Shown in pieces: positions 1 through 64,000 of a stretch of DNA of 64,000 nucleotides. The notes beneath the pieces are model-generated. The model made no database searches, was not told where the DNA came from, and was given only the letters and a program-made list of their open reading frames with translations. Source of the stretch: Patescibacteria group bacterium (GTDB lineage: Bacteria > Patescibacteriota > JAQUNI01); NCBI GenBank assembly GCA_028717685.1, contig JAQUNI010000001.1, positions 399,451 through 463,450 of the forward strand, read 5' to 3'. Numbering within the stretch: the stretch's first letter is position 1; each line of letters begins with the position of its first letter. A program made the translations under genes and the position numbers.

Positions 1-1
1 C

Positions 2-397
2 CTAAATAAAATCGCGCGCGCCACCTATCAAAGCAAGTCTCTTTCCGCGCTCAAGGTGTGGGGCTTAGCTCTCGCCCGCATCAAACAGGATCGCAAAAAG
101 GGGGTAACCCTTTCCGCAATTACACGGAAAGACCTCAAAGAATTAGGCGCTAAACCAGAAGATCTAGAGGGCGTCGTAAATATAATCAATACGGCTCGGG
201 GAACCAAATACGCCATGCTCTTAATGGAACAGAAAGGGAATAAAATTCGCGCCAGTCTTCGTTCGGAATTAGGCAGGGGAGTGAACGTGGCGCGGATCGC
301 GGAACGTTACGGCGGCGGCGGGCACCCCTTGGCTTCAGGATTTACCATTAAAGGCAAGTTAATGAAAAGGAAGGGGAAGTGGGTTATCAAGAAATGA
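2..397 (+). CDS. C-terminal fragment of a DHH/DHHA1-family phosphoesterase (NrnA-like nanoRNase/pAp phosphatase); 5' end lies outside the window
   Basis: The frame is open from the window edge. A GGGGH motif typical of the DHHA1 domain is present (...RYGGGGHPLASGF...). Confidence 0.5.
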   Translation, partial: LNKIARATYQSKSLSALKVWGLALARIKQDRKKGVTLSAITRKDLKELGAKPEDLEGVVNIINTARGTKYAMLLMEQKGNKIRASLRSELGRGVNVARIAERYGGGGHPLASGFTIKGKLMKRKGKWVIKK

Positions 398-499
398 AAA
401 ATTGAAAATGAAAAGCGAAAAATGATAATTTAAAATTAAAAAATTTTAGATTTTTATTTGTGGTTTTTCATTTTTAATTTTTAGTTTTCAATTTGAAAC

Positions 500-1078
500 A
501 TGCAGCTTATTCCTACTGTAATTGAAAAAACGCATTACGGCGAGCGGGCTTTTGATATCTATTCGCGGCTTCTAAAGGAACGGATTATTTTTTTAGGAAG
601 CTCAATTAACGACGCGGTAGCGAATACTGTGATTGCCCAGCTCTTGTTTTTAAATTCTGAAGATCAAGATAAGGATATCCAGCTTTTTATTAATTCGCCC
701 GGAGGTTCAGTCACGGCTGGTCTCGCGATCTACGACACAATGCAGTATGTGAAGCCTGAAATCTCCACGATTTGCATCGGTATGGCGGCGTCAATGGCAG
801 CGACTCTGCTTGCCGCGGGCGAGAAGGGTAAACGTTTCACCCTGCCCAACAGCGAAATCTTGCTGCATCAAATTATGGGCGGGGCAGAGGGTCAAGCGAG
901 CGATGTCGCCATTCGCGCGGGGCAAATTTTGAAAGTGAAAGACCGCTTGAATAAAATATTAGCCAAACATACCAGCCAACCCTTATCTAAAATTGAAAAA
1001 GACACCGACCGCGACTTTTATATGACCAGCGAGGAAGCAGTCAAATACGGGATTGCGGACAAGGTAATCAAAAAATAG
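500..1078 (+). CDS. clpP: ATP-dependent Clp protease proteolytic subunit
   Basis: The 192-aa product carries the conserved ClpP blocks (ERIIFLGS..., [19 protein letters not shown]..., MAASMAA) and has the typical length. Confidence 0.95.
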
Positions 1079-1177
1079 AAGCAAGAAGCTAGAATTAAGA
1101 ATCAAGAGTAAAAATACATATAAGGCAATATGGTTAAAATCTTGAAAACCCGAACAAACAAGAGAAAGGAGGTTGTA

Positions 1178-1420
1178 ATGCACTGGATAATAAAACTTGA
1201 ATCTAGATTTATTGAAGCAAAAGCATTGAAAGAAGATTTGAAAAATTTAAATTTATCTAATGATGTTCATTTAGAGCAGAATACTGATACTGGAGGGAGA
1301 ATAACTGCCGTCAGGATGTATATTCGGGAAGATAGAAGCAGAAATTTGATCCATCGAAAAATCAGAGAAGCTATACCGCTCTTTAATGGTTATGGTTATA
1401 AAGTGGAAAGAATAGAATAA
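1178..1420 (+). CDS. hypothetical small protein
   Basis: ORF with a Shine-Dalgarno AAGGAGG 7 nt upstream of the ATG at 1178. The longer ATG at 1130 lacks an SD. An intrinsic terminator follows. Confidence 0.5.
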   Translation: MHWIIKLESRFIEAKALKEDLKNLNLSNDVHLEQNTDTGGRITAVRMYIREDRSRNLIHRKIREAIPLFNGYGYKVERIE

Positions 1421-1427
1421 AGGGCAG

Positions 1428-1457
1428 ACGGAGAAATTGATCTCCGTTTTTTATTTT
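1428..1457 (+). terminator. rho-independent terminator (ACGGAGA-loop-TCTCCGT + T-run)
   Basis: 7-bp GC stem with a 6-nt loop, followed by TTTTTTATTTT. Confidence 0.7.
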
Positions 1458-1567
1458 AATATTTAACTTATATGAATTATCTCTATTATCGTTAATCGGA
1501 CGCGATATTTTTGTTATTTGCAATAAAAAAGAACGTTATAATAAGCTTTGACGGTCTTGGTAAAAAA

Positions 1568-1960
1568 TTACAGCGAGAATTTTTGAATTACTTTAGCGAT
1601 ATTAAAAAGGAAACCGAAAAGAAAATAAGCTAATTCAAATGCTATGACCAGAAAAAATGATATGCCAAAAATTTCAATCACTTTATTCTCTAGTGACAGA
1701 ATGCGAAATTTTTTGATGAAATTATGCACCTTAATCCCATGATTGAGCCAGAGAAGATAAGTAACGTACAGGCATCCTGTGATAAAAGCTTGACAAACAA
1801 TTATAATCGCGATACTACCATAAGGAACGTAATTAGTAGAAAGGACCAGAACAATGGAAAAAGGTATACCAATAATTAAAGCTTTAAACAATAACTTCAC
1901 TTTATGATCTAGACTAGATAACCTAGAAAAAACATTCTTAAAGAATAATTTTGCTTCCAT
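1568..1960 (-). CDS. hypothetical integral membrane protein
   Basis: 130-aa ORF with 3-4 hydrophobic helices and no recognisable motif. Confidence 0.45.
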   Translation of the reverse strand: MEAKLFFKNVFSRLSSLDHKVKLLFKALIIGIPFSIVLVLSTNYVPYGSIAIIIVCQAFITGCLYVTYLLWLNHGIKVHNFIKKFRILSLENKVIEIFGISFFLVIAFELAYFLFGFLFNIAKVIQKFSL

Positions 1961-2177
1961 ATCGACCTCCCTGATAAAAATTGGGTAAAGAACGCCCGAA
2001 AAAAGACTGGTTATCGTGATTGGGAAACAGTAAAGTTATTTGGCGGCACCACCTCCCTCTTCCTGATAATTTAGATTGCAAAGAACCGATTTTCAAAAAG
2101 ATTAGTATAGTATTATTTCATAAAAGGCTTAAATGGGCAAGAAGGCGTAGAAAGTTCTACGCCTTTATAAAACTTAA

Positions 2178-2208
2178 AAAACAAGCCCTTACAATGGCTT
2201 GTTTTTTA
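2178..2208 (-). terminator. intrinsic terminator downstream of gyrA (bidirectional hairpin)
   Basis: AACAAGCC-CTTACAAT-GGCTTGTT hairpin flanked by A-run and T-run. Confidence 0.65.
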
Positions 2209-2235
2209 ATCCACACTTTTTACTTTTTACTTTTT

Positions 2236-4671
2236 TTACACCCAGGTTATGCTCGCGACTTTATCTTCGTTTTTGAAACGCATCAGGGTTACGCCTTGGG
2301 TAGAGCGAGATTGTTTGGAAATGGTGTTAATCAGCATCCGAATGACCTGACCGCGCGCGGATATCAGAATTAAGTCCTGTTCTTCTTTGCCTAAAATCTT
2401 CATCGCCACTAAATTTCCGTTTTTCGCCGTGATTTTTGCGGTTTTAATCCCTTTCCCGCCCCGCTTTTGGACTTTGTATAGATTCAAAGGCGTGCGTTTG
2501 CCATAACCTTTTTCCGTCACCACTAACACCTGAAAACCCGTAATCGCGTATTGGCGCGGGATAATTTCCATAGCAATTACAGCGTCCTCTTGTCCTAGAG
2601 TAATGCCTTTGACCCCTGCCGCGGTCCGACCCATCGGTCTAATATCCGCCTCGCGAAAACGAACAGATTGACCTCGCCGCGTCGCAAGCATCACTTCATC
2701 CGACCCGGTGGAGGCTTCCGCCCATTCCAGAACGTCGCCTTTGCGCAAACGAATCGCCACCAAGCCACTTCGGCGGACATTGGCATATTCAGAGAGTTTG
2801 GTCTTCTTCACCACTCCCTGCTCCGTCGCCATCACTAAATACTTAAATTTGTGTTCTTTGGGAATCGCGACCATCGCGGTGACTTTTTCCTCTGCCGCCA
2901 CTTGGATAAAATTCACAAGGAGCTGACCCTTAGCGGCGCGGCCTGATTCCGGAATCTCGTGAGCCTTAAGCTGAAAAACGCGGCCACGATCCGTGAAAAA
3001 GTATAAATCTGAATGAGTGGTAGTTACGAAACAACAGCGCATCACATCTTCTTCCTTAACCTTTTGGCCGGCGACGCCCTTGCCTCCTCGGCTCTGCGCC
3101 CGATAAACGTCAGGCTTCATCCGCTTAACATAGCCGCCGCGCGTCAGGCTAAGAATGGTTTCCTCATCGGCAATCAAATCTTCATCGGAAAATTCGCCCA
3201 CTTTTTTCTTAAAAACGCGCGTCCTGCGTTCATCGCCATATTTTTCTTTAAGCATTTTCAATTCTTCCTTGACCACGCCCCAAATCCTTTTCTCGGAAGC
3301 GAGAATGCCTTCCAATTCAGCGATGAGCGTCCGCTTTTCTTTTAATTCATCTAGAATTTTCTTCCGCTCTAAACCCGCCAAAGAAGACAAGCGCATTTCT
3401 AAAATCGCGGTCGTCTGCTCCTCTGTAAACTTAAATTTCTTCATTAAATTGCGATGCGCCAGTTCTTTGGTTTTACTCTCCCGAATGGTGGTGATCACGG
3501 CATCTAATTTATCCAAAGCCTTCTTTAAGCCTTCCAAAATATGCTCTCGCGCTTTCGCTTCCGCCAGATTAAAACGGGTGCGGCGGGTCACTACCTCCTT
3601 GCGATGGTCCAAATAACATTCTAAAATATTTTCCAAAGGTAAAACCCGCGGTTGAATACCATCCACGAGCGCGAGCATATTCACATGAAAAGTAGACTGC
3701 AGGGAGGTTAAAACAAAAAGACGATTCAAAACCTTCTGGGGGTAGGCTTCTTTTTTTAAAAAAATCACGAGCCGTATCCCTTCGCGGTCTGATTCGTCGC
3801 GGATATCGCGGATGCCTTGGATCTTTTTGTTCTTCACAAGCTCCGCGATTTTTTCAATAAGTAAGGTTTTATTTACTTGGTAGGGAAGTTCAGTAATAAT
3901 AATATCAAAACCGCCCTTCTTGGTTTCTATAATCTGTGTTTTCGCGCGCATCACAATTGATCCTCGCCCCAGAGCGTATGCTTGGCGAATAGCGCTATAA
4001 TCGTAAATCTGACCTCCGGTCGGAAAATCCGGCCCTTTAATATATTGCAGTAAATCCTCAACAGTGGCGCTTTCACGATGGTCAATTAAATAAGTAAGAG
4101 CGTCTACAACCTCGCCTAAATTATGCGGGGGGATATTCGTCGCCATTCCCACCGCGATCCCGATTGTTCCGTTTAAAATGAGTTCCGGAAAAAGGCCGGG
4201 CAAAACAGAGGGTTCTCTGCGCGTGCCGTCATAGTTATCCCGCCAGGGGACCGTCTCTTTATTTAAGTCGCGCATCATCTCCTCGGCAAAGGTCTGCATC
4301 CGCGCCTCGGTATAGCGCATCGCCGCCGGAGGATCGCCATCTATGGAGCCAAAATTTCCCTGGCTGTCGATTAAGGGATAGCGCATCTTGAATTGCTGCG
4401 CCAGATGCACCATAGAAGGATAAACAATCATCTCACCGTGGGGATGATAATTGCCCGAAACATCGCCGCAGATCTTGGCGCTCTTCCTAAAACGTCCGCG
4501 CGGGGAAAGCCCTAAGTCGTTCAAGGTTACCAAAATCCGCCGTTGGACCGGCTTTAAACCATCGCGCACATCAGGAAGCGCCCGATCAATAATGACGCTC
4601 ATTGCGTAATCCAAATAAGATTCCTCCATTTCTTCTGTAATTTGACGCGATTTTATGTAACCAAGTTCCAT
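2236..4671 (-). CDS. gyrA: DNA gyrase subunit A
   Basis: 811 aa. The N-terminus (RALPDVRDGLKPVQRRIL) and the beta-pinwheel C-terminal domain are conserved in GyrA. Confidence 0.97.
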   Translation of the reverse strand: MELGYIKSRQITEEMEESYLDYAMSVIIDRALPDVRDGLKPVQRRILVTLNDLGLSPRGRFRKSAKICGDVSGNYHPHGEMIVYPSMVHLAQQFKMRYPLIDSQGNFGSIDGDPPAAMRYTEARMQTFAEEMMRDLNKETVPWRDNYDGTRREPSVLPGLFPELILNGTIGIAVGMATNIPPHNLGEVVDALTYLIDHRESATVEDLLQYIKGPDFPTGGQIYDYSAIRQAYALGRGSIVMRAKTQIIETKKGGFDIIITELPYQVNKTLLIEKIAELVKNKKIQGIRDIRDESDREGIRLVIFLKKEAYPQKVLNRLFVLTSLQSTFHVNMLALVDGIQPRVLPLENILECYLDHRKEVVTRRTRFNLAEAKAREHILEGLKKALDKLDAVITTIRESKTKELAHRNLMKKFKFTEEQTTAILEMRLSSLAGLERKKILDELKEKRTLIAELEGILASEKRIWGVVKEELKMLKEKYGDERRTRVFKKKVGEFSDEDLIADEETILSLTRGGYVKRMKPDVYRAQSRGGKGVAGQKVKEEDVMRCCFVTTTHSDLYFFTDRGRVFQLKAHEIPESGRAAKGQLLVNFIQVAAEEKVTAMVAIPKEHKFKYLVMATEQGVVKKTKLSEYANVRRSGLVAIRLRKGDVLEWAEASTGSDEVMLATRRGQSVRFREADIRPMGRTAAGVKGITLGQEDAVIAMEIIPRQYAITGFQVLVVTEKGYGKRTPLNLYKVQKRGGKGIKTAKITAKNGNLVAMKILGKEEQDLILISARGQVIRMLINTISKQSRSTQGVTLMRFKNEDKVASITWV

Positions 4672-4675
4672 AAAT

Positions 4676-4768
4676 TTGGAATAAGGAATAAGGAATCATG
4701 AATTGAGAATAAAGAAATCTTTCCATTTTACTATTCCTGATTCATAATTCACAATTCCTAATTCCCTT
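4676..4768. repeat. AT-rich palindromic intergenic element, family D (word GGAATCATGAAT / ATTCATGATTCC)
   Basis: Inverted arms GGAATAAGGAATCATGAATTG ... CTGATTCATAATTCACAATTCC. Related copies lie at 19745-19832 and 51125-51160. Confidence 0.7.
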
Positions 4769-5381
4769 CTATTCTGAACACAAAATTAGACTGCTCTCTC
4801 GCTCCTTCGCTTTGGACGCCCATAATGGATAAAGTGAAAGGCTTGCCCGGATCTAGGGCGGAAAAATGCAAGGCGCCGCTTACTTCGCTTTTAGCCGCAA
4901 CCAAATCCGGCAGAGGGTAATCCACTACTTTTTCTCTTTCTAATTCTGAAAATTCTTTTCCCTCCTGAATAATCTTGATTTTACTCTCTCCGGAAGGGCG
5001 CAATAAAACCCGCTCCTCCCCTGTATTGCTAATAAATATATAGACCCAGGTTATCTTCTCCTTAAAAACTATATTCACAAGCGTAATTTCCACATTTCCC
5101 TTGTTCTGGGTTTCCCCTACCTCTTTGCGGAGCAAAACAGAGCCGCTGTCTTCGCTTTGAAATTGCTCCTTCGCACTACCCAGTCCTGAATCTAATCGCA
5201 TCCCTTCCTTGCCCTTCTCTAATATCTCTCCCAACCCTCCTAGGTTCTGGCTTACTTTCTGACTATTGATTCTGAAATTAAAAGTCTGCAACCAAAAAAT
5301 ACCAATACCGACCGCGCAAACAGCCACCAATAAAAAAACCACTTTTTGTTTAAAAGCAACTGATTTATTCTGCAAGCTCAC
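4758..5381 (-). CDS. hypothetical membrane-anchored protein
   Basis: 207 aa with an N-terminal TM helix. Its start overlaps the stop of the upstream MBL gene in an ATGA junction. Confidence 0.55.
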   Translation of the reverse strand: MSLQNKSVAFKQKVVFLLVAVCAVGIGIFWLQTFNFRINSQKVSQNLGGLGEILEKGKEGMRLDSGLGSAKEQFQSEDSGSVLLRKEVGETQNKGNVEITLVNIVFKEKITWVYIFISNTGEERVLLRPSGESKIKIIQEGKEFSELEREKVVDYPLPDLVAAKSEVSGALHFSALDPGKPFTLSIMGVQSEGAREQSNFVFRIEGN

Positions 5382-6022
5382 TGTTTTTTTAATATTTTAA
5401 TCTCGGTTTCCTCGCTAGTTAAGTCTTTTTTTCTGATCTTCAATTTATCCAGCTGCGACTCGGGCGATATCCCCATTTCTTCGCAGAATTTATTCAAAGG
5501 TTCAAGAGCTCTTTCTTTTTTCGCTCCGGGTAGATCATAATGCATAGGAATCACTAAACGCGGTTCAATTTGGCTTATGAGTTCGGGGATTTTGTCGCAA
5601 GATAAGGCATGTTTACTACCCGCAGAAACAAAAAGAATATCCACATCGCCCAAGGCGTCAACCATTTCCTCGGAGAGAAGATGCCCTAAATCGCCAAGGT
5701 GCACCAAAACCATACCTTCCACAACATAGCGGTAGATAATATTACCGCCGCGCTCTTTACCCTCTTTACCATCGTGAAAGGCGGGAAAACCTACAATGTA
5801 GACATCTTTCACCTCATACTCACCCGGGCTATCAATAATAAAAGGCTCGCCGATAATCCCTGAAACATAATTATGGTCATGATGGTTATGGCTCACAGTC
5901 ACAATATCAGCCTTGCTTTTTATACCCCTTAAACCCGTTTCAGGACCAAAAGGATCGGTAAGCAGAACCAGGTCTTTGATTTGAATTTTGAAACAAGAAA
6001 ATCCAAGCCAGGAGATAATCAT
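5378..6022 (-). CDS. MBL-fold metallo-hydrolase
   Basis: The HNHHDHNY (HxHxDH) metal-binding motif and later His/Asp residues are present. Confidence 0.8.
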   Translation of the reverse strand: MIISWLGFSCFKIQIKDLVLLTDPFGPETGLRGIKSKADIVTVSHNHHDHNYVSGIIGEPFIIDSPGEYEVKDVYIVGFPAFHDGKEGKERGGNIIYRYVVEGMVLVHLGDLGHLLSEEMVDALGDVDILFVSAGSKHALSCDKIPELISQIEPRLVIPMHYDLPGAKKERALEPLNKFCEEMGISPESQLDKLKIRKKDLTSEETEIKILKKQ

Positions 6023-6032
6023 ATTTCTTTCG

Positions 6033-6133
6033 GTAATTAGTAATTAGTAATCAGTAATTGGTAATCAGTAATCAGGGAATTATTGGCCCGAAGGGCCAAA
6101 AAAATTACCAATTACTAATTACGGATTACTAGT
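6033..6133. repeat. AT-rich palindromic intergenic element, family C (word GTAATTAGTAATCAG) with GGCCCGAAGGGCC core
   Basis: Near-perfect 100-nt palindrome. A related copy lies at 36066-36135. Confidence 0.75.
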
Positions 6134-6157
6134 TTATTTTAACATAAGGTATTTGGT

Positions 6158-6186
6158 TTGACAACAATCATCTTTACAGATATAAT
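6158..6186 (+). promoter_or_regulatory. sigma70-type promoter, consensus TTGACA-17-TATAAT, upstream of rpsA
   Basis: TTGACA at 6158-6163, a 17-nt spacer, and TATAAT at 6181-6186. The AAGAGG SD precedes the ATG at 6240. Confidence 0.7.
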
Positions 6187-6239
6187 GGGCAATAGAACAA
6201 GAACTTAAGAGGTAGTGTCCACTTTACCTATCATTTTTT

Positions 6240-7493
6240 ATGAAAAAAATCGAGGATAAAAAACCCGAAAAAACTGAATTAAAATCACCAAGGAAAAATT
6301 CTTTAGGCGCTTTTTTAGCGAAAAAAGAGAAGAATAAAGAAGACTCAACAATGCACAAATTACTCAAAGAGAAAACGAACCTCTTTAAGATACCTCAAGT
6401 GGGAGAAATCATTAAAGGTAAAGTGATGCGCCAAGCAAAGAATGAGATAGAAGTAGACGTGGAAGGTATTGGCGTGGGCGTTATTCGCGGTCCCGAACTT
6501 TATCAAAATCCTGATCAGGAAATGAAAATCGGGGACCAAATCGTCGCTACTATTCTGGAGGTGGAAAATGAGGACGGCAGAATGGAGCTCTCTTCAAAAA
6601 GAGCCTACCGCGACGCCGCTTGGGAGGAGATTAATAAAATTATTGAAAACCACGAAACCATTGAGGTCAGAATCACCCAGGCGAATAAAGGCGGACTCTT
6701 AACCCAAGTGAAGGGGATCGCGGCCTTCCTGCCAGTTTCCCAACTGCATCATGAACACTACCCGAGGGTGGAAGACGCGGATCGCAATAAAATACTCACT
6801 AAATTGAACAAACTCGTAAATCAAACCTTGAAGGTTAAAATTATTGATGCCAACGCGGAGGAAGATCGTCTGATCATCTCGGAAAAACAAGCTACCTCCG
6901 AGGAGCAGAGGGATATTTTGGACAAACTCAAAGCCGGCGATGTCGTAGAGGGGGAAATTACGGGCGTGGTTAATTTCGGCGCCTTTATGCGTTTTAATGA
7001 TCTAGAAGGATTGATCCATATTTCGGAATTAGCCTGGCAACGGATTGAGAATCCCGAAGACATTGTTAAAGTCGGAGACAAGGTCAAAGCTAAAATCATC
7101 AGCATTGACGCTAATCGCATCTCTCTTTCCTTAAAATCCCTGCAAAAAGATCCTTGGGAGAAAAAAATTAAAAAATATAAAGTCGGCAATACCGTAGAGG
7201 GAGAAATCACCAAATTGTCTCCTTTCGGCGCCTTTGTGCAACTGGATGAGGATATTCATGGTCTCGCGCACATCTCCGAAATTACAGACGATCCATCGCA
7301 GCTGGAGAATATGGTCAAGATAGGGGAAAAAAGAAAATTTAAAATTCTTTCCATTGAACCTCAAGAACACCGCTTGGGTTTATCCATGAAGGCTTTGACC
7401 GAAGAAAAATCCCCAAAGGAAACTAAAACTCCCAAAGCAGCAAAGAAAAAAATGGCTAAAAAAAAGAAGGCGCCCGCTAAAGCTAAAAAATAA
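6240..7493 (+). CDS. rpsA: 30S ribosomal protein S1 (four S1 domains) with Lys-rich C-terminal tail
   Basis: Repeated S1 RNA-binding domains (GxV.G.V.....G.FV). The C-terminal end is KAAKKKMAKKKKAPAKAKK. Confidence 0.85.
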   Translation: MKKIEDKKPEKTELKSPRKNSLGAFLAKKEKNKEDSTMHKLLKEKTNLFKIPQVGEIIKGKVMRQAKNEIEVDVEGIGVGVIRGPELYQNPDQEMKIGDQIVATILEVENEDGRMELSSKRAYRDAAWEEINKIIENHETIEVRITQANKGGLLTQVKGIAAFLPVSQLHHEHYPRVEDADRNKILTKLNKLVNQTLKVKIIDANAEEDRLIISEKQATSEEQRDILDKLKAGDVVEGEITGVVNFGAFMRFNDLEGLIHISELAWQRIENPEDIVKVGDKVKAKIISIDANRISLSLKSLQKDPWEKKIKKYKVGNTVEGEITKLSPFGAFVQLDEDIHGLAHISEITDDPSQLENMVKIGEKRKFKILSIEPQEHRLGLSMKALTEEKSPKETKTPKAAKKKMAKKKKAPAKAKK

Positions 7494-7515
7494 TTTTCGT
7501 AATATTTTTTTCTCT

Positions 7516-7546
7516 TTTCAGCTATTTCCGAGCAAGACAAAAAGCT
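7516..7546 (+). terminator. rho-independent terminator after rpsA
   Basis: TCCGAGC-AAGACAAAAA-GCTCGGA followed by TTTAT. Confidence 0.65.
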
Positions 7547-7567
7547 CGGATTTATAATATCAACATC

Positions 7568-7646
7568 TTGTAACTTATAACGTGTAACTTATAACTCAAG
7601 AAAATGCTAATACCTTGCGTTACAAGTTTCAAGTTACAAGTTATAA
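7568..7646. repeat. AT-rich palindromic element, family H (word GTAACTTATAAC / GTTACAAGTT)
   Basis: TAACTTATAACGTGTAACTTATAACT ... GTTACAAGTTTCAAGTTACAAGTTATAA. A partial relative lies at 18340-18370. Confidence 0.6.
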
Positions 7647-7650
7647 AATA

Positions 7651-8619
7651 ATGATTATACTCAATAAAGTTCAAGAAGCAATTGAAAACCACAGACTAAT
7701 CAAAGACGGTGGAACGATTATCGTCGCTTGCTCTGGCGGTCCGGATTCGGTTTGCCTGACTCACATCTTGTGGCAATTACAAAAAAAGTTGGGATTCAAA
7801 ATCATTCTGGCGCATTTAAACCACAACTTACGGGGGAAAGAAAGCGATAGCGATAGCTGTTTTGTCCAAAAATTAGCAAAAGAACTAAACCTGCCCTTGG
7901 AAAATAAAAAGTTGCGGAGAAAGCCAAAAAACGAAGCAACCGCAAGAGAAGCCCGCTATACTTTCCTCGAACAAGTAAGAAAAAAACACGAGGGGCAGAG
8001 CATCGCGGCAGCGCACACGGCTGACGACCAAGCAGAAACTATTCTTTTGAACCTCTTGCGCGGAGCGGGGCTCGCCGGACTCGCGGGCATGCGGCATAAA
8101 AACAACTTCCTGATCCGTCCGCTTTTAGAATGCGGACGCGGAGAAATCCTCGGCTATCTTAAAGAAAACCGCCTTGCTTATCGCAACGACTCGTCAAATT
8201 TTGATTTAAAATATACCCGCAATAAAATCCGACACAAGCTCTTGCCTCTTCTGAAAAAAGAATACAATCCGCAAATTAGGAAAAATCTCCTCAAACTCGG
8301 AGAAGTGAGCCGCGCCGCAGAAGAGTATATTAGCGAGGAGGCTAAAAATTTTATCTGCCGCAATTCCAATCCTCTTCCCCTCAAATCTTGGCAAACCCTG
8401 CCTCCTATTTTAAAAACAGAAACCTTGAGGCAGATGATCGGCTCTGTCTTGGGTGGAGCCAAAGACATTTACGCCGTCCATCTAGAAGAGATGGTAAAAA
8501 TGCTGGAAAGCCCCCGCGGCAATAAAAAAAAGAACCTGCCGCGTGGGTTGCAGATTCTCAAGAAAGATGGTAGAATCTTAGTGTTTAGGGGGGATAAATT
8601 TAATGATTGGCGAATTTAA
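7651..8619 (+). CDS. tilS: tRNA(Ile)-lysidine synthetase
   Basis: PP-loop SGGPDS motif (ACSGGPDSV). The long ORF begins at 7615 inside the palindromic repeat, so the ATG at 7651 is the more likely start. Confidence 0.85.
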   Translation: MIILNKVQEAIENHRLIKDGGTIIVACSGGPDSVCLTHILWQLQKKLGFKIILAHLNHNLRGKESDSDSCFVQKLAKELNLPLENKKLRRKPKNEATAREARYTFLEQVRKKHEGQSIAAAHTADDQAETILLNLLRGAGLAGLAGMRHKNNFLIRPLLECGRGEILGYLKENRLAYRNDSSNFDLKYTRNKIRHKLLPLLKKEYNPQIRKNLLKLGEVSRAAEEYISEEAKNFICRNSNPLPLKSWQTLPPILKTETLRQMIGSVLGGAKDIYAVHLEEMVKMLESPRGNKKKNLPRGLQILKKDGRILVFRGDKFNDWRI

Positions 8620-8877
8620 AATCCCTTGTAATAACTTGTAGGACTTAACAGCATTTTCCGTTAAAACCCACTCATCCGGAATATTATGCAGACTACCCAT
8701 AGGGTCGTGATCATGGCAGAGATCGGACTTTAGGTTTCCCACTCCTTCCCTCAAGTCGCATTCATTTCTTGCCGCTTTCGGATCATCTTGAATGTTCTCT
8801 AAACGGCTGATTTCTCTTTCCGCTTGAGCAATAAGCCCTCGCGCTTTTTTCATTGTAATCTTCACGGGTTGCCTCCT
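8578..8877 (-). CDS. hypothetical small protein (GTG start)
   Basis: AAAGGAGG SD lies 6 nt upstream of a GTG four codons before the first ATG. Overlaps the tilS 3' end by about 40 nt on the opposite strand. Confidence 0.45.
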   Translation of the reverse strand, partial: RRQPVKITMKKARGLIAQAEREISRLENIQDDPKAARNECDLREGVGNLKSDLCHDHDPMGSLHNIPDEWVLTENAVKSYKLLQGILNSPIIKFIPPKH

Positions 8878-8992
8878 TTGAAAATACGGTTAGTATATAA
8901 AGAAAAGAGCCAATCTACACAATTTTATAACTTTAAAACCTGTGATGCGAATTATTAAACATAATAAATAACCCTATTTTTGTCAATAAAAT

Positions 8993-10903
8993 ATGAAAAA
9001 AATGAAAAACATTGTTAAAAATTTATTAATCGCCTTTGTGGTTTTTCTGTTTATCGCGGGCTTTTTCTCGCTCTACAATGCCCCAGGCTTTGAGCAACGC
9101 AAACAGGTCTCTTTAACCGCTTTAGCCCAAGAGATTAAAGATGACAAGGTAAAAATCATTGAGATTCAAGAAGACCAATTAAATATTGAGCTTAGGGACA
9201 ATACCAAACAGGAAAGCCAAAAAGAAGTAGGGGTGTCTTTATTCGATTCTTTAAACGGCTTTGACGTGCCTAAAGACAAAATTGACCAAGTGGAAATTAA
9301 TGTCAAGGATCTATCCGGCACTAAATTCTGGCTTAATACGGTTTTACCTTTTTTACTGCCTATTCTTTTGATCGGCGGCTTTATCTGGTTTATGTTCCGA
9401 GGAGTGCAGCGCGGCAACCGCAACGCGCTCTCCTTTGGTGAAGCCCGCGTCCGCGAGCAAAAACCCGAAGACCCTAAAAAGCGAAAAACCACCTTCGATG
9501 ATGTGGCAGGCTGCCACGAAGCCAAGGAGGAATTAAAAGAAGTGGTGGATTTTTTGAAAAATCCACGCAAGTACCTCGCAATGGGAGCGCGCATTCCTAA
9601 AGGCGCAATGCTCATCGGTCCGCCAGGGACAGGTAAAACCCTTCTTGCCCGAGCCGTGGCAGGGGAGGCGAACGTGCCTTTTTTCCATATGTCTGGCTCG
9701 GAATTTGTGGAGATGTTCGTTGGCGTCGGCGCGAGCCGCGTCCGCGACCTTTTCGCAAAGGCAAAAAAGGCGGCGCCAGCGATTGTTTTCGTAGACGAAA
9801 TTGACGCCGTGGGACGCCAACGCGGCGCTGGCCTCGGAGGCTCACACGACGAGCGTGAACAGACTTTAAATCAAATCTTGGTGGAGATGGATGGTTTTGA
9901 GCAAGACACTAACGTGATTGTCGTTGCCGCCACCAATAGACCAGATGTTTTAGATCCAGCGCTGCTTAGACCCGGACGTTTCGACCGCCGTATTGTTTTA
10001 GATCTGCCGGATATAAACGACCGCATTGCGATTTTAAAAGTGCACATTAAAGGCAAACCTCTGACGGCTAATGTTGATTTGCGCGAAGTTGCCGAGCGCA
10101 CGCCGGGTTTTTCCGGCGCGGATTTGGCAAATATGGTAAACGAAGGGGCGATTGCCGCCGCCCGCCACAATCAAAAAGAGGTGAAGCAAAAGGACTTTTT
10201 GGAGGCGATTGAAAAAGTGCTTTTGGGCCCAGAGCGCAAAAGTCATGTCTTAAATAAAAGGGAAAAACGGATCACAGCCTATCACGAGGCAGGGCACGCG
10301 CTGGTTACCCATATCCTGCCCCATGCTGACCCGGTGCATAAAATTTCCATCATCTCCCGCGGTCTTGCCGCGGGCTACACCCTGAAGCTCCCTTCCGAGG
10401 ATCGCAAACTGCACTCCAAATCCGAGTTTTTAGACGAACTCTCTGTACTCCTCGCGGGTCAAATCGCGGAAAAAGAAATATTTAATGAATTAACCACGGG
10501 CGCGGCTAACGATCTGCGCGAGGCAACGCGGCTTGCTAGAAGCCTCGTTATGGAATACGGGATGAGCGACCTTGGACCGATGACCTTTGGCGAGCGCGAG
10601 GAACTTATTTTCCTTGGCCGCACTATTTCCGAAAACCGCGACTATGGCGAGGCTGTCGCCAGCCAAATTGACGCGGAAGTGAAAAAATTTATCCAAAACG
10701 CGTCCCAATCCGCCACAAAGGTTATTCAAAATCAGAAAGAAAAATTAGAACTTATCGCCCAAACCCTGATTAAAAAAGAAACAATTGAAAGAGCGGAGTT
10801 TGAAAAGTTAATGAAAGGAGAGCCAAAAACAGAGCCTAAAACGCAAAAGAAGGAAAGGAAAATGCAGGAAAACGAGAAGGTTGAAAAGATAGAAGCGCTA
10901 TAG
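8993..10903 (+). CDS. ftsH: ATP-dependent zinc metalloprotease FtsH
   Basis: N-terminal TM helices, AAA Walker A (GPPGTGKT), second region of homology, HEAGHA zinc motif, and a Lys/Glu-rich C-terminal tail. Confidence 0.95.
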
Positions 10904-10906
10904 AGA

Positions 10907-11044
10907 ATTTCTAATTTTCAATTTCTAATTTCTATTAAATTTTTAATAGGTTAATTTTCAAATACTTGTTTTAAAAGGAAGTTTAAAAATTAAAACATTA
11001 GAAATTTAATGAAAATTTGTGCTTGAAAATTGAAAATTAAAAAA
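10907..11044. repeat. AT-rich palindromic intergenic element, family A (arms AATTTCTAATTTCTATTAAATTT / AAATTTAATAGAAATTAGAAATT)
   Basis: About 140 nt with about 30-nt terminal inverted repeats. Further copies at 24498-24636, 27207-27347, 39521-39768 and 60899-61052. Confidence 0.8.
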
Positions 11045-11045
11045 A

Positions 11046-11117
11046 GGGTCCGTAGCTCAGTGGTAGAGCGCCCGGCTCATAACCGGTTGGTCATAGGTTC
11101 GATCCCTATCGGACCCA
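11046..11117 (+). tRNA. tRNA with anticodon CAU (elongator Met or Ile2/lysidine type)
   Basis: A manual cloverleaf fits: acceptor GGGTCCG/CGGACCC, D-arm GCTC/GAGC, anticodon loop CTCATAA, T-loop TTCGATC, discriminator A, no encoded CCA. It is not initiator-like (1:72 is a G-C pair and there is no 3-GC anticodon stem). Confidence 0.8.
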
Positions 11118-11217
11118 CAATAAAAAGTGAAAAGTTAAAAGTTACAATTAAAAATTAAAGGTTCAAAATTTAAAATTGTAATTTTTAATTTTTCATTTTA
11201 CATTTTTAATTTATTCC

Positions 11218-11290
11218 GGGCCCATGGCTCAGTTGGTAGAGCGCCTCCATGGCATGGAGGAGGTCACCGGTCCGAATCCGGTTGGGTCCA
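11218..11290 (+). tRNA. tRNA-Ala (anticodon GGC)
   Basis: Cloverleaf with a G3:U70 pair (the Ala identity element) and anticodon loop ATGGCAT. The T-loop reads TCCGAAT, which is C55 rather than U55. No CCA is encoded. Confidence 0.75.
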
Positions 11291-11330
11291 CTCGAATTTT
11301 GAAACTTATACAACATAAAACGCGGAACAT

Positions 11331-11360
11331 AAAAAATTTCCCAAGAAGGGAAATTTTTGG
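11331..11360 (+). terminator. rho-independent terminator after tRNA pair
   Basis: AAATTTCCC-AAGAA-GGGAAATTT followed by TTGG. Confidence 0.6.
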
Positions 11361-11388
11361 TATAGAATCAAAATCAAATCAAAATTGA

Positions 11389-11489
11389 CCCCGTTAGAAA
11401 CATACCCCGCAGCTTGGCTAGCGGTTAACGTAGAAATATAGATAACTCGTGCGGTTGGGTTTCATGCCCCGCGCGAGTTTCTAACGGGG
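11389..11489 (+). other. long-loop hairpin with conserved arms CCCCGTTAGAAAC ... GTTTCTAACGGGG abutting a promoter -35
   Basis: 13-nt perfect inverted arms enclose a 75-nt GC-containing insert. The same arm sequence forms short hairpins at 32377-32408 and 60965-60996. Confidence 0.5.
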
Positions 11490-11518
11490 TTGACAAAAAA
11501 TTTTTGTAATGTTATATA
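11490..11518 (+). promoter_or_regulatory. sigma70-type promoter TTGACA-17-TATATA
   Basis: TTGACA at 11490-11495 and TATATA at 11513-11518. It drives ORF 11572-11913, which has a GGAGG SD. Confidence 0.65.
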
Positions 11519-11571
11519 GATATGTCTTGCTAAACTCAAAACAATTGTTCATTCATTAAAGGAGGGAAAAG

Positions 11572-11913
11572 ATGCCTAACAAGATAGGAAGGAAAAATTC
11601 CAGACCGAGGCATATGGAGGTATTAGAGATTCCGATTGATCCTAGAACTGGAAAAAAGGCGGATTGGGTGGGAATTAACCGAGGCAAACAGGTGATAGGA
11701 TTTTTTATTACTGTTGAACAAGAAAGCATAACGCCCGGGGCAAGAACCAACAGGGGCTGGAAATATTACCCTATCCCAGAGGAGGCATATTATGTTCTCT
11801 TTAATGTGACACCTGACGACCATCCAAAGATGAGAGACAATATAATCAAAATCGCGGAATTCCGCGATCAAAATAAGCAAAAGATGGAAACTTCTCGCGT
11901 GGAATCAAAATAA
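11572..11913 (+). CDS. hypothetical protein
   Basis: 113 aa with a strong SD (AAAGGAGGG) and a consensus promoter upstream. A terminator hairpin overlaps the stop. Confidence 0.6.
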   Translation: MPNKIGRKNSRPRHMEVLEIPIDPRTGKKADWVGINRGKQVIGFFITVEQESITPGARTNRGWKYYPIPEEAYYVLFNVTPDDHPKMRDNIIKIAEFRDQNKQKMETSRVESK

Positions 11914-11927
11914 ACGCGAGTTTTTTT
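11894..11927 (+). terminator. rho-independent terminator (CTCGCG...CGCGAG + T7)
   Basis: The stem is followed by TTTTTTT. A second hairpin (11936-11968) serves the convergent minus-strand gene. Confidence 0.6.
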
Positions 11928-11951
11928 AAATAAAAAACCTGCAGTTTTTAG

Positions 11952-13433
11952 CTACAGGTTGTTTTTTTGTACCAAAGTAATTTTTGAAAAAAAATCCTTG
12001 TATGCTGGCGCCACTCCGATATGGAAGGTCATACTCCTTAATGATTCCATAGTGGCGTCTAAAGCGCCAGCCCACTCAAGGTCGTCTAAAATGAATTTGA
12101 GACATTCCCTTTCGTGAGAGGAAATATTTTTATAAGAAATATCAAACGCCATTCCAGAGCAGTGCGTGGGCAGTTCTATTCTGGCATTAACATTGGAGCG
12201 AGAAAGAATCTTCTGGTATGCCAGCGTGCGCACCAAGGAAGTGATTTCCAAGGGTGTAAATTTCCCTCCAGATGCTTCAACAAGGCGCCGCGTTTCATAA
12301 GCGATATATATAATCGCCCCTGCAGCTTCTTTTGAAATCTGCTCGTATAATTTCCGATTGTTCGGGTCTTTCTTGCCAACATCATTCCGGACAAGAAATC
12401 CAAAGTAATCAGGATTATTCGGTAATTGGACGAGCCCAGCATCTTGCAGGTCTTGGGGTATTTTATATTTTAGATCATCCTTTTTGACCCAAAGCCACAA
12501 CCTGCTTGGAACCCTATCCCTCCCTTTGATAGGACTTTGATAGTTTTTCCAGAGTTCCCTGAAAGCTCCCGGACTTTGACGATATAATGTGAGCAATTCT
12601 TCTGCCCTTTTGATACGAAACCAATAAGTAGGCGAAGAATCGCGAGCTAGATGCTTTTTGACCCCTAAATACAGTGGTCGGTTATACGCCGGACTGCACT
12701 TAAAGAATATCTCTGACATAGTAATAGGTCCAGAGATTCCGGAAGATCCTTTGGCAAGGTTTATAAGTTCATTAGTCCCGCCTTCGCCGCAATGATAAGC
12801 GGCTATGGCTAAATCACGACCACCGAACTTTCCTTCTAATCTTTGAAGATATTGAGCCGCTGCAGGAATGGCTAATTCAGGAACCATCCTATCATCCCTT
12901 ATAATTGTTTGATAAGGAATTCTTTGCCGTTTGGTTATATATCTTATTTTCTTCCCCTTTTTTGTCCTGACCTTGACGGCAATCCTTTTGGAAACAATTT
13001 TATATCTGGTACCTCTTTCTATCTTCAGACCCATTTGTTTTGCCGTGCCTTCAGCAATCTGCATCGGACCTTTAGGACCAGTGGGGCTTTGAACCGCAAG
13101 ACCCCAGCTTTCTAAGAAGCAAATAGCCTCTAGGGTCTTTTTGGGGAAACTGCTGACTCGTTCAGCTTTTCTAAAGGCGCTTTGAAGCTTTTTTGAGCTT
13201 ACCACACGCTTAGCCCCTTCTAGGGATTCAGGGTGGCGCAAAATGACAAAGGTTTGGCTTTCAATCATTTGCCTTGTCCTTTGACCTAAAATTTCATTAG
13301 TCATATTTGCCCTCGAAATTCCGATCCCGTCAATCTGTTCCGGCGGCACGAAATATCTTGGTTTTTTCTCCTCTTGGCAACTAATTAACAATGAACAAAG
13401 AAAAATCACAACAATAAAAGTAAATCTCTTCAT
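11952..13433 (-). CDS. lipoprotein with lytic transglycosylase (SLT) domain
   Basis: Lipobox-like LLISC after the signal peptide. SLT catalytic block (...FLESWGL...GPKGPMQIAEGTAKQMGL). Confidence 0.7.
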   Translation of the reverse strand: MKRFTFIVVIFLCSLLISCQEEKKPRYFVPPEQIDGIGISRANMTNEILGQRTRQMIESQTFVILRHPESLEGAKRVVSSKKLQSAFRKAERVSSFPKKTLEAICFLESWGLAVQSPTGPKGPMQIAEGTAKQMGLKIERGTRYKIVSKRIAVKVRTKKGKKIRYITKRQRIPYQTIIRDDRMVPELAIPAAAQYLQRLEGKFGGRDLAIAAYHCGEGGTNELINLAKGSSGISGPITMSEIFFKCSPAYNRPLYLGVKKHLARDSSPTYWFRIKRAEELLTLYRQSPGAFRELWKNYQSPIKGRDRVPSRLWLWVKKDDLKYKIPQDLQDAGLVQLPNNPDYFGFLVRNDVGKKDPNNRKLYEQISKEAAGAIIYIAYETRRLVEASGGKFTPLEITSLVRTLAYQKILSRSNVNARIELPTHCSGMAFDISYKNISSHERECLKFILDDLEWAGALDATMESLRSMTFHIGVAPAYKDFFSKITLVQKNNL

Positions 13434-13594
13434 AGCGTCCGTCCTCCCTTATCTATTACGATCTATATCTATAAAACATTCAAAACAATTTTTCAGTGAT
13501 TGAAAAATGATTATGGCACATTTATTGAAAAAATGCAAGGAAAAGTACATCGTCATTGCGAGGGATCCGCCCAGGGTGGATTTTATAATTCAAG

Positions 13595-13629
13595 ATATAT
13601 TAAAAAGCAGAGAAACAAGATTCTCTGCT
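13595..13629 (-). terminator. intrinsic terminator downstream of radical SAM gene (bidirectional)
   Basis: AGCAGAGAA-ACAAGA-TTCTCTGCT, with TTTTAATAT on the minus strand. Confidence 0.6.
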
Positions 13630-13641
13630 TGAAGTTTTGGA

Positions 13642-15195
13642 TTAAGTAAAGTGCTTCTGCACTCTGCTTAATACCTCTTGGTATAAACATTGCGGGATAG
13701 ACTTGCCATCCTTGGGCGGACAATGGCAGTTGAACATCCCGTGACGGGCATAATTTTCACTTCTGTGCCAGATATCCGCTAAAGATTCTTTGCGGACATC
13801 CTCACTGAATACAGTTACGTCATCGCCAGGGCAGCGCAGAACAATCCCACGCGAAGTGATATACATTCCGCAGGCAACCTGGTTGCAGGGGTGACCGCCA
13901 GCGTAAGCGGAAACCCCATTCTCTGAAAGTTCTTTAAGCGTATTTACACCCTTTTCAATATTATAAATATTGATCCGGGTATACAGTGCGATGAGCTCTT
14001 CTTCCCGCGGCGTAAGGTCTTTCCACGATTCCCGCGCTCTACCCGCGCACATAGAAACAGTAGTTACGGGGTAGATATTGCGCTCCCGAGCAAAGACATA
14101 AATGTCATAAATTTCGTGAATATTCTGCTTAGTGATTGGAACAATGGCAAGGCACAGCCTTGTTGGCTGACCCTGATTAAATCCGGCTTCTGCTAGAAGT
14201 TCTAGAGCGCGGTTGCGCTTTTCAGTATAACCTTGAACGCCGACCATTTCATCTTGCAAAGCTGGATCAAAGGAATTAAAGCCGACATTAAGACTCACAC
14301 CCAGATCCTTGATGACACTGACCAACTCCCGAGCAGAAAGATTGAAATATTTATTGGCTAGCGCGTCATCGCCTAAGACATGGGCTTTCGTAAAAATATT
14401 GACCTTAATGCCTAAACTTTTTAATTGTTCCAAAAAAATTAGAAAATACTTATCCTCAAAAGGCTCGCCGGCACCTAAAATCTTAATGCTTTCTAAACCA
14501 AGTTCTTGGGCCTGACTATTAATCAAATATAATATCTCTATAGGCAGTAAACAAGGATTTGAACTACGGTTTACAGCGCCATTGCGCCGGAAACAATGAG
14601 GACAATTTAAGGAACAATACTCGCCGAAATCAAGATCCAGAGTGAGTAATTTGCCGGTATTTTGCGCAAGATATTCTTTACTAAAACTCCAGCCATCCAC
14701 ATCATTAACAAAGTTATTTGGCACCTGCTCTTTGCCGGGGCAAATAGGATTGATTTGATGGGGAAAAATGGACCTGCGTTTAGAGAAATCATTTTGCGTA
14801 AGGGCTGAACTTATCGCAATAATTATTTGCTTGGTGTTATCCTTATTTTTGCGCGGAATATCGGGTAAATTAACGCCTTCTTGCTCACTCTCATAGCGAT
14901 CAGAAAGATTAGTAGCCCTGTTCCGATCAAGCCAAGTAAAACCGTCAGGAATCGCACCTTTGCAGGTCAAGATAAAATTCTTGTCATCCACTTTGGTCAG
15001 TTCAACTTCAATATTGGTTTCATAACCTTTTTCACTTAGGACGTGTAAAATCGTGGGTCCGGTTTGGAAACCATAACCATAAATCAAAAACTGAACAGCA
15101 GAAGTGTTATAGCCGGCAAAAAGCGGCATTACCAGATTGATTGTTAAACACACGATAGCCGCCAAAATAAACCAAAAATTTCTTTTCATTTTCAA
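13642..15195 (-). CDS. radical SAM protein with C-terminal Cys-rich (SPASM/twitch-like) region and N-terminal hydrophobic anchor; paralog 1
   Basis: CSLNCPHCF (CxxxCxxC) motif and G-rich SAM-binding GAGEPF. C-terminal region HPCNQVACG...CPG...CHC...C. The N-terminus MKMKRNFWFILAAIVCLTINLV looks like a signal anchor. SD AAGGAGGT. Confidence 0.85.
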   Translation of the reverse strand: MKMKRNFWFILAAIVCLTINLVMPLFAGYNTSAVQFLIYGYGFQTGPTILHVLSEKGYETNIEVELTKVDDKNFILTCKGAIPDGFTWLDRNRATNLSDRYESEQEGVNLPDIPRKNKDNTKQIIIAISSALTQNDFSKRRSIFPHQINPICPGKEQVPNNFVNDVDGWSFSKEYLAQNTGKLLTLDLDFGEYCSLNCPHCFRRNGAVNRSSNPCLLPIEILYLINSQAQELGLESIKILGAGEPFEDKYFLIFLEQLKSLGIKVNIFTKAHVLGDDALANKYFNLSARELVSVIKDLGVSLNVGFNSFDPALQDEMVGVQGYTEKRNRALELLAEAGFNQGQPTRLCLAIVPITKQNIHEIYDIYVFARERNIYPVTTVSMCAGRARESWKDLTPREEELIALYTRINIYNIEKGVNTLKELSENGVSAYAGGHPCNQVACGMYITSRGIVLRCPGDDVTVFSEDVRKESLADIWHRSENYARHGMFNCHCPPKDGKSIPQCLYQEVLSRVQKHFT

Positions 15196-15284
15196 TTACC
15201 TCCTTAAAAAACATGCAGAATTTCAACAAGAGAAGTTTTGAAGGGGAGAGGATAAAATGGCGGTCTTTTATCCTCTCCTTGAGA

Positions 15285-16853
15285 TTATGCTGTCTGTAGC
15301 ACCTTTGCCTCTATATTTTTATAGAAATTTTGAGGCAAAGAGAAACCATCACGGGCAACACAATGATAATTGTATCGCTTGCCGTACTTGGCTCGCTGAT
15401 AGTTGGAAGATTTCATCCAAACATCCCGTAAGGATGTTTCTTGACGAATATCACGAGTGAAGATAGTGCTCTGATCCACTCTACCGGGACAGAGATTGAC
15501 CTGTCCAGATAGATTCAGGAAGAATCCGGCGGCGGTTTGATTACAAACATGGCATCCAGGATATAAGGACACCCCATCTTCCACAAAAGTTTCCTTGGAG
15601 ATAAGATTTTTTTGGACTGCCCAGATGTAAATCTTGGCCCACAGATCTTCAAGTTCCGAAATATACTCTTTATGCTTTTTCTCGAGTTCCAACTCGTCTA
15701 GCCCTTTACCACTGATAGTTGTTGGACAGGTCAACATATAAATATTTCTCGGTCTTGCCCATGAATACAGATCGAAAATTTCATCTACATTCTCTGGTTT
15801 TACTGGCGCGGCGATCATCGCTAAACGAGTCGCTTCGCCTTCGTAGTATTCATTAAATCCAGCTTTAACTAGATTTAATAACGCCTGATCTCTAAAATCC
15901 ACATAATTTTTCAGCAATGCAGACGATTTATACTTATCTACACCTGTGAAACTTTCTTGCATCTCACGATTAAAAGAATTAAAGCCAAGTAAAATGCTAA
16001 CTTTCAATTCTTTAATTCGTTGCGTTAACTCCAATCCGGAATAAATTCCACGATGGCTATTATACTTTCTGGCTAACTCATCGCAACCTAATACATGTCC
16101 TTTGCTAAAAACTGCTACTCCAACATCTAATTTGGTCATTTCTTCCAGAAATTCAAGAAATCTTGAATTCTGGAATGGTTCGCCCCTGCCCAAGATCTTG
16201 ATTTGCTTTAAACCAAGCGTTTTCGCTTCTTGAACATAGCCCACTATTTCCTCGTGGGTGAGAGGGTTATTGGCGAGGTCAAAACGCTTGTCCCTGCGAA
16301 AACAATGCGGACAGGCAAGTCCGCAAGTATTGCCAATATCAAGGTCCATAGTTAATAATCGCGCTGTCCCGTCTGGAAGGGTAGAATGTAATTCCTCTTT
16401 ACTAATATTGCCCCACCATTTGACGTTATTCTTATAACCTTCAGGGAATTGGCCGGGGAACATTACAGGAATTTTGGCAGTGAGCAGATCCAAAGACGAA
16501 TCGCGTCTTTGAATTATGGCTAACACATAAAGCATTGTTGGCTCTGCCTTCATTGCTGCGACCTTTTTGACAGAGACCTGAACATGCGGCTTGGACTCAA
16601 CTGGGATTTCTAGCCAACCAGCGCCTTCGCCTTTAAACGAAAACTTGCCAGAATTCTTACCATCTATTGAAATAATTTCTCCGTAATTGACACTAACTTC
16701 ATTACTTGTTCCGTCCAGCGTTAAAAACGACAGACAACCCTCTCCGGTTGTATCAATGCCTTTTACTGCCAGCGAGTGGCTAATATCCAAAGACACATTC
16801 ATCGCCACGAGCATAACCGACACGAGAATAATTAATATTCTTTTCATTTTCAA
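15285..16853 (-). CDS. radical SAM protein, paralog 2 (same architecture as 13642-15195)
   Basis: CGLACPHCF motif, GRGEPF, C-terminal CHVCNQTAAG...CPG...HC, and the N-terminus MKMKRILIILVSVMLVAM. The SD context GGAGGTAATTGAAAATG is identical to that of paralog 1. Confidence 0.85.
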   Translation of the reverse strand: MKMKRILIILVSVMLVAMNVSLDISHSLAVKGIDTTGEGCLSFLTLDGTSNEVSVNYGEIISIDGKNSGKFSFKGEGAGWLEIPVESKPHVQVSVKKVAAMKAEPTMLYVLAIIQRRDSSLDLLTAKIPVMFPGQFPEGYKNNVKWWGNISKEELHSTLPDGTARLLTMDLDIGNTCGLACPHCFRRDKRFDLANNPLTHEEIVGYVQEAKTLGLKQIKILGRGEPFQNSRFLEFLEEMTKLDVGVAVFSKGHVLGCDELARKYNSHRGIYSGLELTQRIKELKVSILLGFNSFNREMQESFTGVDKYKSSALLKNYVDFRDQALLNLVKAGFNEYYEGEATRLAMIAAPVKPENVDEIFDLYSWARPRNIYMLTCPTTISGKGLDELELEKKHKEYISELEDLWAKIYIWAVQKNLISKETFVEDGVSLYPGCHVCNQTAAGFFLNLSGQVNLCPGRVDQSTIFTRDIRQETSLRDVWMKSSNYQRAKYGKRYNYHCVARDGFSLPQNFYKNIEAKVLQTA

Positions 16854-16861
16854 TTACCTCC

Positions 16862-17092
16862 TCATTTAAACTGGGTTACAACCTCATCTACATTGTCTTT
16901 GACTCGCTCGCAAATCTGCTTTTTGATTTCCGCAATGGTATCGGGATCCAAGCCCAGCTCTTTTGCTTTTTCCTTTAATTCATTAAGCAGGAAATATATT
17001 TCCATAAGGGCGTAGCCAAATCCCATGCTGTAATTATTCCGAGCCACGCCATCGCAGATAGTCTTCATATAATTTGGCACATTTTCTTCCAT
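16862..17092 (-). CDS. small helical protein (76 aa) immediately upstream of the radical SAM pair; candidate partner or precursor peptide
   Basis: AGGAGG SD 8 nt upstream. There is an 8-nt gap to the downstream radical SAM gene. Two Cys residues. Confidence 0.55.
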   Translation of the reverse strand: MEENVPNYMKTICDGVARNNYSMGFGYALMEIYFLLNELKEKAKELGLDPDTIAEIKKQICERVKDNVDEVVTQFK

Positions 17093-17281
17093 CCTTCTAT
17101 CCTCCTATTTCCTCTTTTAAGGGTGAGCGTTAAACATTTATTTGACAAAGTTCATTTTTTGTTTTGTTATGACATTATAGCATATCTAAATATAATTGTC
17201 AATAGTTTTGGTCAAATTGACTTAATTATTTGTCTTTAAAATGGAGATAAAAATGATAATTAAATATTTTGTTGAAAGGTC

Positions 17282-17310
17282 TTGACACAAAAATAGGGGG
17301 AGTATATAAT
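17282..17310 (+). promoter_or_regulatory. perfect-consensus sigma70 promoter TTGACA-17-TATAAT for the TrmB-family regulator
   Basis: TTGACA at 17282-17287 and TATAAT at 17305-17310. It is followed by a 120-nt leader containing two G/C hairpins (CCCCCTTATCAGGGGG; CCCTCCCTGATAATGGAGGG). Confidence 0.7.
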
Positions 17311-17432
17311 AAAAACAAGGGTAAACCCCCTTAATCCCCCTTATCAGGGGGAAAATTAATTTCCCTCCCTGATAATGGAGGGTTGGGTTAATTCTTCCCC
17401 AGAATAAAAAATACTCATAACAACAAACATCT

Positions 17433-18242
17433 ATGCCTAAAATTGACTCAAGTTTACAAGCCGCTCTATCTGACCTTGGTTTTAGCGACAAGGAAACCAA
17501 GGTGTATTTAGCTTTGCTTGAAATAGGAAGAGGAACCGTGAGCGCGATTGCCCGCACTGCGAGTATTAACCGCACCACGGGATATAATATCTTGGATGTT
17601 CTAGTGAGCAAGGGTTTAGCGCGCATTTCCGGCAAAGAGCCGAAAGAGGAATATGTGGCGGAAGCGCCGAATGTGATTACCAAACTTTTGAAAGAAAAAA
17701 TCGCCGCGTATGAAGCGCAACTAAAAAAAGCGGCAAAACTTGTGCCGCAACTAGCGACGATCCACAATATTGTTGACCGACCGAAGGTAAAATTTTATGA
17801 AGGGAAAGAAGGATTAATTGAAGTTTATGAAGATACTTTAACCTCCACCGAAGAAATCAGAGCTTATGCTACTTTGGATGATATGTATCAGGCCTTGCCT
17901 AATTATTTTCCCGACTATTTTAAGAGGCGAGCGAAAAAGAAGATTCCAATTAAAGCTATTATTCCTTTTACAAAAGTGGCTACCGAAAGAATGAAATACA
18001 ACAAAGAAGAGATGAGAACTGCAGCTTTAATTCCTGAGAGACAATTTCGCTTTTCACCCGAGATCAACATCTATGACAATAAAGTAATGATCGCCTCTTG
18101 GCGGGAAAAACTGGGGATTATTATTGAGAGCGCGGAAATAGCAGACGCGATGAAAAAAATTTATGAGCTGGCTTGGGCGGAAGCAAAAAGATTGGATCGG
18201 GAGACGCGAGAGTCTCCTCCCATTGGCTTGAGGAAGGATTAA
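17433..18242 (+). CDS. TrmB-family transcriptional regulator
   Basis: N-terminal winged HTH typical of TrmB (KVYLALLEIGRGTVSAIARTASINRTTGYNILDVLVSKGL) plus a C-terminal effector domain. Confidence 0.75.
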   Translation: MPKIDSSLQAALSDLGFSDKETKVYLALLEIGRGTVSAIARTASINRTTGYNILDVLVSKGLARISGKEPKEEYVAEAPNVITKLLKEKIAAYEAQLKKAAKLVPQLATIHNIVDRPKVKFYEGKEGLIEVYEDTLTSTEEIRAYATLDDMYQALPNYFPDYFKRRAKKKIPIKAIIPFTKVATERMKYNKEEMRTAALIPERQFRFSPEINIYDNKVMIASWREKLGIIIESAEIADAMKKIYELAWAEAKRLDRETRESPPIGLRKD

Positions 18243-18273
18243 AAAAAAGTCTATCTAAAGAATAGAAAGGTTA

Positions 18274-18312
18274 TCCTCCCACCCCCTCCATCTCCCCCTC
18301 GGGCAGGGGGAG
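18274..18312 (+). repeat. GC-rich dispersed repeat, family R (TCCCACCCCCTCCATCTCCCCCTCGGGCAGGGGGAG)
   Basis: Near-identical copies at 35191-35226, 45129-45165, 45271-45312, 45735-45774, and 62262-62318 (inverted). Contains the hairpin CTCCCCCTC-GGG-CAGGGGGAG. Confidence 0.8.
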
Positions 18313-18415
18313 TGCAATCTCCTCACGGAATGGCTCTTGCGTTACGCGTTATATGTTATAAGTTACACGAAGATGTGCTAAAATAAATTCACCCCTAATT
18401 CATGCTTCCTGATTT

Positions 18416-18970
18416 ATGCTTCCATTCAAAAACCAAGAAAAAAAACTCGTCAAAAAAGCCCAAAGGGATCCTGAAGCCTTTGTGGAGCTTTATAATTTTT
18501 ATTTTCCCAAAATCTTCCGCTTTGCCGCTTACCGCGTGAGCAGCCTTGAGGATACGGAAGATGTGGTGGCGGATATTTTTGAAAAAGCTTTGAAATACCT
18601 CTCCCGTTTCCGCTGGAGGGAAAACGCTAACTTTGGCTCCTGGCTTTTCCAAATCGCCCGCAATACCATTATTGACTATTACAAAAAAAACTCTCGCGGG
18701 CGGTTGGTAAACCTTGCGGATTTGCCCGAAATCGCCTCCCACGAAATCCTACCTTCCGACGCGGTAAAGCGCAAAGAAGGCTTCCAAGAACTGCAAAAAT
18801 TAGTAAATACACTGCCCGCTCGGCAAGCCGAGATCGTCGCTTTGCGTTTTTTTGCTGAAAGGCGGAATAAAGAAATAGCCCAAATCCTCAAGATCTCGGA
18901 AAAAACCGTCGCCTCTAACCTCTGCCGCGCCCTGCGCACTCTCCACCGCCGTTACCAAAATTTGCAGTAA
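18416..18970 (+). CDS. ECF-type RNA polymerase sigma factor (sigma-70 regions 2 and 4)
   Basis: Region 2 (FPKIFRFAAYRV...DVVADIF) and a region 4 HTH (EIVALRFFAERRNKEIAQILKISEKTVASNL). Confidence 0.8.
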   Translation: MLPFKNQEKKLVKKAQRDPEAFVELYNFYFPKIFRFAAYRVSSLEDTEDVVADIFEKALKYLSRFRWRENANFGSWLFQIARNTIIDYYKKNSRGRLVNLADLPEIASHEILPSDAVKRKEGFQELQKLVNTLPARQAEIVALRFFAERRNKEIAQILKISEKTVASNLCRALRTLHRRYQNLQ

Positions 18971-19006
18971 TTAAACTAGCAACCTTGTTATAATATATAT
19001 AAACTT

Positions 19007-19621
19007 ATGTCTAAAAAAAATAATCCTGTGAACCCCGTTGGATGTTCACTATCTAACGGAGCCGACAGAGTCAACAATCAAAGCCTTTTAAATGAGATTG
19101 AGAAGATGCTCTCCGCGCCGCAAGGTCGGAATCACCTTAAGAATAATGCCTTGCTCGGTTTTTGCGCCCGACTTATTGCCACGCGACCTGAAGCGCGCGA
19201 TAACTACCGCCAATATCTCAAACAAAGGCTCTCTGCGCTATACCCTCGGAAACGGAAGATAGACTGGAAACAAAAAATAGCGGCTTTGCGCCTCCTCCCA
19301 TTGCGCCAGCTATTTACATTAAGGACAGCGTCTCTCTGCCTCTCCCTGATTTTACTTATTGTCCTCGGAGTGATAAATGGACAGAACCCCTTACTCCAAA
19401 AAACTTCCGAGGTTTCTTTAAGCCCAAGAACCATAGATAATGCCGCGCTCTCGGAAACAGACCGTATCACCCCCGTGAAAAAAACTTTGTTTTTAACCTC
19501 GGAAAAAATAAACTCCGAAAAAAATTACCGCGTCCTCAAAGAATATCAAGAATTTAAACTCATAGAATACACCCTTTTTGACGGCTCTAAAATTATTGCC
19601 GTAAAAAACATCTTGCTTTAA
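19007..19621 (+). CDS. putative anti-sigma factor / membrane protein downstream of ECF sigma
   Basis: Single TM helix (LCLSLILLIVLGVI). The call rests on position after the sigma gene. A TGTTATAAT extended -10 lies immediately upstream. Confidence 0.4.
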   Translation: MSKKNNPVNPVGCSLSNGADRVNNQSLLNEIEKMLSAPQGRNHLKNNALLGFCARLIATRPEARDNYRQYLKQRLSALYPRKRKIDWKQKIAALRLLPLRQLFTLRTASLCLSLILLIVLGVINGQNPLLQKTSEVSLSPRTIDNAALSETDRITPVKKTLFLTSEKINSEKNYRVLKEYQEFKLIEYTLFDGSKIIAVKNILL

Positions 19622-19744
19622 GGGGAACATCCCGAGAAATAAACCTCACAGAAATAAAAACACCTTTATTTAAGGGTGTTTTTATGTTTTGTAATTTAAA
19701 ATTCCAATTCCAAAATCACAAATTCTAAATAAACTTGAGTTCGA

Positions 19745-19832
19745 ATCGGGAATCAGGAATCATGAATGAGGAATTGAATTTTATAATTTATTCTTCTTTA
19801 TTCCTGATTCATAATTCATAATTCATGATTCC
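19745..19832. repeat. AT-rich palindromic element, family D copy
   Basis: GGGAATCAGGAATCATGAATGAGGAATTG ... TTCCTGATTCATAATTCATAATTCATGATTCC. Confidence 0.7.
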
Positions 19833-19837
19833 AGAGA

Positions 19838-20122
19838 CTACTCCCCGCAAAATGGATTTCTTAAATCCCCAATCCCTGACACGGGTCTTTGCTCATTTTG
19901 CCGCATTCTGTCGCTCACTTCATAATAAAGCCGCGTATTGACCTTTAATTCTTTAACCTCCCCCCCTTTGTCCTTCATCGCGAGAACATTGTCGTTCAGA
20001 AAGAAAATAACCATTAAACCCACTACTAAAATAATCAACATCATTATACAAACCGAAATCAAATTGCGACGTTTTTGCACAAAAGAAATGAAGTTCTGGC
20101 TGTTTATGGAAGGAAAATTCAT
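19838..20122 (-). CDS. hypothetical small membrane protein at distal end of pilus cluster
   Basis: ORF with one TM helix. The start was chosen to avoid overlap with the upstream PilO-like gene. Weak call. Confidence 0.3.
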   Translation of the reverse strand: MNFPSINSQNFISFVQKRRNLISVCIMMLIILVVGLMVIFFLNDNVLAMKDKGGEVKELKVNTRLYYEVSDRMRQNEQRPVSGIGDLRNPFCGE

Positions 20123-20126
20123 AAAA

Positions 20127-20777
20127 TCAATTAGAAATGTTAGTGGTATAGACTTCCGCTTCAACTGATGCCTGGATAAGGTCTGCCTGCGGCTCAATCT
20201 CGAGGGGGGGACTAGATGTCTTTGTTTCTTTATTTTTGAGAGTAAAACTCGCAAGGCGAGGATTGGTATAATAGTTTAGATTCTCTAGAGACTGTAAATA
20301 TTTCACAAAATTGGGAAAACTGCCTTCTAAATTCAACCTGTAAACCAAAGGCTCCACAGCGCGGCTTGGAGCAGTTTCTTTAGATTTTACCTTGCTATCT
20401 TCTCCTTCTTCTCCAGAAGGGGCGCTTTTCTTTGGCATTTCTTTCTTCTCCAGGTCAATTTTTTGCACCATACCCGTTTCTTGGGCAATCTTTTCCAACT
20501 TCTGGATGAAAACAATAAAGCTTGTCTGATCTAAAAATGTTTCATTGATTAAGAAAACGTCTGGTGCCACTTTCTCGTAATCCGCAGAGAATTTATCAAA
20601 ATTGCTCGCATTATAATCAAGCTCATTAAGCTCCTGCCTCTTTTCTACAATCTCGTTGCTTAAATTTTTAATATCTTGCACCACAAAATAATAGATTAAA
20701 AGACCGCCGCCCGCCCAAACGCACAAAGTAGCAAGAATGAAAATAATTAATTTCTTTTTTGGAAAAAAGGTAGACAT
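20127..20777 (-). CDS. type IV pilus assembly protein, PilO-like
   Basis: N-terminal TM plus coiled coil. Lies directly downstream of pilN in the pilMNO order. Confidence 0.55.
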   Translation of the reverse strand: MSTFFPKKKLIIFILATLCVWAGGGLLIYYFVVQDIKNLSNEIVEKRQELNELDYNASNFDKFSADYEKVAPDVFLINETFLDQTSFIVFIQKLEKIAQETGMVQKIDLEKKEMPKKSAPSGEEGEDSKVKSKETAPSRAVEPLVYRLNLEGSFPNFVKYLQSLENLNYYTNPRLASFTLKNKETKTSSPPLEIEPQADLIQASVEAEVYTTNISN

Positions 20778-20785
20778 ATAAAAAT

Positions 20786-21337
20786 TTACTTTAAATATTC
20801 TTCCTTAACTTTAAATTTTAACTGAAAATCCACATCCTCACGGCTTTCCAAATTAGAAAGGGGAGACTCAATGTCTTTAAAAAACGCGCTTTCGGCAAGA
20901 TTCTTTTGGAAACGCAATAAACTATCCCGCGTCTCCGCCACGCCCTGTATTTCCACGCCACCTCCATCCTTCTGAACCTGAAGACGGATTATTCTAACTT
21001 CGGGGGGCGTCAAACGGGTCAGCTCAACTAAAAAGGGACTAAAACGGATGTGTTGGAATTGAAGAGCCGCAATCTTTTCAAGGTTGTTGTTGAATTGGTT
21101 GATCTTATCCTCTAAAGCGGAAAATCCAGAGGCGGCAGAAGCGCTCTTTTTTTGCTCCAGATCTCCCTCTAAAATTTTTAAATTATGGCGCAACAAAAAG
21201 TCAGCGCCAAGGAGCAGGGCTAAAACCAAAATCCCAAAAATGGAAAGCACCAAGACTCTCCTGAAAAGAAATGAATGCAGTCTTGTTAATTTTAAGTCTT
21301 TAATATTTTGAGGAGGGAGAAGATTGATGGTAATCAT
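20786..21337 (-). CDS. pilN: type IV pilus assembly protein PilN
   Basis: Begins MITINLLPP (the INLLP signature of PilN), followed by a TM helix. Confidence 0.75.
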   Translation of the reverse strand: MITINLLPPQNIKDLKLTRLHSFLFRRVLVLSIFGILVLALLLGADFLLRHNLKILEGDLEQKKSASAASGFSALEDKINQFNNNLEKIAALQFQHIRFSPFLVELTRLTPPEVRIIRLQVQKDGGGVEIQGVAETRDSLLRFQKNLAESAFFKDIESPLSNLESREDVDFQLKFKVKEEYLK

Positions 21338-21339
21338 AA

Positions 21340-21458
21340 AACAAGTTCAAAATTCAAAGTTCCCGCCTGCCATCACCTGCTGGCGAAGCCAATGGCGGGC
21401 AGGCAAAATTCAAAGTTACAATTTCATTTACAATCAACTTTAAACTTTGCACTTTGAA
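21340..21458. repeat. AT-rich palindromic element, family E (word CAAAGTTCAAAGTGCAAAG) with GC-rich core GCCTGCCAT...ATGGCGGGCAGGC
   Basis: Related copies at 25812-25980 and 63178-63268. Confidence 0.7.
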
Positions 21459-21465
21459 CTCTTAA

Positions 21466-22530
21466 CTAAACCCCTTCCATCCCCCTTAAAGCTAAGCCTA
21501 TAGCCGTGGCATAGCCCAAAGAATCCTTACGGCTAACTTCCGGCAAATACTTGCTCTTGGGGGCTAAGATATTCACCCAAGGATCCCCTAAAACAACTTC
21601 CTTTTTTAAAATTATCTTGAGCTCTGGAACGAGGCCTTTCAATTTCGCGCCACCGCCGCAAAGAACCACCTTGCTTAAAATTTGCCCTTGGGGAAAATGA
21701 TCTTGGTAGAATCTCAATGCCGTTTCAATTTCTCGAGCTAAAGCCTCTAACCCCCCTTTTAAACTTTGATAAATCTTTGCCTCAATCCCGCTCTCTTTCG
21801 CGTTCAAACCATAAATTTTTTTCATCCCTTCGGCTTCGGTTATGCTGATTTTTAAATCCCGCATCAAGTTATTGGTAAAAGTTTCGCCCGCCGGCTCCAC
21901 GGAGGCTGTAAATTGGAGAGTCGCGCGGTCATAAATAATCAAACTGGTCCGGCTAATGCCAATATCCACAAGAAGATAACAAGCATTATCTCCTTCGCGA
22001 ACGAGACTGCGCGCGGTAGCCGCTGATTCCACCTCGCAAGCAATAGGAATGAGATCTGCTCTCCGTAAAACATTGATATAGCTGTCCACCAGTTTCTTGG
22101 GCGAAGCGGCGACTAAGACCTCTAAATGATCAGGGGATTCGCCCACTTTCTGCCAATCTAAATAAACCTCGCTGCCGGAAAGCGGAATGTGCTGTTCTGA
22201 TTCCCATTTGACCGCCTCCGCCAATTCCTCTTCGGGCAAACGAGGTAATTTAATAATCCGCACAAAAGATTCATATTCTGGCACACAAGCAACCACAAAC
22301 CGAGTTTTTATCCTGCCTTTACGCGCCTTTACCCTGCTCTCATTTATTGCCGCAACCAAAAGATCTTCCTTCACCACCCTGCCCTTAATAACCGTCCCTT
22401 CCTGCAAAAGGAATTCACAAAAATTAGAAAGTTCAATATTTTTTCCTTCTCTTTTTAGTTCAATCAATTTTAAACTTTGATCCGAGAGATCTAAACCAAA
22501 AGCATGCATTGAATAAATCTTAAATCTCAA
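21466..22530 (-). CDS. pilM: type IV pilus assembly ATPase-like protein PilM
   Basis: Actin-like ATPase fold, with blocks FGLDLS...LKLIEL and GGG...KGL typical of PilM. Confidence 0.85.
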   Translation of the reverse strand: MRFKIYSMHAFGLDLSDQSLKLIELKREGKNIELSNFCEFLLQEGTVIKGRVVKEDLLVAAINESRVKARKGRIKTRFVVACVPEYESFVRIIKLPRLPEEELAEAVKWESEQHIPLSGSEVYLDWQKVGESPDHLEVLVAASPKKLVDSYINVLRRADLIPIACEVESAATARSLVREGDNACYLLVDIGISRTSLIIYDRATLQFTASVEPAGETFTNNLMRDLKISITEAEGMKKIYGLNAKESGIEAKIYQSLKGGLEALAREIETALRFYQDHFPQGQILSKVVLCGGGAKLKGLVPELKIILKKEVVLGDPWVNILAPKSKYLPEVSRKDSLGYATAIGLALRGMEGV

Positions 22531-22619
22531 AAGTCAAAAGGCAAAAGTATAGTAGAAATAGAAGACTTTTAACTTTTACCTTGCAGATTTACCTTTTGAG
22601 ATTTAACTTTTAACTTTTT
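22531..22619. repeat. AT-rich palindromic element, family F (word AAAAGTCAAAGG / CCTTTTGACTTT)
   Basis: A second copy lies at 29088-29174. Confidence 0.65.
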
Positions 22620-23879
22620 TCAATATTCTTCCTCCCAATGTTCAATCGTGACCACGGGGGAATCGGTAGGCGGACCGAAAAGGCTTTTATTCAGAATCTC
22701 ATCATTATAAGTAATATTCATATCGCTCCAAAAGTTTAAAAAGTCAACCTCCCGACCAATAATTGAACCCGTAATATTCACCTCGCCCGTAAAGCTTAAA
22801 TTTTGGATGCGCACCCCATCCATAGCGTAAAGCACGCCTTCAATATTGACATCCCCGCTGAAAGGACGACCCAGAATTTCCACAGAACCCTTAGCGATAA
22901 ATCCCGAACCTTTGCCTGGAGTATTATTCACTTCCAAATGAATGGGTTCAGAACGAGCCCCTCCTGTGTCGCCGTAAATAATATTGCCATCCGCCACTAG
23001 AATACCATTCAACACCAAGGAATCGCCCCGCTTCAAACGCACATCACCCTCTACATAATTCACATCGCTATTTAAAACCAATGGATTATTATTGTCTAAA
23101 AGCGTGCGGAATTCATCTTCGGTATAAACCGCGCCCGCGCGGCTTTTGTAAGAATTGGGGTCGTCCGAGTCAAAATCAAGCATTGGCATTGCCACATGGT
23201 CGGGCGGCGCGGCACATGGAGAACACCCAACCACAGGACAATTCACCGCGCCACAGCCTTCCGTGGCATTAAGATTTGACCAGGAGTAAAGATGAATCTC
23301 ATCGGCAGTTAAAGCCTGTCCATCAATATTAGCCCCACTCCAAGCGAATAAATCTAAATCATCATTTGCAAACATATCCCCGCCCGTGATATTCACCACG
23401 CTCATATTAATATTGGTGTCCACATCGCTATAGGTTGCCATTCCCGCCAGAGGGCTCGGATTTACAGCCCGCACGACCTTTGTTTTGACAATTCTTTGTG
23501 CGGTAGCGCCGGTTAAAGTTAATTTTCCTATAGAGATAATATCCGCCCTTCCCGGATCTGTAGCCTCAATTTGCACCTCGTAGGCACCTCCGCTCGCTAA
23601 CCCGCTGTCGCGCGTCAAAGTGCGGCTGATATTTCCATCTTCAAATTCCTGCCGCCAATCAGAATCATTGCGCAGTTTATAGACCGCCTCATTAATACCG
23701 GCTTCGGCTAAATAATAGGTTTCAAAAGCCGAACCCTGGCTTAAAGAAATCCTTCTCTCCAAGGTAACAAGCGTAAAAAAGGTTGCGCCAACCAATAAAA
23801 GGACGCCTAAAATTAAAATAATCGTAATCAAAGCAAAGCCTGATCTGTATTGATTTTTTCTATAAAATCCTATTTCCAT
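22620..23879 (-). CDS. large minor pilin-like protein (PilX N-terminal-like domain)
   Basis: N-terminal TM helix followed by ...LVTLERRISLSQGSAFETYYLAEAGINEAVYKL, as in PilX-family minor pilins. The C-terminus is beta-rich. Confidence 0.55.
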   Translation of the reverse strand: MEIGFYRKNQYRSGFALITIILILGVLLLVGATFFTLVTLERRISLSQGSAFETYYLAEAGINEAVYKLRNDSDWRQEFEDGNISRTLTRDSGLASGGAYEVQIEATDPGRADIISIGKLTLTGATAQRIVKTKVVRAVNPSPLAGMATYSDVDTNINMSVVNITGGDMFANDDLDLFAWSGANIDGQALTADEIHLYSWSNLNATEGCGAVNCPVVGCSPCAAPPDHVAMPMLDFDSDDPNSYKSRAGAVYTEDEFRTLLDNNNPLVLNSDVNYVEGDVRLKRGDSLVLNGILVADGNIIYGDTGGARSEPIHLEVNNTPGKGSGFIAKGSVEILGRPFSGDVNIEGVLYAMDGVRIQNLSFTGEVNITGSIIGREVDFLNFWSDMNITYNDEILNKSLFGPPTDSPVVTIEHWEEEY

Positions 23880-23913
23880 TATACAATTTTAAAACTTAAA
23901 TAAAAAGATATCT

Positions 23914-24507
23914 TCATCTTAAATTGCGTCCGCAAACACCCGTTAAAAAATCCACCTTCTCTTCCAAAGAGAGAGCGGTAAGCATAATATGCACCAGCCT
24001 GTCTTCCCCCCAAAATATTAAATGATCAATGTATTCCGCTATAACCTCATCGGCATCTACCGCTTTTTCCGCGCTATGGCCAAATTCATCTACCGCGCTC
24101 CAGACCACCCACGAGTCCGGGTCAGCGGAAAAATAATAATGACTGCGCTCACGATGCAAACTGCCGTCCAGCACATAGTAACGAATATATTGTATAGGCT
24201 CCAGGGTATGACCGTCTTGGAACATAATCTCCGCCGGCGGGGGACTATCCGGGTCATCGGAAACAGGAGGCAGATCGGTCACCAATTCTTGAGATTGCCG
24301 CAAATCACGGGTGATGCGATCCAGGGCGACGCGACCGTTTTGGGCTAATTCCACCTTTTTGTTTTCTTTCTCCGTAAAGCGCAAAGCTAAATCATAAGAA
24401 GCATAGGCAAGTAAAACAACAACTAAACCTACACTGATAGCCACTAAGATTTCGGCTAGCGTAAAACCTTTTTGGGAATTTAAATTAACCATTTTACGAA
24501 TTTTCAA
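23914..24507 (-). CDS. type IV pilin-like protein (prepilin N-terminal methylation motif)
   Basis: ...NSQKG|FTLAEILVAISVGLVVV, a class III signal with G-1/F+1/E+5. Confidence 0.7.
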   Translation of the reverse strand: MKIRKMVNLNSQKGFTLAEILVAISVGLVVVLLAYASYDLALRFTEKENKKVELAQNGRVALDRITRDLRQSQELVTDLPPVSDDPDSPPPAEIMFQDGHTLEPIQYIRYYVLDGSLHRERSHYYFSADPDSWVVWSAVDEFGHSAEKAVDADEVIAEYIDHLIFWGEDRLVHIMLTALSLEEKVDFLTGVCGRNLR

Positions 24508-24636
24508 TTTCTAATTTTCAATTTTTATTAAATTTCTAATGATTTAATTTTTAAACTTCCTTATTAAGAAATGAGTGTTTGAAAATTGATTCATTGAAAA
24601 TTTAATAGAAATTAGACATTGAAAATTAAAAATTAA
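24498..24636. repeat. AT-rich palindromic intergenic element, family A copy
   Basis: AATTTTCAATTTCTAATTTTCAATTTTTATTAAATTT ... AAATTTAATAGAAATTAGACATTGAAAATT. Confidence 0.8.
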
Positions 24637-24642
24637 TACCTG

Positions 24643-25047
24643 CTAATATCTACTAACCAAAGTTACCCAACTTTTTTGTTTATCCTGGATTCCTTCCCGC
24701 CAATAAACCGTTACTTCTATTTTTTTCATCCCCTCATCTTCGGAGACCTCGTTTAAATCTCCGTCCACATGATGAATTTCGGTTTGGATTTCAAAATAAT
24801 GAAGCTGGCTTGTGGTATCTTCAACAGCCGAAGCGCGGGCCTCCACAACACCGGTTTCAAGCGCATTGTAAGGTTTGGCTATGTATTCCTCCATTTTCCC
24901 CTGGGCGAGGAAGGCGACCTGCGTGTCGTGGCGCGCGATTGTTGCTAACTTGGAACCCAGAGGTAAAAATTGCAAAACCGCTAAAAAAGCAATCAAAAAA
25001 ATAGCGAGAGCAACCACGGCTTCAATTAAGGTAAAGCCCTGTGCCAT
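24643..25047 (-). CDS. type IV pilin (prepilin-type N-terminus MAQG|FTLIE)
   Basis: GFTLIEAVVALAIFLIAFLAV. The long ORF extends to 25110, but MAQG is the typical short leader. Confidence 0.65.
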   Translation of the reverse strand: MAQGFTLIEAVVALAIFLIAFLAVLQFLPLGSKLATIARHDTQVAFLAQGKMEEYIAKPYNALETGVVEARASAVEDTTSQLHYFEIQTEIHHVDGDLNEVSEDEGMKKIEVTVYWREGIQDKQKSWVTLVSRY

Positions 25048-25126
25048 TATGGATTTACATCCGTGGCGTTCCAACGCGGGGGTAAAGGCGTAATTATGTT
25101 TATTGGACATAAATTATGCTAATTGT

Positions 25127-25251
25127 TCTAATTGACCTAATTGTTCTAAATAATGACCAAACCCCAATGTCTAATGTCTAAAATTTTGGTCATTTCACCA
25201 TTGGTCATTGGGATTTAGTTAGAAATTAGAAATTAGAACAATTAGAATAAT
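25127..25251. repeat. AT-rich palindromic intergenic element, family B (word AATTGTTCTAATTGACCTAAT / ATTAGAACAATTAGAATAATT)
   Basis: Copies at 40733-40890 and 43470-43621 share the arms and a central CCCAATG...CATTGGG core. Confidence 0.8.
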
Positions 25252-25318
25252 TTTAATGGAATCTTGCCGCGCCCGCTCTGGAAGCTTCGCTTCAAGCGAG
25301 GCGGGTTGGCACTTTGGA

Positions 25319-25834
25319 TTAATAGTTGATAAAGCCCGCGGGACGCACATCAATGGTCTTCACTTCATCATAACGATTAGCAAGGTCAATCTGACCCGCG
25401 TCCACCACTCCGCCCGCCGTGGTGAACTGAATCTCTGGATTGCTTAAATCGCGCAATTCCCGAATCTCAATATCGGAATCCAGGGTTTCGGTTTGGATCG
25501 TCTCCGGCAAATAACCGCCAGGATTTTCAGGATCTGGATTTAAACGGATAATCTCATAATTCCTCTTGCCTACTAAATCAAACCACACTAAATAGGTTAT
25601 CTGCTCCGTAACTGTTTTCTGCTGCGCCAATCTTAAATTCTGGACAACTTTCTCGGTCTCGCGAGAGAGTTTGTAGGTCGGCGCGAATCTCCGAAAACTA
25701 AAAAGCGTAATCGCGGCTAGGATAGAAAAGATAGACAATACGATTAATAATTCTATTAAGGTAAATGCCTTATGGTTATAGTGACTGTAATATCTACCCA
25801 TTTTGAAATAAAGAGTTAAAAGTTCAAAGTGCAA
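25319..25834 (-). CDS. type IV pilin/pseudopilin (prepilin-type N-terminus ...HKA|FTLIELLIVL)
   Basis: Class III signal motif. The true start is probably the internal MGRYY. Confidence 0.65.
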   Translation of the reverse strand: MHFELLTLYFKMGRYYSHYNHKAFTLIELLIVLSIFSILAAITLFSFRRFAPTYKLSRETEKVVQNLRLAQQKTVTEQITYLVWFDLVGKRNYEIIRLNPDPENPGGYLPETIQTETLDSDIEIRELRDLSNPEIQFTTAGGVVDAGQIDLANRYDEVKTIDVRPAGFINY

Positions 25835-25980
25835 AGTGAAAAGTTGAATTCAAAGTTTAAAGTTTCTTTTGCAAAGCGATTGCTTCGCAATAATTTTGCA
25901 CTTTGAACCGCCCACCCGCAACGCTTTGCTTGCATGGCGGGCGCGGCAACTTTGAATTTTGAACCTTGAATTTTGCACTA
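25812..25980. repeat. AT-rich palindromic element, family E copy with GC core (CGCCCACCCGCAACGC...GCATGGCGGGCGCGG)
   Basis: Arms AAAGTTCAAAGTGCAAAGTG ... CACTTTGAACC / CAACTTTGAATTTTGAACC. Confidence 0.7.
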
Positions 25981-25981
25981 A

Positions 25982-27202
25982 TTATAAGACGCTCGTTAAC
26001 GAATAGATCGGCAAAATCACCGCTATAGCCATCGCGCCTACTGCCGCGCCTATAACAAGCATCAAAACCGGCTCAACAATCGTGGAAATATTCTTCATTG
26101 TTTGATCCACGTCTTCTTCATAAAACTCGGCTAATTTGACTAAAATTTCATCCAAGGCGCCCGTCTCCTCTCCCACTTCAATCACCTGGGTCACGATAGG
26201 CGGGAAGAGAAGCTTATTATGAGATAGAGCCTTGCTTAAAGCAGTCCCTTTCTGGACCTCCACAATGGAGGCCTTCACTGCTTTTTGATAATACACATTG
26301 CCTAGCGCATCTGACACTACATTTAAAGCCTCTAAAATCGGCAGCCCGGAAGCGAGCAGTGAAGCGAGGTTGCGAATAAAACGGGCAAGGTTAATCTTTT
26401 TAACGACTTTGCCGATAACCGGCAGAAAAAGATAAATTCGGTGAAAAATCAAACGCCCTGTACGGCTGCGTATCGCCTTGAAGGCGAGGAAGCCAAATAA
26501 TACAATGCCCCCTAAAATCCACCAGACATACGCGCCCATAAATTTGCTGGTCGCGATCAAGATCCGCGTCGGCAGGGGAAGACGGGCGTCAAATTCTTCA
26601 AAAATGGTAACTAATTTCGGTAAAACAAAGGTCATCATCAAAAAACCAATACCGCCCATCGCCACTAAGACTACGGCTGGATAAGTCATTGCGCCCGTTA
26701 CTTTCTTAACTAAATCACGATCTTTTTTTAGTTGCACGGCAAGCTGATTTAAAGCTTGGGTTAATGTGCCGGAAACCTCCCCGGTTTTAACCACATTCAC
26801 GTATAAATCAGGAAAAACCTTCGGATGCCTGGCGAGAGCATCACAAAAAGTTACGCCTGTTTCCACGCTTCTGTATAAATCTTGAATTACTCTTTTGAAC
26901 TTACGGTTGGCTGTCTGGCTCACTAAAATATGGAGCGCCTTGACAAGCGACAGTCCGGCTTTCAGCATCACTTCCAGATACTGCGTGAATAATACCTTAT
27001 CCATTAGGGAAATAAAACCGATTTGAGTTAAAATTTTCTGCAAAAAAAGAACTTTCCCTTTTTTTCCCTTCTCGTCAAAGTGGGTTAGCAAAAAACCTTG
27101 ACTATAAAGCCACTCCGCAAGTTTAGCTTCAGAATCCAAATCAATTTCGCCCTTTTTGACATTGCCCTCTTTATCGCGAGCCGAATAAATGTATAAAGGC
27201 AT
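25982..27202 (-). CDS. pilC: type IV pilus platform protein PilC (GspF family)
   Basis: 406 aa with two GspF repeats and three TM segments. Confidence 0.9.
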   Translation of the reverse strand: MPLYIYSARDKEGNVKKGEIDLDSEAKLAEWLYSQGFLLTHFDEKGKKGKVLFLQKILTQIGFISLMDKVLFTQYLEVMLKAGLSLVKALHILVSQTANRKFKRVIQDLYRSVETGVTFCDALARHPKVFPDLYVNVVKTGEVSGTLTQALNQLAVQLKKDRDLVKKVTGAMTYPAVVLVAMGGIGFLMMTFVLPKLVTIFEEFDARLPLPTRILIATSKFMGAYVWWILGGIVLFGFLAFKAIRSRTGRLIFHRIYLFLPVIGKVVKKINLARFIRNLASLLASGLPILEALNVVSDALGNVYYQKAVKASIVEVQKGTALSKALSHNKLLFPPIVTQVIEVGEETGALDEILVKLAEFYEEDVDQTMKNISTIVEPVLMLVIGAAVGAMAIAVILPIYSLTSVL

Positions 27203-27206
27203 AATG

Positions 27207-27347
27207 GAGAATTTTCAATTTCTAATTTTTAATTTTTATTAAATTTATAATTAACTAATTTTTAAACTTGTGTCAATCAGGAGGTAAGGGTTTGAAAATT
27301 AACTCATTAAAAATTTAATAGAAATTAGAAATTGAAAATTAGAAATT
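27207..27347. repeat. AT-rich palindromic intergenic element, family A copy
   Basis: Same arms as 10907-11044. Sits between pilB and pilC. Confidence 0.8.
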
Positions 27348-29100
27348 ACTCTTTGGTTACCCTCAACACCTCTTCCAGGGTTGTCACGCCCATCTTGGCT
27401 TTGTAAAACCCGTCTTCAATCATCCTCGTCATTCCCTCACTGATGGCTTGCTTTTCAATTTCTTCCGTGGGCGCCCGCTTTGTCGCTAAACTCTGAATAG
27501 CCTCGCTGACTTCCAAAACCTCAAAAATTCCTAAACGTCCTTTATAACCAGTGTTATTGCATTGGGCGCAGCCCCGTCCACGGTAGAATAATAAAGAATC
27601 CGGGGTGATCTTGCTGGACACGATAGCCCCTTCGCGGACCATAATCTCTAAGATTTTCTTCAGATTCACCTCACTCTCCAAATTCTGCCAAGCCGCGCGA
27701 TCAAGATGGAAACTTTCAATACAATTACTGCAAATCTTGCGCACCAATCTCTGGGCGATGATCACATTTAAGGTGGAAGCAAGAAGAAACGGCTCAATCT
27801 TCATGTCAATCAGGCGGGGAATCGCCCCAGCGGCGTTGTTCGTATGCAAAGTGGACAATACCAAATGACCAGTGAGAGAAGAATGAATCGCCATTTCCGC
27901 GGTCTCGCTGTCACGAATCTCTCCCACCATAATAATATCTGGATCTTGCCGGAGGAGCGACCTTAGGCCATTGGCAAAAGTATAACCGATTTTGGGCGCC
28001 ACCTGGCTCTGATTAATGCGGGGCATATGGTATTCAATGGGATCTTCAATGGTGCAAATATTCACCTCGGGAGTATTGAGAATGTTTAGAATACTGTAAA
28101 GCGTGGTAGTTTTACCCGATCCCGTGGGACCCGTAGAAAGAATCATGCCGTGAGGCCGATTGATATTTAATTTGACAATCTTTAAAGCATTGAGACGCAA
28201 ACCCATTTCTTCCATAGTGAACGGCTTGGCGGATTCAAAAAGGAGACGCATTACAATCTTCTCTCCATTAAAAACAGGAATTACGGAAACACGGAAAGAA
28301 ATTTTATATTCCTCATTTTCAATCTTAAACCGCCCATCTTGAGGCAGGCGATGTTCATCAATTTTGAGGTCAGAAAGCACTTTAATCCGCGCCACCACCC
28401 CTGCCAAGATCTTTTTGGGCAGACTCATCACATCCCTTAAAACCCCATCCACCCTATAGCGCACCACAATTTCTCCCTCTAAAGGTTCAATGTGAATATC
28501 AGAAGCGTTCTCGTAGATGGCATATTCCAAAAGCGTGTCCACGATTTTGACTACGGGCAGCTCTTTGGCCATTTTTCTTAAATCCTCGGCGTCTTCTGGC
28601 TCCCGAATGCCTTGTTTGTCAATAATTTCGGAGAATTCTGTTTTCAGGCTCTTGCGATACTGCTTTAAAACTTCACTGATACTGGTAGGTGTCGTCAGAA
28701 AAACCTCAATCTTCATTCCTGTCTTCTTCTCCATAAATTCAATGGTTTGCAAATCCGTGGGGTCTACCATCGCCAGTTTTAATTTCTCTTTGTCTTTCTC
28801 AAAAGCCACTACCTGATAGTTGCGCGCGATCGGCTCGGGAATGGAAAGAAGAACCTCCTTGGGAATTTTTTTCTTCTCAAGATTAACATAAGGAACCTTG
28901 GATGTTTCCGCATAATGTTCTGCTAATACCTCTTCGCTAACCATTCCTTGTTTAACCAGTTCGGCGGCTAAAGTCACCTTATCCTGCTTTGCTTGAAGGC
29001 TGGCCGCGCGAATTTTCTCCGCCGTCACTAAATTATTCTCGGTTAAAATTTTAATCAGTTCTTCGTCTTTGAAAAACATTGAAATAGAGTCAAAGCGCAA
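27346..29100 (-). CDS. pilB: type IV pilus assembly ATPase PilB (GspE family)
   Basis: GSPII_E N-domain, Walker A GPTGSGKTTT, Asp and His boxes, and a tetracysteine motif (CSNC...CAQC). Confidence 0.9.
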   Translation of the reverse strand: MRFDSISMFFKDEELIKILTENNLVTAEKIRAASLQAKQDKVTLAAELVKQGMVSEEVLAEHYAETSKVPYVNLEKKKIPKEVLLSIPEPIARNYQVVAFEKDKEKLKLAMVDPTDLQTIEFMEKKTGMKIEVFLTTPTSISEVLKQYRKSLKTEFSEIIDKQGIREPEDAEDLRKMAKELPVVKIVDTLLEYAIYENASDIHIEPLEGEIVVRYRVDGVLRDVMSLPKKILAGVVARIKVLSDLKIDEHRLPQDGRFKIENEEYKISFRVSVIPVFNGEKIVMRLLFESAKPFTMEEMGLRLNALKIVKLNINRPHGMILSTGPTGSGKTTTLYSILNILNTPEVNICTIEDPIEYHMPRINQSQVAPKIGYTFANGLRSLLRQDPDIIMVGEIRDSETAEMAIHSSLTGHLVLSTLHTNNAAGAIPRLIDMKIEPFLLASTLNVIIAQRLVRKICSNCIESFHLDRAAWQNLESEVNLKKILEIMVREGAIVSSKITPDSLLFYRGRGCAQCNNTGYKGRLGIFEVLEVSEAIQSLATKRAPTEEIEKQAISEGMTRMIEDGFYKAKMGVTTLEEVLRVTKE

Positions 29101-29174
29101 AAGTCAAAGGTTAAAAGTAATATAAAAGACTTTTAACTTTTGAGTCGCAGTTTTACCTTTTGCCTTTTAACTTT
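29088..29174. repeat. AT-rich palindromic element, family F copy
   Basis: AAAGCGCAAAAGTCAAAGGTTAAAAG ... CTTTTAACTTTTGAGTCGCAGTTTTACCTTTTGCC. Confidence 0.65.
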
Positions 29175-30755
29175 TTATTTTCGATGATTCCGAAAAATCA
29201 GGCTTTCTTCCGTCATCTCTTGAGGCTTTTTAAAACCCAAATAGTCCAAAATTGTCGGCGCAATGTTAGCTAGTTTCCCTCTCTTTTTAAGCCTCATCTT
29301 CTTGCCTCTGCCAAAATCAGCCAAAATCAAAGGCACGGGGTTGGAGGTGTGAGTTGTTAAAATACTGCCTGTTTTGAGATTAATCATTTCTTCCACATTG
29401 CCATGATCGGCGGTAATCAGCATTGTGCCTTTCATTTTTTTCACTATGCTTGCCAGCCTCAACAATTCCCGGTCCAGAAACTCCAAAGCGAAGATCGCCG
29501 CTTTCAGATTTCCTGTGTGCCCTAACATATCAGGGTTCGCATAGTTTAAGACCACGAAATTCGCGAGCATACCCTTTAAAGACGCGAGCACCTTATCCGT
29601 TACCTCTCGGGCTTTCATTTCCGGCTGCTCTACGTAACTTTTTACCCGCAAGGAGGGGATCCTCACTCGCTCTTCCCGATCCACGGGCTTGGAAAAGCCT
29701 CCATTCAAAAAATAAGTGACATGGGGAAACTTTTCAGATTCGGCAATATAAAGCTGATGATAGTCTGAATTCTGGCCCACCACATTCGGCAGAGTTTTAT
29801 AAAACAGTCTCCCGGGGTAGGCAATTAAAGCGTCGTCTAAACCCGGGCCGAATTCCGTCATCGTCACAAAACATAAGCCCTTCAAGACCTTTTTGCGCTT
29901 AAATCCTCTGAAACCTTCCTTAATAAACGCCTCGGTAATCTGTTTAGCGCGGTCTGTTCTTAAATTAAAAAATATGACACCGTCATCGTCCTCAATTAAA
30001 ACAGGCGGCGAGTCTGTAACCACAGTAGGGGGTATAAACTCATCCGTGATTCCTTGAGTGTAATAGTTTTGCACCATCTGCAAAACATTGCTTGTTTTTT
30101 CTCCAATACCCAGGGTTAAATTGTCATAAACCATCTCCACTCTTTCCCAATCGCGAATGCGATCCATCGCATAATAACGACCGGCAATACTGACAATTTT
30201 GCCTATTCCCATCCTTATCATCCGCGCCTCTAAATTCCTTAGGTATTCCAGAGCGGAGATAGGGGGCGCATCGCGTCCGTCCGTAAATAAATGAAGATAA
30301 ACCTGGCGCAAACCTTCTTTTTTTACCAAGTCCAGAAAAGCATAAAGATGGCGCTGGTCCGCGTGGGCGCTCTGCGCTCCCGTCAAAAGACCAAATAAAT
30401 GCAACCGGCTATTCTTGGCTTTAACATAACGAATGGCTTGGAGGAAAGCTGGGTTTTTAAAAAAAGTGCCGTTCGCGATAGAATCATTGACGACCACTGA
30501 ATCTTGCTTCACGATCCGCCCCGCACCTATATTCGTATGCCCCGCTTCAGAATTGCCAACCTGCCCCTTGGGAAGACCCACGGCGAGACCAGAGGCGCTA
30601 AGAATAGCGCGCGGATACACGGCCCACAAATGATTGAAGTAAGGAATCCGGGCTTGCCGCACAGCATTGCCTTTTTGGTTCCGAGATAAACCCCAACCAT
30701 CTAAAATCACTAAAACAAATGGCCGCAGAGCAGGAGACATTTTATCCTTACCCAT
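29175..30755 (-). CDS. gpmI: 2,3-bisphosphoglycerate-independent phosphoglycerate mutase
   Basis: The N-terminus (VLVILDGWG) and later blocks are conserved for iPGM. 526 aa. Confidence 0.9.
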   Translation of the reverse strand: MGKDKMSPALRPFVLVILDGWGLSRNQKGNAVRQARIPYFNHLWAVYPRAILSASGLAVGLPKGQVGNSEAGHTNIGAGRIVKQDSVVVNDSIANGTFFKNPAFLQAIRYVKAKNSRLHLFGLLTGAQSAHADQRHLYAFLDLVKKEGLRQVYLHLFTDGRDAPPISALEYLRNLEARMIRMGIGKIVSIAGRYYAMDRIRDWERVEMVYDNLTLGIGEKTSNVLQMVQNYYTQGITDEFIPPTVVTDSPPVLIEDDDGVIFFNLRTDRAKQITEAFIKEGFRGFKRKKVLKGLCFVTMTEFGPGLDDALIAYPGRLFYKTLPNVVGQNSDYHQLYIAESEKFPHVTYFLNGGFSKPVDREERVRIPSLRVKSYVEQPEMKAREVTDKVLASLKGMLANFVVLNYANPDMLGHTGNLKAAIFALEFLDRELLRLASIVKKMKGTMLITADHGNVEEMINLKTGSILTTHTSNPVPLILADFGRGKKMRLKKRGKLANIAPTILDYLGFKKPQEMTEESLIFRNHRK

Positions 30756-30877
30756 AAAATATTTTCCTTAGCATATTAGGTCATTTAAATTATATCACAA
30801 ATTTCCTTGTTTTCAAAAATTAAAATGTGTTATAATAAAAAAAGATTGCGGTTGTCCATTAAATTCTAAAAAAATAA

Positions 30878-32284
30878 ATGCACAAAAATCAAAAAGGGGA
30901 AACCTCTTTCGCAATTTATTTGATTAACGGAGCAGTCGCTTCCTTAATTGCCGTGGTCGCTTATTTTAACGGACCGGATCTGCCTGTAATCGTAGGCTAT
31001 TTTGTTCTTATCGCTCTGACTAGCCTTTTCTACAACTATAAAGTATGCCTTACGACTGCCGCCTGCAGCATGTTAAGTTACGGTTTGATTATCGGCTATT
31101 TTATTCAAAAACAAATCATTCCTTTTTCAATCTCTGAACTCTTGATCCAACTCACCTATTTTTTGTCGGTCACGGCGATTGTTTCCTGGTTAGTCTTTAA
31201 ACTGCAAAGAGCCATGCCCAGCAGCGCCCCTTCATTTGAGGCGCAGGACAAAACGCGCACTCTCCTTAATAGCCTCCCTGACGGCGCTATTCTCTTAAAT
31301 CACAAAAAGCAAATTATTTTAGTCAACCATCAGGCAGAAAAAATCTTAGGGATTAAAGAAAATAAGATATTAAGCACTAAAAACATTGGGAGCTTTACCC
31401 ATCCCTCTTACCAGAATCTTTATAAAATATTAACCCTAGGCAAGGAATCAGGTTCTTTTTCGCAGGAGGAAATAACCCTGGAGAAGCCGCGCAAAATGGT
31501 TTTACAAGTTATGACCGCGCCTATTGAGCAAGACAAAAAACAACTCGGGTTACTAAAAATGATTCGCGATATTACCCATGAGAAAGAGGTGGATACAATG
31601 AAATCAGAATTAATCTCCATTGTTTCTCACCAATTGCGCACCCCCCTCTCCGCCGTAAAATGGGGGATTAAAATGCTGCTGGACGGAGACGCGGGAGAGG
31701 TAAGCAAAGAGCAAAAAGATATTCTCGCCAAAGGATATCGCTCCAATGAACGGATGATTCATCTCGTGAACGACCTCTTAAATATATCCCGCATTGAAGA
31801 AGGGCGATTTCAATATAAATTCGCCGCGAGCTCTATTGAAAATCTGGTAGATACCACAATCAAAGAATTTTCGTATTTTTTAGAAGAGAAACAAATTTCC
31901 CTAAAATGCCAAAAGGGTGAAAAACCCGCGCCTCCTGTCTGGATGGATCTAACGAAGATCCATGTAGTTTTGCAGAATCTACTAAGCAACGCCATCAATT
32001 ATACTCCTAATGGAGGAGAAATCATAATTAATCTCAAGGTGCAAGATCCATTCATTGAGGTCAGTATCAAGGATAATGGCATGGGCATCCCAGAAGACCA
32101 AAAATCATCTCTTTTCCAAAGATTCTTTCGCGCCGACAACGCGATCCGGACGCAAACAGAAGGTTCCGGACTAGGGCTCTTTATTGCCCGAAACATCATT
32201 GAAAACCATAAAGGCCGCATCTGGGCGGAAAGTGAAGAAAATAAAGGTTCAACTTTTTATTTCACCCTTCCTATCACAAAATAA
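30878..32284 (+). CDS. sensor histidine kinase (TM region, PAS-like, HisKA, HATPase_c)
   Basis: H-box SHQLRTPLSAV, plus N, G1 (DNGMGI) and G2 (GSGLGL) boxes. Confidence 0.85.
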   Translation: MHKNQKGETSFAIYLINGAVASLIAVVAYFNGPDLPVIVGYFVLIALTSLFYNYKVCLTTAACSMLSYGLIIGYFIQKQIIPFSISELLIQLTYFLSVTAIVSWLVFKLQRAMPSSAPSFEAQDKTRTLLNSLPDGAILLNHKKQIILVNHQAEKILGIKENKILSTKNIGSFTHPSYQNLYKILTLGKESGSFSQEEITLEKPRKMVLQVMTAPIEQDKKQLGLLKMIRDITHEKEVDTMKSELISIVSHQLRTPLSAVKWGIKMLLDGDAGEVSKEQKDILAKGYRSNERMIHLVNDLLNISRIEEGRFQYKFAASSIENLVDTTIKEFSYFLEEKQISLKCQKGEKPAPPVWMDLTKIHVVLQNLLSNAINYTPNGGEIIINLKVQDPFIEVSIKDNGMGIPEDQKSSLFQRFFRADNAIRTQTEGSGLGLFIARNIIENHKGRIWAESEENKGSTFYFTLPITK

Positions 32285-32416
32285 TTCCATGATTTTTGCA
32301 GTAGGGATAGGTTTTGAACCTGCCTGACGGTAGGCAGGCCTGCCTCTACAATCAGATATATATTTATTATTTACCCCATTAGAAATAAATTTCTAACGGG
32401 GTCTAAAGAACAAAAT

Positions 32417-33244
32417 ATGCCATATGATGATCGCAGCGTAAAAACAAAAAAAATAATGATTATTGAGGACGAGAAAGCCCTTTTATCCCTGATGGAAAAA
32501 AAATTAAGCAAAGGAGGGTATATACCCATTACCGCTCCCACGGGCACAGAGGGTTTAAAAAAAATCAGGGAATATAAACCAGATTTAATTCTTCTGGATA
32601 TTGTTATTCCGGATAAAAATGGATACGAGGTTCTAGAAGAAATACATAATGACCCTTTCCTCAATCAAATCCCGGTGATTATTATTTCCAACTCGGAACC
32701 TGATGAGAAAAAAATATTCGCTCTCGGGGCGCGCGACTATTTAGTCAAAGCTGATCTCACTCCCGAAGACATTCTTAAAAAAATAGAAACTTATTTCAAT
32801 AAAGAGGAAAGCCCAAAACCCGTCTCCGCTGCGCAAAAAGGCGAAGGAGAAGCGTGTAAAATCGTCCTTATTGAAGATGACGCAATCTTAAGGGATTTAT
32901 GCCTGATTAAACTGCAAAAAGAAAATTTCACGGTCATTACGGCTATTGAGGGGCAGGAGGGTTTGCATAAAATTGAAGAGGAAAAACCCGATGTCGTCCT
33001 TCTGGATATTATCTTACCGGGTATGGATGGCTTTGAAGTCCTCAAAAGGATGCGCGCTTTACAAAATAAAGCGGTGGCGAAAACACCAGTAATCCTCTTA
33101 ACCAATTTAGGGCAGGAAAATGACATCAAAAAGGGGGAAGCCTTAGGCGCAGAGGATTATATTATTAAAGCAAACTCTACGACAGAAGAAATTATTGATA
33201 AAGTCAGAAAGGTGATTCAAAAGTCAGAAAAAGGAAAAAAATAG
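32417..33244 (+). CDS. response regulator with two tandem receiver (REC) domains and no output domain
   Basis: Two copies of the D-D...D...K receiver pattern (ILLDIVIPDKNGYEVL; VLLDIILPGMDGFEVL). Confidence 0.85.
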   Translation: MPYDDRSVKTKKIMIIEDEKALLSLMEKKLSKGGYIPITAPTGTEGLKKIREYKPDLILLDIVIPDKNGYEVLEEIHNDPFLNQIPVIIISNSEPDEKKIFALGARDYLVKADLTPEDILKKIETYFNKEESPKPVSAAQKGEGEACKIVLIEDDAILRDLCLIKLQKENFTVITAIEGQEGLHKIEEEKPDVVLLDIILPGMDGFEVLKRMRALQNKAVAKTPVILLTNLGQENDIKKGEALGAEDYIIKANSTTEEIIDKVRKVIQKSEKGKK

Positions 33245-33263
33245 ATATTCTGTGGGATTATAA

Positions 33264-33299
33264 CAAAAACCCCTCTGAAAAACAGAGGTGGTTTTTGTG
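33264..33299. terminator. bidirectional intrinsic terminator
   Basis: AAAAAC-CCCTCTG-AAAAA-CAGAGGTGG-TTTTTGTG. It serves the plus-strand response regulator and the minus-strand tRNA-Gly/element transcript. Confidence 0.7.
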
Positions 33300-33318
33300 A
33301 TATACAGTTTTTCGGATT

Positions 33319-33388
33319 GGAGCGGGTGAAGGGAGTCGTCCTGTCATACGACAGGACGCCCCGTCGAATGACGGGGCGAACCCATACC
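33319..33388 (-). ncRNA. unidentified tandem-hairpin RNA element (paralog 1) between tRNA-Gly and terminator
   Basis: Two abutting perfect 7-9-bp hairpins (CGCCCCGTC-ATTC-GACGGGGCG; TCCTGTC-GTAT-GACAGGA), flanked by GGGTTC ... CACCCGCTCC. A paralog sits downstream of tRNA-Pro (34348-34414). Its identity is unknown. Confidence 0.4.
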
Positions 33389-33413
33389 TAGCGGGTCCGC
33401 CGTACGAATTTTG

Positions 33414-33484
33414 AGCGGGATACCAGATTCGAACTGGCTTCTCCACCTTGGAAGGGTGGCATACTACCATTGTACTAATCCCGC
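33414..33484 (-). tRNA. tRNA-Gly (anticodon UCC)
   Basis: Minus-strand cloverleaf GCGGGAT-TA-GTAC-AATGGTA-GTAT-G-CCACC-CTTCCAA-GGTGG-AGAA-GCCAG-TTCGAAT-CTGGT-ATCCCGC-T. Confidence 0.85.
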
Positions 33485-33589
33485 ACTTCGCAAGCCCTGG
33501 GCTTGCTCAGTGTAAACTCTTTTGCAAAAAATTGAAAATGAAAAATGCAAAACTACAGTTAAGAAATTGTATTTTTTCGTGCTGTCTTT

Positions 33590-34315
33590 TTAAGTTCTAA
33601 ACATATTTTTAATAAATTCAACTTCGTCGCGTGAGAATTGAAGATTCTTTGGTCGGATATCTCCCTCAATAACAATCGGGCATTTTAAGGAAAATATGGG
33701 CTCTATAGAGGACAAAAAATTTTTAGTGACAATCCTAATGGACTGGTGGTCGCGCTTTCTGTAGGTGCCGCTAAAGTGAATTTGCGAGATTCTATTTTTG
33801 AAGGCATTAACCAGCTTGCCGGTTTCATCCTTGGACCAAAGATAAGCGTGGGCGACATCAAGGCAAAGATTAACTTTGGGATATTTTTTAAAAATTTTTC
33901 GGAAGTCAGCAATGGTGATATTTTTCTTTTTAGCTAAGTTTTCAGTGGACACTTTGAACGGAAACATATTTAAGATGCGGGGCGCGGGCAAATCTTGAGG
34001 ATGGATAATCACGTTTTTGGCGTTAATTCTAGTATATAGTGCGGAAATAATTTTTAATTGCCTAATTACTTCCTGTTCATTATCCGCATCGCGGCTCAAA
34101 TGAAAAGGGGCGTGAATAGTCACATAATTCAACTTTGTGAGCCACTTCTCGTTGGCGGCAGAGAACTTTGAGGCATACAACTCTTCTTTAGAGGAAAAAG
34201 TAATCTCAATACCATCAACTTTAAGATTCTTCATATATGACAATAAGCCATTGCGATCTTTAGAATCCTTCCAGCTCCAAAAATTGCCTGACGCGAAACT
34301 AATTATTCTGGACAT
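33590..34315 (-). CDS. sugar phosphate isomerase/epimerase-like TIM-barrel protein (xylose isomerase-like fold)
   Basis: Pattern GIEI...IHAP...E......IIHP...DVAHAYLW typical of the AP-endonuclease-2/xylose-isomerase-like TIM family. No obvious SD, so the start is uncertain. Confidence 0.55.
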   Translation of the reverse strand: MSRIISFASGNFWSWKDSKDRNGLLSYMKNLKVDGIEITFSSKEELYASKFSAANEKWLTKLNYVTIHAPFHLSRDADNEQEVIRQLKIISALYTRINAKNVIIHPQDLPAPRILNMFPFKVSTENLAKKKNITIADFRKIFKKYPKVNLCLDVAHAYLWSKDETGKLVNAFKNRISQIHFSGTYRKRDHQSIRIVTKNFLSSIEPIFSLKCPIVIEGDIRPKNLQFSRDEVEFIKNMFRT

Positions 34316-34347
34316 AATTTTGAAAAAATGGTTTATCTAATCTTGCC

Positions 34348-34414
34348 GGAGCGGTGGGATTTGCCCTATCATTCGATGGGGCACCCTGTTGAATAACAGG
34401 GTGAACCCAAATAC
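34348..34414 (-). ncRNA. unidentified tandem-hairpin RNA element (paralog 2) downstream of tRNA-Pro
   Basis: CACCCTGTT-ATTC-AACAGGGTG and CCCCATC-GAAT-GATAGGG hairpins, with the same GGGTTC ... CCACCGCTCC flanks as 33319-33388. Confidence 0.4.
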
Positions 34415-34453
34415 AATTATTCCTTTCTTCAATAATAATGAGAACATCTTTTG

Positions 34454-34526
34454 TCGGGGATGTGAGATTTGAACTCACGACCTCCTGCTCCCAAAGCAGG
34501 CGCGCTAGCCACTACGCTAATCCCCG
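34454..34526 (-). tRNA. tRNA-Pro (anticodon UGG)
   Basis: Minus-strand cloverleaf CGGGGAT-TA-GCGT-AGTGGCTA-GCGC-G-CCTGC-TTTGGGA-GCAGG-AGGTC-GTGAG-TTCAAAT-CTCAC-ATCCCCG-A. Position 37 is G. Confidence 0.85.
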
Positions 34527-34627
34527 AACACTGTTAATTTACCAAATTTTACCCCTTCCCGTCAAACTATAATAAAACCTCATCAGTAAAATACCAGGAT
34601 GAGGTTTTATTATAGATAAGATAATCT

Positions 34628-34909
34628 CTACTGCTTCTTCACAGCATCCTTCAGGCTCTTACCCGCCTTGAATTTCGGAACGGTCACAGCCGGAATGGAA
34701 ATTTTCTCTGTTGGTCTCTGGGGATTCACGCCCGTTCTCGCTTTGCGATGAGACACTTTGAAAGTGCCGAAACCGGTCATAGTAACTTCTCCGCCGTCCG
34801 CCAAAGTCTTCGTTACAATCTCCTCAAAAGCCTCCATCATTTCTTGCACTCGCGCTTTCGGAATTTCGGTTTTGGCCGCCATTTTTTCCACGAGTTCTTG
34901 TTTTTTCAT
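34628..34909 (-). CDS. hup: DNA-binding protein HU
   Basis: 93 aa with the characteristic GFGTF/GFGNF arm (MTGFGTFKVSHRKARTGVNPQ). Confidence 0.9.
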   Translation of the reverse strand: MKKQELVEKMAAKTEIPKARVQEMMEAFEEIVTKTLADGGEVTMTGFGTFKVSHRKARTGVNPQRPTEKISIPAVTVPKFKAGKSLKDAVKKQ

Positions 34910-34987
34910 TTTTTTTAATGCCCCAAAGTTTAACTTCGGGGTGGTTAATATTCTTCAATGAGCCTCTTATGGCTTATTATAGCATAA

Positions 34988-35015
34988 ACTATACACAAGG
35001 CAAATATTCTGTCAA
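34988..35015 (-). promoter_or_regulatory. sigma70-type promoter for hup (TTGACA-16-TGnTATAGT)
   Basis: The minus strand reads ...GGCTTGACAGAATATTTGCCTTGTGTATAGTTT. Confidence 0.6.
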
Positions 35016-35190
35016 GCCTTAATAGGGAAGAAACGAAATATGGGGGGTAAAATCATACGATTTCAGAATCAAACAGAGTATTTTTTATTTTTTGTTTCTT
35101 ATTCATATATTTATGAAACTTCCATAAATATTCCTCCCCTTTGGAAAGCGGGAGGCTTAGGAGGGGTTCTGAAAGTTTATCAAGTTTATC

Positions 35191-35226
35191 TCCCACCCCC
35201 TCCACCTCCCCCTCAGGCAGGGGGAG
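35191..35226 (+). repeat. GC-rich dispersed repeat, family R copy
   Basis: TCCCACCCCCTCCACCTCCCCCTCAGGCAGGGGGAG. Confidence 0.8.
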
Positions 35227-35278
35227 TGAGTTTCGAATTCAAGGTATATTCTTAAAATAAGAAATAATTAAAAGCATC

Positions 35279-36070
35279 TCACATCTTCACTACTCTTTGA
35301 ATCCGCTCAATTCTGCCTGACCGTCCGGTTTTACTGTCAATTTCGCAAATAATCGCATTCACCGATACATCTCCCTCCGCGACCTCAAAACAAACAGGCA
35401 TTTGAGTGAGGAAATTAGCAATTACTAAATCCTTATCCACACCGATCACGGAATCGCGCGCGCCCACCATGCCAATATCGGTAATGTAGGCTGTGCCCTT
35501 GGGAAGAATGCGCTCATCCGCCGTCTGAATGTGGGTATGCGTACCCGCGACAAGAGACACCCTACCGTCCAGATACCAACCCAAAGCCATTGCTTCGCTT
35601 GTCGCTTCCGCGTGAAAATCCACTAGAATGATTTTGATTTTTTTTTCTTTCAATTCCTCTAAAATTTCATCCGCGCAACGGAAGGGGCAATCAAAATCTT
35701 CATTAAAAAAAACACGTCCCACCAGATTCACGACGGCAATCTTTTTGGTTCCAATTTCCATTATCTTGAAACCTCGCCCCGGCGCGCCCGGGGGATAATT
35801 GGCGGGCCTTAAAAGATCACTGTCTTTTTCGATTAAAATCTCGTGAGCCTGCTTTTGACTAAAAACGTGGTTTCCGGAAGTAAAAATCTCTATCCCAGAT
35901 TCGCGCAAAACACTTAAAGTTGCCCGCGTAACCCCTTTGCCGTGGGCTAAATTTTCACAATTAGCTAAAATTAAATCAGGCTCATAAGCCTTCTTTAGTT
36001 CAGGTAAAATTTTTTTGACTGCCAGGCGACCCGGACGACCGACAATATCGCCAAAAAAAAGAATGGTCAT
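35279..36070 (-). CDS. ymdB: YmdB-family metallophosphoesterase (TIGR00282)
   Basis: MTILFFGDIVGRPGR...ANCENLAHGKG...GNHVF. Positioned directly after rny. Confidence 0.85.
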   Translation of the reverse strand: MTILFFGDIVGRPGRLAVKKILPELKKAYEPDLILANCENLAHGKGVTRATLSVLRESGIEIFTSGNHVFSQKQAHEILIEKDSDLLRPANYPPGAPGRGFKIMEIGTKKIAVVNLVGRVFFNEDFDCPFRCADEILEELKEKKIKIILVDFHAEATSEAMALGWYLDGRVSLVAGTHTHIQTADERILPKGTAYITDIGMVGARDSVIGVDKDLVIANFLTQMPVCFEVAEGDVSVNAIICEIDSKTGRSGRIERIQRVVKM

Positions 36071-36135
36071 GAATAATAGTAATCAGTAATTAGTAATCGG
36101 TAATTGGTAATTAGTAATTGGTAACTTATAACTAA
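36066..36135. repeat. AT-rich palindromic element, family C copy
   Basis: AGTAATCAGTAATTAGTAATCGGTAATTGGTAATTAGTAATTGGTAAC. Confidence 0.65.
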
Positions 36136-36177
36136 TTAATCTAAATCACCATTTCCAATTATGAGCCGCGAGTTACC

Positions 36178-37698
36178 CTACCTTGCGTACTCCACCGACC
36201 TTGTCTCACGGATCACCGAGACCTTAATTTCTCCCGGATACTTTAACTCTTCTTCAATTTTAGCCGCAATCTCGTGAGACAATTTGACCGCTGCCAGGTC
36301 ATCAATCTTCTCCGGCGTCACGAAGACACGGATTTCGCGTCCGGCTTGGATGGCATAGCTCTTCTCCACTCCTTCAAAACTATTCGCTACCGCCTCCAAG
36401 TCTTCCAAACGATTTAAATAGTCTTCATAAGTATCCTTCCGCGCGCCCACCCGCGCTCCTGAAATGGCGTCCGCGGTCGTGACGATTAAAGCCTCGGAAG
36501 AACTATGGGGCACATCTTCATGATGCGACTCCATAGCCTGAATAATCTTCTCATCAATACTAAACTTTTTTAAAATACTCTTACCAATTTCAATATGCGT
36601 GCCTTTAATTTCGTGATCCACTGCCTTGCCAATATCATGTAAAAGTCCGGCTTTCTTCGCGAGAGCTGAATCCATTCCCAATTCTTCCGCTAAAAGACGA
36701 GCAAGGTGCGAAACCTCTAGAGAATGCTGCAACACATTTTGACCATAGCTAGTCCTGTATTTTAAACGACCTAAAAGCTGAACTAATTGCGGGGGCAAAC
36801 CCGCCACCCCCGCGTCATAACAGGCTGTTTCGCCCGCTTCCTTCATATCTTGGGCAATCTCTTTCTTGGCTTCCACGATTGTTTCCTCAATCCGAGCCGG
36901 GTGGATGCGACCATCAGCAATTAACTTTTCCAGAGTGCGCTTGGCGACCTGACGGCGAATCGGCGAAAAGCCGGAAATTACAATCGTTTCGGGCGTATCG
37001 TCAACAATAATCTCCACACCAATCAATTTCTCAATAGTATTAATATTGCGACCTTCGCGTCCAATAATCCGCCCTTTCATGTCGTCAGAGGGCAAGGAAA
37101 GAGTGGTAGATGTGGATTCTGCCGCGTGCGAAGAAGCGCACCTCTGAATCGCCAAAGACAAGATTTCTTTTGCCTTGCGACTGACCTCTTCCTGCTCTGT
37201 TTGTTCCAATTTTTTGATTCTTTGAAGCAATCGCTCTTTCATTCCTTCCTCTGTCATCTCCAAGAGCACATTTTTAGCTTCTTCCAGCGACAAATTCGCC
37301 ACTTTCTCTAATGTAGCCAGCTGTTTTCGCTTGAGCTGAATGATTTCCCGTTTCGCCTCCCGAATTTGATTTCTTTCTTTTTCTAAATATCTTTGATTTT
37401 TATCTAAATTGCCCAGCCTTTGGTCTAAAAGCTCCTCCCTTTGCACAAGCCTCCGCTCCAAGACCAAAATACTCTGCCTGCGTTCTTTATCTTCGCGTTT
37501 GGTCTCTTCCGTGTATTTGAAGGCTTGATCTTTAGCGGCTAAAAGGATCTCCTTAGCCTTTGTTTTAGCTTCTTCTAGCGCCTTTTGAGAACGCGCTTCG
37601 CTGGAATCCTGACGTCTTTGCGCTAAAACTTTGCGCAAAAAGTAACCCCCCGCTAAGCCCAAAATAGCGGCGAGAGGGAAAATGATAATATTGAACAT
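36178..37698 (-). CDS. rny: ribonuclease Y
   Basis: N-terminal TM helix, coiled coil, KH domain (GRIIGREGRNINTIEKLIG) and HD domain (HSLEVSHLARLLA...LLHDIGK). The start was chosen at MFNIIIFPL. Confidence 0.9.
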   Translation of the reverse strand: MFNIIIFPLAAILGLAGGYFLRKVLAQRRQDSSEARSQKALEEAKTKAKEILLAAKDQAFKYTEETKREDKERRQSILVLERRLVQREELLDQRLGNLDKNQRYLEKERNQIREAKREIIQLKRKQLATLEKVANLSLEEAKNVLLEMTEEGMKERLLQRIKKLEQTEQEEVSRKAKEILSLAIQRCASSHAAESTSTTLSLPSDDMKGRIIGREGRNINTIEKLIGVEIIVDDTPETIVISGFSPIRRQVAKRTLEKLIADGRIHPARIEETIVEAKKEIAQDMKEAGETACYDAGVAGLPPQLVQLLGRLKYRTSYGQNVLQHSLEVSHLARLLAEELGMDSALAKKAGLLHDIGKAVDHEIKGTHIEIGKSILKKFSIDEKIIQAMESHHEDVPHSSSEALIVTTADAISGARVGARKDTYEDYLNRLEDLEAVANSFEGVEKSYAIQAGREIRVFVTPEKIDDLAAVKLSHEIAAKIEEELKYPGEIKVSVIRETRSVEYAR

Positions 37699-37838
37699 TG
37701 TTTTTAGACATTGATAATCGGGAAACAGCTTGAAATAAATTTGGTATTCACTTTTAAATTGATGCAAAGGGGATTAATTTCAACGCTATTTTCATTATCA
37801 TATTATTATCTTAGATAAGTTTAAGTTTAACACGGATT

Positions 37839-37874
37839 TTGCCTCAAGGCAAATTTCGTTTTGCCTCAAGGCAA
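37839..37874 (+). promoter_or_regulatory. two tandem 14-bp palindromes TTGCCTCAAGGCAA (operator-like) just upstream of the rpmF promoter -35
   Basis: Identical palindromes at 37839-37852 and 37861-37874, centre-to-centre 22 bp. TTGACA follows at 37878-37883 and TAAGAT at 37901-37906. Confidence 0.45.
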
Positions 37875-37992
37875 ATTTTGACAAAGCGGAATAATTCAGG
37901 TAAGATAAAGGCATAAAAATCCTAAAATTTGAAACATGAAAGATGAAACATAATTAAAATGCTTCAAATTTCATGATTTATGTCACACGATT

Positions 37993-38238
37993 ATGGCTTT
38001 ACCCAAGAAAAAAATGAGCAGAGCGCGGAGACACAAACGCCGCGGCCAGCAAAAAATTAACCCCACCCTTCTCATTCTATGCGGTAAATGCCGCAAAATG
38101 ATCCTACCCCATAGGGTTTGCCAATATTGCGGCACCTATAAAGGAAGGCTTATTATAGATTTAGAAGCAAAAGCCAAAAAGAAAAAAAAAGAAGCAAAAA
38201 GAAAAAAACAAAACTTAAGAATAGAACTTTATGGCTAA
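37993..38238 (+). CDS. rpmF: 50S ribosomal protein L32 with Lys-rich C-terminal extension
   Basis: [17 protein letters not shown]...CGKC...[13 protein letters not shown], the L32 zinc-ribbon pattern, plus a [12 protein letters not shown] tail. Confidence 0.8.
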
Positions 38239-38671
38239 TCGACATCTCCTGCGCACAATTGCGATGCAATGCCTTTATGAATGGGATTTTTCGGGTCAGA
38301 ACCAGAAAAAAATCCAATTGATCATTCAACATAATACTAAAGAGTTCGCACCGGGCATCAGTGATTTTGATTTTGTCAAAAAGCTCGTGGCCGGGGTCAT
38401 TAAAAATCAAGAAAAGATTGACGCGCTTATTGAAAAACACGCGCCCGAATGGCCCCTGAATCAAATTACCACTGTAGACCGGAATATCCTGCGCCTCGGC
38501 ATTTTCGAGCTCAAATTTGACAACGATGTCCCGCCTAAGGTAGCAATTAATGAAGCGATTGAGCTCGGCAAGGCTTACGGCGGACCCTCTTCGGGCAAGT
38601 TTATTAACGGAGTTTTAGGCACAATCTACCGCAAAATGATTGAAAAAGGGGACGTGAAAGAGGAAAAATAG
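38231..38671 (+). CDS. nusB: transcription antitermination factor NusB
   Basis: NusB fold motifs ([17 protein letters not shown]...[12 protein letters not shown]...[13 protein letters not shown]). Confidence 0.85.
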
Positions 38672-38699
38672 AATTTCTTCGTTGTTTTATCAAAATAAT

Positions 38700-38820
38700 A
38701 AATCCAAAATCCAAACATCAAATTTCAAATCAAATCCAAAATCCTAATCCCAAAATTTTGAGTTTCGGATTTTGAGCTTTGAGCTTGATTTGGCATTTGG
38801 GCTTTGAAATTTGGATTTAA
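38700..38820. repeat. AT-rich palindromic element, family G (word AATCCAAAATCC / GGATTTTGAG)
   Basis: AATCCAAAATCCAAACATCAAATTTCAAATCAAATCCAAAATCC ... GGATTTTGAGCTTTGAGCTTGATTTGGCATTTGGGCTTTGAAATTTGGATTT. Confidence 0.65.
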
Positions 38821-39512
38821 GCCCTATGAAAAAATTTTCTGCCCTGGAAAAAAATTTAGATGTGAAATTTAAAAATCAAGACTTATTGAAACAGGCTCTT
38901 GTCCATCGCTCCTATATTAACGAAAATCCCGGATTTCGCCTCCCCCACAATGAAAGATTGGAATTCTTGGGCGACGCGGTCTTGGAACTTATAGTAACGG
39001 AAAATCTTTTTAATCATTACAATAACCCTGAAGGAGAAATGACCAATTGGCGCTCCAGCCTGGTCAACAGCAAAATATTGGCCATTGTCTCCCGCGACCT
39101 CGGCGTGGAAGATTTTCTCTATTTGTCTAAAGGCGAGACGCGCGACACAGGCAAGGCGCGGGAATATATTTTAGGCAATGCCTTTGAAGCCATCACCGGC
39201 GCGATTTATTTAGATCAAGGCTATGCTGTCACGAGGAGATTTATAAAAAACAAGCTGCTGACGCATCTGCCTAAAATTCTGGCTGAAAAATTATACATTG
39301 ATCCCAAGTCGCATTTTCAAGAACTTACGCAAGAAAAAGAAGGCGTTACTCCTGAATACAAAGTTTTAGAAGAGAGAGGTCCGGATCACGCGAAACACTT
39401 TGAGGTGGGGGTTTACGTGGGAAAAATGATGATGGGCAAGGGCAAAGGCACTTCTAAACAATTGGCGCAGGTGGAAGCGGCGAAAGACGCGCTGGAAAGA
39501 TATAAAAAATAA
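38811..39512 (+). CDS. rnc: ribonuclease III
   Basis: RNase III signature ERLEFLGDAVLE plus a C-terminal dsRBD. Confidence 0.9.
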   Translation: MDLSPMKKFSALEKNLDVKFKNQDLLKQALVHRSYINENPGFRLPHNERLEFLGDAVLELIVTENLFNHYNNPEGEMTNWRSSLVNSKILAIVSRDLGVEDFLYLSKGETRDTGKAREYILGNAFEAITGAIYLDQGYAVTRRFIKNKLLTHLPKILAEKLYIDPKSHFQELTQEKEGVTPEYKVLEERGPDHAKHFEVGVYVGKMMMGKGKGTSKQLAQVEAAKDALERYKK

Positions 39513-39520
39513 AATGTCAT

Positions 39521-39768
39521 AGGTTAAAATTTCTAATTTCTAATTTTTCTGGCTTCGCCAGATCTCGCATAGCGAGACAATTTTTATTAAATTTTTAATA
39601 AAATAATTTCTAAACTTTAAGAATGAATTGCCTAGCCGCCAGTTAGGCTAGCGGGAATAGCTTTTCCATTATAAATGGTAAATGAGTTACGAGAATTTGA
39701 TCTTTATTTGTTTAAAAATTAAGTAAATAGAAATTTAATAAAAATTAGAAATTGAAAATTAAAAATTA
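39521..39768. repeat. composite intergenic element: family A arms enclosing a CTGGCTTCGCCAGATCTCGCATAGCGAGAC module and other hairpins
   Basis: Family A arms at both ends. The inner module is shared with 62925-62990. Contains GCCTAGCCGCCAGTTAGGCTAGCGG hairpins. Confidence 0.65.
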
Positions 39769-40732
39769 CTTAAAAACACTCCAAGATTTGTTTGAGAGTC
39801 TAAGAGTTAATCAAGCCGTTGGCAAAATAGCAATTTTAGGGGTATTATTTGCCGCTATTTTTTTGTCTTTTTCCGTCTCTCGCGCCCAAAACACCGCTCC
39901 CGAACGGACAATCACAATCATTGACAACGGCCTTTATTTCCAGGTTAAAACAGAGAAAAATTTAGTTTCGGAAATCCTGGTTGATTTGGACCTATCCTTA
40001 AATCCTGAAGATAGAATTTATCCCAGCCTAAACGAAGAAGCCCTCTGGCGCATTATCATTGAAAGGGCAACCCCAATCACAATCCTTGCTGATGGAAAGG
40101 CAAAATCTCTTGTTACCTTTGCTAAAACCGCGGGGGCGGCATTAGAAGAAGCCCAAATCACATTGAATCCTGATGATGAAGTGAATTATGCTGCGGACAC
40201 GTCCCTTTTTTCCAATATGGAGATTGTAGTGACCAGAATCAAACTTGGCACTGTCACCAAAGATGTGTCCATACCATTCCAAACTGTGAATAAAAAAGAC
40301 GACACGCTGCTCTGGGGAAAATTCAAAATCGCCCAGGAAGGAAAAACAGGGCTCAAAGAACAGGTATATAAAGTAATCTATAAAAACGGCGAAGAAGCAA
40401 AACGGATTTTGGAAAAAGAAACCATTTTGCAAAAACCTCAAGATAAGATTATCCTGGAGGGAACAAAAATAGTGCTAGGGGAGGCGAATTACGGCATCGC
40501 CAGCTTCTACCGCTATGGCGATAAATTGACTTGCGCGTCCACGCGTTTTCCCATGGGAACACCCTTGCGGGTCACGAACACGGCAAACGGACAAGCGGTA
40601 ATTGTAACCGTGAATGATTATGGCCCTTTTGTGCTGGGACGGATTGTGGATTTAAACATACCGGCATTTGAAAAAATCGCGCCCCTCGGAACAGGATTGG
40701 CAAGAGTGAAGGTGGAGGAAATAATAGATTGA
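39752..40732 (+). CDS. RlpA-like (double-psi beta-barrel) domain protein with N-terminal DUF348/G5-like region
   Basis: C-terminal ...IASFYRYGDKLTCASTRFPMGTPLRVTNTANGQAVIVTVNDYGPF, the RlpA/3D DPBB. TTG start in the ORF track, and the start is uncertain. Confidence 0.7.
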   Translation: MKIKNYLKTLQDLFESLRVNQAVGKIAILGVLFAAIFLSFSVSRAQNTAPERTITIIDNGLYFQVKTEKNLVSEILVDLDLSLNPEDRIYPSLNEEALWRIIIERATPITILADGKAKSLVTFAKTAGAALEEAQITLNPDDEVNYAADTSLFSNMEIVVTRIKLGTVTKDVSIPFQTVNKKDDTLLWGKFKIAQEGKTGLKEQVYKVIYKNGEEAKRILEKETILQKPQDKIILEGTKIVLGEANYGIASFYRYGDKLTCASTRFPMGTPLRVTNTANGQAVIVTVNDYGPFVLGRIVDLNIPAFEKIAPLGTGLARVKVEEIID

Positions 40733-40890
40733 AATTATTCTAATTAACCTAATTGTTCTAATTATTCTAAAGAATGACCAAATCTTGAATTACCCAATGA
40801 TTTACCTTGATGATTGTTTTTGTTAATTGGGATTTAGACATTGGGATTTATTTAGGTTAATTAGGTCAATTAGAACAATTAGAATAATTT
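40733..40890. repeat. AT-rich palindromic intergenic element, family B copy
   Basis: GAAATTATTCTAATTAACCTAATTGTTCTAATTATTCTAAAGAATGACC ... GGTCAATTAGAACAATTAGAATAATTTT. Confidence 0.8.
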
Positions 40891-40985
40891 TGGAGGTGAA
40901 GGGATAAAGTATATCACGGTGAATACCGTGGCTTGAATTCCCAAAATAATTTTCACATTTTGATTTGTTATTTTACATTTTTCAC

Positions 40986-43469
40986 ATGTTTCTTCATAAA
41001 CTCATTATCAGCGGTTTCAAATCTTTCGCTCATCGCACCAGCCTTTCTTTTGACCGCGGAATTACTGCCATTGTCGGACCAAACGGGTCGGGGAAATCCA
41101 ACATTGTGGACGCTATCCGCTGGGCTTTAGGAGAACAGTCTAAAAAATCATTGCGCGGGAAAAAGGGCGATGATATTATTTTCGCCGGCTCAAGGACTAA
41201 AACTCCTTTGGGATTAGCCCAAGTAGCTTTAACCTTGGAAAACACGACCCAAAAAATTCCCGTCAACTCTGGAAAAGAGGAGGGGGTAAACTTTTCCGAA
41301 ATCACAATTAAGAGAAAATTCTACCGTAATGGCGAGGGAGAATATTTATTGAATAACAGCTCTGTGCGCCTAAAAGATATTGAAGAACTATTAGCGCAAA
41401 ACAACATCAGCCAAAAAGGATATATTATCAGCCAAGGAATGATTGATCGCGTAGTGGTCTTGAGTCCCCAAGAAAAAAGAGAGCTTTTGGAGGAAGTTTC
41501 AGGGATTAAACCCTTGGAACTCAAAAGAATTGAGACCCAGAAAAAACTTGAGACAACGCGGGATAATCTTGTCCGCGTGCGCGCCCTTGTGGCGGAAATC
41601 GAGCCGCACTTGAAAAGGCTTGCCAAACAAGCGCGAGAGGCGAGGAATAAAGAAAAGATTACCCAAAAACTCCAGAAATTACAAAAAATCTGGTATACTA
41701 AAATCCGACAAAATCAAGAAAAGGCGCGCCAAAAAATAGGCAAAGAGAGGGCAGAAATAGAGGGAATAATCAAAAATCTTGAAACCCAAATCCAAAATTT
41801 ACAAAAAATGGTGTCTATAATGGAGGTAAAACAAAAAAAAGACCAAGAAAACTGGCACCTCTGTTATCAAAATCAGGTAAAACTAGGGAGGCAAAAAAGC
41901 GCCCTAGCCGAAGAGCTTGCCACTCTCCGCGGCACTCTAGTTGCCGAAAAACTCCGCCCGCGCGAGCAGCAGCAGGAAATTAACCGCGCGCGTTTGGAGA
42001 TCCAAAGGATTGACGCTGAAATTATCTCCTCCCAGAAACAAAACGCGCTACTCCAGAATAATCTAGAAAAAACCCAAAAAGAAATTGAAAAACTAGAAAA
42101 AGAGGGAAAAAAAATAGAAGCCGAAGGAGTGGCGCGGCCGAACCCAACCACATTGCAAACTGCCTTGGAAAATTTACAAAACAAACAAAATAGCTTTCTG
42201 GACAACTTTAAACACGGCACTGATATTGCCTCTCTGAAATCCCAAGCGCAAGAAATTTTAAGGCTCATTCAACGCTTAGCAAACTGGCTGAAAACCGCGG
42301 CAACGCTGCCCGAAGAACAAAGCGGAAAGCGGAAACTAGAAATGTTAATGGAAGACAAAGGCAGAAAAGAAGAGCAAGCTCATTCCCTCTTTTTAAAATC
42401 GCGCACGGAAGAAGAAAAAATTCTTTTTTTGAATTTCCAAAAAAAGAGCTGGGAGGGCAAAATCAATCTTGGACATAAACAGAAAGGGGGAGAATCCCCC
42501 GCGGACGCCCAAAATATTGCCAAACTCCAGCAAAAAATCACTCTACTTAGCAAAGAAATGCAAAAAAAAGAAGGAGAGGAGCGAATTTTGGAAGAAAAAA
42601 TCGCCCAACTTCTCAAATTAGATACAGCGCGCAAAAACAAACTCTTCGCGCTGGAGCGCGAATCGCGCGAGAAACAAGACGCGATGGTGAAACTTGGTCA
42701 GGAAAAAGCCCGCGTGGAATTGGAAGAAGCGAAACTCAACCTGGAAAAACAGGAACTCACCCGCGAAATTGAAAAAGAATTAGGGGACAAATGGGGTCGT
42801 ATTGATATTACATCTAAAAAAGAATCTCCGCCTAATCTGGATTATGAACTCCAGATTAATAAACTAAAGAAAAAAATGCTCTCGGCAGGCAGTATTGACC
42901 CTGAAATTATTACTGAATACGAACAAACACGCAGCCGGTATGATTTCTTAAACCAGCAAGCGGAGGACTTGGAAAAAGCCTCTTCAGGCTTAGATAAGCT
43001 TATTCATCGCCTAAGCCGCATCATTCAAAAGAGATTCAGCATTGCTTTTAAAACCATCAACCTTGCTTTCAAAAAATATTTCCGGATGATTTTTGGCCGC
43101 GGCGGAAAAGCAAGCCTGAAAGCGGATCCCGAAGGGGGAATTATAATTGAGGCTTGTCCGCCGGGGAAAAAATTAAAAAGCCTATCCGTCCTTTCGGGCG
43201 GAGAAAAGGCTTTGGCTGGCCTCTCTTTAATTTTCGGGATCATTGAACTCGCGAGACCCCCTTTCTGCATTTTAGATGAAGTGGACGCGGCGCTAGACGA
43301 AACAAATTCCCACCGCTTTGCCCGCATTTTAAAGATATTAGCCCGAGGAACTCAATTTATCTGCGTCACCCATAACCGCGCAACAATGAAAGCGGCAAAA
43401 ATGCTGTATGGAGTGACGATGAATGAAGAGGGAGTGTCAAGATTGCTGTCTATGAAGCTGGAGAAATAG
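40986..43469 (+). CDS. smc: SMC-family chromosome segregation ATPase (short form, about 830 aa)
   Basis: N-terminal FKSFA...GPNGSGKSNIVDAIRWALGEQS, C-terminal LSGGEKALAGLSLIF...LDEVDAALD, and long coiled coils in between. The start was taken at MFLHKLIISGFKSF. Confidence 0.8.
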   Translation: MFLHKLIISGFKSFAHRTSLSFDRGITAIVGPNGSGKSNIVDAIRWALGEQSKKSLRGKKGDDIIFAGSRTKTPLGLAQVALTLENTTQKIPVNSGKEEGVNFSEITIKRKFYRNGEGEYLLNNSSVRLKDIEELLAQNNISQKGYIISQGMIDRVVVLSPQEKRELLEEVSGIKPLELKRIETQKKLETTRDNLVRVRALVAEIEPHLKRLAKQAREARNKEKITQKLQKLQKIWYTKIRQNQEKARQKIGKERAEIEGIIKNLETQIQNLQKMVSIMEVKQKKDQENWHLCYQNQVKLGRQKSALAEELATLRGTLVAEKLRPREQQQEINRARLEIQRIDAEIISSQKQNALLQNNLEKTQKEIEKLEKEGKKIEAEGVARPNPTTLQTALENLQNKQNSFLDNFKHGTDIASLKSQAQEILRLIQRLANWLKTAATLPEEQSGKRKLEMLMEDKGRKEEQAHSLFLKSRTEEEKILFLNFQKKSWEGKINLGHKQKGGESPADAQNIAKLQQKITLLSKEMQKKEGEERILEEKIAQLLKLDTARKNKLFALERESREKQDAMVKLGQEKARVELEEAKLNLEKQELTREIEKELGDKWGRIDITSKKESPPNLDYELQINKLKKKMLSAGSIDPEIITEYEQTRSRYDFLNQQAEDLEKASSGLDKLIHRLSRIIQKRFSIAFKTINLAFKKYFRMIFGRGGKASLKADPEGGIIIEACPPGKKLKSLSVLSGGEKALAGLSLIFGIIELARPPFCILDEVDAALDETNSHRFARILKILARGTQFICVTHNRATMKAAKMLYGVTMNEEGVSRLLSMKLEK

Positions 43470-43621
43470 CAATAAAATTTCTAATTGCTTTAATTGTTCT
43501 AATTATTCTAAATAATGACCAAATCCCAATGACCAATACCCAAAAGATTATTTGGGATTTAGACATTGGGAATTGGGATTTAGTTAGGTCAATTAGGTTA
43601 ATTAGAATAATTAGAATAATT
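43470..43621. repeat. AT-rich palindromic intergenic element, family B copy
   Basis: Arms AATTGTTCTAATTATTCTAAATAATGACC ... GGTCAATTAGGTTAATTAGAATAATTAGAATAATT. Confidence 0.8.
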
Positions 43622-43625
43622 CCAC

Positions 43626-43654
43626 TTGCTTTTTATATTATCTTGGGCTAAAAT
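43626..43654 (+). promoter_or_regulatory. sigma70-type promoter TTGCTT-17-TAAAAT upstream of rpsP
   Basis: TTGCTT at 43626-43631 and TAAAAT at 43649-43654. Confidence 0.5.
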
Positions 43655-43687
43655 AGCACCATATCCATTATTAACCATTAAATTCTT

Positions 43688-44197
43688 ATGTTAAGAATTC
43701 GTCTAACCCGCCGGGGGAAAAGGAACCGTCCCTTTTTCAGGATTGTCGTTTCCGAAGCGCGAGCGCCAATCAAGGGGCGCTTTATTGAGGTGCTGGGGGG
43801 ATTGGATCCCCTTGGAAAAAAAGTAAGCCTCAAGGAAGAAAGAATAAAATATTGGCTCTCCTGCGGCGCCAAACCTTCGGATACTGTGCATAATCTTTTA
43901 GTGGACCATAAAATTATTACCGGCGCGAAAATTAAAAAGTTCGCCCACAGGAAGAAAAAAGGCGAGGAAGCAAGGAAGGAAGAAGGAACACAGCAGAACG
44001 TAGAAAAAGAAGAAAAACCAGCCGAAGCTGAAAAAGAAAAGCAGGAAGATGCAGCAACGCAAAAAGAAACCGCCGATAAAGAGGAAAAAACCGAGCCCGC
44101 GCAAAAGGCGCCCAAAGAAGAGCCTAAACCCGAAGAAACGGAAGGCGCGACAAATTCCAAGGTTGAACCGCTGCCCACGATAGAAACAAAGCCCTAA
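43688..44197 (+). CDS. rpsP: 30S ribosomal protein S16 with about 85-aa Lys/Glu-rich C-terminal extension
   Basis: MLRIRLTRRGKRNRPFFRIVV...GKKVSLKEERIKYWLSCGAKPSDTV core, followed by a KKKGEEARKEEG...EKEKQED tail. Confidence 0.9.
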   Translation: MLRIRLTRRGKRNRPFFRIVVSEARAPIKGRFIEVLGGLDPLGKKVSLKEERIKYWLSCGAKPSDTVHNLLVDHKIITGAKIKKFAHRKKKGEEARKEEGTQQNVEKEEKPAEAEKEKQEDAATQKETADKEEKTEPAQKAPKEEPKPEETEGATNSKVEPLPTIETKP

Positions 44198-44219
44198 ATC
44201 CCGCGGAAGTGATACAGCT

Positions 44220-44250
44220 AAATAGAGACCAAGCCGTCTCTATTTTTGGT
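44220..44250 (+). terminator. rho-independent terminator after rpsP
   Basis: AAATAGAGAC-CAAGCC-GTCTCTATTT followed by TTGG. Confidence 0.65.
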
Positions 44251-44344
44251 TTGTTATATTTTCAATTTTTAATTTATCCGCTATAATGATAAAGGAATCC
44301 TTCGGCAATTTAGAATTTAACTAAACTTAATAAAAACAAAAATT

Positions 44345-44668
44345 ATGAACCCTCAAATTTTGGAAAAGGATATTATTGAGCTTTTAGGTCTGGAGAATTT
44401 ACCCGAAGACAAAAAAGCCGCGCTTCTCGCGAAAATGGCGGAAACTGTCCTGAACCGCATTAGCCTGCGCATTCTGGATCAGCTCTCTGACGCCGACCAA
44501 AAAAAGTTCAGCACATTACTGAAACAAAAAACTTCTGACGAAAAAATAGACCAATTTCTGAAAAACAAAATTAAGAATCTGGACGAAATTCGGACGGCGG
44601 AAATTTTACGCTTCAAGCAGGAGTTAAACGAAGACGCAGAATATATCCAACAGAAATTAACCTCATAA
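44345..44668 (+). CDS. hypothetical small helical protein
   Basis: 107-aa ORF, charged, with no SD. It lies directly upstream of the giant repeat protein. Confidence 0.45.
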   Translation: MNPQILEKDIIELLGLENLPEDKKAALLAKMAETVLNRISLRILDQLSDADQKKFSTLLKQKTSDEKIDQFLKNKIKNLDEIRTAEILRFKQELNEDAEYIQQKLTS

Positions 44669-44681
44669 AAAACAAAAATAT

Positions 44682-47600
44682 ATGGTAAAAAATACGGAAG
44701 GCGAGGGGGAAGAAGCGCCTTTAGAAAAAGATAAGGGGCGAAAAAAAAGAAGAGAGGTAAAAAATAAACACAAAAACAAATCAGAGCCCTTGGACCCTGA
44801 CGAGGAAAAAGATATTCCAGAGGAAACGGAGAAAAAGAAAGGAATTACCCCCGATAAAGTGCGGGCGATTTTAGATAATTTAGGGCGAGAATTGCCTCCG
44901 GAAAAATTGGAAATCATGACAAAGGGAGGAAAGGAAATTACGGTGCGCTTTCATCCTGATCTCGCGGAAAATAATTTTCCGGGTTTAATTTCCAAATTAG
45001 AAACCGAGAAGGGCGTTAAAATCATTCCTAAATGGGATGATGGAGTGGACATGGAAAAGGGGTTTGTGATTGTGTCCGAAACAGTCCCTGAAAAGCCAGA
45101 AACGGCTTTAGAACCAGCGGAGCAAGAGCTCCCACCCCCTCCATCTCCCCCTCTGGCAGGGGGAGAGCCACTCCCACCCCCTCCAAATACAGAAAAAGAG
45201 CAAAAGACCCCAGACGGGAACACCCCCGAAAAAAGCGCTAGCGAACCAGAGGAAAAAGGCAATGGAGAGCCACTCCCACCCCCTCTTGCCTCCCCGCTCG
45301 AGGCAGGGGGAGAAGAATCTCTTTTAGAAGAGATCAAATCTAAACAAGAAGAAACCGAGCCTAAACAGAAAGAGGTAAAGATTGAGGAGGTTATTTTGGA
45401 AAAAACGGCGGCAAAGACCGAGACAGAAAAAAAAACAGAAAAAAAAGAAATCCCGCCGCGGGTTCAAGAAGTTTTAGACCGCTTAAACGCGGAGTTGGAA
45501 AAGCATAACGATGTAGAGGAAGTTAATGTTGTTTTTAATTATAAACTGGCAAATAGCCCCCTGGGTGCAGATATTAAAAAGCTCCGACCCCAAAGCTACA
45601 AAAAAATTCAAATAATCAACTATTGGAAAGAAAAAGGGGGCGTTTTTCCTCTTGGTTTTATAATTGAAGAAATAAAAAAGGGGAAATCCGAAGAAAAAGA
45701 AGCAACCCCCGAAAAAAAACCCGAGGAAAAGCCGCTCCCACCCCCTCTTGCCTCCCCGCTCGAGGCAGGGGGAGAAGAATCTCTTTTAAAAGAAATCAAA
45801 TCTAAACAAGAAAAGACCAAGCCCCCACAAAAAACAGAAGAAAAGAATGTCCCTCCGAAAGAAGAAAAAAAAGAAACAGAAATTCCTCAAAATGTGGAAG
45901 TATTACTTTCACTCTTAGATTCAAAAATAGCCGAATTTCAAACAGCCCATCCAGAAGTAAAAGACATTGACATTCTTTTTAGCGAGGAACTTATAAAAAA
46001 ACTGGGGGTAGAATATGGCGATGAAAAACAACAAGCAATCTGGCAAAAGATTGACTCCATCAAAGAAAAAGGATTCAATGTGCTAAATCGTATTTTTGAA
46101 GACAAGAAGATACCCGAAGAAGAGGCGGTAAGGATTGAGAAGGTTGTTTTGAAAAAAGCAGGGGCAGAGACCAAAACAAAAAGAAAAATAACCCCCACGG
46201 AAAAAGGCGAGATAAAGGAAGAGCCTTCCCGGGAAAAAACCACTCCCACCCCCTTTAACTCCCCCTCCCTCCTTCGTCCGCCAGAGGCGGACTTCGGCGG
46301 GCAAGCAGGCAGGGGGAGCGCCACAGAAAAACCGCGAGAACCAATATTCGCGGCGCGGAAAACAGAGGATAAAACGAAAGGACCCAGAGCAGATGAGGAG
46401 AAGCAGAAACCGGGCAAAGTGGCGCGAGAGGCAGAGACCCTAATGGAAATACAACCCTCTCCATCCCGCGTGTCAGAAGAACGGCTTACTGAAAAGCGCA
46501 AAGAATATTTAGAAGCCAAAAGACTGCGCGGCAAATTTATTGGCCGCGGCGAATTTAAAGGCAAAGAGGGAGAAGCGAAACTTGCTCAAATCGGTGAAGA
46601 ATATAGCAAAATGCGCGCTGAATACATTCGCGGCAAAGCGTCAGAAGTATTGAAAGAACAGAAGCTGCCCGCGACGGAATTGAAAACAAAGGTCGTGGAA
46701 AAGCTTCTGGAAGAATACAACAAAGAGGACGGGGAACGGGAAAAATTGATTGTGGGCAGGGAAAAAGGCTTAGGGCAGAGGTTTAAAGAATGGTGGCGCC
46801 GCCATCCTAAAGCGCGAATGCTCGTTGGTTATGGCTTAACCGGCGCTTCGGTAGGGAGTATGCTTTCAGGGCAGCTCTGGCTGACTCCTTGGCTTATCGG
46901 CGCCCGAGCCGCTTTTGCAGGGACGGGCGCGGCTCTAGGCACCGAAGGGATGTTATCCCGCTATTCTAAAACCTTAGGCGAAAAAGGGCTTGTGAATGAG
47001 TTAGTTAAATTTAACAAAGAAGAAAAGGCTAAGCTCAAAAAAATCAAAGACAAAGGAGAACAGGAAAAAGCGCGCCAAAAAATGATTAACGATAACATTG
47101 CTAAAATCTCGCCCGAGAATTTAGCGCGCGAAATGGGGCGCGTCAAAGCCCTGCAAGAGAAAAAGGGGGTAAAACTAGAGAAGATAGGACCATACGGCGC
47201 AGTGCTTTCGGCTCTCCGGGCGCGGGAGCAAGAGCTTTTAAAGAAACGGATAACAGAAGCAATGGAAAAAGGAGAAAAGACTAAAGAAGATTTGCTTTTT
47301 GAAGCTATAAACTCCGGTTTGGAAAGAGAAGCAAGGGAAATGGACGAAAATGTAGAAAAGGCGGGAGAGGCGGAAAGAAAAAAGGCAATCAAAAGGTGGG
47401 TCTTCAGCAGTAGCGCCGGAGCAATCACAGCCGGACTCACCGCTTGGTGGGGATTTCACAGGCTTGGAGAAATTTCAGGCAAGGGAAAAATAGCAGGGAG
47501 CGCGGCTCACGCAAAAACGGCTCTGGGTCCGCCAGCGCCAGAGGGGTTGGCAAAAAATTTTGAGGTTGTTGCCGCCAAGGGCGACTCGGTCTGGAAAATG

Positions 47601-48449
47601 GCAAAGCGCGCTTTGGCGGAAAAATATGGCAGCCGCTTTACCAATCTTGACGAAGCGCGCCGCACTTATGTCATTGACGCCGTAAAAGATAAAATCGCGA
47701 AAAACCCCGCGCGTTTTGGTCTAATTGATATAGACAGGGTAAAAATTGGCCAAAAAATAGATTTTGGCGGATTAATAAATAATAAGAGTTTAATGGAAGA
47801 AACCTTTGGCAAAGCGGGACGTCTAACGGGAGAACAAGCAAAGAATATTTTAATCAATAATGAGACAGTGCAAGAATTTCACCATCTCCATCCGGAAATT
47901 CGGTTGGACAGCGAAAATATAGATTCAATTTTGGCAGGCAGAGGGAGAGAAATCCTGGGAACGGAACCCGCGGCGGCGCAGACAGATATCAGCGCGCCAG
48001 AAATTGCTCCCGAAGAAACCCCGAGCTTGGAAGAAAGCGCGATTCCTACTGAAACTGAAGCTGCAAAAACAGAAACGCCGCAGATAGAAGAGACGCAAAG
48101 TCCAAAGACGGAAACCCCTTCTCCGGAAGTTGCTCCAGAGCAAGATATATCCGAAGCAATGATTCAAGAAATTCCCGACTGGACTCCGGAAAAGATTGCC
48201 AAGACCACTCTGCCCTTGATTCAAAAAAATCCAAAACTGAATACGGTCAAGGGAATTTTAGAACATTATCTAGCTAATCTAAAAAACGGCGAGATTTTTT
48301 TACCCGAGCAAGAACAAGCCAATACTGCTATCAAAGAAATAACTAAAAGAACCGAGGGACTCGGAGAGAGCGTGGCGGAAAGATACGAAAAAATCCTGTT
48401 GGAAAACACCAAAGTTTTCATAGGCATTGCCACGATGGGGAGAGAATAG
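44682..48449 (+). CDS. giant Lys/Glu-rich repeat protein with central TM segment and C-terminal LysM-like motif
   Basis: 1255 aa. The repeat PPPLASPLEAGGEESLL(E/K)EIKSKQE occurs at least three times, each copy encoded by a GC-rich family R element. A hydrophobic region lies at 46795-46960. LysM-like GDSVWKMAKRA...IGQKIDF near the C-terminus. Confidence 0.7.
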   Translation: MVKNTEGEGEEAPLEKDKGRKKRREVKNKHKNKSEPLDPDEEKDIPEETEKKKGITPDKVRAILDNLGRELPPEKLEIMTKGGKEITVRFHPDLAENNFPGLISKLETEKGVKIIPKWDDGVDMEKGFVIVSETVPEKPETALEPAEQELPPPPSPPLAGGEPLPPPPNTEKEQKTPDGNTPEKSASEPEEKGNGEPLPPPLASPLEAGGEESLLEEIKSKQEETEPKQKEVKIEEVILEKTAAKTETEKKTEKKEIPPRVQEVLDRLNAELEKHNDVEEVNVVFNYKLANSPLGADIKKLRPQSYKKIQIINYWKEKGGVFPLGFIIEEIKKGKSEEKEATPEKKPEEKPLPPPLASPLEAGGEESLLKEIKSKQEKTKPPQKTEEKNVPPKEEKKETEIPQNVEVLLSLLDSKIAEFQTAHPEVKDIDILFSEELIKKLGVEYGDEKQQAIWQKIDSIKEKGFNVLNRIFEDKKIPEEEAVRIEKVVLKKAGAETKTKRKITPTEKGEIKEEPSREKTTPTPFNSPSLLRPPEADFGGQAGRGSATEKPREPIFAARKTEDKTKGPRADEEKQKPGKVAREAETLMEIQPSPSRVSEERLTEKRKEYLEAKRLRGKFIGRGEFKGKEGEAKLAQIGEEYSKMRAEYIRGKASEVLKEQKLPATELKTKVVEKLLEEYNKEDGEREKLIVGREKGLGQRFKEWWRRHPKARMLVGYGLTGASVGSMLSGQLWLTPWLIGARAAFAGTGAALGTEGMLSRYSKTLGEKGLVNELVKFNKEEKAKLKKIKDKGEQEKARQKMINDNIAKISPENLAREMGRVKALQEKKGVKLEKIGPYGAVLSALRAREQELLKKRITEAMEKGEKTKEDLLFEAINSGLEREAREMDENVEKAGEAERKKAIKRWVFSSSAGAITAGLTAWWGFHRLGEISGKGKIAGSAAHAKTALGPPAPEGLAKNFEVVAAKGDSVWKMAKRALAEKYGSRFTNLDEARRTYVIDAVKDKIAKNPARFGLIDIDRVKIGQKIDFGGLINNKSLMEETFGKAGRLTGEQAKNILINNETVQEFHHLHPEIRLDSENIDSILAGRGREILGTEPAAAQTDISAPEIAPEETPSLEESAIPTETEAAKTETPQIEETQSPKTETPSPEVAPEQDISEAMIQEIPDWTPEKIAKTTLPLIQKNPKLNTVKGILEHYLANLKNGEIFLPEQEQANTAIKEITKRTEGLGESVAERYEKILLENTKVFIGIATMGRE
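45129..45165 (+). repeat. family R GC-rich repeat copy inserted in-frame in CDS 44682-48449
   Basis: CTCCCACCCCCTCCATCTCCCCCTCTGGCAGGGGGAG. Further in-frame copies at 45271-45312 and 45735-45774, and a degenerate one at 46243-46320. Confidence 0.8.
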
Positions 48450-48454
48450 ACCCC

Positions 48455-48660
48455 CCTCTTTTCTCTGTTGGCTCCATAGTCCCGAGCGGAAGCGAGGGCT
48501 GTGGAGCCATAATGCTTCATAAAGACCCCCTCCAGAACCTCCCCTCACCCCTCCTTGGAAAGGAGGGGATAATCAGAACCCCCTCTTCGCTCCCCCTTTA
48601 AAAGGGGGAGATAGTATGTCCTCCCCTTTCCAAGGGGAGGGTGGGAGGGGTCTAAAAATA
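48455..48660. repeat. composite GC-rich repeat island (modules GTTGGCTCCATAGT, CCCCTCCTTGGAAAGGAGGGGATAAT, CCCCCTTTAAAAGGGGGAG)
   Basis: It shares modules with the islands at 51165-51360 and 58330-58640. Multiple GC hairpins sit in an otherwise AT-rich context. Confidence 0.7.
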
Positions 48661-48677
48661 CCACATAAAAAAAATAA

Positions 48678-48718
48678 GCCCAGAGTCAACGTATGATGTT
48701 GAACTCTGGGCTTTTTGG
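48678..48718. terminator. bidirectional intrinsic terminator between convergent genes
   Basis: GCCCAGAGTCAAC-GTATGAT-GTTGAACTCTGGGC flanked by A-run and T-run. Confidence 0.7.
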
Positions 48719-48725
48719 TTTCAAA

Positions 48726-49862
48726 TTATTTTGCAGCCGGTGCAGGCGGGTCAGATGGTGGAACTATTCTATTTACATCCACCAATTTTGCGCCATTACC
48801 TTCCGCTGCTTTCTGGATTAGTTCCTCTTTCCAATAGCACGATCTCAAGTAGACTTGGGCTATGCCATGGGCAGATTCGCCTTTGTAGCCGCGCTTTTGG
48901 TACCGCTCTAGCAGAGAGGCATACAGCTCCGCTCGTGCTTCATCCTTATTGTTCGTATTAAAGGCACGGGTCAGAGCCTGGCTTGTGGCTTCAGCATCTG
49001 CTTTGGCGACGTCAATTTTGACCTCCAAACACTTTGTTGCTGCATCCAAGTCAACCTTGGTGACAAATCCTTTTGTGTCTGGAATCAATGCCGTGGCTGT
49101 TGCCTCGGCAGTTGCCTTAGCTTCAGCTCTGACTACTGACATATCAATAGCGGGAATTTGAATTCCAGTGGCAGTTGTCAAAGCCTTGATAGCAGTCTCT
49201 GAAGCTAAACTAGCCGTATCAGACGCGGTTTGGGCTAACCCTTTCGCCTCACCAGCAGTTTTCTGCGCTCCTTCCGCAATCTTGCGAACCTCGGCGAGCT
49301 CGGTTTCCAACTTACTTACTTTTTCTGTGAGCTCTTTTAAGGTCTTAGCAATTGCTTCATCACAGATTTTCTTGATCTGATCTGGGCAAAGTGGAGTAGC
49401 TGGATCAATAATTCTCCAACCGCGCTTTTTTAGAGCAGCAGCGAGGGCGTTCTCAAAAGGTTTAGGCTCCATATTGCCCGCGACAATAGGGGACAACATC
49501 TTTTCAATGTCCTCTATGTCTGGCTTTTTCCCATTCGCATCTACGACCTGGCTATAGAGAGCCCAGGCTAAAGCACGATTTCCGATCCTGCGGGCTTGGT
49601 TGTCCTGATCGTTAATAATAGTCGTGCCGCCGCCAGGACTGCCTTGCCCTTGCTTAGGAAGATTCTGCACCTGGGTTTTTAAGCCAGAGATCGCAGTATC
49701 CATACCTTTAAGGATGTTAGTGATTCGCGTGATATCCTGATCCTGCTCCTTGACAACCTTGACCAATTTCCCAAAGTCCCCTGGATCAACCTTATCCGCA
49801 GCCTGCGCCGCAAGGAGGGGGAGAAACAGCGAAATCAATACGAGAACAATAAACTTTTTCAT
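48726..49862 (-). CDS. secreted coiled-coil protein (signal peptide MKKFIVLVLISLFLPLLAAQA)
   Basis: AAGGAAAGGAG SD lies 9 nt upstream of the internal ATG at 49862. Ala/Thr/Lys-rich coiled coil. Confidence 0.6.
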   Translation of the reverse strand: MKKFIVLVLISLFLPLLAAQAADKVDPGDFGKLVKVVKEQDQDITRITNILKGMDTAISGLKTQVQNLPKQGQGSPGGGTTIINDQDNQARRIGNRALAWALYSQVVDANGKKPDIEDIEKMLSPIVAGNMEPKPFENALAAALKKRGWRIIDPATPLCPDQIKKICDEAIAKTLKELTEKVSKLETELAEVRKIAEGAQKTAGEAKGLAQTASDTASLASETAIKALTTATGIQIPAIDMSVVRAEAKATAEATATALIPDTKGFVTKVDLDAATKCLEVKIDVAKADAEATSQALTRAFNTNNKDEARAELYASLLERYQKRGYKGESAHGIAQVYLRSCYWKEELIQKAAEGNGAKLVDVNRIVPPSDPPAPAAK

Positions 49863-49884
49863 TATAGATTTCTCCTTTCCTTGC

Positions 49885-50442
49885 TTACTGAACTGGATAC
49901 TTTTGTTCCAGATCATCTAGTACCTTACTACGCTCTGACTTTTGACCCTGTTGCGGAGCTGGTGGCGGTGGCGGTGGAGGATTAATTTTCTCCTCTTTTT
50001 TCGGTATTGAGAAATAGAAAGCCCCATCCTGGACTCCCTTACCGCTAACGGACACAGCGTAAAAACCGGGTTCCGTTATGGTCTCTTTCGGGGTCCATAC
50101 TGCTTCACCCTCACTGCCAAATGACTCCGTGGAGCCTTTTACCTCTTCTGCCGGACTATTCACTTTGACTTTCAAATGTTTAGCCTTGTCGGGATCGGAA
50201 ACTTTAAATTTGATGCTCTCAAGTATTCCAGTGTTTACTGTAGAATCCGATGGCCAGGTCATTGTGACCGTCGCCAATGTTTCTGGCACCTTTTCGCCGC
50301 CGCAACCGCGGACAGAGAAAAAGATTATAAGACCAATAACCGCTAAAACACCGATTACGACATAACCCCAACGAGGGAATTTGAATCCGCCGCCTTGTGC
50401 GCCTTGTGCCGCGTTTCTCTGTGCCATTCTGTCTCTTAACAT
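49885..50442 (-). CDS. membrane-anchored protein with beta-rich ectodomain and PPPPPPPAP tract
   Basis: 185 aa with an N-terminal TM helix. Its start overlaps the stop of the upstream gene in an ATGA junction. Confidence 0.55.
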   Translation of the reverse strand: MLRDRMAQRNAAQGAQGGGFKFPRWGYVVIGVLAVIGLIIFFSVRGCGGEKVPETLATVTMTWPSDSTVNTGILESIKFKVSDPDKAKHLKVKVNSPAEEVKGSTESFGSEGEAVWTPKETITEPGFYAVSVSGKGVQDGAFYFSIPKKEEKINPPPPPPPAPQQGQKSERSKVLDDLEQKYPVQ

Positions 50443-50804
50443 TATTTGACCTCCTTTTCTGGATTTGTAATCCTAACTGCTGTCTCATATATCGTTTTAG
50501 CTCTCGGAACACTGTCGAGACCACAATTCGCGATAAACGTAGCTTGGTCCGTATTCACTATATTTTGGGCGCTATTAAAGCCTTTTCCGCTCATTGATTT
50601 CGCTGTTTCCTCATCAATATTGAGCTCAATAATCAAAGTTTCCCAAGGCTCAATTAGATTGAGTTTTTTTCTGATGGGCAAAAGTTCCTCATCTAACGAG
50701 GGTATTAAACGATCCTGCCAATCCTCCAACCCAGAGACCCTTTTTTGTAGGACGCCGACCCAAATAATTAAAGCCACTATTAGTATCCCAACTATCCATT
50801 CCAT
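50442..50804 (-). CDS. small membrane protein (first gene of minus-strand secreted operon)
   Basis: GGAG SD 7 nt upstream of the second ATG. TM helix WIVGILIVALIIWVGVL. Confidence 0.5.
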   Translation of the reverse strand: MEWIVGILIVALIIWVGVLQKRVSGLEDWQDRLIPSLDEELLPIRKKLNLIEPWETLIIELNIDEETAKSMSGKGFNSAQNIVNTDQATFIANCGLDSVPRAKTIYETAVRITNPEKEVK

Positions 50805-51049
50805 TTTCATTCTCCTTTTATAATTTCACGCAACTAAAATTAACCTAGAAACACAAACACTCAAACTTTCTTTTAAAAACACGCCTCCTTCCTTTAAATT
50901 GCCATAAAATTTTGAAACCAATTTACAAAGAACAAATTCCCGTTTTTCAGGAATTCACGCTTCAAGCGCTCTAAAACCAAAGATTACCGATAAAGCCGAG
51001 GTTTTTAAAAGGCTGAAGCCTAAATTCCCAAGCTGAATTTTAACACTTA

Positions 51050-51078
51050 TTTATAGCATATCTGAAAAACTTTGTCAA
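51050..51078 (-). promoter_or_regulatory. sigma70-type promoter (minus strand) TTGACA-17-TATAAA driving 50804-48726 operon via about 240-nt leader
   Basis: The minus strand reads CCTTGACAAAGTTTTTCAGATATGCTATAAATAAG. The TTGACA-n-TTTTCAGATAT segment recurs at 51426-51450 on the plus strand. Confidence 0.55.
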
Positions 51079-51164
51079 GGATTTTTACCTGAAAATCCAA
51101 AGTAATCCAGATTTTGGCTAAAATAAGGCACAAATGGAATAGGGAATTAGGAATCATGAATCAG

Positions 51165-51360
51165 GGATAGACCCCCTCCCCGCCCGCCATCGCTTCGCTC
51201 AGGCGAGGCGGGCGGGCACCTCCCCCTTCCGCCCAAGGCGGACAGGCAGGGCAGGGGGGAGTGAGAATCTTCCCCTCCTTGGAAGAAAGGAGGGGATAAT
51301 AAATCCTCCCCTCAACCCGTGGGAGGTTTTTTAAAAAGGGGTCTCTAATAATTCTGCGGA
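51165..51360. repeat. composite GC-rich repeat island (modules GCCCGCCATCGCTTCGCTCAGGCGAGGCGGGCGGGC; CCCCTCCTTGGAAGAAAGGAGGGGATAAT)
   Basis: Shares modules with 48455-48660 and 58330-58640. Confidence 0.7.
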
Positions 51361-51368
51361 ACGATCCT

Positions 51369-51396
51369 ATACAGGGGCTTGACAGATTTTTTAAAC
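51369..51396 (+). promoter_or_regulatory. sigma70-type promoter TTGACA-16-TAAAAT upstream of long leader/non-coding region preceding secreted operon
   Basis: CTTGACAGATTTTTTAAACCTGCTAAAATC. A second TTGACAGATTTTCAGATAT copy lies at 51426. Confidence 0.5.
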
Positions 51397-52033
51397 CTGC
51401 TAAAATCATTTTTTAGATAAAAAGCCTAAAAAATCTTGACAGATTTTCAGATATAGTGCTAAGCTTAAAATCGGGATAAATAAAACAGCAAGAAATATCA
51501 AGAAGTAAGGAGGGCTCTTGTAGCTCTTTTTAAAATTCAGAAGTAACGCCCGCCCAAGTTTTGCAAAGCAAAATTTAAGCGGGAATGCATAGACAATGGA
51601 TTATTTGAAATAAGAGTAGTCCACTGTCTGTTCATTAACAAAAATATTTTTTCGCGCTATGGCAGATGCCTTTGTCGTATCCCTCCGCGTGGCTACTATG
51701 GAGGCAAGAAGCAAAGAGCATCTGCCATAGCCTTTATCGTCTCACAAGTGTAGTTTCTTAAAGTCTAGGTCGTGCCTGACATTGAGGAGTGAGCCCTAGC
51801 AACAACCAAAGATGGTTTTGTAGGTGCAGATCACAAATCAACGAAGGCGCGAGTATAGCCGCTTTCAATTCCTAGCCATTATAGAAAGCGGCTATACCCC
51901 TTAATCTTCAGAAAGGAGGGAGAAAAAAGGGGCTTAGTGTTCCGTTCGGTTAGTAAATAATGTATCTAAATGATCTAAAGGTTCGAAAAAAGTTGGCATC
52001 TAATTAAGAGAGCCAAAAAGAGGAGAAATTGAA

Positions 52034-52750
52034 ATGAGAAAGATACTGATTTCTATGTTCGTTCTGGTTTGTATGATGGCATTCACTGGTATAGCTCTGG
52101 CTAGTAATACTGCTTCGTGGACGTTCGATATTAAAGTACAGGTGCAACCTTGGATCCAGAAAAACTCCGGTAATCCTAGCTTAATGAAGATGGCGGATCT
52201 GGAGCAGGATAAGGATAAAACGGAAACCACTTTCGGGTGGTATGAAAGTTTTTATAGCAACGTTCCGTTCACGAAGACATTCACAGGAACTAATCCAGCC
52301 GGTGATGCTTATCCAATTTTTGCACGTGAAGAAAGAGCGGTAGGTGGAGCTGGACTAGGAACTTATGATAGACTTTCCACACGTATAACATTTGAAACAG
52401 TGGTCAACGGAATACTGGGAGGAGAAGTAGGACGAGACGATCAAAGTGCGGTGTTTAATGCAGGAACCCAGAATAGTGCAGGCGTACCCGCGGGTACAGG
52501 TTGGACGCAAGGCGGCTTTGATCCTAATGTTTATTCAAACCCCAATGCTTCTATAACTTTCGGCACTCCGCACGATGGCGAAGTTTGGGAGAAGTTCTTT
52601 GTTAAGGCGGATAGAAAAATGCCAGATTATGCCACTGATAATGCATGGTATCAATCAGCGGATGCTGGTATTTATGCATTAACAATCACCGAAACCTTAG
52701 TTGGTCAAAATACAGTGCAGTCATCGGATGCTTACGAGGTCTTCCCATAA
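52034..52750 (+). CDS. secreted protein A (signal peptide; Gly/Thr/Asn-rich; C-terminal DAGIY..T.T motif)
   Basis: AAGAGGAG SD. Signal peptide MRKILISMFVLVCMMAFTGIALA. Shares the motif W..SADAGIYALTITETLVGQ with the next gene. Confidence 0.65.
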   Translation: MRKILISMFVLVCMMAFTGIALASNTASWTFDIKVQVQPWIQKNSGNPSLMKMADLEQDKDKTETTFGWYESFYSNVPFTKTFTGTNPAGDAYPIFAREERAVGGAGLGTYDRLSTRITFETVVNGILGGEVGRDDQSAVFNAGTQNSAGVPAGTGWTQGGFDPNVYSNPNASITFGTPHDGEVWEKFFVKADRKMPDYATDNAWYQSADAGIYALTITETLVGQNTVQSSDAYEVFP

Positions 52751-52991
52751 TCTAATGACATCCGGAAGATCATTTAATGCTAAATGAGCACAGAGCAGTT
52801 TAGGAAAAAAAAGTTTTTCCTACTCTGCTCTATTTTTTTATTCAAAAACTTGACGTAATTTATTGTATGTGCTAATATTTCAGGTCCTATATCAGGTTAG
52901 AACTTTGACAATTAGCTACAGAATTAGAAAACGCAAGGGGAAAATTGTATCGTATTGTACTAAATTCTAGGGAGAAGGGAGGTTTTGAAAA

Positions 52992-53867
52992 ATGCAAAGG
53001 CAAAAAATCTGGACAAGCGCTATGGTTTTTACTGTTCTACTAGCAGTAGCAGCTTCTTTGGTCTTCGCTTTTGTGGAGATTAAAGAGCAAACTAATCTAA
53101 ACGGCGTTATCAGCGAGCCGGGAAACACCGCCTCAATGCGGAAAGGCAAGACACTCTTGGTAGAAAGCAATCAGGATGTCAAAATCGCTTTTTCCACTAC
53201 AGGAGACATTAAAAGGGAGGAACGAGGTTCAGATGGCAAGGGTTTGAACCGTTTTGATGAAATCAAAAAAACAACGGTCAAGCTGGGGATTTCCGGAGAA
53301 AACGACTATGAGTGGCAAGGCAATCTGGAAGATCTGAATGGCTTAACAACCGACACTATTACCCCAGACCAAGATGATAGAATCTGGTGGAATTTGAAAG
53401 TTAAGGCGAAAACAAGTTTGTTGAGCTTTGATAAGGATAAGGAGTGGGACGCATCCTTGGATGCGGGAATTTATCAAACAAGTATCACTATCACCGTAAT
53501 CACAGTGGGGCAACCGCCGCGTCCATCTTTGGAATTTATTCCTGATGTCGCGGAAGGCGGATCGTCATTATTCTGCGTGGAAATCCACAATAGTGGAACC
53601 GAAAAGAAAGACAGCGCGGAAAATGTCCGAGTCAGAATGAGAGTTTTAAACGGCGCGAAGTATGTTAAGGCACTGGATTATAACCCCAAGATTGGTAATA
53701 TTGAAAGCGAAGAGAGTAAAGGTTTCTTGTTTACTATCATCACTAATACCAAGTGGGACAGTGCGCCTCTGGACACAGAAATTAAGGTGGAAATAGAAAT
53801 TGTCCGAGAGGACAACTGGCCCGAACACAATGAAGGCAAGATCGCCTATTATAGCTTGGTGAAATAA
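52992..53867 (+). CDS. secreted protein B, partial paralog of A
   Basis: GGGAGAAGGGAGG SD. Signal anchor. Motif WDASLDAGIYQTSITITVITVGQ. Confidence 0.65.
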   Translation: MQRQKIWTSAMVFTVLLAVAASLVFAFVEIKEQTNLNGVISEPGNTASMRKGKTLLVESNQDVKIAFSTTGDIKREERGSDGKGLNRFDEIKKTTVKLGISGENDYEWQGNLEDLNGLTTDTITPDQDDRIWWNLKVKAKTSLLSFDKDKEWDASLDAGIYQTSITITVITVGQPPRPSLEFIPDVAEGGSSLFCVEIHNSGTEKKDSAENVRVRMRVLNGAKYVKALDYNPKIGNIESEESKGFLFTIITNTKWDSAPLDTEIKVEIEIVREDNWPEHNEGKIAYYSLVK

Positions 53868-53879
53868 GGAGGTGGAATA

Positions 53880-55235
53880 ATGAAAAGGTTTGTGACGTTT
53901 AGTATTGGATTCTTTTTAGTGTTGGTCTTCAGTGGTAATATTCTCGCGGAAAAGGTGGGACCGCCGCGAATTTACATCACCGTCCATAAAGGCAAAGCCG
54001 AGACTGCTATTCTCTCTTTGCAGGGAGTGGTACTGAATGAAAAGGTCTTCCTTTACCTCTGCGACATCACTGTTGACCGCAAAGGCAACTACAGCTTTGA
54101 AAATCTAAAGGGGTGGAAATATTCCGCCTTGGACTGGGTAAAACTTTATAAGCTCTCTGTCGCGGAGGAAAAAGTTATAGAAGACCCAAATCATCCCATA
54201 ATTATTACTTCTCCAGCCCAAGAAGAAGCAAGATTACCTAAGAAACGAGTGGTAGCTTACTTTCCTTATGAAGAAAAAGACGTTCTCTCTTTAAGAAAGG
54301 AAGCGATCACCTATATGGGGATCAAAGTGCAGGTTCCATTTGATGTGAAACCCGGGCAATATTACGCGGGAATAATGTCGGAACCGGTTGATTTCCAAAC
54401 GCTTAGGGGGATCGTGGACGGCAAAGCTATTCAAGTTCAAAAGAAGACTCGGATCGCTATCCCTGTAATTATTACTGTCCCGGGCGGGGTAGTGAAAAAA
54501 ACAGGCAAGATTGCGACAGATCCAGAAACTTCTTTACCTGTGCTTCACGCAGATGTACAGCAGAAAGAGATTAGAATTTCCGCCACTTTTGAAAACACAG
54601 GGAACATAATAGAATACGCCAAAGGGGAAGCGCGGATTGTCGGTAAAATAGACGGCAGAACCTATGCGGTTGTGCCGATGAAAGCATTAAACCCTTCATC
54701 GGTTGATGGCGCGGGAGAAATTTTTCCGGAAACATTAAGAGACTTTGAAGGCATTGTTTCACGACCTCTGCCTGCGGGAGATTATAAGGTAAAATTGGCA
54801 ATCAACTATGGCGTCAAATTTCGGGAAGCGAGGGCTGAAGCCGAAATCACTGTTTCCGAAGCTGTCGCCCAAAGCCAAAAAGATCTCTTGATGCTGGCGG
54901 TGGAGCCTGCTTTTTTAAATTTACGGATAAAACCAGGACAAACCACGATGGAAAGCATAGAGTTAACGAATTTGGATTATCAGCCCCTTTCAATAAAAGC
55001 GGCGATTGTGCCTGAAGGATTGTCTTGGCTACAGATTAACCGGAGCGACAAAATAGAAGTTGATCTGCTTGCCAACCAGATGAAAAAGATTGTTTGCAGA
55101 ATAAGCGTGCCCCGGGACGAAAAAACGGGAGAAGCGCAAGTAAAAAGAGCAAAAATTATACTTGTGCCTGAAAGAGGTAAAACAGTGTCCATAGATGTAG
55201 AAATCGTTCCTGGTTCAGGAACAAAAGGTGATTGA
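53880..55235 (+). CDS. secreted beta-rich protein C
   Basis: TAAGGAGGTGG SD. Signal peptide MKRFVTFSIGFFLVLVFSGNILA. Beta-strand-rich repeats. Confidence 0.65.
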   Translation: MKRFVTFSIGFFLVLVFSGNILAEKVGPPRIYITVHKGKAETAILSLQGVVLNEKVFLYLCDITVDRKGNYSFENLKGWKYSALDWVKLYKLSVAEEKVIEDPNHPIIITSPAQEEARLPKKRVVAYFPYEEKDVLSLRKEAITYMGIKVQVPFDVKPGQYYAGIMSEPVDFQTLRGIVDGKAIQVQKKTRIAIPVIITVPGGVVKKTGKIATDPETSLPVLHADVQQKEIRISATFENTGNIIEYAKGEARIVGKIDGRTYAVVPMKALNPSSVDGAGEIFPETLRDFEGIVSRPLPAGDYKVKLAINYGVKFREARAEAEITVSEAVAQSQKDLLMLAVEPAFLNLRIKPGQTTMESIELTNLDYQPLSIKAAIVPEGLSWLQINRSDKIEVDLLANQMKKIVCRISVPRDEKTGEAQVKRAKIILVPERGKTVSIDVEIVPGSGTKGD

Positions 55236-55254
55236 AACCAAGGAGATGGGTAAG

Positions 55255-57126
55255 ATGATGGTCAAGAAGAGTTTATTGATAGCAATGTTTATTAGTTTAT
55301 GTATTCTAATAATGGCTGCTGCGGAAGAACAAGTCGTAATTGACCCTGGTCCGACAGTTGCAACCGGGATTACATTGGGAAATACACCAATCGTCCCGAA
55401 ACTAGATTATGTGGAAACAGAAATCCGAACCATAAGTCAAGAATTGAGTGCGGCTACTGGTATCCAAATCCTTGTGGATCAAAATGTAGAAGGGACAGTC
55501 ACGATTGGCCCTCTGGAACAAGTTCCCTTGGAAACAGCGTTAGATCTAATCTGCGCTTCGGGGGGTTTGGAATGGGTAAAAGCAAAAAATTATTATTTAA
55601 TTCTTATGCCGGACCCAGATAATATGGCTTTCAAATCGCATGTAGTAACTGAAGGGGTAAAAATCAACAACCTGGATGCCAGAAGCATACCCGACCTACT
55701 CAAACAGTACGACTTTTACTTAAAAGTAGACCCGCTTAATAACCAGATCTTTATTACGGCTCTGCCTGGTTCAATGATGAACAGGATAAAAGGGGCGATT
55801 GAGAGAGTGGACACAGCCGTGCTTAAAGAAGTGGAAATCCGTCTGGTTACTTTGGAGTATTCTCGGCGCGATAAGGAAGAGATTGGCTTGGATAGTCTTA
55901 ACGCACTCCTCACCGAAGATGCGGCAAAAAGAGATATCTACGGCATTCAAATCGGCGAGAATACATTCGGCGCCACAAATGCCGAGATAGCACCATTACT
56001 CCGACTAAAAATCTTAGCAAGCCGAGAGGAAATCAAAATCACGGGCGATCAGAAAGCGACCGTTCGTGAAGGTAAAATTGCCAAAATCAACTTTAGTAAA
56101 AAAGGCGATATCTTCCTGACAACTGGGATCGGGGGGGTTGCTAATAATAACTTTTACAATTTGGAAAAGGCAACCGTGCAGGCAGAGCAAGGCGTAGAGA
56201 CAGAAATCCTGCGGGTTACTTCTGATAATCACATCCTTATAAATGTAAAAGGCATTTTGGAATACATTCAAGAGACACCTGATGCGATAAAGACCGGTCA
56301 AGCCATCTGGACTGAAAGCGGCAAGGTGGATACTCAAGTAAATATGCAAAACTACAGGACAATCTGGATTGGCACTTTACGTCGCGAAGTAAACAAGCAA
56401 ACACGGGAAATAACTGGGAGAGGTAAGGATAACCGAGAGATTGAAATCGCTTTCCTTTTGACTGCAAATGTCGTTGGCACAAAACCACCTGCCCCTCTAG
56501 AGATAGAGGCGAAGATTGAAAAATTCTTTGCTGCAAAAGAAAAAGGCACAATACACCCTCAATTCTCGTTTGGTGTTGGCGGTTGGGTGCAAAGAGCTGA
56601 AGATGCTTGGATTCCTTCCAGAGATTCTGTTGATCCTATTCCAATAGGAGAGATAAAAGTGAAACTCTGGGAAAACCTCAATATATTTGGCGGTGGTGGC
56701 GCAAAAGGGAAAAAGAACCTCGGATATTTCGGTGTTCAGTATGGCGACTTTCTAACCATCGGTGCTGGGGGAATTAAAACCAATCAGTTATCAAGCGTTA
56801 AGCCGTTTCTAACTACTGGTGTGTCTTTAGGCACTGATCGTGTAAGGTTAAATATAGAAGCTGTCTATCTTCCTGACGCCCCCAAACAAAGCGGCATTAA
56901 AGCTGGAATCAACTTCCGTTTCGGGGGATTTGCTACTAAACAAGTTTCTCAAGCCACAGAAAACGCAGAGGTGGAGCCAGTTGCAGAAGCTCCGATTGCC
57001 AAAGGGGCGACCCAGATCATTGAAAAGGAAAAAATAATAGAGAAAGAAATTCTTGTGCCCTTGGCTGATCCCGAAGAATGGAATAAAGCCATTGAACGGG
57101 GCAAACAAGAACAAGAAGTAAAGTGA
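55255..57126 (+). CDS. STN/secretin-like N-domain protein with degenerate secretin-like core and C-terminal Gly-rich beta domain
   Basis: IRTISQELSAATGIQILVDQNVEGTVTIGPLEQVPLETALDLICASGGLEWVKAKNYYLI matches the STN (secretin/TonB N-terminal) pattern. A later stretch ...NYRTIWIGTLRREV...REIEIAFLLTANVV resembles the secretin C-domain. N-terminal TM/signal. The start is ambiguous (55228, 55246 or 55255). Confidence 0.55.
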   Translation: MMVKKSLLIAMFISLCILIMAAAEEQVVIDPGPTVATGITLGNTPIVPKLDYVETEIRTISQELSAATGIQILVDQNVEGTVTIGPLEQVPLETALDLICASGGLEWVKAKNYYLILMPDPDNMAFKSHVVTEGVKINNLDARSIPDLLKQYDFYLKVDPLNNQIFITALPGSMMNRIKGAIERVDTAVLKEVEIRLVTLEYSRRDKEEIGLDSLNALLTEDAAKRDIYGIQIGENTFGATNAEIAPLLRLKILASREEIKITGDQKATVREGKIAKINFSKKGDIFLTTGIGGVANNNFYNLEKATVQAEQGVETEILRVTSDNHILINVKGILEYIQETPDAIKTGQAIWTESGKVDTQVNMQNYRTIWIGTLRREVNKQTREITGRGKDNREIEIAFLLTANVVGTKPPAPLEIEAKIEKFFAAKEKGTIHPQFSFGVGGWVQRAEDAWIPSRDSVDPIPIGEIKVKLWENLNIFGGGGAKGKKNLGYFGVQYGDFLTIGAGGIKTNQLSSVKPFLTTGVSLGTDRVRLNIEAVYLPDAPKQSGIKAGINFRFGGFATKQVSQATENAEVEPVAEAPIAKGATQIIEKEKIIEKEILVPLADPEEWNKAIERGKQEQEVK

Positions 57127-57199
57127 TAAAAGAGGCGGAAGGGAGACTCTAAAAAAATTCTTTTCGCCTCATCTAAATAAAAGAAAGGATGGAAAGAAA

Positions 57200-58228
57200 A
57201 TGAGAACAGTCAGGGTGATTGTCGTTATTGTAATAATACTTTTACTAGCCGGCGGAGGAGTATATCTCTTCTGGCCTAAGACCTCTGAAACGAATACTTT
57301 GGATCAGGAGCTAGCAGATTTAAAGGCTGCAAACGCCACTCTGGTCACGGAAAAGACTGAAACCGCAAATAAAATTTCCGAACTGGAGAAGGCAAAAAAA
57401 AGCCTGACCGAGGCTAATACCACATTAACCAGTCAGGTTGCAAATCTAGCTGGCGATCGTGATGCAATAAAGCAAAGCGAACTTTACTTTGCCAAGGTCT
57501 ACCGCGAAGGACTAGCTGTAAACGAAAAAGCCAATAAAGATAATGGAGTATTACGCAAAGAAATTGAACGGCTTAAAGCGGAAAATAAACAGCTAGTGGA
57601 GGACAATAAACTCCTGCAAACTCAATATAATGAACTCCTCACAGAAAAGAAAGCAGCCGAGGCAGCGAGAAAAGTTGCGGAAGATAAAGTGGCTGGTCTA
57701 AACAGAGATATTGACGCCGCAAAGCAAGGACAAGATGCCGCGGAAATGAAAGCAGTAAAAGCCGAACAGAATCTTACGAGGCTAGAAGCGGAAAAGGCAA
57801 AAGCGCAAAGCGAAATGGTGACCTTGAACGCTAAAATCGCTAACGATTTGGTGGATAAAAAGGCGCTTCAAGATCAGCTTGACACTGCCAAAAAGGCGCT
57901 GGAGGCGATGGAAGGACGGCTGGGAGAGTCTGACAAATTAGTCGCTAAATCACCGACGATGGATACGGTAAAGGAAAACTTGGCTCTAAAAGCCGAAATT
58001 AGATTCCTTTATGCGACAATCCTCGTGGCTACCTCATCCGAGAAGAATCTCTCGGACGAAAGCAGAAGAAAGGCGACTAACCTGATGGTTAGGTTGACCT
58101 ACCAATCAGACGCGGATCTGCGCTTTAAAGCGGCTGCCAAAGTTATGGAAGAAATGCCACTAGATGGCGCCGAAAGCGTTGACCAGCTCCACACACGTTG
58201 GGGAGCCTGGAGAAAAACGCAAGAATAA
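57200..58228 (+). CDS. membrane-anchored long coiled-coil protein
   Basis: GAAAGGATGG SD. N-terminal TM helix VIVVIVIILLLAGGGVYLF. About 280 aa of Ala/Lys/Glu coiled coil. Confidence 0.6.
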   Translation: MRTVRVIVVIVIILLLAGGGVYLFWPKTSETNTLDQELADLKAANATLVTEKTETANKISELEKAKKSLTEANTTLTSQVANLAGDRDAIKQSELYFAKVYREGLAVNEKANKDNGVLRKEIERLKAENKQLVEDNKLLQTQYNELLTEKKAAEAARKVAEDKVAGLNRDIDAAKQGQDAAEMKAVKAEQNLTRLEAEKAKAQSEMVTLNAKIANDLVDKKALQDQLDTAKKALEAMEGRLGESDKLVAKSPTMDTVKENLALKAEIRFLYATILVATSSEKNLSDESRRKATNLMVRLTYQSDADLRFKAAAKVMEEMPLDGAESVDQLHTRWGAWRKTQE

Positions 58229-58247
58229 ATAGTACCTTGAATCATTA

Positions 58248-58304
58248 CCCATAAGCTTTAGCCTATTAAATATTAGACTTCAAGCTTATGGGATTTTTTT
58301 ATTT
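58248..58304 (+). terminator. rho-independent terminator after secreted operon
   Basis: CCCATAAGCTT-(23-nt loop)-AAGCTTATGGG followed by ATTTTTTTATTTT. Confidence 0.65.
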
Positions 58305-58329
58305 TAATATTACTTTACCTCCCTCGCGA

Positions 58330-58640
58330 GGAGAAATGAAAAGTGAAACCCCCTAAATCCCCTTTATCAGGGGGATTTTAATTTCTTCCTTCTGTGACCC
58401 ACGCGCTCTAGGAGAGAGTTGTTGGCTCCATAGTGGCGTTAGCCCTATGGAGTCAGGATGCAAGCCGTAAAGAAAAAATATGATCAGACTTTAATGCTGT
58501 TTCGCATTGCGGCTCCACAGCCTGCCCGCCATCGCTTGCGCTTCAGGCGTTAGCGGGCGGGCCCCTCGCTTCGCTCGGGGACTATGGAGCCAACAGACCC
58601 CCTCCAACTCCCCCTTGGTAAGGGGGAGTGAAATCAAGCC
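58330..58640. repeat. composite GC-rich repeat island with 14-nt outer inverted arms GTTGGCTCCATAGT / ACTATGGAGCCAAC enclosing about 146 nt
   Basis: Arms at 58421-58434 and 58581-58594. Inner modules CCTGCCCGCCATCGCTTGCGCTTCAGGCGTTAGCGGGCGGGC. Flanked by hairpins CCCCTTTATCAGGGGG and CTCCCCCTTGGTAAGGGGGAG. Confidence 0.7.
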
Positions 58641-58693
58641 TCTCGCAATGACAATAATTCATTGATTCAAAGTGATAAAAAAAAGCGCCTATT

Positions 58694-59029
58694 TTATGAA
58701 AATAAGGCGCGGATTGAAGGAAAATTGACTCTTATAGTCGCTGCGATGTAATAGACTGAATAGGCAATGGCAACAACTACATAGCAGGTACTAATAACCT
58801 TGGGTCTTGCCCAAGATCTTTTAAGAGCCAATTCTGCAATAAAAACGGGAATGAACAAGAAAATAAACATTTTCACGGCTGCAAAAAGGGTAACCCCTCC
58901 TTGAGCCAAAGACCATTTCAGGATAGGGTTTGTCTCCTCGCAAACCCCCGTGGTGATGCCGATTACGGTGGTAAGAAGATCCACCAGACCGATTAAAAGA
59001 ACGATTTTGCCATATTTACTGATTTTCAT
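58694..59029 (-). CDS. hypothetical small membrane protein
   Basis: 111 aa with 3 TM helices. A TTGACA-17-TATTAT promoter lies on the minus strand at 59107-59135. Confidence 0.5.
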   Translation of the reverse strand: MKISKYGKIVLLIGLVDLLTTVIGITTGVCEETNPILKWSLAQGGVTLFAAVKMFIFLFIPVFIAELALKRSWARPKVISTCYVVVAIAYSVYYIAATIRVNFPSIRALFS

Positions 59030-59368
59030 CTTTCCACTTCCTCTAAAGAATGCCCTATATAAAGAATTAAAAACTCATAATGTCAAACCATATTAGATAT
59101 GAGACTATAATACCATTTTCTTACCTATTTGTCAAGAAAAACTAGAGTAGCCCCTTCGCCTCACAATCTCCAAGTAAAAAAAGGAGCCCCAGTTTCTTGC
59201 TGCCAGTCTAGGGGGAGGCTTACTATGACAAAACAAGATATGGGGCACAGGGAACCTTAGATAGAAAAATACCGCTTCCACCACCCAAGGATAAAGCGGC
59301 TCCATCCAGATTTCTGTTATATTCACTATATTACCCTTAAAAAATTATGTCAACCCCAAATAATGATT

Positions 59369-60898
59369 TTAGTTTTCATGCTGGCGATATTGCAGAGCTT
59401 CGGCAATATGTTCGCTTTTAATATGTTCCGCGTCTTCTAAATCCGCGATAGTCCGCGCCAACCGCAAAATGCGGTAATAGGAACGGGCAGAGAGATGGAA
59501 ACTCTCCACCGCGTTCTTTAAAAGCGCGCGGGAAGTGGAATCTAAAACGCAAAACCCGCGAATCTCGGGGTTGCCCATCTCGCCATTGGCTATAATTCTC
59601 TGCTTCTGCTGACTATTTTTAAACCGCTCTTCTTGAATGGCGCGCGCTTTTTGCACCCGCTCCCGCACGAGGGCGGAGCTTTCGGCTAACTCTTCACTCG
59701 CCAATTTTTCATATTTTACCCGCGGCACTTCTAAGTGCAGGTCAATACGGTCAAGAAGGGGACCCGAAATTCTTTTTTGGTAGCGGATGATTTCACTCGG
59801 CGAACAAACGCAGGGTCGCTCTGGATCGGATAAATAGCCGCAGGGACAAGGATTCATCGCGGCGACGAGCGTAAATTTGGCTGGAAAAGACATGGAACCT
59901 TGAGCGCGGGAAATCGTGATTACGCCGTCTTCCAGGGGCTGCCTTAAATTTTCCAAAACATTGCGGGAAAACTCCGGAAATTCGTCCAGAAAAAGGACGC
60001 CTCGGTGGGCTAAACTAATTTCTCCGGGTTTGGGATAAGCGCCGCCTCCCACCAGAGAAACCCCCGAAGCGGTATGGTGCGGAGCGCGGAAAGGACGCTC
60101 CAAAATTAATGGTTTATCCTTGGGGAGCAGACCCGAGACAGAATAAATCCGCGTTACTTCTAAAGCTTCAATCAAGGTCATTTTCGGTAAAATAGATGGA
60201 AAAGAACGAGCAAGCAGGGTTTTACCGCTCCCGGGCGGTCCGTTCATCAAGATATTATGCCCGCCCGCGGCGGCAATTTCCAGAGCCCTTTTGACATGCT
60301 CCTGACCGTGGACACAGGCAAAATCAACCTCATAAAGAGCATTGGTTTCTAAATTCTTTAAATTCAAAGGCGCCACAGGCGTGATAGAATTTATTCCCTC
60401 CAAATGGTCTTTCAACCCTAGAAGATTAGCCACCGGATAAACATTTAAACCGCGCACGAGCGCCGCTTCTTTAGCGTTTTCCTCGGGCACGAATAATTCC
60501 ATAAAACCCTCGCGCTTCGCCTCAATCGCGATGGATAAAACGCCGTTCACGGGACGCACCTCTCCTTTTAAGGAAAGTTCGCCCACAAAAAGCTTTTCTT
60601 TGGTATCAAAACCCAGCTGTCCCGTGGTGGAAAGAAGGCTTAAAGCAATCGGCAGGTCATAGGCAGGACCTTCTTTTTTTAAATCCGCGGGAGCCAGATT
60701 CACGGTTATCCTTTGCCTGGGGAAGGCAAGACCCGAATTCTTAATCGCGGAGAAGACTCGGTCCCGCGATTCAGAGACCGCCGCGTCCGGCAAGCCCACT
60801 ACTGAAAAACGGAACATTCCTCGACTCACATCGGATTCCACCTCCACAAGCTCCGAGGATAAACCGATAACGGAACAAGAGTGAATTTTAGTGAGCAT
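59369..60898 (-). CDS. comM: YifB/ComM-family Mg-chelatase-like AAA+ ATPase
   Basis: N-terminal ...SCSVIGL..., Walker A GPPGSGKT, and C-terminal Mg_chelatase_C (SARSYYRILRLARTIADLE). Confidence 0.9.
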   Translation of the reverse strand: MLTKIHSCSVIGLSSELVEVESDVSRGMFRFSVVGLPDAAVSESRDRVFSAIKNSGLAFPRQRITVNLAPADLKKEGPAYDLPIALSLLSTTGQLGFDTKEKLFVGELSLKGEVRPVNGVLSIAIEAKREGFMELFVPEENAKEAALVRGLNVYPVANLLGLKDHLEGINSITPVAPLNLKNLETNALYEVDFACVHGQEHVKRALEIAAAGGHNILMNGPPGSGKTLLARSFPSILPKMTLIEALEVTRIYSVSGLLPKDKPLILERPFRAPHHTASGVSLVGGGAYPKPGEISLAHRGVLFLDEFPEFSRNVLENLRQPLEDGVITISRAQGSMSFPAKFTLVAAMNPCPCGYLSDPERPCVCSPSEIIRYQKRISGPLLDRIDLHLEVPRVKYEKLASEELAESSALVRERVQKARAIQEERFKNSQQKQRIIANGEMGNPEIRGFCVLDSTSRALLKNAVESFHLSARSYYRILRLARTIADLEDAEHIKSEHIAEALQYRQHEN

Positions 60899-61052
60899 AA
60901 AATAGAAATTTCTAATTTTAAATTTTCAATTTCTATTAAATTTCTAATGACTAAATTTTCAAACCCCGTTAGAAATGAAAAATTTCTAAACGGGGCAAAC
61001 AGTTTAAAAATTAATTCATTGAAAATTTAATGAAAATTGAAAATTGAAAATT
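60899..61052. repeat. AT-rich palindromic intergenic element, family A copy carrying an internal CCCCGTTAGAAAT...ATTTCTAAACGGGG hairpin
   Basis: Arms AATTTCTAATTTTAAATTTTCAATTTCTATTAAATTT ... AAATTTAATGAAAATTGAAAATTGAAAATT. Confidence 0.8.
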
Positions 61053-61059
61053 TTTCAAA

Positions 61060-61530
61060 TTACGCCCTGCGAATTGCCTTTACTAATAAAATCACTACTC
61101 CTGCAACAATCATTATATCCGCGACATTAAACACCGGCCAAAATGCCAAGTTCAAATAATCTATCACATAACCAAAGCGGAGGCGGTCAAGCACGTTAGA
61201 GAACGCGCCTGCTCCCAACAGCACTAAACCGCAAAGAGAGGAAAAATCTTTTTTTTGCCAAAATTTCCGCCCCCAGTAATATAAAAACACGCAAAGCAAT
61301 GCCGTAATTAAATAAAAAAACACGACAGACCACGCGCCATCGCTGGACGGGGCGGGCAGGGGAATCCCGAAAGCAATGCCGTAATTACGGTAAAATTCCA
61401 AAGAAAAAAAATGACCTAAAATAAAAAAATTGGGTCTGCCCGCGAGAACATAGCCAGCCCAATTTTTTAAAATTTGGTCTAAGATGAATAACCCTCCCGC
61501 CAGTGCAAAACACCACTTAAGTTTGCGCAT
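61060..61530 (-). CDS. lspA: lipoprotein signal peptidase (signal peptidase II)
   Basis: 4 TM segments, with conserved Asn/Asp blocks (...FNVADI...). Confidence 0.85.
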   Translation of the reverse strand: MRKLKWCFALAGGLFILDQILKNWAGYVLAGRPNFFILGHFFSLEFYRNYGIAFGIPLPAPSSDGAWSVVFFYLITALLCVFLYYWGRKFWQKKDFSSLCGLVLLGAGAFSNVLDRLRFGYVIDYLNLAFWPVFNVADIMIVAGVVILLVKAIRRA

Positions 61531-61631
61531 AAAAATATAGGAATGAGTAAAACGTAATGGATAATGTGTAATTTATCAGCCTGCAACCCACTATTCTCTT
61601 ATTGCGCATTACGGGTATTACGCATTGCACA

Positions 61632-62093
61632 TCATTTCTTCTGCGCGCATTCTAAACAAATCGGCGCCCTCGGAAAAACCTCCAACCTTTTTGGATTGAT
61701 CGGCTGCGCGCATTTTTCGCAGATGCCATAAGTGCCTGCCTTCATTTTGGCTAGGGCATTGTTAATCTTAAGCAGGTCCACCTCCAGAGTGCCATGCAGC
61801 GCCAACCGATCATAGTATTCAGTCACCTCCATCGCGTTTTCATCAGGCTTAGTGCCGAAAGAGGGGAATTTAGCGTCATAATCACCCTTTACCTTTTTAT
61901 CTTTAACCGCGATTTTCTTTAATTCCTTCTCAAGCTCTTTTTTGTCTTGCTCTAATTTCTTCCTTAATTCCTTGAGCACCTTTCCTTTTAATCCCGCATT
62001 TTTAGGCTTCTTATCCTTATTGCCTAAGATATCGGGAAATTTTGGTTTAGGAATTTTAGTAAAATCTAGTTTGGGGATCTTGGGGAATTTCAT
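61632..62093 (-). CDS. DksA/TraR-family C4 zinc-finger protein
   Basis: C-terminal CEKCAQPI...CLECAQ four-Cys zinc finger, plus an N-terminal coiled coil. Confidence 0.7.
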   Translation of the reverse strand: MKFPKIPKLDFTKIPKPKFPDILGNKDKKPKNAGLKGKVLKELRKKLEQDKKELEKELKKIAVKDKKVKGDYDAKFPSFGTKPDENAMEVTEYYDRLALHGTLEVDLLKINNALAKMKAGTYGICEKCAQPINPKRLEVFPRAPICLECAQKK

Positions 62094-62261
62094 AAAATTA
62101 GTTTTTTATTTTTAGTCCTGCAACCTTAATCTAAGTTTATAATACCCGACAAGAAAAGGCAAGGATTAAATTTTTAATTTTTAATTTTCATTAAATTTTC
62201 AAGAAATTAATTTTTAAACCTCTTTTATTTCCTAATTAGTATAGGTTTCTTTAAATTGCGA

Positions 62262-62318
62262 AACCCACCCCCCCCCCCTGCCTTGAGCGGGGAGGCAAGA
62301 GGGGGTGGGAGCTCCAAT
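62262..62318 (-). repeat. family R GC-rich repeat copy (inverted orientation)
   Basis: Reverse complement reads GGAGCTCCCACCCCCTCTTGCCTCCCCGCTCAAGGCAGGGGGGGGG. The 78-aa ORF 62225-62461 translates through it and is probably spurious. Confidence 0.75.
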
Positions 62319-63177
62319 GCCCCACCTACAGTCTCTAGAGGGAGGAATATTTTATGATTTTGGAAGTTTTCATAATGCACACTAGGCTTTTTAAAAAAAA
62401 TAAACAAAAAAACAGCCTTATCCAAATTAAGCCTGTCTTCTTTTAAGAGAAACAGGGGCAAGATAGCCCGCGATATATATTGTTTAAGGGGGCATCTGCC
62501 CCTGTGTTAGATTGGAATACTCCAACCTCGACCCCAAAATACCAAAAGGTAAATGAGGTCGATTGGAATTCCAGTCTTTTTTTTGGCTGTAGTGGTCAAC
62601 TACTGGCCGTCTTCTACTACTGACCTCCCTTGCGGGAGATTCTTTTCCGCTTTTAAGTACAAAGAGCTATTTTTTGGACTGCACCCTGAAATTCAATAAC
62701 TTCCAGCTGAATTTAAGGCGTTATCAAACTTTAGGGCGCAGTCCATTTTGTAGTTTTTGTTTTTGTTTTTGCTATTGACCTAGAATAGCGAATTTTTAGA
62801 GTAGCAGAAGAAAAACCCAATCACAAATAGGGGGAACTTGTGATTGGAGTTCTCTCCACTACTCTATAAACAAAACAGAAAATTGATTGTCTGTGTTTAT
62901 AAATGTACCCTCTTTTTATTCAATTTTTCTGGCTTCGTCTAGCTTTGCCAGATCTTTATGACCAGATCTCGCAGAGCGAGACTATATCCAGTATAGCATA
63001 GAAAAAATCCCATGTCAATCCGTGTGGATAACTAAAAAACCCAATTAAAGCCTATTCTTCAATAATAAGTTGTTTCAGCCTAAAATAAACAAAACAATCA
63101 ATATTTTTCCCTTTTCCCTTCCTTATTTTTCCTTTTAAACAGTGGATAAACTGTGCACAACTGGATAAGCGAAAAAC

Positions 63178-63268
63178 TAAAAGTAAAAAGTTAAAAGTGG
63201 AGATTCAAATTTGTCAATTTGCAATTTAAAATCACAACTTTGCACTTTGAATTTTGAACTTTTAACTT
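63178..63268. repeat. AT-rich palindromic element, family E copy
   Basis: AAAAGTTAAAAGTGGAGATTCAAATTTG ... CAACTTTGCACTTTGAATTTTGAACTTTTAACTT. Confidence 0.7.
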
Positions 63269-63269
63269 G

Positions 63270-64000
63270 CTACATTTCCCCCCAAACCTTTATCAAAATC
63301 CCATCTCGCGCGTTGCGGCTTGAGCCTTGCAATTTTTTGAAGCCCGAAAGGACATTCGCCTGACCTGCTTCGGTTAACTTTTCCAAATCAAGATAAAACC
63401 ATTCATCAGCGTTGGAGAATGATTTCTGTAAAGGATCCTCTTGGGGCTCGCGAAAAGAAGAAATTACTTTCTGAAAAATCTCCTCGGAGTCGCTGACAAT
63501 GAGCCTGTCGGCTAAATAACCATAAAACAAATTGCGCTTGAGGTTTAAAGCAATTATATCGGTTTGAATGCCCGCCACTTCTTTTTGTTCGGGAAGCGCT
63601 TCATCCGGAAGAACGTATTCCGTAATTGCGCTGCCATCCGGCAATATCACTTCTTCTTCTTGAGGTTGGTTGGCAACAGCGAGGCTTTTTAAAATTGCCG
63701 CCAATCTTGGAAGCGCTGTTTCATCTTCCGCGCTTTTAGACACAATTAAGGCAGTGGTTAGGGTCTTGTCTATTTTACGATCAACGATAAGCTCAAGGTC
63801 TCCCAAGGCGAGAGACTTCAGCTCCGCCATCTTGTTGGTTGCCTCGAGATTTTTCCGAATTAACCCATCGGGATCCAGAAAAGACCAGAAAAAACTCTGA
63901 AAGGGAGTATCCCCCAAGACAAACCGGGCATCACCCGCGGGAAAACGCGCTACCAGCAAAGGATCGGAAGGAATAAATCTCGACCAGGAAGCTTCGGATT
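63270..64000 (-). CDS. hypothetical protein (5' end may extend beyond window)
   Basis: Acidic ORF of at least 229 aa. The frame is still open at the window edge. Confidence 0.45.
   Translation of the reverse strand, partial: SEASWSRFIPSDPLLVARFPAGDARFVLGDTPFQSFFWSFLDPDGLIRKNLEATNKMAELKSLALGDLELIVDRKIDKTLTTALIVSKSAEDETALPRLAAILKSLAVANQPQEEEVILPDGSAITEYVLPDEALPEQKEVAGIQTDIIALNLKRNLFYGYLADRLIVSDSEEIFQKVISSFREPQEDPLQKSFSNADEWFYLDLEKLTEAGQANVLSGFKKLQGSSRNARDGILIKVWGEM

Follow-up and report, generated by a model that had tools for sequence, protein, structure and literature searches.

The window analysed here is a 64-kb stretch of DNA from a small Patescibacteria (CPR) genome that lies near a 'Ca. 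Doudnabacteria' MAG. A preliminary description had reported long AT-rich inverted repeats built from tandem short words, and these are indeed present at the places it gave (Table 1). Full palindromes occupy 20 of the 44 spacers of at least 50 nt (about 45%), so the statement that nearly every spacer carries one was too strong. Canonical terminators, promoters or GC-rich hairpins take their place in the remaining spacers. The elements span 75-240 nt and amount to about 2.5 kb, roughly a fifth of the non-coding DNA of the window; this sum is our own addition of the element lengths and no program output. They are mostly placed in spacers of co-directional genes, with ends a few bases from the upstream stop codon and the downstream start codon. 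The copy numbers first given for families A to H hold (five for family A with the interrupted copy included; half copies and half arrays are extra), and the palindromes at 392-494 and 11123-11212 lie beyond the families named then. The array at 36077-36134 has no matching right arm and no significant inverted repeat in the shuffle test, and is a half element or remnant.

Table 1. Palindromic elements, partial copies and the RNase III gene in the 64-kb window (z, RNA folding z-score)
Feature	Position	Strand	Location	Details
Heptamer palindrome, AAAATGA / AAAATTG	392-494		DHHA1-domain gene (stop 397) to clpP (ATG 500)	Inverted-repeat score 20 versus shuffle maximum 15; MFE -31.2, z -7.5; period 7/14
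Family D, GGAATAA / GGAATCA / TGAATNN	4678-4765		Directly upstream of gyrA (minus strand)	MFE -32.2, z -5.2
Family C, GTAATTA / GTAATCA	6033-6131		Divergent spacer	Arms 87% complementary; period 7/14/21; observed score equalled by 0/100 shuffles; loop carries small GC hairpin GGCCCGAAGGGCC
Family H	7569-7642		Likely tilS ATG at 7646, 4 nt past the element	GTAACTTATAAC x2 opposite GTTACAAG...
Family A, ORF-less	10906-11038		2 nt past ftsH stop; 7 nt short of tRNA-Met	z -3.3
Heptamer palindrome, AAAAGTT / AAAATTA	11123-11212		Whole tRNA-Met/tRNA-Ala spacer	MFE -24.8, z -7.2
Family D, half array	18394			
Family D	19743-19831		Convergent spacer	Preceded by canonical terminator 19654-19685
Family E, CAAAGTT / CAAAATT	21341-21463		pilM/pilN spacer	Nested GC-rich hairpin; inverted-repeat score equalled by 0/100 shuffles
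Family F	22527-22618		Upstream of pilM	AAAAGTC / AAAAGGC opposite ACTTTTA
Family A, ORF-less	24499-24634		Spacer of two pilin genes	z -5.1
Family B, 9-nt words AATTGTTCT / AATTGACCT	25111-25253			Inner motif AATGACCAAA; then GC-rich hairpin 25256-25312
Family E	25814-25975		pilC/pilin spacer	Two nested GC-rich hairpins
Family A, ORF-less	27210-27347		Fills pilB-pilC spacer exactly; stop codon adjoins one end, pilC ATG 7 nt from the other	z -5.4
Family F	29101-29174		iPGM gene/pilB spacer	
Family C, one-armed array, GTAATCA / GTAATTA x6.9	36077-36134			Then GTAACTTATAAC; repeat score 61-71
Family G, AAATCCA	38699-38819		nusB/RNase III gene spacer	z -3.3
RNase III gene	38811-39512	+		Ribonucleas_3_3 1e-39; dsrm 3e-15
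Family A, interrupted	39528-39768		Downstream of RNase III gene	Double-hairpin mini-insert 39550-39578; 94-nt loop insert
Family B	40732-40890		Begins at G5/DPBB gene stop codon; upstream of smc	
Family B	43479-43621		smc/rpsP (S16) spacer	
Family D, half array	51133			
Family A	60906-61052		lspA/Mg-chelatase-like gene spacer	Arms 84% complementary; MFE -45, z -8.5; loop with nested CCCCGTTAGAAA...TTTCTAAACGGGG hairpin
Family A, half copy (left arm only)	62169-62245			Alignment holds through AATTTTTAAAC, diverges after
Family E (E/F-type)	63179-63268		Ends 1 nt before stop-codon end (63270) of minus-strand gene 63270-63959	AAAAGTA AAAAGTT AAAAGTG opposite AACTTTG CACTTTG

The words were initially taken to be 6-12 nt long. 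Their period is 7 nt in all families but B, where it is 9 nt, and TRF adds 14 and 21. Autocorrelation of the non-coding DNA peaks at lag 7 (0.341; lags 6 and 8 give 0.30-0.31), and the peak recurs at lags 14, 21 and 28; in coding DNA a period of 3 alone is seen. Each heptamer consists of four or five fixed bases and two or three free positions, the latter mostly non-complementary across the arms. The arms, first called long and perfect, are in fact 70-87% complementary, with the single exception of a 23-nt pair in the family B element at 25111 (96%), and the element stems are broken every 5 bp. Enrichment over dinucleotide-preserving shuffles, which the preliminary description itself had chosen as the decisive comparison, is clear, since the best gapless inverted repeat is matched by at most 1% of shuffles in 22 of the 44 spacers of at least 50 nt. 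The RNA folding z-scores of the elements are about -2.2 to -8.5. In family A the free heptamer positions match across arms 241 times, versus 269 expected from random arm pairings; because there is no covariation between the arms at these positions, base pairing is not the sole constraint. The sense strand has no consistent advantage in folding energy among the elements compared, and thus there is no G:U signature of a constraint at the RNA level. Families A and B are dispersed, and 30-60 nt of non-repetitive inner sequence is common to their copies across loci and species. The element loops accept nested insertions.

Family A has relatives that carry a gene. A search of metagenomes with the A-arm pattern gave more than 120 matches, almost none from the species of the window. 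In 19 other CPR contigs, A-type arms enclose an ORF of 120-130 aa for a four-helix-bundle protein (PF05635/TIGR02436), which is annotated as '23S rRNA intervening-sequence protein' and is Avd-like. These loci were collected via the arm pattern, so the sample is biased to A-type arms around the ORF; P0017 and P0079 alone were found independently, by protein similarity. Family A elements fall into two length groups: those lacking the ORF measure about 100-170 nt and those carrying it 460-502 nt. The number of words per arm varies. The start and stop codons of the ORF lie within inner arm segments that the ORF-less copies keep. Since both codons are built into these conserved segments, loss of the ORF from a complete cassette is favoured over its gain. 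For 32 of the 33 flanking genes the ORF is on the same strand (p = 8e-9), and of 17 informative cases among the ORF-less copies, 13 show this polarity too (p = 0.05). At one locus (L172) the ORF-bearing form occupies the pilB-pilC spacer, matching the element at 27210 of the window. One ORF-less A-type palindrome forms an insertion of 161 nt in a 16S rRNA gene, at a hairpin tip. No target-site duplication is seen at family A elements. Judged by these sequences, family A represents a widespread element in its ORF-less form. At least for this family, the largest, the copies are gene-less miniatures of a cassette in which a four-helix-bundle gene lies between inverted heptamer arrays. For families B-H no ORF-bearing relative was found; words similar to theirs occur in other CPR contigs.

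The layout of this cassette is also found on plasmids. Inverted heptamer arrays flank 11 of the 12 plasmid four-helix-bundle genes examined, in the order stop codon, heptamer array, four-helix-bundle ORF, inverted heptamer array and start codon. The loci belong to Cyanobacteria, Chloroflexota, Bacteroidota and Spirochaetota (hosts Nostoc, Anabaena, Dolichospermum, Planktothrix, Gloeocapsa, Euhalothece, Pseudanabaena, Chlorohelix, Chondrinema and Treponema), and the word differs by locus. In 50 kb of a Nostoc plasmid, four of ten heptamer arrays flank the two four-helix-bundle genes and four more form two closely spaced ORF-less pairs, one clearly inverted and the other only partly complementary. 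The published 23S intervening sequence (IVS) of Coxiella, in which an S23p ORF is accompanied by tandem GACAGAT heptamers and which RNase III excises (PMC4990558), fits the array-ORF-array layout. Coxiella apart, we found no paper in the literature tying heptamer arrays to four-helix-bundle genes.

The comparison with related genomes that had been proposed at the outset reveals presence, absence and replacement of elements at the same spacers. Close relatives at 92% and 78% nucleotide identity have other families or no element there, which points to fast turnover. Copies in the same genome are 74-85% similar and orthologous copies 59-71%, with flanking genes at about 92%. For example, at the site of the family A element at 24499 the ortholog in one relative (L003) is an A' variant, and the spacer in the other (L004) is just 48 nt. 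The family B element at 25111 is absent from L004, which has a spacer of about 20 nt. In L003, the spacer corresponding to the element at 25814 holds another word family (CAATTGN / TTGTTCA), and that corresponding to the element at 29101 has CAATTGN words and GC hairpins instead. The L003 copies at two sites have a common loop in opposite orientation, and short-read contigs end within elements. The elements behave as selfish fast-turnover repeats, not as conserved regulatory sites.

We consider it rather probable that the palindromes of the window represent a class of hairpin cassettes in miniature form, with the gene missing. Families B-H are placed in the same class as A by inference from their architecture and from the similar words in other CPR contigs. 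The absence of a four-helix-bundle gene from the 64-kb window and from the contigs of two close relatives counts against this explanation. In our best reading, the elements are selfish and MITE-like hairpin cassettes of the IVS type that can tolerate read-through transcription. The cassettes sit in transcribed spacers and elsewhere at rRNA hairpin tips, where host transcription would read through them. The arms would then pair to give a long A/U-rich stem, so that the element is looped out and the stop and start codons are brought together; in the predicted fold of the element at 27210, the stop-codon and start-codon regions pair with each other at the foot of the stem. By analogy to rRNA IVS processing (PMC4990558), RNase III probably cuts these stems, and the enzyme encoded in the window is a candidate trans-acting nuclease for the hairpins. 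Cutting of the stem would allow the insertion to be tolerated in operons and rRNA alike.

The rRNA IVS with S23p / 23S_rRNA_IVP ORFs, known from Leptospira, Coxiella, Brucella and CPR rRNA insertions, share with the cassettes the terminal inverted repeats and long stem, the optional PF05635 four-helix-bundle ORF of about 120 aa in sense orientation, and the sizes (about 430-500 nt with the ORF, less than 200 nt without it). The 5' arm of the Coxiella IVS has tandem heptamers (PMC4990558), CPR rRNA insertions include 23S_rRNA_IVP ORFs together with many short ORF-less insertions (PMC11270868), and the A-type copy in 16S rRNA likewise lies at a hairpin tip. However, the copies of the window, at least 20, are all ORF-less and in mRNA or tRNA spacers, none in rRNA; they occur in about 45% of the larger spacers and comprise at least eight word families. 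Excision by RNase III is known for the IVS and is putative for the window elements. Intergenic tandem heptamers, often adjoining start codons, are also found as cyanobacterial STRR and in Beggiatoaceae and Bacteroidetes (TAACTGA), with lineage-specific words of unknown function (PMC4679880; 10.1101/2022.06.06.494920). The Nostoc plasmid arrays form inverted pairs with or without the four-helix-bundle ORF, though published accounts describe direct repeats with no link to a gene and, in Beggiatoa, a single inverted set. In the window, unlike in these accounts, the arrays belong to a palindrome with a unique inner segment, half arrays aside. The cargo protein has the fold and family of Avd, the four-helix-bundle pentamer that partners the reverse transcriptase of diversity-generating retroelements (PMC10053308), but no reverse transcriptase, template repeat or variable repeat adjoins the cassettes examined.

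Alternatively, each heptamer (five fixed and two free bases) could be a binding unit for a protein that binds single-strand or duplex nucleic acid. Examples would be a cold-shock protein, ribosomal protein S1 and the four-helix-bundle pentamer itself, and the arrays would be retained for tuning translation or mRNA stability of the flanking genes. A protein-binding role is plausible from the word structure, which points to it, as do the free positions that do not covary. In addition, arrays end 4-10 nt before start codons that have no Shine-Dalgarno sequence, and an S1 gene is present in the window. CspB binds one protein per heptamer, and heptamers upstream of start codons were proposed as regulator sites in Beggiatoa and Nostoc (PMC4679880; 10.1101/2022.06.06.494920). 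However, the other words or missing elements at orthologous spacers of the 92% and 78% relatives argue against a conserved regulatory role per gene, and binding alone leaves the inverted symmetry and the ORF-bearing forms unexplained. We regard this as an unlikely account of the elements.

REP/BIME, ERIC, Correia elements and RUP are multi-copy extragenic imperfect palindromes with species-specific variants and proposed effects on mRNA stability (see PMC3333891). The window elements resemble them in being many-copied imperfect palindromes in transcribed spacers, with species-specific variants at orthologous positions. It is improbable that the elements are such classical miniatures moved in trans, either REP/BIME with RAYT or TIR-MITEs of an IS family, with the four-helix-bundle ORF as mere cargo in hairpin loops like the nested GC hairpins. 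Dispersal, the variants at orthologous sites, assembly breaks and loops that accept insertions would agree with this. But the elements have no GTAG head, are much longer (75-240 nt) and are built of heptamers; no RAYT gene was found, no transposase or Y1-transposase domain exists among about 50 window genes, and the associated gene encodes a four-helix-bundle protein, not a Y1 transposase. The codons built into the inner arms also argue against it, as does the presence of the ORF-plus-arrays layout in at least four other phyla, where the words are unrelated. The earlier suggestion of MITE-like elements holds in substance for family A. Its copies are short, ORF-less, multi-copy and dispersed, share both termini with the longer gene-bearing elements, and are present, absent or swapped between close relatives. 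Because target-site duplications and a transposase are lacking, and the gene of the long form is no known transposase, they do not qualify as classical MITEs.

The elements had also been proposed as bidirectional terminators or attenuators, which we find quite improbable. Long stable hairpins do follow straight after stop codons, and a few occupy convergent spacers or the ends of genes (19743-19831; 63179-63268). However, the stems are AT-rich and interrupted, and none combines a GC-rich stem with a T tract. A scan for terminators places none at the elements, and its 13 terminator-like sites in the pilus cluster show no excess over the 13.5 expected from shuffles. Ordinary terminators are used elsewhere in the window (e.g., 19654-19685). 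Downstream start codons lie 4-10 nt past the element, too close for a promoter to fit in between, so the downstream genes would be silenced by efficient termination. The same type of element is found within a 16S rRNA gene and carries a sense ORF in relatives. The elements are not canonical terminators.

Origin in place, in which slippage expands heptamers, template switching between arms makes quasi-palindromes, nothing moves from site to site and copy similarity is convergence, is very improbable and already contradicted for families A and B by their shared inner sequence and by the reversed loop at two L003 sites. In its favour, word number varies per arm and among Coxiella strains (PMC4990558), and in many bacteria the most frequent long simple-sequence-repeat unit is a heptamer, for which polymerase slippage has been proposed (work cited in PMC4679880). 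Slippage probably modulates word number; dispersal is beyond its reach. Across phyla the hairpin cassettes keep one arrangement, in which inverted heptamer arrays enclose the ORF, and their words are lineage-specific.

The word-built, AT-rich palindromes in the spacers of the window (families A to H) are a real signal. Both TRF and a repeat finder recovered the families where the preliminary description had placed them, and in 22 of the 44 spacers of at least 50 nt the best gapless inverted repeat was matched by no more than 1% of dinucleotide-preserving shuffles. When folded as RNA, the elements have z-scores between about -2.2 and -8.5. In non-coding DNA the autocorrelation peaks at 0.341 for lag 7, its neighbors 6 and 8 giving 0.30-0.31, and echoes follow at 14, 21 and 28, whereas coding DNA has period 3 only. 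The description had nonetheless been too broad in two respects. The palindromes do not lie in nearly every spacer, since full word-built copies are present in only 20 of 44 and the others hold canonical terminators, promoter regions or GC-rich hairpins. The words do not vary from 6 to 12 nt either, as TRF gives a heptamer in all families but B, which is made of 9-mers. The arrays have the form of STRR repeats, intergenic tandem 7-nt units with a TRF period of 7 (also 14 and 21), except in B (9). Like the ends of an rRNA intervening sequence (IVS), their termini are complementary, with arms of 23-58 nt that are 70-96% complementary. Co-directional spacers are favored as a trend (18/34 with a palindrome versus 2/10 of the others; Fisher p = 0.08).

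Each element consists of an outer array of three to six tandem words, a unique inner segment and a loop, followed by the mirror image of the first two. The loop is variable (4-100 nt) and often holds nested small GC-rich hairpins. A word combines four or five conserved bases with two or three variable ones (AATTT+NN, GTAAT+NN, GGAAT+NN, AAAGT+NN, AAATC+NN), and the variable bases are mostly unpaired across the arms. Arm-to-arm covariation at these positions was negative in 23 A-type elements, with fewer matches than in shuffled pairings, a deficit that is probably an asymmetry inherited from an ORF-bearing ancestor. The 5+2 words with unpaired variable positions suggest a constraint on the arrays besides base pairing, for which protein recognition is a candidate. 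Folding energies of sense and antisense strands, compared as a G:U test for selection at the RNA level, were mixed and without trend, and strand-biased mutation would confound this comparison.

The elements start 0-15 nt past the upstream stop codon, and 4-10 nt separate their other end from the following start codon or tRNA, with no Shine-Dalgarno sequence in this gap. In the predicted fold of A_27210, the family A element starting at 27210, the sequence around the pilB stop codon is base-paired with that around the pilC start codon at the foot of the stem. Four TTG starts called by the ORF finder fall within or at the edge of repeat arrays (Table). The array-internal calls, such as 7615, 24507 and 38811, are probably wrong, and the true starts are probably the first ATG just past the element, e.g., 7646 for tilS.

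Family A elements are ORF-less versions of an IVS-type cassette that carries a four-helix-bundle gene. Its left-arm pattern, (AATTTNN)x3-ATTAAATTT, has at least 120 matches in metagenomes and none in viral contigs. Many of the matches listed belong to complete A-type palindromes. Of the 120 loci listed, only 5 have any 300-nt similarity to the window, at about 65% identity. At 19 loci an ORF of 120-130 aa sits between A-type arms spaced 430-460 nt from each other, and it matches PF05635 (23S_rRNA_IVP, 8e-16) and TIGR02436 (four helix bundle protein, 8e-22); two further cases with the same arms (P0017 and P0079) were found by protein similarity alone. Both the ATG and the stop of the ORF are contained in the inner segments of the arms (...TTTTCAATGAC...AAAC and GTTTAGAAATTA...), and these segments are kept in the ORF-less copies. 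Complete A-type elements come in two sizes, one of about 100-170 nt and one of 460-502 nt. The ORF is co-oriented with 32 of 33 flanking genes (p = 8e-9), and ORF-less copies have the matching polarity in 13 of 17 informative cases, three of them in the window. In the contig L172 the pilB-pilC spacer, which A_27210 occupies in the window, is filled by the ORF-bearing form. The corresponding spacer of L170 has no cassette and holds an opposite-strand pilin-like gene instead. Searches by tblastn and with an HMM of 120 homologues found no four-helix-bundle gene in the window, in its close relatives L003 and L004 or in 80 pilB loci. The cassette also enters rRNA. In the contig L137 the 16S rRNA gene has a 161-nt insertion with an A-type heptamer palindrome at a hairpin tip, at Rfam model positions ~457-465, where the bacterial consensus has 7 nt. 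The A-type cassette occupies transcribed spacers in sense orientation as well as rRNA hairpin tips. On another CPR contig, L135, an Rfam DUF3800-V sRNA adjoins a four-helix-bundle cassette.

The cassette disperses and turns over quickly. The window (G+C ~42%, coding density 81%) carries housekeeping genes and a type IV pilus cluster, and its PilB is 98% identical to that of a 'Ca. Doudnabacteria' MAG (L003) and 90% identical to that of a second MAG (L004); the remaining relatives, all Patescibacteria, reach at most 57%. DNA identity over the pilus region is ~92% for L003 and ~78% for L004. The comparison with related genomes that had been proposed does reveal presence and absence differences, the spacers of L003 and L004 having another family or no element. 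At both family A pilus sites L003 has a variant, A', with the words AATTTTA / AATTCTA and another loop, which is identical in its two copies but inverted. Copies within a genome are 74-85% alike and orthologous copies 59-71%, next to flanking genes that are about 92% identical. The spacers with the F element at 29101 and the E element at 25835 have wholly different word families in L003. Four or five pilus spacers of L004 share a single family (AAAATCA / AAAATGT), and L004 retains about 20 nt without an element at the site of B_25111 and only a 48-nt spacer at that of A_24499. These variant, replaced or absent elements indicate that the elements are multi-copy, fast-evolving and dispensable for the operon. 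Public short-read assemblies of this species, the Logan contigs L001 and L002, end within B, E and A elements, so that element-rich CPR genomes are expected to be fragmented at most operon spacers.

A family of small GC-headed hairpins occurs singly, in pairs that bracket other sequence, or within the loop or an arm of AT-rich palindromes, and L003 has some where the window has none. A double mini-hairpin insert with UUCG-type loops is found at the same position inside A-type arms of unrelated contigs; it recalls very small nested repeats described in cyanobacteria. Several GC-rich hairpin families, which make up a separate second layer of repeats, cluster in convergent or long spacers or are nested in E and B elements. 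Similar GC-rich hairpin pairs follow two tRNA genes and have no Rfam match. Two non-coding stretches of ~1.2 kb with strong local hairpins contain no Rfam family at gathering score and could harbor unannotated RNAs or small genes. Over the whole window, Rfam at gathering thresholds returned four tRNAs only and no family matching the elements. An ORF of 1255 aa without a Pfam match (Table) has a very strong AT skew, 0.34-0.37 over 44-48 kb.

Genes, repeats and cassettes in the window and in other sequences
Feature	Source	Position (nt)	Sequence, word or context
Housekeeping genes	window		clpP, gyrA, rpsA (S1), tilS, ftsH, iPGM, smc, rpsP, nusB, RNase III, RNase Y
Type IV pilus cluster	window		pilB, pilC, three pilins, pilM, pilN
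RNase III gene	window	38811-39512	
TTG start calls at arrays	window	7615, 24507, 38811, 39752	
ORF of 1255 aa	window	44682-48449	no Pfam match; downstream of DUF5663 gene
Non-coding stretches	window	50811-52033, 62094-63269	hairpins, e.g., 51656-51731
GC-headed hairpins	window	11388-11490, 32373-32402, 60964-60997	CCCCGTTAGAAAT...ATTTCTAACGGGG
GC-headed hairpins	L003	e.g., 8520-8560, 4560-4640	
Double mini-hairpin	window	39550-39578, 62926-62985	e.g., TGGCTTCGCCA + GATCTCGCATAGCGAGAC
Double mini-hairpin	L133	650-685	GTCCCTTCGGGAC + TCTCCCGTAGGGAGA
Double mini-hairpin	L086		
Double mini-hairpin	L004		pilB-pilC spacer
GC-rich hairpin families	window	18280-18315, 25256-25312, 25886-25945, 35190-35230, 48537-48651, 51166-51330, 58340-58630	CTCCCCCTNNGGNAGGGGGAG; GCCCGCC...GGCGGGC; GGCTCCATAG...CTATGGAGCC
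GC-rich hairpin pairs	window	33320-33412, 34350-34452	3' of tRNA-Gly and tRNA-Pro (both minus strand); e.g., GGACGCCCCGTCGAATGACGGGGCGAACCC and GGGGCACCCTGTTGAATAACAGGGTGAACCC
Region covered by contig	L001	window 25226-27239	
Region covered by contig	L002	window 25816-27237	
16S rRNA region with insertion	L137	5180-5400	minus strand
DUF3800-V sRNA	L135	512-608	
Plasmid arrays	Nostoc flagelliforme		AATTCGT / ACGAATT
Plasmid arrays	Dolichospermum		AATTCGT / ACGAATT (also AATTTGG)
Plasmid arrays	Nostoc punctiforme		AATTCGC / GCGAATT
Plasmid arrays	Anabaena		AAGTAAA
Plasmid arrays	Planktothrix		TTTACGA, AATCCCC
Plasmid arrays	Gloeocapsa		TCTAAAA
Plasmid arrays	Euhalothece		TCACTGG
Plasmid arrays	Pseudanabaena		TCTTCNN
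Plasmid arrays	Chlorohelix		ATGAATT
Plasmid arrays	Chondrinema		CAGTNAN
Plasmid arrays	Treponema		GAAAGNG (about 40 copies)
Cassette in plasmid defence operon	L216, Planktothrix plasmid		between drmD and pglX
Cassette in plasmid defence operon	L214, Anabaena		between cas2 and cas1
Cassette in plasmid defence operon	L224, Pseudanabaena		before cas1
Cassette in plasmid defence operon	L220 and L219		helicase-methylase
Cassette in plasmid defence operon	L223		DUF1156-HEPN

The same layout is found in plasmids. Cyanobacterial STRR heptamer repeats have been known since 1990. A plasmid tblastn with a CPR four-helix-bundle protein gave 30 records, 15 of them from Nostoc, and at 11 of the 12 loci inspected inverted heptamer arrays abut the start and stop of the gene, each with its own word (Table). 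The gene is in sense with its annotated neighbors at 10 of the 12 loci (e.g., drmD-pglX, helicase-methylase, RND adaptor-permease and KAS III-hydrolase), the downstream cas1 being the sole annotated neighbor in the stretch examined for Pseudanabaena. Anabaena (between cas2 and cas1) and Euhalothece depart from this pattern, both neighbors there lying on the opposite strand. A 50-kb stretch of Nostoc plasmid with 65 genes, taken as a control, contains ten arrays of period 7. Four of these border the two four-helix-bundle genes of the stretch, two are solitary, and the other four form two close pairs without an ORF. One pair (CAATTCG / AATTGCG) is clearly inverted, the other (AAATTCA / AATTTTG) complementary only in part. 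No simple rule relates the word to protein similarity: AATTCG[T/C] is shared by close Nostoc and Dolichospermum proteins and CAGTNAN by Euhalothece and Chondrinema, while Planktothrix and Gloeocapsa have similar proteins and different words. Heptamer arrays and palindromes are also present at other CPR loci, some with the C, G and H words of the window. Cassettes with heptamer arms lie inside several plasmid defence operons. PF05635 genes have been noted within cas loci and read as functional partners (PMC3936711); those in defence operons may not belong to the systems at all and may be selfish insertions instead.

The elements in the window are best filed as ORF-less, IVS-type hairpin cassettes that colonize the mRNA and tRNA spacers of a CPR genome, and we infer that families B to H are the same kind of element as family A. 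The 428-nt IVS in Coxiella 23S rRNA has a terminal stem, an ORF for the four-helix-bundle protein S23p and tandem GACAGAT heptamers in its 5' arm, and is excised by RNase III (PMC4990558). In CPR bacteria, 23S_rRNA_IVP ORFs occur in insertions of 16S and 23S genes alike, and many uncharacterised ORF-less rRNA insertions below 200 bp are suspected IVSs (PMC11270868). An IVS lies inside a 16S or 23S rRNA gene, usually at a hairpin tip, whereas the window copies all lie between protein or tRNA genes. The sense ORF of the S23p / PF05635 family that an IVS may carry is absent from the window copies and present between identical arm types at the 19 related loci. By analogy with rRNA IVSs, which RNase III excises from the transcript without religation, host transcription would read through the element, the arms would pair and loop it out, and RNase III, which the window encodes, would cut the stem, allowing operons and rRNA to tolerate the insertions.

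Among other explanations, an improbable one is that the elements are REP/RAYT elements or TIR-MITEs served by a conventional enzyme elsewhere in the genome. The earlier suggestion of MITE-like elements holds in one respect, since a MITE shares both termini with a longer gene-bearing element, as family A does. The defining features are otherwise lacking here: no direct repeats flank 20 complete A-type elements, as a target-site duplication would, and the parent carries only the PF05635 four-helix-bundle protein in place of a transposase, no transposase domain being found in the window genes. REP/BIME palindromes are 20-40 nt long with a GTAG-type head and are associated with a RAYT (Y1 transposase) gene, whereas the window elements are 75-240 nt long, begin with the word array and lack this head, and there is no Y1_Tnp match within the window. 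A conserved regulatory role at each gene fits poorly with close relatives in which elements are replaced or absent. Slippage that creates the elements in place cannot explain unique inner segments common to different loci and species. Terminators, proposed initially as bidirectional terminators or attenuators, are contradicted: unlike the short GC-rich stem-loop and T tract of an intrinsic terminator, the elements have no GC stems and no T runs after the 3' arm, no terminator-like site in 19500-31000 overlaps an element (their count equals the shuffle expectation), downstream genes have no promoter space, and one copy lies inside rRNA. A promoter scan of the pilus cluster scored best in the divergent spacer 30816-30789, with one 10/12 promoter-like match inside A_27210. 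TIGR-Tas arrays were dismissed as well, since each element is a single, dispersed palindrome and does not form part of an array with regular spacing.

A broader idea, which we put forward only tentatively and consider rather improbable, is that inverted heptamer arrays and the pentameric PF05635 protein form one unrecognised class of mobile cassette. The arrays would be the cognate recognition sites of the protein, with about one heptamer per subunit; the cassette would be excised from host transcripts at the stem and would spread without a transposase, possibly via an RNA intermediate. PF05635 resembles Avd, a protein of DGRs (PMC10053308), and no function has been established for the heptamer repeats found in Beggiatoa, cyanobacteria and Bacteroidetes (PMC4679880; 10.1101/2022.06.06.494920). 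In the literature consulted, whose coverage is incomplete so that an earlier description is possible, heptamer arrays are linked to four-helix-bundle genes only in the Coxiella IVS. If the idea is correct, one mechanism would lie behind rRNA IVSs, cyanobacterial STRR heptamers, the TAACTGA-type repeats of Beggiatoa and Bacteroidetes, and the CPR spacer palindromes. Our findings predict RNase III cleavage of the stems, binding of the four-helix-bundle protein to heptamer arrays, and a correlation between array counts and PF05635 copy number across genomes.

CPR genomes are small and streamlined, yet about one fifth of the non-coding DNA in the window consists of fast-evolving hairpin repeats. 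Tying these repeats to a four-helix-bundle cassette bears on the nature of rRNA IVSs and their ORF, on the origin of the cyanobacterial heptamer repeats, and on why PF05635 genes sit in cas, BREX/DISARM and housekeeping operons.

What the first reader, a model, noticed from the sequence alone, without database searches (positions are those of the whole stretch)
13642..18242. Tandem paralogous membrane-anchored radical SAM/Cys-rich-C-terminus enzymes with an upstream 76-aa ORF and a divergent TrmB regulator
Seen in sequence:
- Two adjacent minus-strand genes (517 and 522 aa) share the same architecture. Each has an MKMKR start followed by a roughly 20-residue hydrophobic anchor, an N-terminal domain of about 170 aa, a CxxxCPHCF radical-SAM cluster motif with GxGEPF, and a C-terminal Cys cluster (C..C-N-Q...CPG...HC..C) resembling SPASM/twitch auxiliary cluster domains.
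- Both genes have an identical SD context (GGAGGTAATTGAAAATG). A 13-bp hairpin separates them.
- A 76-aa SD-led ORF ends 8 nt before the first radical SAM gene.
- A TrmB-family regulator is transcribed divergently from a perfect TTGACA-17-TATAAT promoter, and an ECF sigma/anti-sigma pair follows.

Established knowledge: radical SAM plus SPASM enzymes located next to small ORFs are the usual layout of peptide (RiPP) maturation loci, and these enzymes are normally soluble and cytoplasmic.

Inference: an N-terminal signal anchor on a radical SAM enzyme, duplicated in tandem, is atypical. This could be a membrane-associated peptide or protein modification system with its own regulator.
Basis: partly seen in the sequence, partly recalled or inferred. 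Interest (0 to 1): 0.8.

Follow-up and report, generated by a model that had tools for sequence, protein, structure and literature searches.

The report
Signal-anchored radical SAM enzyme pair
A candidate-phyla-radiation bacterium carries a regulated operon with two radical SAM enzymes from a large uncharacterised family of ultra-small bacteria and archaea; unusually, both begin with a secretion-signal-like segment, and the locus does not look like a typical peptide-antibiotic (RiPP) cluster.

Summary
On the minus strand, 17092 to 13642, lie a 76-aa ORF and two paralogous radical SAM genes. The likely ATG starts give 520 and 515 aa. A TrmB-type regulator is divergent, and both directions have a perfect sigma-70 promoter.

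The distinctive feature is the N-terminal module: a positive n-region, a 12-22 aa hydrophobic segment and a roughly 100-aa domain. It occurs in only a minority of relatives and is under purifying selection. Two unrelated domain types exist, and the rSAM-2 type is also fused to B12-dependent radical SAM enzymes.

A divergent regulator is a family-wide trait (TrmB in bacteria, double AsnC/Lrp in archaea). Non-CPR relatives sit inside Liv-type ABC importer operons.

The 76-aa gene is real (dN/dS about 0.1). It exists only in four close relatives, and in the nearest genome only a remnant is left while rSAM-1 stays intact.

Verdict: a new variant of a known enzyme kind. The substrate is unknown and the RiPP reading is weakly supported.

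The parts
17433..18242 (+). TrmB-family wHTH regulator (269 aa), divergent from the operon
   Evidence: Pfam TrmB 53 bits against a 25.6 cutoff, covering residues 12-76 only. By eye it aligns along its length with the TrmB-like protein next to a short-form family member in L031. Similar regulators sit next to family members in about 14 bacterial loci and in L008, L074 and L077.
17282..17310 (+). Perfect TTGACA-17-TATAAT promoter for the TrmB gene
   Evidence: 12 of 12 matches. The block is conserved in L010 and L008.
17174..17202 (-). Perfect TTGACA-17-TATAAT promoter (with TG extension) for the 76-aa/rSAM operon
   Evidence: It is identical in L010 and nearly identical in L008, although synonymous sites between these genomes are saturated.
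17140..17221 (.). Conserved non-coding block with candidate operator motifs: GTCAATTTGAC at 17211-17221 and CTTTGTCAAAT at about 17140-17152
   Evidence: Invariant columns in the three-genome alignment lie outside the -35 and -10 hexamers. The operator role is an inference.
16862..17092 (-). 76-aa non-hydrophobic protein of unknown function with its own SD, ending 14 nt before the rSAM-2 ATG
   Evidence: Four homologues only, 74-87% identical. Each is immediately upstream of a long-form rSAM. dN/dS is 0.07-0.14. No family hit passes a cutoff.
15285..16847 (-). rSAM-2 (520 aa from the ATG): signal-like N-terminus, type-B beta-sandwich domain, radical SAM core, 4-Cys C-terminal domain
   Evidence: AF2 of residues 1-165 gives helix 2-16 and seven strands at 18-93 with pLDDT 81-88.
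16473..16847 (-). N-terminal module of rSAM-2 (about residues 1-125)
   Evidence: It is found only on radical SAM proteins, including B12-binding ones. dN/dS against L008 is 0.15.
15245..15278 (-). 13-bp stem / 8-nt loop hairpin between the two rSAM genes
   Evidence: No T-run follows, so it is not a canonical terminator. A role in attenuation or mRNA processing is an inference.
13642..15189 (-). rSAM-1 (515 aa from the ATG): hydrophobic N-terminus, type-A N-domain, radical SAM core, 5-Cys C-terminal domain
13605..13630 (-). Terminator-like hairpin with a T-run, at the end of the operon
   Evidence: 10-bp stem followed by TTTTAATATAT.
18416..19621 (+). ECF sigma factor (18416-18970) and a 204-aa putative anti-sigma (19007-19621). 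These are neighbouring context and membership of the system is not shown.
   Evidence: Sigma70_r2 and r4_2, TIGR02937 at 108 bits. ORFs of similar length (184 and 215 aa) occupy the matching position in L010. The 204-aa protein has no family hit.

Best explanation
This is a transcriptionally regulated operon from a Doudnabacteria-like CPR bacterium.

Enzymes. It encodes two paralogous radical SAM enzymes, one from each of two sister subfamilies that are widespread in CPR bacteria and DPANN archaea and have no assigned function. Each enzyme has the CX3CX2C [4Fe-4S]/SAM site, which makes a 5'-deoxyadenosyl radical. Each also has a twitch-like C-terminal domain whose 4-5 conserved Cys most simply bind one auxiliary [4Fe-4S] cluster.

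N-terminal module. Unlike most relatives, both enzymes have acquired an N-terminal module: a positively charged n-region, a 12-22 aa hydrophobic segment, a roughly 100-aa domain (a beta-sandwich in rSAM-2) and a short hydrophobic stretch followed by basic residues. I infer that this module tethers the enzymes to the cytoplasmic membrane with the catalytic domains on the cytoplasmic side, where SAM, reductant and Fe-S assembly are available. There they would act, probably with B12-radical SAM partners in other lineages, on a membrane-proximal or imported substrate.

Regulation. Expression runs from a consensus promoter back-to-back with the promoter of a TrmB-like regulator, which I infer controls the operon through conserved sites in the shared promoter block.

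Small protein. The 76-aa protein is a lineage-specific, dispensable partner. It is more likely an accessory or chaperone-like factor, or an optional substrate, than the defining RiPP precursor.

Shown: the gene models, enzyme class, family distribution, module distribution, purifying selection and the regulator association.
Inferred: membrane topology, number of clusters, the regulatory logic and everything about the substrate.
For: Enzyme class.
- Pfam Radical_SAM is above cutoff for both proteins.
- The AF2 core is mostly above pLDDT 90.

Family.
- Hundreds of clusters at 51-56% identity occur in Patescibacteria, Pacearchaeota, Nanoarchaeota, Diapherotrites and others.
- No NCBIfam model comes near its cutoff.
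- There is no PDB sequence relative.

Cysteines. Only C435, C453 and C490 are invariant, and C440 and C488 are at least 90% conserved. rSAM-2 has four C-terminal Cys.

N-terminal module.
- All 20 long forms show the n-region plus hydrophobic-core pattern (net-positive n-region in 19 of 20), and none has a twin-arginine.
- dN/dS of the N-terminal module is 0.09-0.18, as low as the core.
- The type-B module is fused to three radical SAM families, including B12-binding ones.
- Types A and B show no detectable homology. This points to selection for localisation rather than for one particular domain.
- The long form occupies the same S1 / Lactamase_B / ~200-aa ORF / GyrA neighbourhood as the short form in L005.

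Regulation.
- Two perfect promoters.
- The promoter block is conserved across three genomes whose synonymous sites are saturated.
- A divergent TrmB-like regulator occurs in about 14 bacterial loci, and a divergent double AsnC/Lrp regulator in about 14 archaeal loci.

Small ORF. dN/dS is about 0.1. It is present in only four relatives. In L010 only a remnant is left, while rSAM-1 stays intact at dN/dS 0.09.
Against: Classical sequence rules predict the opposite topology from the one I favour. A positive n-region, a short h-region in type B and no basic cluster after it all fit a Sec signal or an N-in/C-out anchor.

I could not run a dedicated topology predictor (DeepTMHMM, SignalP).

The closest structural relatives are mostly peptide- or protein-modifying enzymes, which keeps a protein substrate plausible.

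The N-domain models have only moderate (type B) or low (type A) confidence.

A single auxiliary cluster is inferred from Cys conservation alone.

No binding site for the TrmB-like protein has been shown.
Confidence: 0.5

Rival explanations
1. RiPP-like or protein maturation system. The 76-aa protein is the substrate. One or both radical SAM enzymes cross-link, epimerise or otherwise modify it at the membrane before export or assembly.
For: - The small ORF is immediately upstream of a long-form rSAM, separated from it by only a few nucleotides, in four genomes, even though its position within the operon changes.
- It is under strong purifying selection.
- The nearest folds are SkfB, anSME, ChlB, SuiB and CteB, all peptide or protein modifiers.
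- Tandem rSAMs, and B12-rSAM partners elsewhere, resemble multi-enzyme RiPP clusters.
Against: - The small ORF is absent from more than 60 other loci of the family and from 5.8 billion proteins apart from four relatives.
- In L010 it is degraded while rSAM-1 is conserved.
- It is conserved evenly along its length, with no visible split into leader and core regions.
- No PqqD/RRE match was found in either enzyme. No peptidase or exporter turned up among the neighbouring genes I scanned.
- Core identity of 51-56% between bacteria and archaea is unusual for maturases that co-evolve with their precursors.
- Small proteins upstream of SPASM enzymes have also been read as accessory factors (PMC8939145).
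Confidence: 0.2
2. The enzymes are truly exported. The N-terminus is a Sec signal peptide or an N-in/C-out anchor, so the beta-sandwich and the radical SAM domain sit on the cell surface. Alternatively they are delivered as apo-proteins to a host cell of this episymbiont.
For: - The n/h/c organisation is canonical in 20 of 20 long forms. The type-B hydrophobic core is only 12-14 aa, and no basic residues follow it.
- The N-domain is an Ig/FN3-like beta-sandwich whose weak structural matches are mostly extracellular domains.
- Neighbours are envelope-related: ECF sigma and an SLT transglycosylase in the window, and PspC and LiaI/LiaF-like proteins in L077.
Against: - SAM, low-potential reductant and Fe-S assembly are cytoplasmic (established knowledge).
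- Sec exports unfolded chains, and there is no twin-arginine motif for Tat.
- The same module on B12-dependent radical SAM enzymes would also require cobalamin outside the cell.
- Short-form relatives have no signal, and one (L005) sits in the same gene neighbourhood.
- The adjacent 76-aa protein has no hydrophobic segment.
Confidence: 0.12
3. The family acts on a soluble small molecule, such as an imported amino-acid-like compound or a sugar/nucleotide derivative. The N-terminal module merely docks the enzymes next to an uptake system, and the small ORF is unrelated to catalysis.
For: - In eight non-CPR loci the gene lies within or directly beside Liv/HAAT-type ABC importer genes. In L054 it overlaps the substrate-binding-protein gene by 17 nt.
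- A PLP-dependent enzyme follows it in four CPR/DPANN loci.
- The partner regulators belong to families that usually sense sugars (TrmB) or amino acids (Lrp/AsnC).
Against: - No transporter or PLP enzyme is present in the window operon.
- Structural ranking slightly favours peptide maturases.
- The C-terminal ligand domain of the TrmB-like protein matches no known sugar-binding model.
- This overlaps with the best explanation rather than excluding it.
Confidence: 0.3

Closest known systems
SkfB (sporulation killing factor maturase, PDB 6efn), a twitch-domain radical SAM RiPP maturase
   Different: - No sequence-level match was found.
- SkfB is soluble and works in a cluster that also encodes its SkfA precursor and export functions (from my own knowledge).
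- Here there is a signal-like N-terminus and no conserved precursor across the family.
SPASM-domain maturases (anSME, PqqE, SuiB, CteB, MftC)
   Different: - The seven-Cys SPASM motif with CX2CX5CX3C is absent.
- The SPASM score is below the gathering cutoff for rSAM-1, and rSAM-2 gives no hit.
- All equivalog scores are 10-50 bits against cutoffs of 265-650.
MoaA, BlsE and viperin (small-molecule radical SAM enzymes with a reduced C-terminal cluster domain or none)
   Different: The hits cover only about 90 residues around the CX3CX2C motif and lie far below cutoffs. The family shows no Moco or nucleotide-pathway genes among its recurrent neighbours.
Eukaryotic viperin's N-terminal amphipathic helix
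   Same: It is a precedent (from my own knowledge) for a radical SAM enzyme held on the cytosolic face of a membrane by an N-terminal helix.
   Different: That helix is amphipathic, not a signal-like n/h segment, and no beta-sandwich follows it. This is an analogy only, not homology.
TrmB-family regulators
   Same: The N-terminal winged-helix domain matches above cutoff, and the regulator is divergently transcribed from its target.
   Different: The C-terminal ~190 aa match no sugar-binding TrmB model (NCBIfam scores 19-28 bits against cutoffs of 500-650). The ligand is unknown.

Membership tests
Radical SAM superfamily (PF04055) | CX3CX2C motif for the SAM-binding [4Fe-4S] cluster | tested here: met
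   C192/C196/C199 in rSAM-1 and C175/C179/C182 in rSAM-2. These are invariant across 62 homologues.
Radical SAM superfamily (PF04055) | Profile score above the curated cutoff and a partial TIM-barrel fold | tested here: met
Radical SAM superfamily (PF04055) | SAM-dependent radical catalysis (5'-deoxyadenosine formation) | not testable with these tools
   Needs an anaerobic enzyme assay.
SPASM domain (PF13186 / TIGR04085) | Seven-Cys motif including CX2CX5CX3C, ligating two auxiliary [4Fe-4S] clusters | tested here: not met
   Only 4-5 conserved C-terminal Cys and no CX2CX5CX3C. SPASM scores 20.1 bits, below the 21.5 cutoff, for rSAM-1 and gives no hit for rSAM-2.
Twitch-type auxiliary domain | Shortened SPASM-like domain binding one auxiliary cluster | tested here: inconclusive
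   The Cys count and the SkfB top hit fit. Cluster stoichiometry needs Fe/S analysis and EPR or Mossbauer spectroscopy.
RiPP biosynthetic locus with a radical SAM maturase | Precursor peptide gene conserved next to the maturase across the family | tested here: not met
   The small ORF is present in four close relatives only, absent from more than 60 other loci, and reduced to a remnant in L010.
RiPP biosynthetic locus with a radical SAM maturase | RiPP recognition element (PqqD-like) in the enzyme or as a partner | tested here: not met
   No PqqD or RRE hit in Pfam or NCBIfam for either enzyme or for the 76-aa protein. The rSAM-2 N-domain is predicted as a beta-sandwich, not a winged helix.
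RiPP biosynthetic locus with a radical SAM maturase | Leader peptidase and/or dedicated exporter in the cluster | tested here: not met
   The genes scanned on either side are the SLT/DUF5715 protein, the TrmB regulator, the ECF sigma factor and a 204-aa protein with no hit. A 113-aa ORF further along also has no hit. None is a peptidase or exporter.
RiPP biosynthetic locus with a radical SAM maturase | Enzyme modifies the adjacent peptide | not testable with these tools
   Needs co-expression and mass spectrometry.
Sec-type signal peptide / N-terminal signal anchor | Positive n-region, hydrophobic h-region, polar c-region | tested here: met
   The pattern holds in 20 of 20 long forms (n-region net +1 to +3 in 19), the best 12-residue hydrophobic window averages KD 2.4-3.6, and there is no RR. 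These are rule-based checks only; no dedicated predictor was run.
Sec-type signal peptide / N-terminal signal anchor | Actual export, cleavage or membrane insertion | not testable with these tools
   Needs reporter fusions or proteomics.
TrmB family regulator (PF01978) | N-terminal TrmB-type winged helix | tested here: met
   53 bits against 25.6.
TrmB family regulator (PF01978) | C-terminal sugar-binding effector domain | tested here: not met
   No match beyond the N-terminal domain or near cutoff. NCBIfam TrmB/TrmBL1 scores are 19-28 bits against 500-650.
Prokaryotic viperin (pVip) defence | Full-length profile match to pVip models | tested here: not met
   Only 18-21 bits over about 90 residues around the cluster motif.

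The most novel reading that the evidence does not exclude
The signal-like N-terminus really does export these proteins. Radical SAM enzymes, including B12-dependent ones carrying the same module, would then operate on the cell surface of an episymbiotic CPR bacterium, or be delivered to its host cell as effectors that acquire clusters and SAM there. That would be an unprecedented location for radical SAM chemistry.
Probability: 0.1. Interest if true: 0.9.

Novelty: new variant of a known kind. Interest (0 to 1): 0.55.

Why it matters
CPR bacteria and DPANN archaea have tiny genomes. Even so, many keep one or more copies of this radical SAM family, often paired with a dedicated regulator, and no function has been assigned to it in the databases and literature I searched.

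The window shows a derived form. The enzymes carry a portable signal/anchor module that is shared with B12-radical SAM enzymes. This suggests a multi-enzyme radical pathway organised at the membrane.

Identifying the substrate would fill a gap in the metabolism of ultra-small symbionts. Candidates include an imported amino-acid-like compound, an envelope component or a protein.

If the enzymes prove to be extracytoplasmic, that would overturn the assumption that radical SAM chemistry is confined to the cytoplasm.

The locus is compact: a regulator, two consensus promoters and three genes. That makes it well suited to heterologous testing.

Tried and rejected
- PDB sequence search with rSAM-1 found nothing.
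- NCBIfam scans of both enzymes, short-form relatives and neighbouring rSAMs gave only sub-cutoff generic hits.
- PADLOC and PHROGs gave only weak pVip or generic radical SAM hits on the cluster-binding segment, so I rejected a known defence system.
- Rfam found only four tRNAs in the window and no riboswitch ahead of the operon.
- A profile of the 76-aa protein, searched against six-frame translations of all fetched loci, found no distant homologues next to other family members.
- Profile-profile comparison of the two N-domain types showed no homology.
- A weak hit of the N-domain to repeats in a 2579-aa TPS-domain protein (E = 2.7e-4) looked compositional, and I did not pursue it.
- I considered a two-pass topology: N-in, beta-sandwich outside, then re-entry through the short hydrophobic stretch followed by RR/RK. 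That stretch is only 9-11 residues and scores at or below KD 1.3 over 19 residues in the SPASM-type long forms, so I did not adopt this model.
- Four literature searches found no paper on this family or on signal-bearing radical SAM enzymes.

Full report
WHAT IS THERE

The minus strand carries a compact operon:
- a 76-aa ORF at 16862-17092;
- a first radical SAM gene, here rSAM-2, at 15285-16853;
- a second radical SAM gene, rSAM-1, at 13642-15195.

The listed TTG starts lie 3 nt after GGAGG. The ATG two codons downstream has a 9-nt spacer, and it is the start used on an identical public contig (520 and 515 aa). The proteins therefore most likely begin MKR rather than MKMKR.

About 25 nt around the SD and start codon are identical for the two genes. 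A 13-bp hairpin lies between them at 15245-15278. The 101-nt intergenic stretch folds at -30.1 kcal/mol, z = -4.4, and no T-run follows the hairpin. A terminator-like hairpin with a T-run closes the operon at 13605-13630.

There are two perfect TTGACA-17-TATAAT promoters, back to back:
- 17202-17174 (-) drives the operon;
- 17282-17310 (+) drives the divergent TrmB-type regulator at 17433-18242.

An ECF sigma factor follows. The next 204-aa ORF has no family hit.

The window is typical CPR genome content: gyrA, ftsH, tilS, clpP and a type IV pilus cluster. The closest genome in GTDB is a Candidatus Doudnabacteria MAG, with rSAM-1 92% identical.

THE ENZYMES

Both proteins pass the Pfam Radical_SAM cutoff and have CX3CX2C and GxGEPF motifs. 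SPASM is just below cutoff for rSAM-1 and absent for rSAM-2. No NCBIfam model comes near its cutoff, and there is no sequence relative in the PDB.

Across 62 homologues only C435, C453 and C490 are invariant in the C-terminal domain, and C440 and C488 are at least 90% conserved. rSAM-2 has four C-terminal Cys. There is no CX2CX5CX3C motif. The most economical reading is a twitch-like domain with one auxiliary cluster. This is an inference from Cys conservation.

THE FAMILY

The two genes are 36% identical over the core and represent two sister subfamilies.
- The rSAM-1 type is usually about 376-380 aa with no N-terminal extension. It is found at 51-56% identity in many Patescibacteria and in Pacearchaeota, Nanoarchaeota, Diapherotrites and relatives.
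- The rSAM-2 type is usually about 400-425 aa with a similar distribution.

A scan of one genome per species returned 64 loci. These also include sporadic members labelled Bacteroidetes, Ignavibacteriae, TM6, Sedimentisphaerales, Chloroflexi, Gammaproteobacteria and Methanosarcinales.

COMPARATIVE CONTEXT

I called ORFs in these loci and clustered the neighbours.
- The commonest neighbour is a divergently transcribed HTH regulator. It is a TrmB-like protein in about 14 bacterial loci and a double AsnC/Lrp-type protein in about 14 archaeal loci. By eye, the L031 TrmB-like protein aligns with the window's along its length. Two unrelated regulator families in the same position argue that regulated expression is a family trait.
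- In eight non-CPR loci the gene sits within or directly beside a Liv/HAAT-type ABC importer gene cluster. In L054 it overlaps the substrate-binding-protein gene by 17 nt.
- In four loci a PLP-dependent enzyme follows.
- In four loci a B12-binding radical SAM gene lies nearby, and in three of them a further radical SAM paralogue as well.
- No conserved small ORF, peptidase or exporter appeared among the recurrent neighbour clusters.

THE N-TERMINAL MODULE

Only a minority of relatives carry it. In every one of 20 long forms the start has the same pattern:
- a positively charged n-region (net positive in 19 of 20);
- a hydrophobic core of 12-14 aa in the rSAM-2 type and about 22 aa in rSAM-1;
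- no twin-arginine;
- no basic cluster after the hydrophobic segment.

One public protein that seemed to lack the segment had simply been called from an internal ATG.

In the SPASM-type long forms, and by eye in the two B12-type proteins, a 9-11 aa hydrophobic stretch followed by RR/RK-type residues precedes the core.

The modules are under purifying selection as strong as the cores (dN/dS 0.09-0.18).

An exhaustive search with the rSAM-2 module found it essentially only on radical SAM proteins. These include two B12-binding radical SAM enzymes. One of them again follows a divergent TrmB gene and a small ORF.

The window's long forms lie in the same S1 / Lactamase_B / ~200-aa ORF / GyrA neighbourhood as a short form in another CPR genome. 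The long form therefore looks like the short enzyme plus an added module.

THE 76-aa ORF

It is a real gene. Its four homologues are 74-87% identical with dN/dS of 0.07-0.14. Each lies directly upstream of a long-form enzyme, although the gene order differs:
- small / rSAM-2 / rSAM-1 in the window;
- rSAM-2 / small / rSAM-1 / a third rSAM in L008;
- small / rSAM-1 in L009.

It is not hydrophobic and matches no family. It is absent from all other loci.

In the Doudnabacteria MAG the same promoter is followed by a 3' remnant of the small ORF fused to the SD of rSAM-1, and rSAM-2 is missing. rSAM-1 there is intact, with dN/dS 0.09. The small protein and rSAM-2 are therefore dispensable for whatever keeps rSAM-1 under selection.

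A published analysis of other SPASM loci also reads small proteins directly upstream of the enzyme as possible PqqD-like accessory factors rather than precursors (PMC8939145).

INTERPRETATION

So is the link between the regulator and the enzymes.

The RiPP reading is weakened by three things: the narrow distribution and loss of the small ORF, the missing RiPP accessories, and the family's conservation and context. It is kept alive by the structural neighbours and by the small ORF's consistent position directly upstream of a long-form enzyme.

The topology is a real puzzle. Sequence rules predict export, while the cofactor biology of radical SAM enzymes, and especially of B12-radical SAM enzymes, argues for a cytoplasmic catalytic domain.

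I favour a membrane tether with cytoplasmic catalysis, acting on a membrane-proximal or imported substrate, at about 0.5. I give about 0.2 to a peptide or protein substrate and about 0.1 to true export.

Nearby envelope-related genes are suggestive only: an ECF sigma factor and an SLT-domain protein in the window, and PspC and LiaF-like proteins in L077.

NOVELTY

The enzyme class is known. This family is not modelled in NCBIfam, and four full-text literature searches found nothing on it. A portable signal-like module shared by three radical SAM families also turned up no precedent in those searches. I rate it a new variant of a known kind, with moderate interest.

Noticed in passing
L010:5700-5835 (Candidatus Doudnabacteria MAG JBAZQX010000007.1) compared with window 16840-17210: The sister genome keeps the identical operon promoter. 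It has lost most of the 76-aa ORF and all of rSAM-2, leaving a 3' remnant (..GAGGTTGTAACCC..AGTTT..) fused to the rSAM-1 start. The 25-nt repeat shared by the two rSAM gene starts in the window is a plausible recombination site for this deletion.
   Followed up: partly
L004:5021-9641 (Pacearchaeota contig): A short-form family member sits among Memo, two other radical SAM genes and an AMMECR1 gene. This resembles the 'AmmeMemoRadiSam' gene set. I did not assess whether the family is functionally tied to that set.
   Followed up: no
L030:8148-12380, with large proteins of similar size in L039, L047 and L069: In Bacteroidetes/TM6-type loci the radical SAM gene is followed by a 1286-1469 aa protein. 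The L030 copy has no Pfam or PADLOC match. In L030 and L039 a ~285-aa ORF precedes the radical SAM gene, and the L030 copy also has no hit. Both are of unknown function.
   Followed up: partly
window 44682-48449 (+): A 1255-aa ORF with a Lys/Glu-rich N-terminus has no Pfam match. It lies in the stretch with the strongest AT skew (0.34-0.37) and highest GC (0.48) of the window.
   Followed up: partly
window 52034-58228 (+): A run of five ORFs with signal-like hydrophobic N-termini has almost no family matches. One (55228-57126) has a sub-threshold GspD/secretin N0-domain hit (25.8 bits against 27). This would be notable in a CPR bacterium, which is presumed to have a single membrane.
   Followed up: partly
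window 20127-29100 (-): A run of ORFs that by eye looks like a type IV pilus cluster: PilM/N/O-like ORFs, several prepilin-like ORFs with FTLIE-type N-termini, one with a sub-threshold PilX_N hit, and PilC- and PilB-like ORFs. It starts about 2 kb beyond the TrmB / ECF sigma genes.
   Followed up: no
window 17316-17403 and L010:5425-5560: The variable part of the TrmB/operon intergenic region carries G/C-rich inverted repeats (CCCTTATCAGGG / CCCTGATAATGG in the window). A different palindromic insert occupies this part in the sister genome. These may be small mobile repeat elements.
   Followed up: no
window 11572-11913 (+): A 113-aa ORF with no family match lies beside the radical SAM block in the window, L007, L008 and L010. 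L007 and L008 are 74% and 46% identical to the window copy; in L010 an ORF of the same length sits in the same place.
   Followed up: partly

Follow-up and report, generated by a model that had tools for sequence, protein, structure and literature searches.

What kind of element are the GC-rich hairpins that recur across this region of a Patescibacteria genome? The window analysed is the whole 64-kb stretch of DNA, in which an earlier note had described seven dispersed copies of one hairpin repeat, here called family R. All seven lie at the positions claimed for them or a few bases away, and their dispersal is plainly non-random, as that note held: the 5' segment of the unit, CTCCCACCCCCTC (seg1), is matched eight times with at most one mismatch, against 0.05 matches expected from 100 dinucleotide shuffles. 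The unit is 37 to 40 bp long and its GC fraction of 0.70 to 0.76 is as claimed, although the window as a whole has 42.5% GC rather than 35 to 40%. The description of the copies as near-identical plain hairpins needs revision. On the C-rich strand, seg1 is followed by a spacer of about 3 nt and then by the hairpin, with the pyrimidine arm first and the purine arm after the loop. Seg1 is a mirror of the stem, so that a third element, previously overlooked, is an integral part of the unit 5' of the hairpin. There are also two sub-variants. The v1 copies (beginning at 18276, 35190 and 45129) have a stem of 8 bp, not 9 bp as first thought, formed by CTCCCCCT and AGGGGGAG, and the v2 copies (45273, 45735 and 62274) have a 6-bp stem (CTCCCC/GGGGAG) with an 11-nt loop; both are hairpins with a homopyrimidine and a homopurine arm in the range of at least 6 to 7 nt used to define such elements. 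The loop (T)CGGGC is present in 32 of 74 R copies, and the flanks are variable.

We scanned with an ITxF-like definition, in which a hairpin is joined, after a loop of 1 to 6 nt, to a third segment mirroring the purine arm, in the order pyrimidine, purine, third, with G opposite G and either A or T opposite A. The window contains nine perfect class II loci with stems of at least 7 (0.04 in first-order, Markov-chain shuffles) and 12 merged loci with stems of at least 6 (0.0 in shuffles), the latter amounting to about 0.2 per kb; all seven copies of the earlier note and five more loci carry the mirror segment with zero mismatches. Related loci totalling 567 kb yield 160 class II and 18 class I loci, and their shuffles none; densities and consensus from these loci are biased, because they were chosen for carrying seg1. 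Third strands of asymmetric stems other than G5 are perfect mirrors in 55 cases and direct repeats in 10, and the candidate explanation that seg1 is a direct repeat of the stem, acting as an alternative-hairpin switch, was rejected on this count. Loop 2 is 3 nt long in 117 of 169 class II elements. Opposite a stem A the third strand has A in 174 cases, T in 172 and C or G in 14 (346 to 14 for A/T against C/G), and the even split between A and T fits a purine motif on the G-rich strand, which permits either base at that position.

Read on the G-rich strand, R runs as pyrimidine stem, loop, purine stem, 3-nt loop and a third strand of G, A and T. This is the order expected of an intrastrand triplex of the class II purine motif; the C-rich strand corresponds to class IV. 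Judged from base identities, eight purine-motif triads can be formed (six G.G-C, one A.A-T and one T.A-T), with only six in the v2 copies. Our first idea, an RNA triple helix of the pyrimidine motif formed by the C-rich strand, is retained only as a complementary reading; we set it aside because neutral pH disfavours a run of five C+.G-C triads, and because the T/A freedom opposite stem A suits the G-strand purine motif. The geometry leaves unexplained the 5' CTCCC extension of seg1, the conserved (T)CGGGC loop and the near-identity of copies across very distant lineages.

The intergenic copies occupy varied settings. The v1 copy at 18276-18312 (+; seg1, spacer CAT, CTCCCCCT, loop cgggc, AGGGGGAG) lies 34 nt past the stop of a TrmB-like gene (17433-18242) and upstream of an ECF sigma gene (18416-18970). 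A second v1 copy at 35190-35226 (+) stands between a YmdB-like gene (35279-36070, -) and an HU gene (34628-34909, -), and because both neighbours are on the minus strand its G-rich strand is the sense strand. The v2 copy at 62274-62311 (-) is 97% identical to 45735-45772 and lies about 180 nt upstream of a DksA-like gene (61632-62093, -). Several elements were absent from the original list of seven. An R-like element at 58596-58628 (+; ACCCCCTC, caa, CTCCCCCTT, ggt, AAGGGGGAG) sits between the convergent genes 57200-58228 (+) and 58694-59029 (-). A member of a sister sub-family at 35133-35165, about 25 nt from the 35190 copy (24 bases between them), has its G-rich class II reading on the plus strand (CCTCCC, loop, GGGAGG, ctta, GGAGGG), and a small sister at 17325-17352 (+; ACCCCCT, taa, TCCCCCT, tatc, AGGGGGA) lies between a promoter-like TTGACA/TATAAT site, read by eye, and the start of gene 17433-18242. 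Probably also R-like, and the least certain of all these assignments, is 51172-51262 (+), with nested GC hairpins in both spacer and loop (CCCCCTC, a GCCCGCC hairpin, CTCCCCC, a ttccgcccaaggcggacaggcagggcag hairpin, GGGGGAG). The GC islands of the window are a mixture of several hairpin modules. As a separate observation, the cumulative GC skew has its minimum near 38 kb, between RNase Y and NusB; DnaA is absent nearby, so no origin can be asserted there.

Also missing from the earlier list is a cluster of three elements between the stop of ORF 44682-48449 and a canonical terminator: a sister at 48537-48568 (+; seg1 CCTCCCC, then CCCCTCCT, loop tggaa, AGGAGGGG), an R-like G5 element at 48578-48610 (+; ACCCCCTC, ttcg, CTCCCCCTT, taa, AAGGGGGAG) that lacks the 5' CTCCC extension, and a sister at 48620-48651 with its C-rich reading on the minus strand (on the plus strand CCTCCCCT, ttcca, AGGGGAGG, gt, GGGAGGGG). 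ORF 44682-48449 (+) itself encodes a protein of 1255 aa with no Pfam family, and it holds four of the seven copies in frame, a location that had gone unremarked. The v1 copy at 45129-45165 (+) is translated as LPPPPSPPLAGGE; the v2 copies are at 45273-45312 (+; CTCCCACCCCCTC, TTGC, CTCCCC, an 11-nt loop and GGGGAG, translated as LPPPLASPLEAGGE) and 45735-45774 (+). The copy at 46243-46318 (+) had been called degenerate, yet the element is intact, its loop 1 enclosing a nested GC hairpin (fold -40.8 kcal/mol, z -3.7), and it is read in a different frame (TPTPFNSPS...GRGS). A solo seg1 without a hairpin at 45171-45183 (+; CTCCCACCCCCTC), likewise missed before, is also in frame (PLPPPP) and is kept in the ortholog.

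Comparison with that ortholog, from Ca. Doudnabacteria, indicates where the gene has changed. The two proteins share 77% identity by BLASTP and 84% over the alignment, and the C-terminal two thirds are conserved; in-frame indels of 36, 81 and 39 nt coincide with elements. A clean 36-nt indel accounts for the lack of the 45273 copy in the ortholog, and no target-site duplication is clearly seen at it. The 45735 copy is part of an 81-nt segment that is also cleanly missing, and it is taken in by an internal 126-nt duplication (45246-45371 and 45708-45833, 85% identity). At the 46243 site, the ortholog has a short canonical form with seg1 CTCCCTCCCCCTC, 39 nt shorter for want of the loop insert, and the 45129 copy has in locus L121 a decayed counterpart with a broken stem. 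Turnover extends to the intergenic cluster at 48.5 kb, where there are three elements against five in a relative, the flanking terminator being 100% conserved. R therefore includes in-frame insertions that are absent from orthologs. R showed neither target-site duplications nor terminal repeats, and no enzyme emerged as a candidate for mobilising it, so we call it mobile only in the sense of these presence/absence patterns.

R is widespread in Patescibacteria, stop-free in nearly all frames and resident in coding genes. Among the matches listed of a genome scan, full R occurs in 71 of 120 loci, mostly in Patescibacteria, with near-identical copies in many lineages of the group. Its in-frame hosts include GyrB, LeuRS, PheT, ribonucleotide reductase (RNR), HsdR, the CCA-adding enzyme and a class I tRNA synthetase of the Ile/Leu/Met/Val type; some host genes carry Pfam-verified domains, and the inserts lie within or between these. 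An ortholog with 85% identity lacks the GyrB insert, as do all other aligned relatives. Thirty-one of 66 R copies are open in all six frames, and the mean number of open frames is 5.26, compared with 3.49 for random 37-mers. R is a nucleotide-level element, the same DNA being read in different frames. Carriage by phages was considered and rejected, as the viral contigs searched contain no exact full-length R, and a literature search with sequence strings gave only unrelated human or mouse primer matches.

BoxC repeats were first noted in E. coli in the 1990s, and to our knowledge the BoxC/PIT/TMECO elements still have no agreed function. By its sequence, R is a GC-rich repeat of this known but poorly understood kind, a BoxC-like hairpin with a third mirror segment. 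PIT elements trace to Hoyne et al. (2000), as cited in Holder et al. (2015; PMC4666352). The TMECO consensus is CCCTCNCCC N3-6 GGGNGAGGG N3 GGGNGAGGG (PMC4666352), and TMECO forms a triplex in vitro by CD and NMR (Holder et al. 2015; PMC4666352). In vivo, DMS footprinting detected no triplex, and TMECO showed neither promoter nor terminator activity (PMC4666352). It was associated with genomic instability in E. coli, for which transient folding, polymerase stalling and slippage were proposed as possible causes (Holder et al.; PMC4666352). R resembles BoxC/PIT/TMECO in having a C-rich stem, loop 1, a G-rich stem, a loop 2 of 3 nt and, as third strand, a G-rich segment with A or T opposite stem A. 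It also shares with them a length of about 37 nt and the occurrence of numerous near-identical copies that take either orientation, at times form clusters or inverted pairs, and are gained or lost between close relatives. R differs in its G5 stem with eight triads (CTCCCCCT/AGGGGGAG/GAGGGGGT) against GGGNGAGGG and nine in TMECO, in its extra conserved 5' CTCCC and conserved loop 1, and in its host range (Patescibacteria rather than Proteobacteria). Whereas TMECO is reported to be always intergenic in E. coli K-12 (PMC4666352), R and its sisters frequently lie within genes and in frame, so R lacks the exclusively intergenic location that marks TMECO and BoxC. Neither does R match the TMECO consensus; the exact TMECO pattern has no match in the window, but it has six in five related CPR loci, where it coexists with R.

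We consider it likely, as the explanation of R as a whole, that the family is a sub-family of the BoxC/PIT/TMECO class of intrastrand triplex motifs: selfish or neutral, foldable and prone to slippage. R would act as a small insertion element that persists where it is harmless, namely in variable linkers of proteins and in clusters in 3' intergenic DNA. In the single-stranded state that arises during replication, repair or transcription, R may fold into a hairpin or triplex, and the fold could in turn cause polymerase stalling, local slippage, indels and gene conversion. A bolder version, to which we give only a minority share of belief, is that R is an undescribed family actively spreading in Patescibacteria, with the hairpin-plus-mirror fold as the substrate of propagation, colonising essential genes in frame and occasionally leaving copies in other phyla. 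The fold would then either be the cis-site of a candidate enzyme acting on single-stranded DNA, in the manner of hairpin recognition by REP/RAYT or IS200/IS605 systems, or trigger templated repair. If so, Pro/Gly-rich linker insertions would continually be added to the proteins of minimal genomes.

Other readings fare less well. One is that R is an RNA-level GC hairpin in 3' UTRs that terminates or guards mRNA 3' ends in the manner of REPs, seg1 being incidental; the earlier note had similarly raised transcript ends and small RNAs. Several intergenic copies do follow a stop codon at 30 to 100 nt (in tandem contexts the median is 44 nt) or sit between two convergent genes, R hairpins fold stably in ViennaRNA, which takes only Watson-Crick pairs into account, and the small sister element 58355-58378 has a T tail. 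However, no R copy was flagged as an intrinsic (Rho-independent) terminator: the hairpins have no directly following U/T tract, the tails reading TGCAATC, TGAGTTT and GAGCCAC. A canonical bidirectional terminator at 48676-48716 stands separately, downstream of the cluster 48527-48651, and it is conserved where the cluster is not. Orientation relative to the upstream gene is mixed (25 versus 17), and more than half of the copies in the window and related genomes are coding, with 102 of 182 elements inside long ORFs, some with Pfam-verified domains, by gene calls that are crude long-ORF calls. In addition, seg1 covaries with the stem; Rfam 15 at the gathering threshold matches only four tRNAs in the window; and PIT elements, as far as the citation in PMC4666352 goes, lack terminator activity in E. 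coli. R is not a terminator, and we regard any version of this 3'-end reading as improbable.

About equally improbable is that the R sequence itself is the recognition site of a conserved trans-acting factor, such as a REP/RAYT-like single-strand transposase, a nuclease or recombinase, or a DNA-uptake receptor. Such a factor would explain the near-identity across distant Patescibacteria, where the spacer varies but seg1, the loop and the two stem arms hardly do, as well as the occurrence of R in a few non-CPR contigs (L036, L106) and its placement in both orientations, in and between genes, as with uptake sequences and REPs. Against it, no candidate trans-acting protein was identified, the identity of seg1 is forced by the search pattern itself, the viral contigs hold no full R, and the density in the window is below the one usual for known uptake sequences. 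A G-quadruplex on the G-rich strand, possibly switching with the hairpin, is most unlikely to be the selected structure: some sister sub-families do match the canonical quadruplex motif, as in GGGAGAGGG-nnn-GGGTGAGGG, and TMECO could in principle form one (Holder et al.; PMC4666352), but four G3+ tracts with 1- to 7-nt loops occur in none of the four window R copies examined (18276, 35190, 45129 and 58596), the (G3+N1-7)x4 pattern matches 7 of 96 R-type and 33 of all 169 class II elements, a quadruplex needs no mirror register, fixed 3-nt loop 2 or complementary C arm, and TMECO was found by NMR to be a triplex (PMC4666352). R is thus not a canonical G-quadruplex. Nor is it a peptide repeat: a selected Pro/Gly-rich linker motif (LPPPPSPPLAGGE) with hairpin-like DNA by accident would suit the four copies at the start of the internal repeats of the 1255-aa protein and the placing of inserts in linkers, but it is effectively refuted by the different frames used within that protein, and all six across genomes, by identical intergenic copies and by loop-length variants that keep the base pairing and not the peptide.

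Three other kinds of repeat bear partial likeness to the triplex-motif family that we favour. As in the homopurine/homopyrimidine mirror repeats that form H-DNA, seg1 mirrors the pyrimidine arm within the same strand, and the R duplex could therefore also form H-DNA; unlike those repeats, R has a hairpin arm that supplies the purine partner in cis and lets a single strand fold by itself, and its tracts are short (7 to 9 nt) and dispersed as a repeat family. The Rickettsia palindromic elements (RPEs), reportedly described by Ogata and colleagues in 2000 as both intergenic and in frame in genes, including housekeeping genes, are likewise small palindromic repeats of a reduced-genome bacterium. 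RPEs are about 100 to 150 bp long, AT-richer and unrelated in sequence, with no triplex mirror segment, and homology with the 37- to 40-bp, GC-rich R is implausible. By definition REPs lie outside genes; they have a conserved 5' GTAG and are associated with RAYT transposases. R shares with REP/BIME the form of 20- to 40-bp GC-rich imperfect palindromes in mosaic arrays in 3' intergenic regions; it does not belong to them, having no 5' GTAG in its flanks and many intragenic copies.

What is new is a distinct and highly conserved intrastrand-triplex sub-family in Patescibacteria, ultra-small bacteria whose genomes are among the most reduced known, and its tolerance, or selection, inside essential genes (gyrB, several aminoacyl-tRNA synthetase genes and ribonucleotide reductase). 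Gains and losses at orthologous sites are natural experiments on whether such motifs drive local instability. The family also raises the question of how a 37-nt sequence is copied with so little change among lineages of phylum rank. Shared repeats of this kind may lead to assembly or binning problems, and R is a source of annotation artefacts, both odd insertions in conserved proteins and spurious small ORFs; a candidate for the latter is the 78-aa ORF (62225-62461, -) that runs through the 62274 copy.

All seven copies of R, the dispersed GC-rich repeat of 37-40 bp, are present in the window as an earlier note listed them, by direct reading of the sequence, and their number is beyond chance: the 13-mer CTCCCACCCCCTC has eight matches with at most one mismatch, compared with 0.05 expected, and the hairpin core CTCCCCCTCNGGCAGGGGGAG occurs four times, with none expected. 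The copies form GC islands (70-76% GC) as described, although the surrounding window is less AT-rich (42.5% GC) than had been claimed. Nor are all the copies near-identical; R is less uniform and forms two variants. Variant v1 (18276, 35190, and 45129) has an 8-bp stem, CTCCCCCT/AGGGGGAG, with a 5-nt loop, and variant v2 (45273, 45735, and, on the opposite strand and 97% identical, 62274) combines a 6-bp stem with an 11-nt loop. The copy at 46243-46318, thought to be degenerate, is intact and folds at -40.8 kcal/mol (z -3.7), a second GC hairpin being nested within its loop. Further copies and sister elements, beyond those first listed, are located at 17325, 35133, 48537, 48578, 48620, 51172, and 58596. 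Long-loop R elements have a common inner module (...CCGCC-nnnn-GGCGG-ACAGGC...), at 46259-46318 and 51227-51254 and in related loci L003, L113, L042, L052, and L090. Given this recurrence, the short form of the loop (cAGGC/cGGGC) may be what deletion has left of a longer ancestral element; alternatively, the inner module may be a second insertion.

In every copy of R the pyrimidine arm is preceded, about 3 nt upstream, by a conserved C-rich segment (seg1), and comparison of many variants from related genomes shows that seg1 is the mirror image of that arm without being a direct repeat of it. This mirror covariation holds across sub-families, with stem CCTCCCCT paired with seg1 CCCCTCC, stem CCCCTCCT with CC(T/a)CCCC, and stem TCTCCCC with CCCCTCa. 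Among asymmetric stems without a G5 run, the third segment is a perfect mirror in 55 and a perfect direct repeat in 10, 117 of 169 have a connecting loop of 3 nt, and the base opposite a stem adenine is A in 174 instances, T in 172, and C or G in 14. The pattern of mirror symmetry, loop length, and base choice is, as judged from sequence, that of the purine-motif intramolecular triple helix rules when the G-rich strand is read. The order on this strand is pyrimidine stem, loop, purine stem, 3-nt loop, and antiparallel G/A/T third strand; R (CTCCCCCTGCCCGAGGGGGAGATGGAGGGGGTGGGAG, 37 nt) reads CTCCCCCT-gcccg-AGGGGGAG-atg-GAGGGGGT, in which the predicted triads are six G.G-C, one A.A-T, and one T.A-T. 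The C-rich strand is the pyrimidine-motif counterpart. Using our own scanner, modelled on published ITxF rules, we counted nine class II loci in the window when perfect stems of 7 or more were required, compared with 0.04 in first-order Markov-chain shuffles, and 12 merged loci with stems of at least 6, compared with 0.0 in such shuffles; the 12 include all seven of the copies first listed. Across related low-GC loci totalling 567 kb, the counts are 160 for class II and 18 for class I, with zero in shuffles. Pyrimidine-first hairpins outnumber purine-first hairpins 268 to 65. R is a non-random repeat with triplex-compatible architecture.

The best-studied intrastrand triplex repeat is the Escherichia coli BoxC/PIT/'TMECO' element, CCCTCNCCC N3-6 GGGNGAGGG N3 GGGNGAGGG (Holder et al. 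2015, PMC4666352), a class II purine motif of ∼37 nt with a second loop of 3 nt. TMECO adopts a triplex of high stability in vitro by CD and NMR, a triplex was not detected in vivo by DMS footprinting, it is without promoter or terminator activity, and it is linked to raised local genomic variability or genomic instability, for which Holder et al. propose transient folding, with polymerase stalling and slippage, as candidate mechanisms (PMC4666352). R shares with TMECO the order of parts, the loop-2 length, and the triad rules, but differs from it in sequence. The window contains no match to the exact TMECO pattern, which occurs six times in five related CPR loci; with the same architecture and no pattern match in the window, R is filed under the architectural class and outside the TMECO sequence family. 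It is real and more than a plain hairpin repeat, yet of a known kind.

The copies at 45129, 45273, 45735, and 46243 lie in frame within the ORF at 44682-48449 and are read in two frames, as LPPPPSPPLAGGE or LPPPLASPLEAGGE in one and as TPTPFNSPS...GRGS in the other. Differences between this gene and its ortholog P0002 from a Candidatus Doudnabacteria locus, L121 (77% identity by BLASTP and 84% in alignment), coincide with the R elements. In the ortholog, the 45129 copy is decayed and still present, the 45273 copy is missing with a clean 36-nt gap, the 45735 copy is missing within an 81-nt gap, and the 46243 copy has the short canonical form, 39 nt shorter and with a seg1 A replaced by T; all of the indel lengths are multiples of three. 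The 1255-aa product is identical to a hypothetical protein recorded for a 'Patescibacteria group bacterium'; it has no Pfam match, and a single ortholog was found among 5.8 billion clustered proteins. Its N-terminal half is Lys/Glu-rich, with internal repeats (∼154-170 aa), and there are hydrophobic Gly/Ala-rich segments at about residues 715-755 and 905-925.

R also resides in frame inside other genes. In related genomes, long open frames run through it in every one of the six reading frames, and the Pfam-confirmed hosts are class II ribonucleotide reductase, HsdR, a class I tRNA synthetase (Ile/Leu/Met/Val type), LeuRS (two copies), GyrB, PheT (two genomes, one with two copies, with the B5 and FDX-ACB domains among the sites), and CCA-adding enzyme. 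In GyrB, the linker that joins the Toprim domain to the C-terminal tail carries the R-encoded peptide SPPARGGEAEGVGA. Neither an 85%-identical ortholog nor any other aligned relative (115 sequences, <800 aa) has this peptide, which shows a lineage-specific gain. At orthologous sites R is both gained and lost. The Lys/Glu-rich GyrB linker contains varied Pro/Gly/Ser-rich peptides (such as SPLGRGRGGL and SPLLPEEGQGVV) in different Patescibacteria (GyrB orthologs P0042, P0054, P0058, P0068, P0082, P0103, P0104, and P0117); these peptides resemble translations of other hairpin/triplex elements, a likeness that suggests repeated independent insertions at one permissive site. Stop codons are unusually scarce in R: 31 of 66 copies are open in all six frames, and the mean is 5.26 open frames per copy compared with 3.49 for random 37-mers. 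Crude ORF calls put 102 of 182 elements inside genes in sequence that is 84% coding, reflecting enrichment between genes that is far from exclusion within them, and these calls reveal no strand preference among the 182. R plausibly behaves as a small insertion element, selfish or neutral, and persists where it is harmless; when single-stranded it could form a hairpin or triplex, perturbing polymerases and promoting local indels and conversion.

The distribution of R in Patescibacteria is wide. A scan of species-representative genomes yielded at least 120 loci, and among the matches listed full R (seg1 plus hairpin) is present in 71 of 120, mostly in Andersen-, Doudna-, Uhr-, Magasanik-, Buchanan-, Falkow-, Kaiser-, Cerri-, and Saccharibacteria MAGs, together with a few non-CPR contigs (L036 and L106). 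L036 is a Permianibacter MAG (61% GC) and L106 an 838-kb 'Gammaproteobacteria' contig (62% GC); both have canonical full-length R, which could reflect true presence, horizontal transfer, or mis-binning. Matches in high-GC actinomycetes lack the hairpin and are due to chance, and viral contigs contain no exact full R. The loop is (T)CGGGC in 32 of 74 copies and the spacer is variable. Between distant lineages R hardly varies in sequence, the 5' CTCCC extension and loop 1 included, which points to a possible sequence-specific partner, a less likely rival explanation.

Intergenic copies often follow stop codons or lie between convergent genes, as would a terminator or RNA element, but they have no T tail. 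A canonical bidirectional intrinsic terminator at 48676-48716 (its GC-rich outer stem has 10 bp, lengthening to 16-17 pairs in the predicted fold, and each strand has a U tract; z -6.3 and -7.7) is situated downstream of the element cluster at 48527-48651. This terminator is 100% conserved in L121 whereas the neighbouring cluster differs (three elements versus five), a contrast that favours rapid turnover over a role in termination. Rfam reports only tRNAs in the window. A small sister sub-family, ACCCCCT-taa-TCCCC(C)T-tatc-AGGGGGA, is present at 58355-58378 and 17325-17352; the 58355 element has a T tract after it and was scored as terminator-like, so some members of the wider class may double as terminators. 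A canonical G-quadruplex was rejected, the motif being present in none of four window R copies tested, in 7 of 96 R-type elements, and in 33 of the 169 class II elements overall, and a peptide repeat is excluded by the frame heterogeneity.

Other GC-rich hairpin modules, GCCCGCC...GGCGGGC and GGCTCCATAG...CTATGGAGCC, adjoin the triplex elements and recur (51186-51218 with 58522-58562, and 48470-48512 with 58424-58462), so the GC islands are mosaics of several module types, a make-up reminiscent of BIMEs. The window also contains an AT-rich intergenic family of ∼130-150 bp (10905-11040, 24498-24635, 27209-27348, 39557-39768, 60906-61060, and 62161-62221), in which 7-nt periodic AATTTTC/AATTTCT/AATTTTT units make up long inverted repeats; from copy to copy the arms show 81-94% complementarity. 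Additional heptamer-periodic intergenic families (GAATCAG-, GTAATTA-, CTAATTG-, and AACTTTT-type) form four groups, at 4672-4720, 19743-19777, and 51137-51171; at 6012-6130 and 36065-36143; at 25111-25254, 40730-40891, and 43481-43624; and at 21431-21470, 22558-22617, 29122-29181, and 63231-63270. Some are palindromic pairs on either side of genes, and the CTAATTG type has 75-85% identity to loci of a related Doudnabacteria genome.
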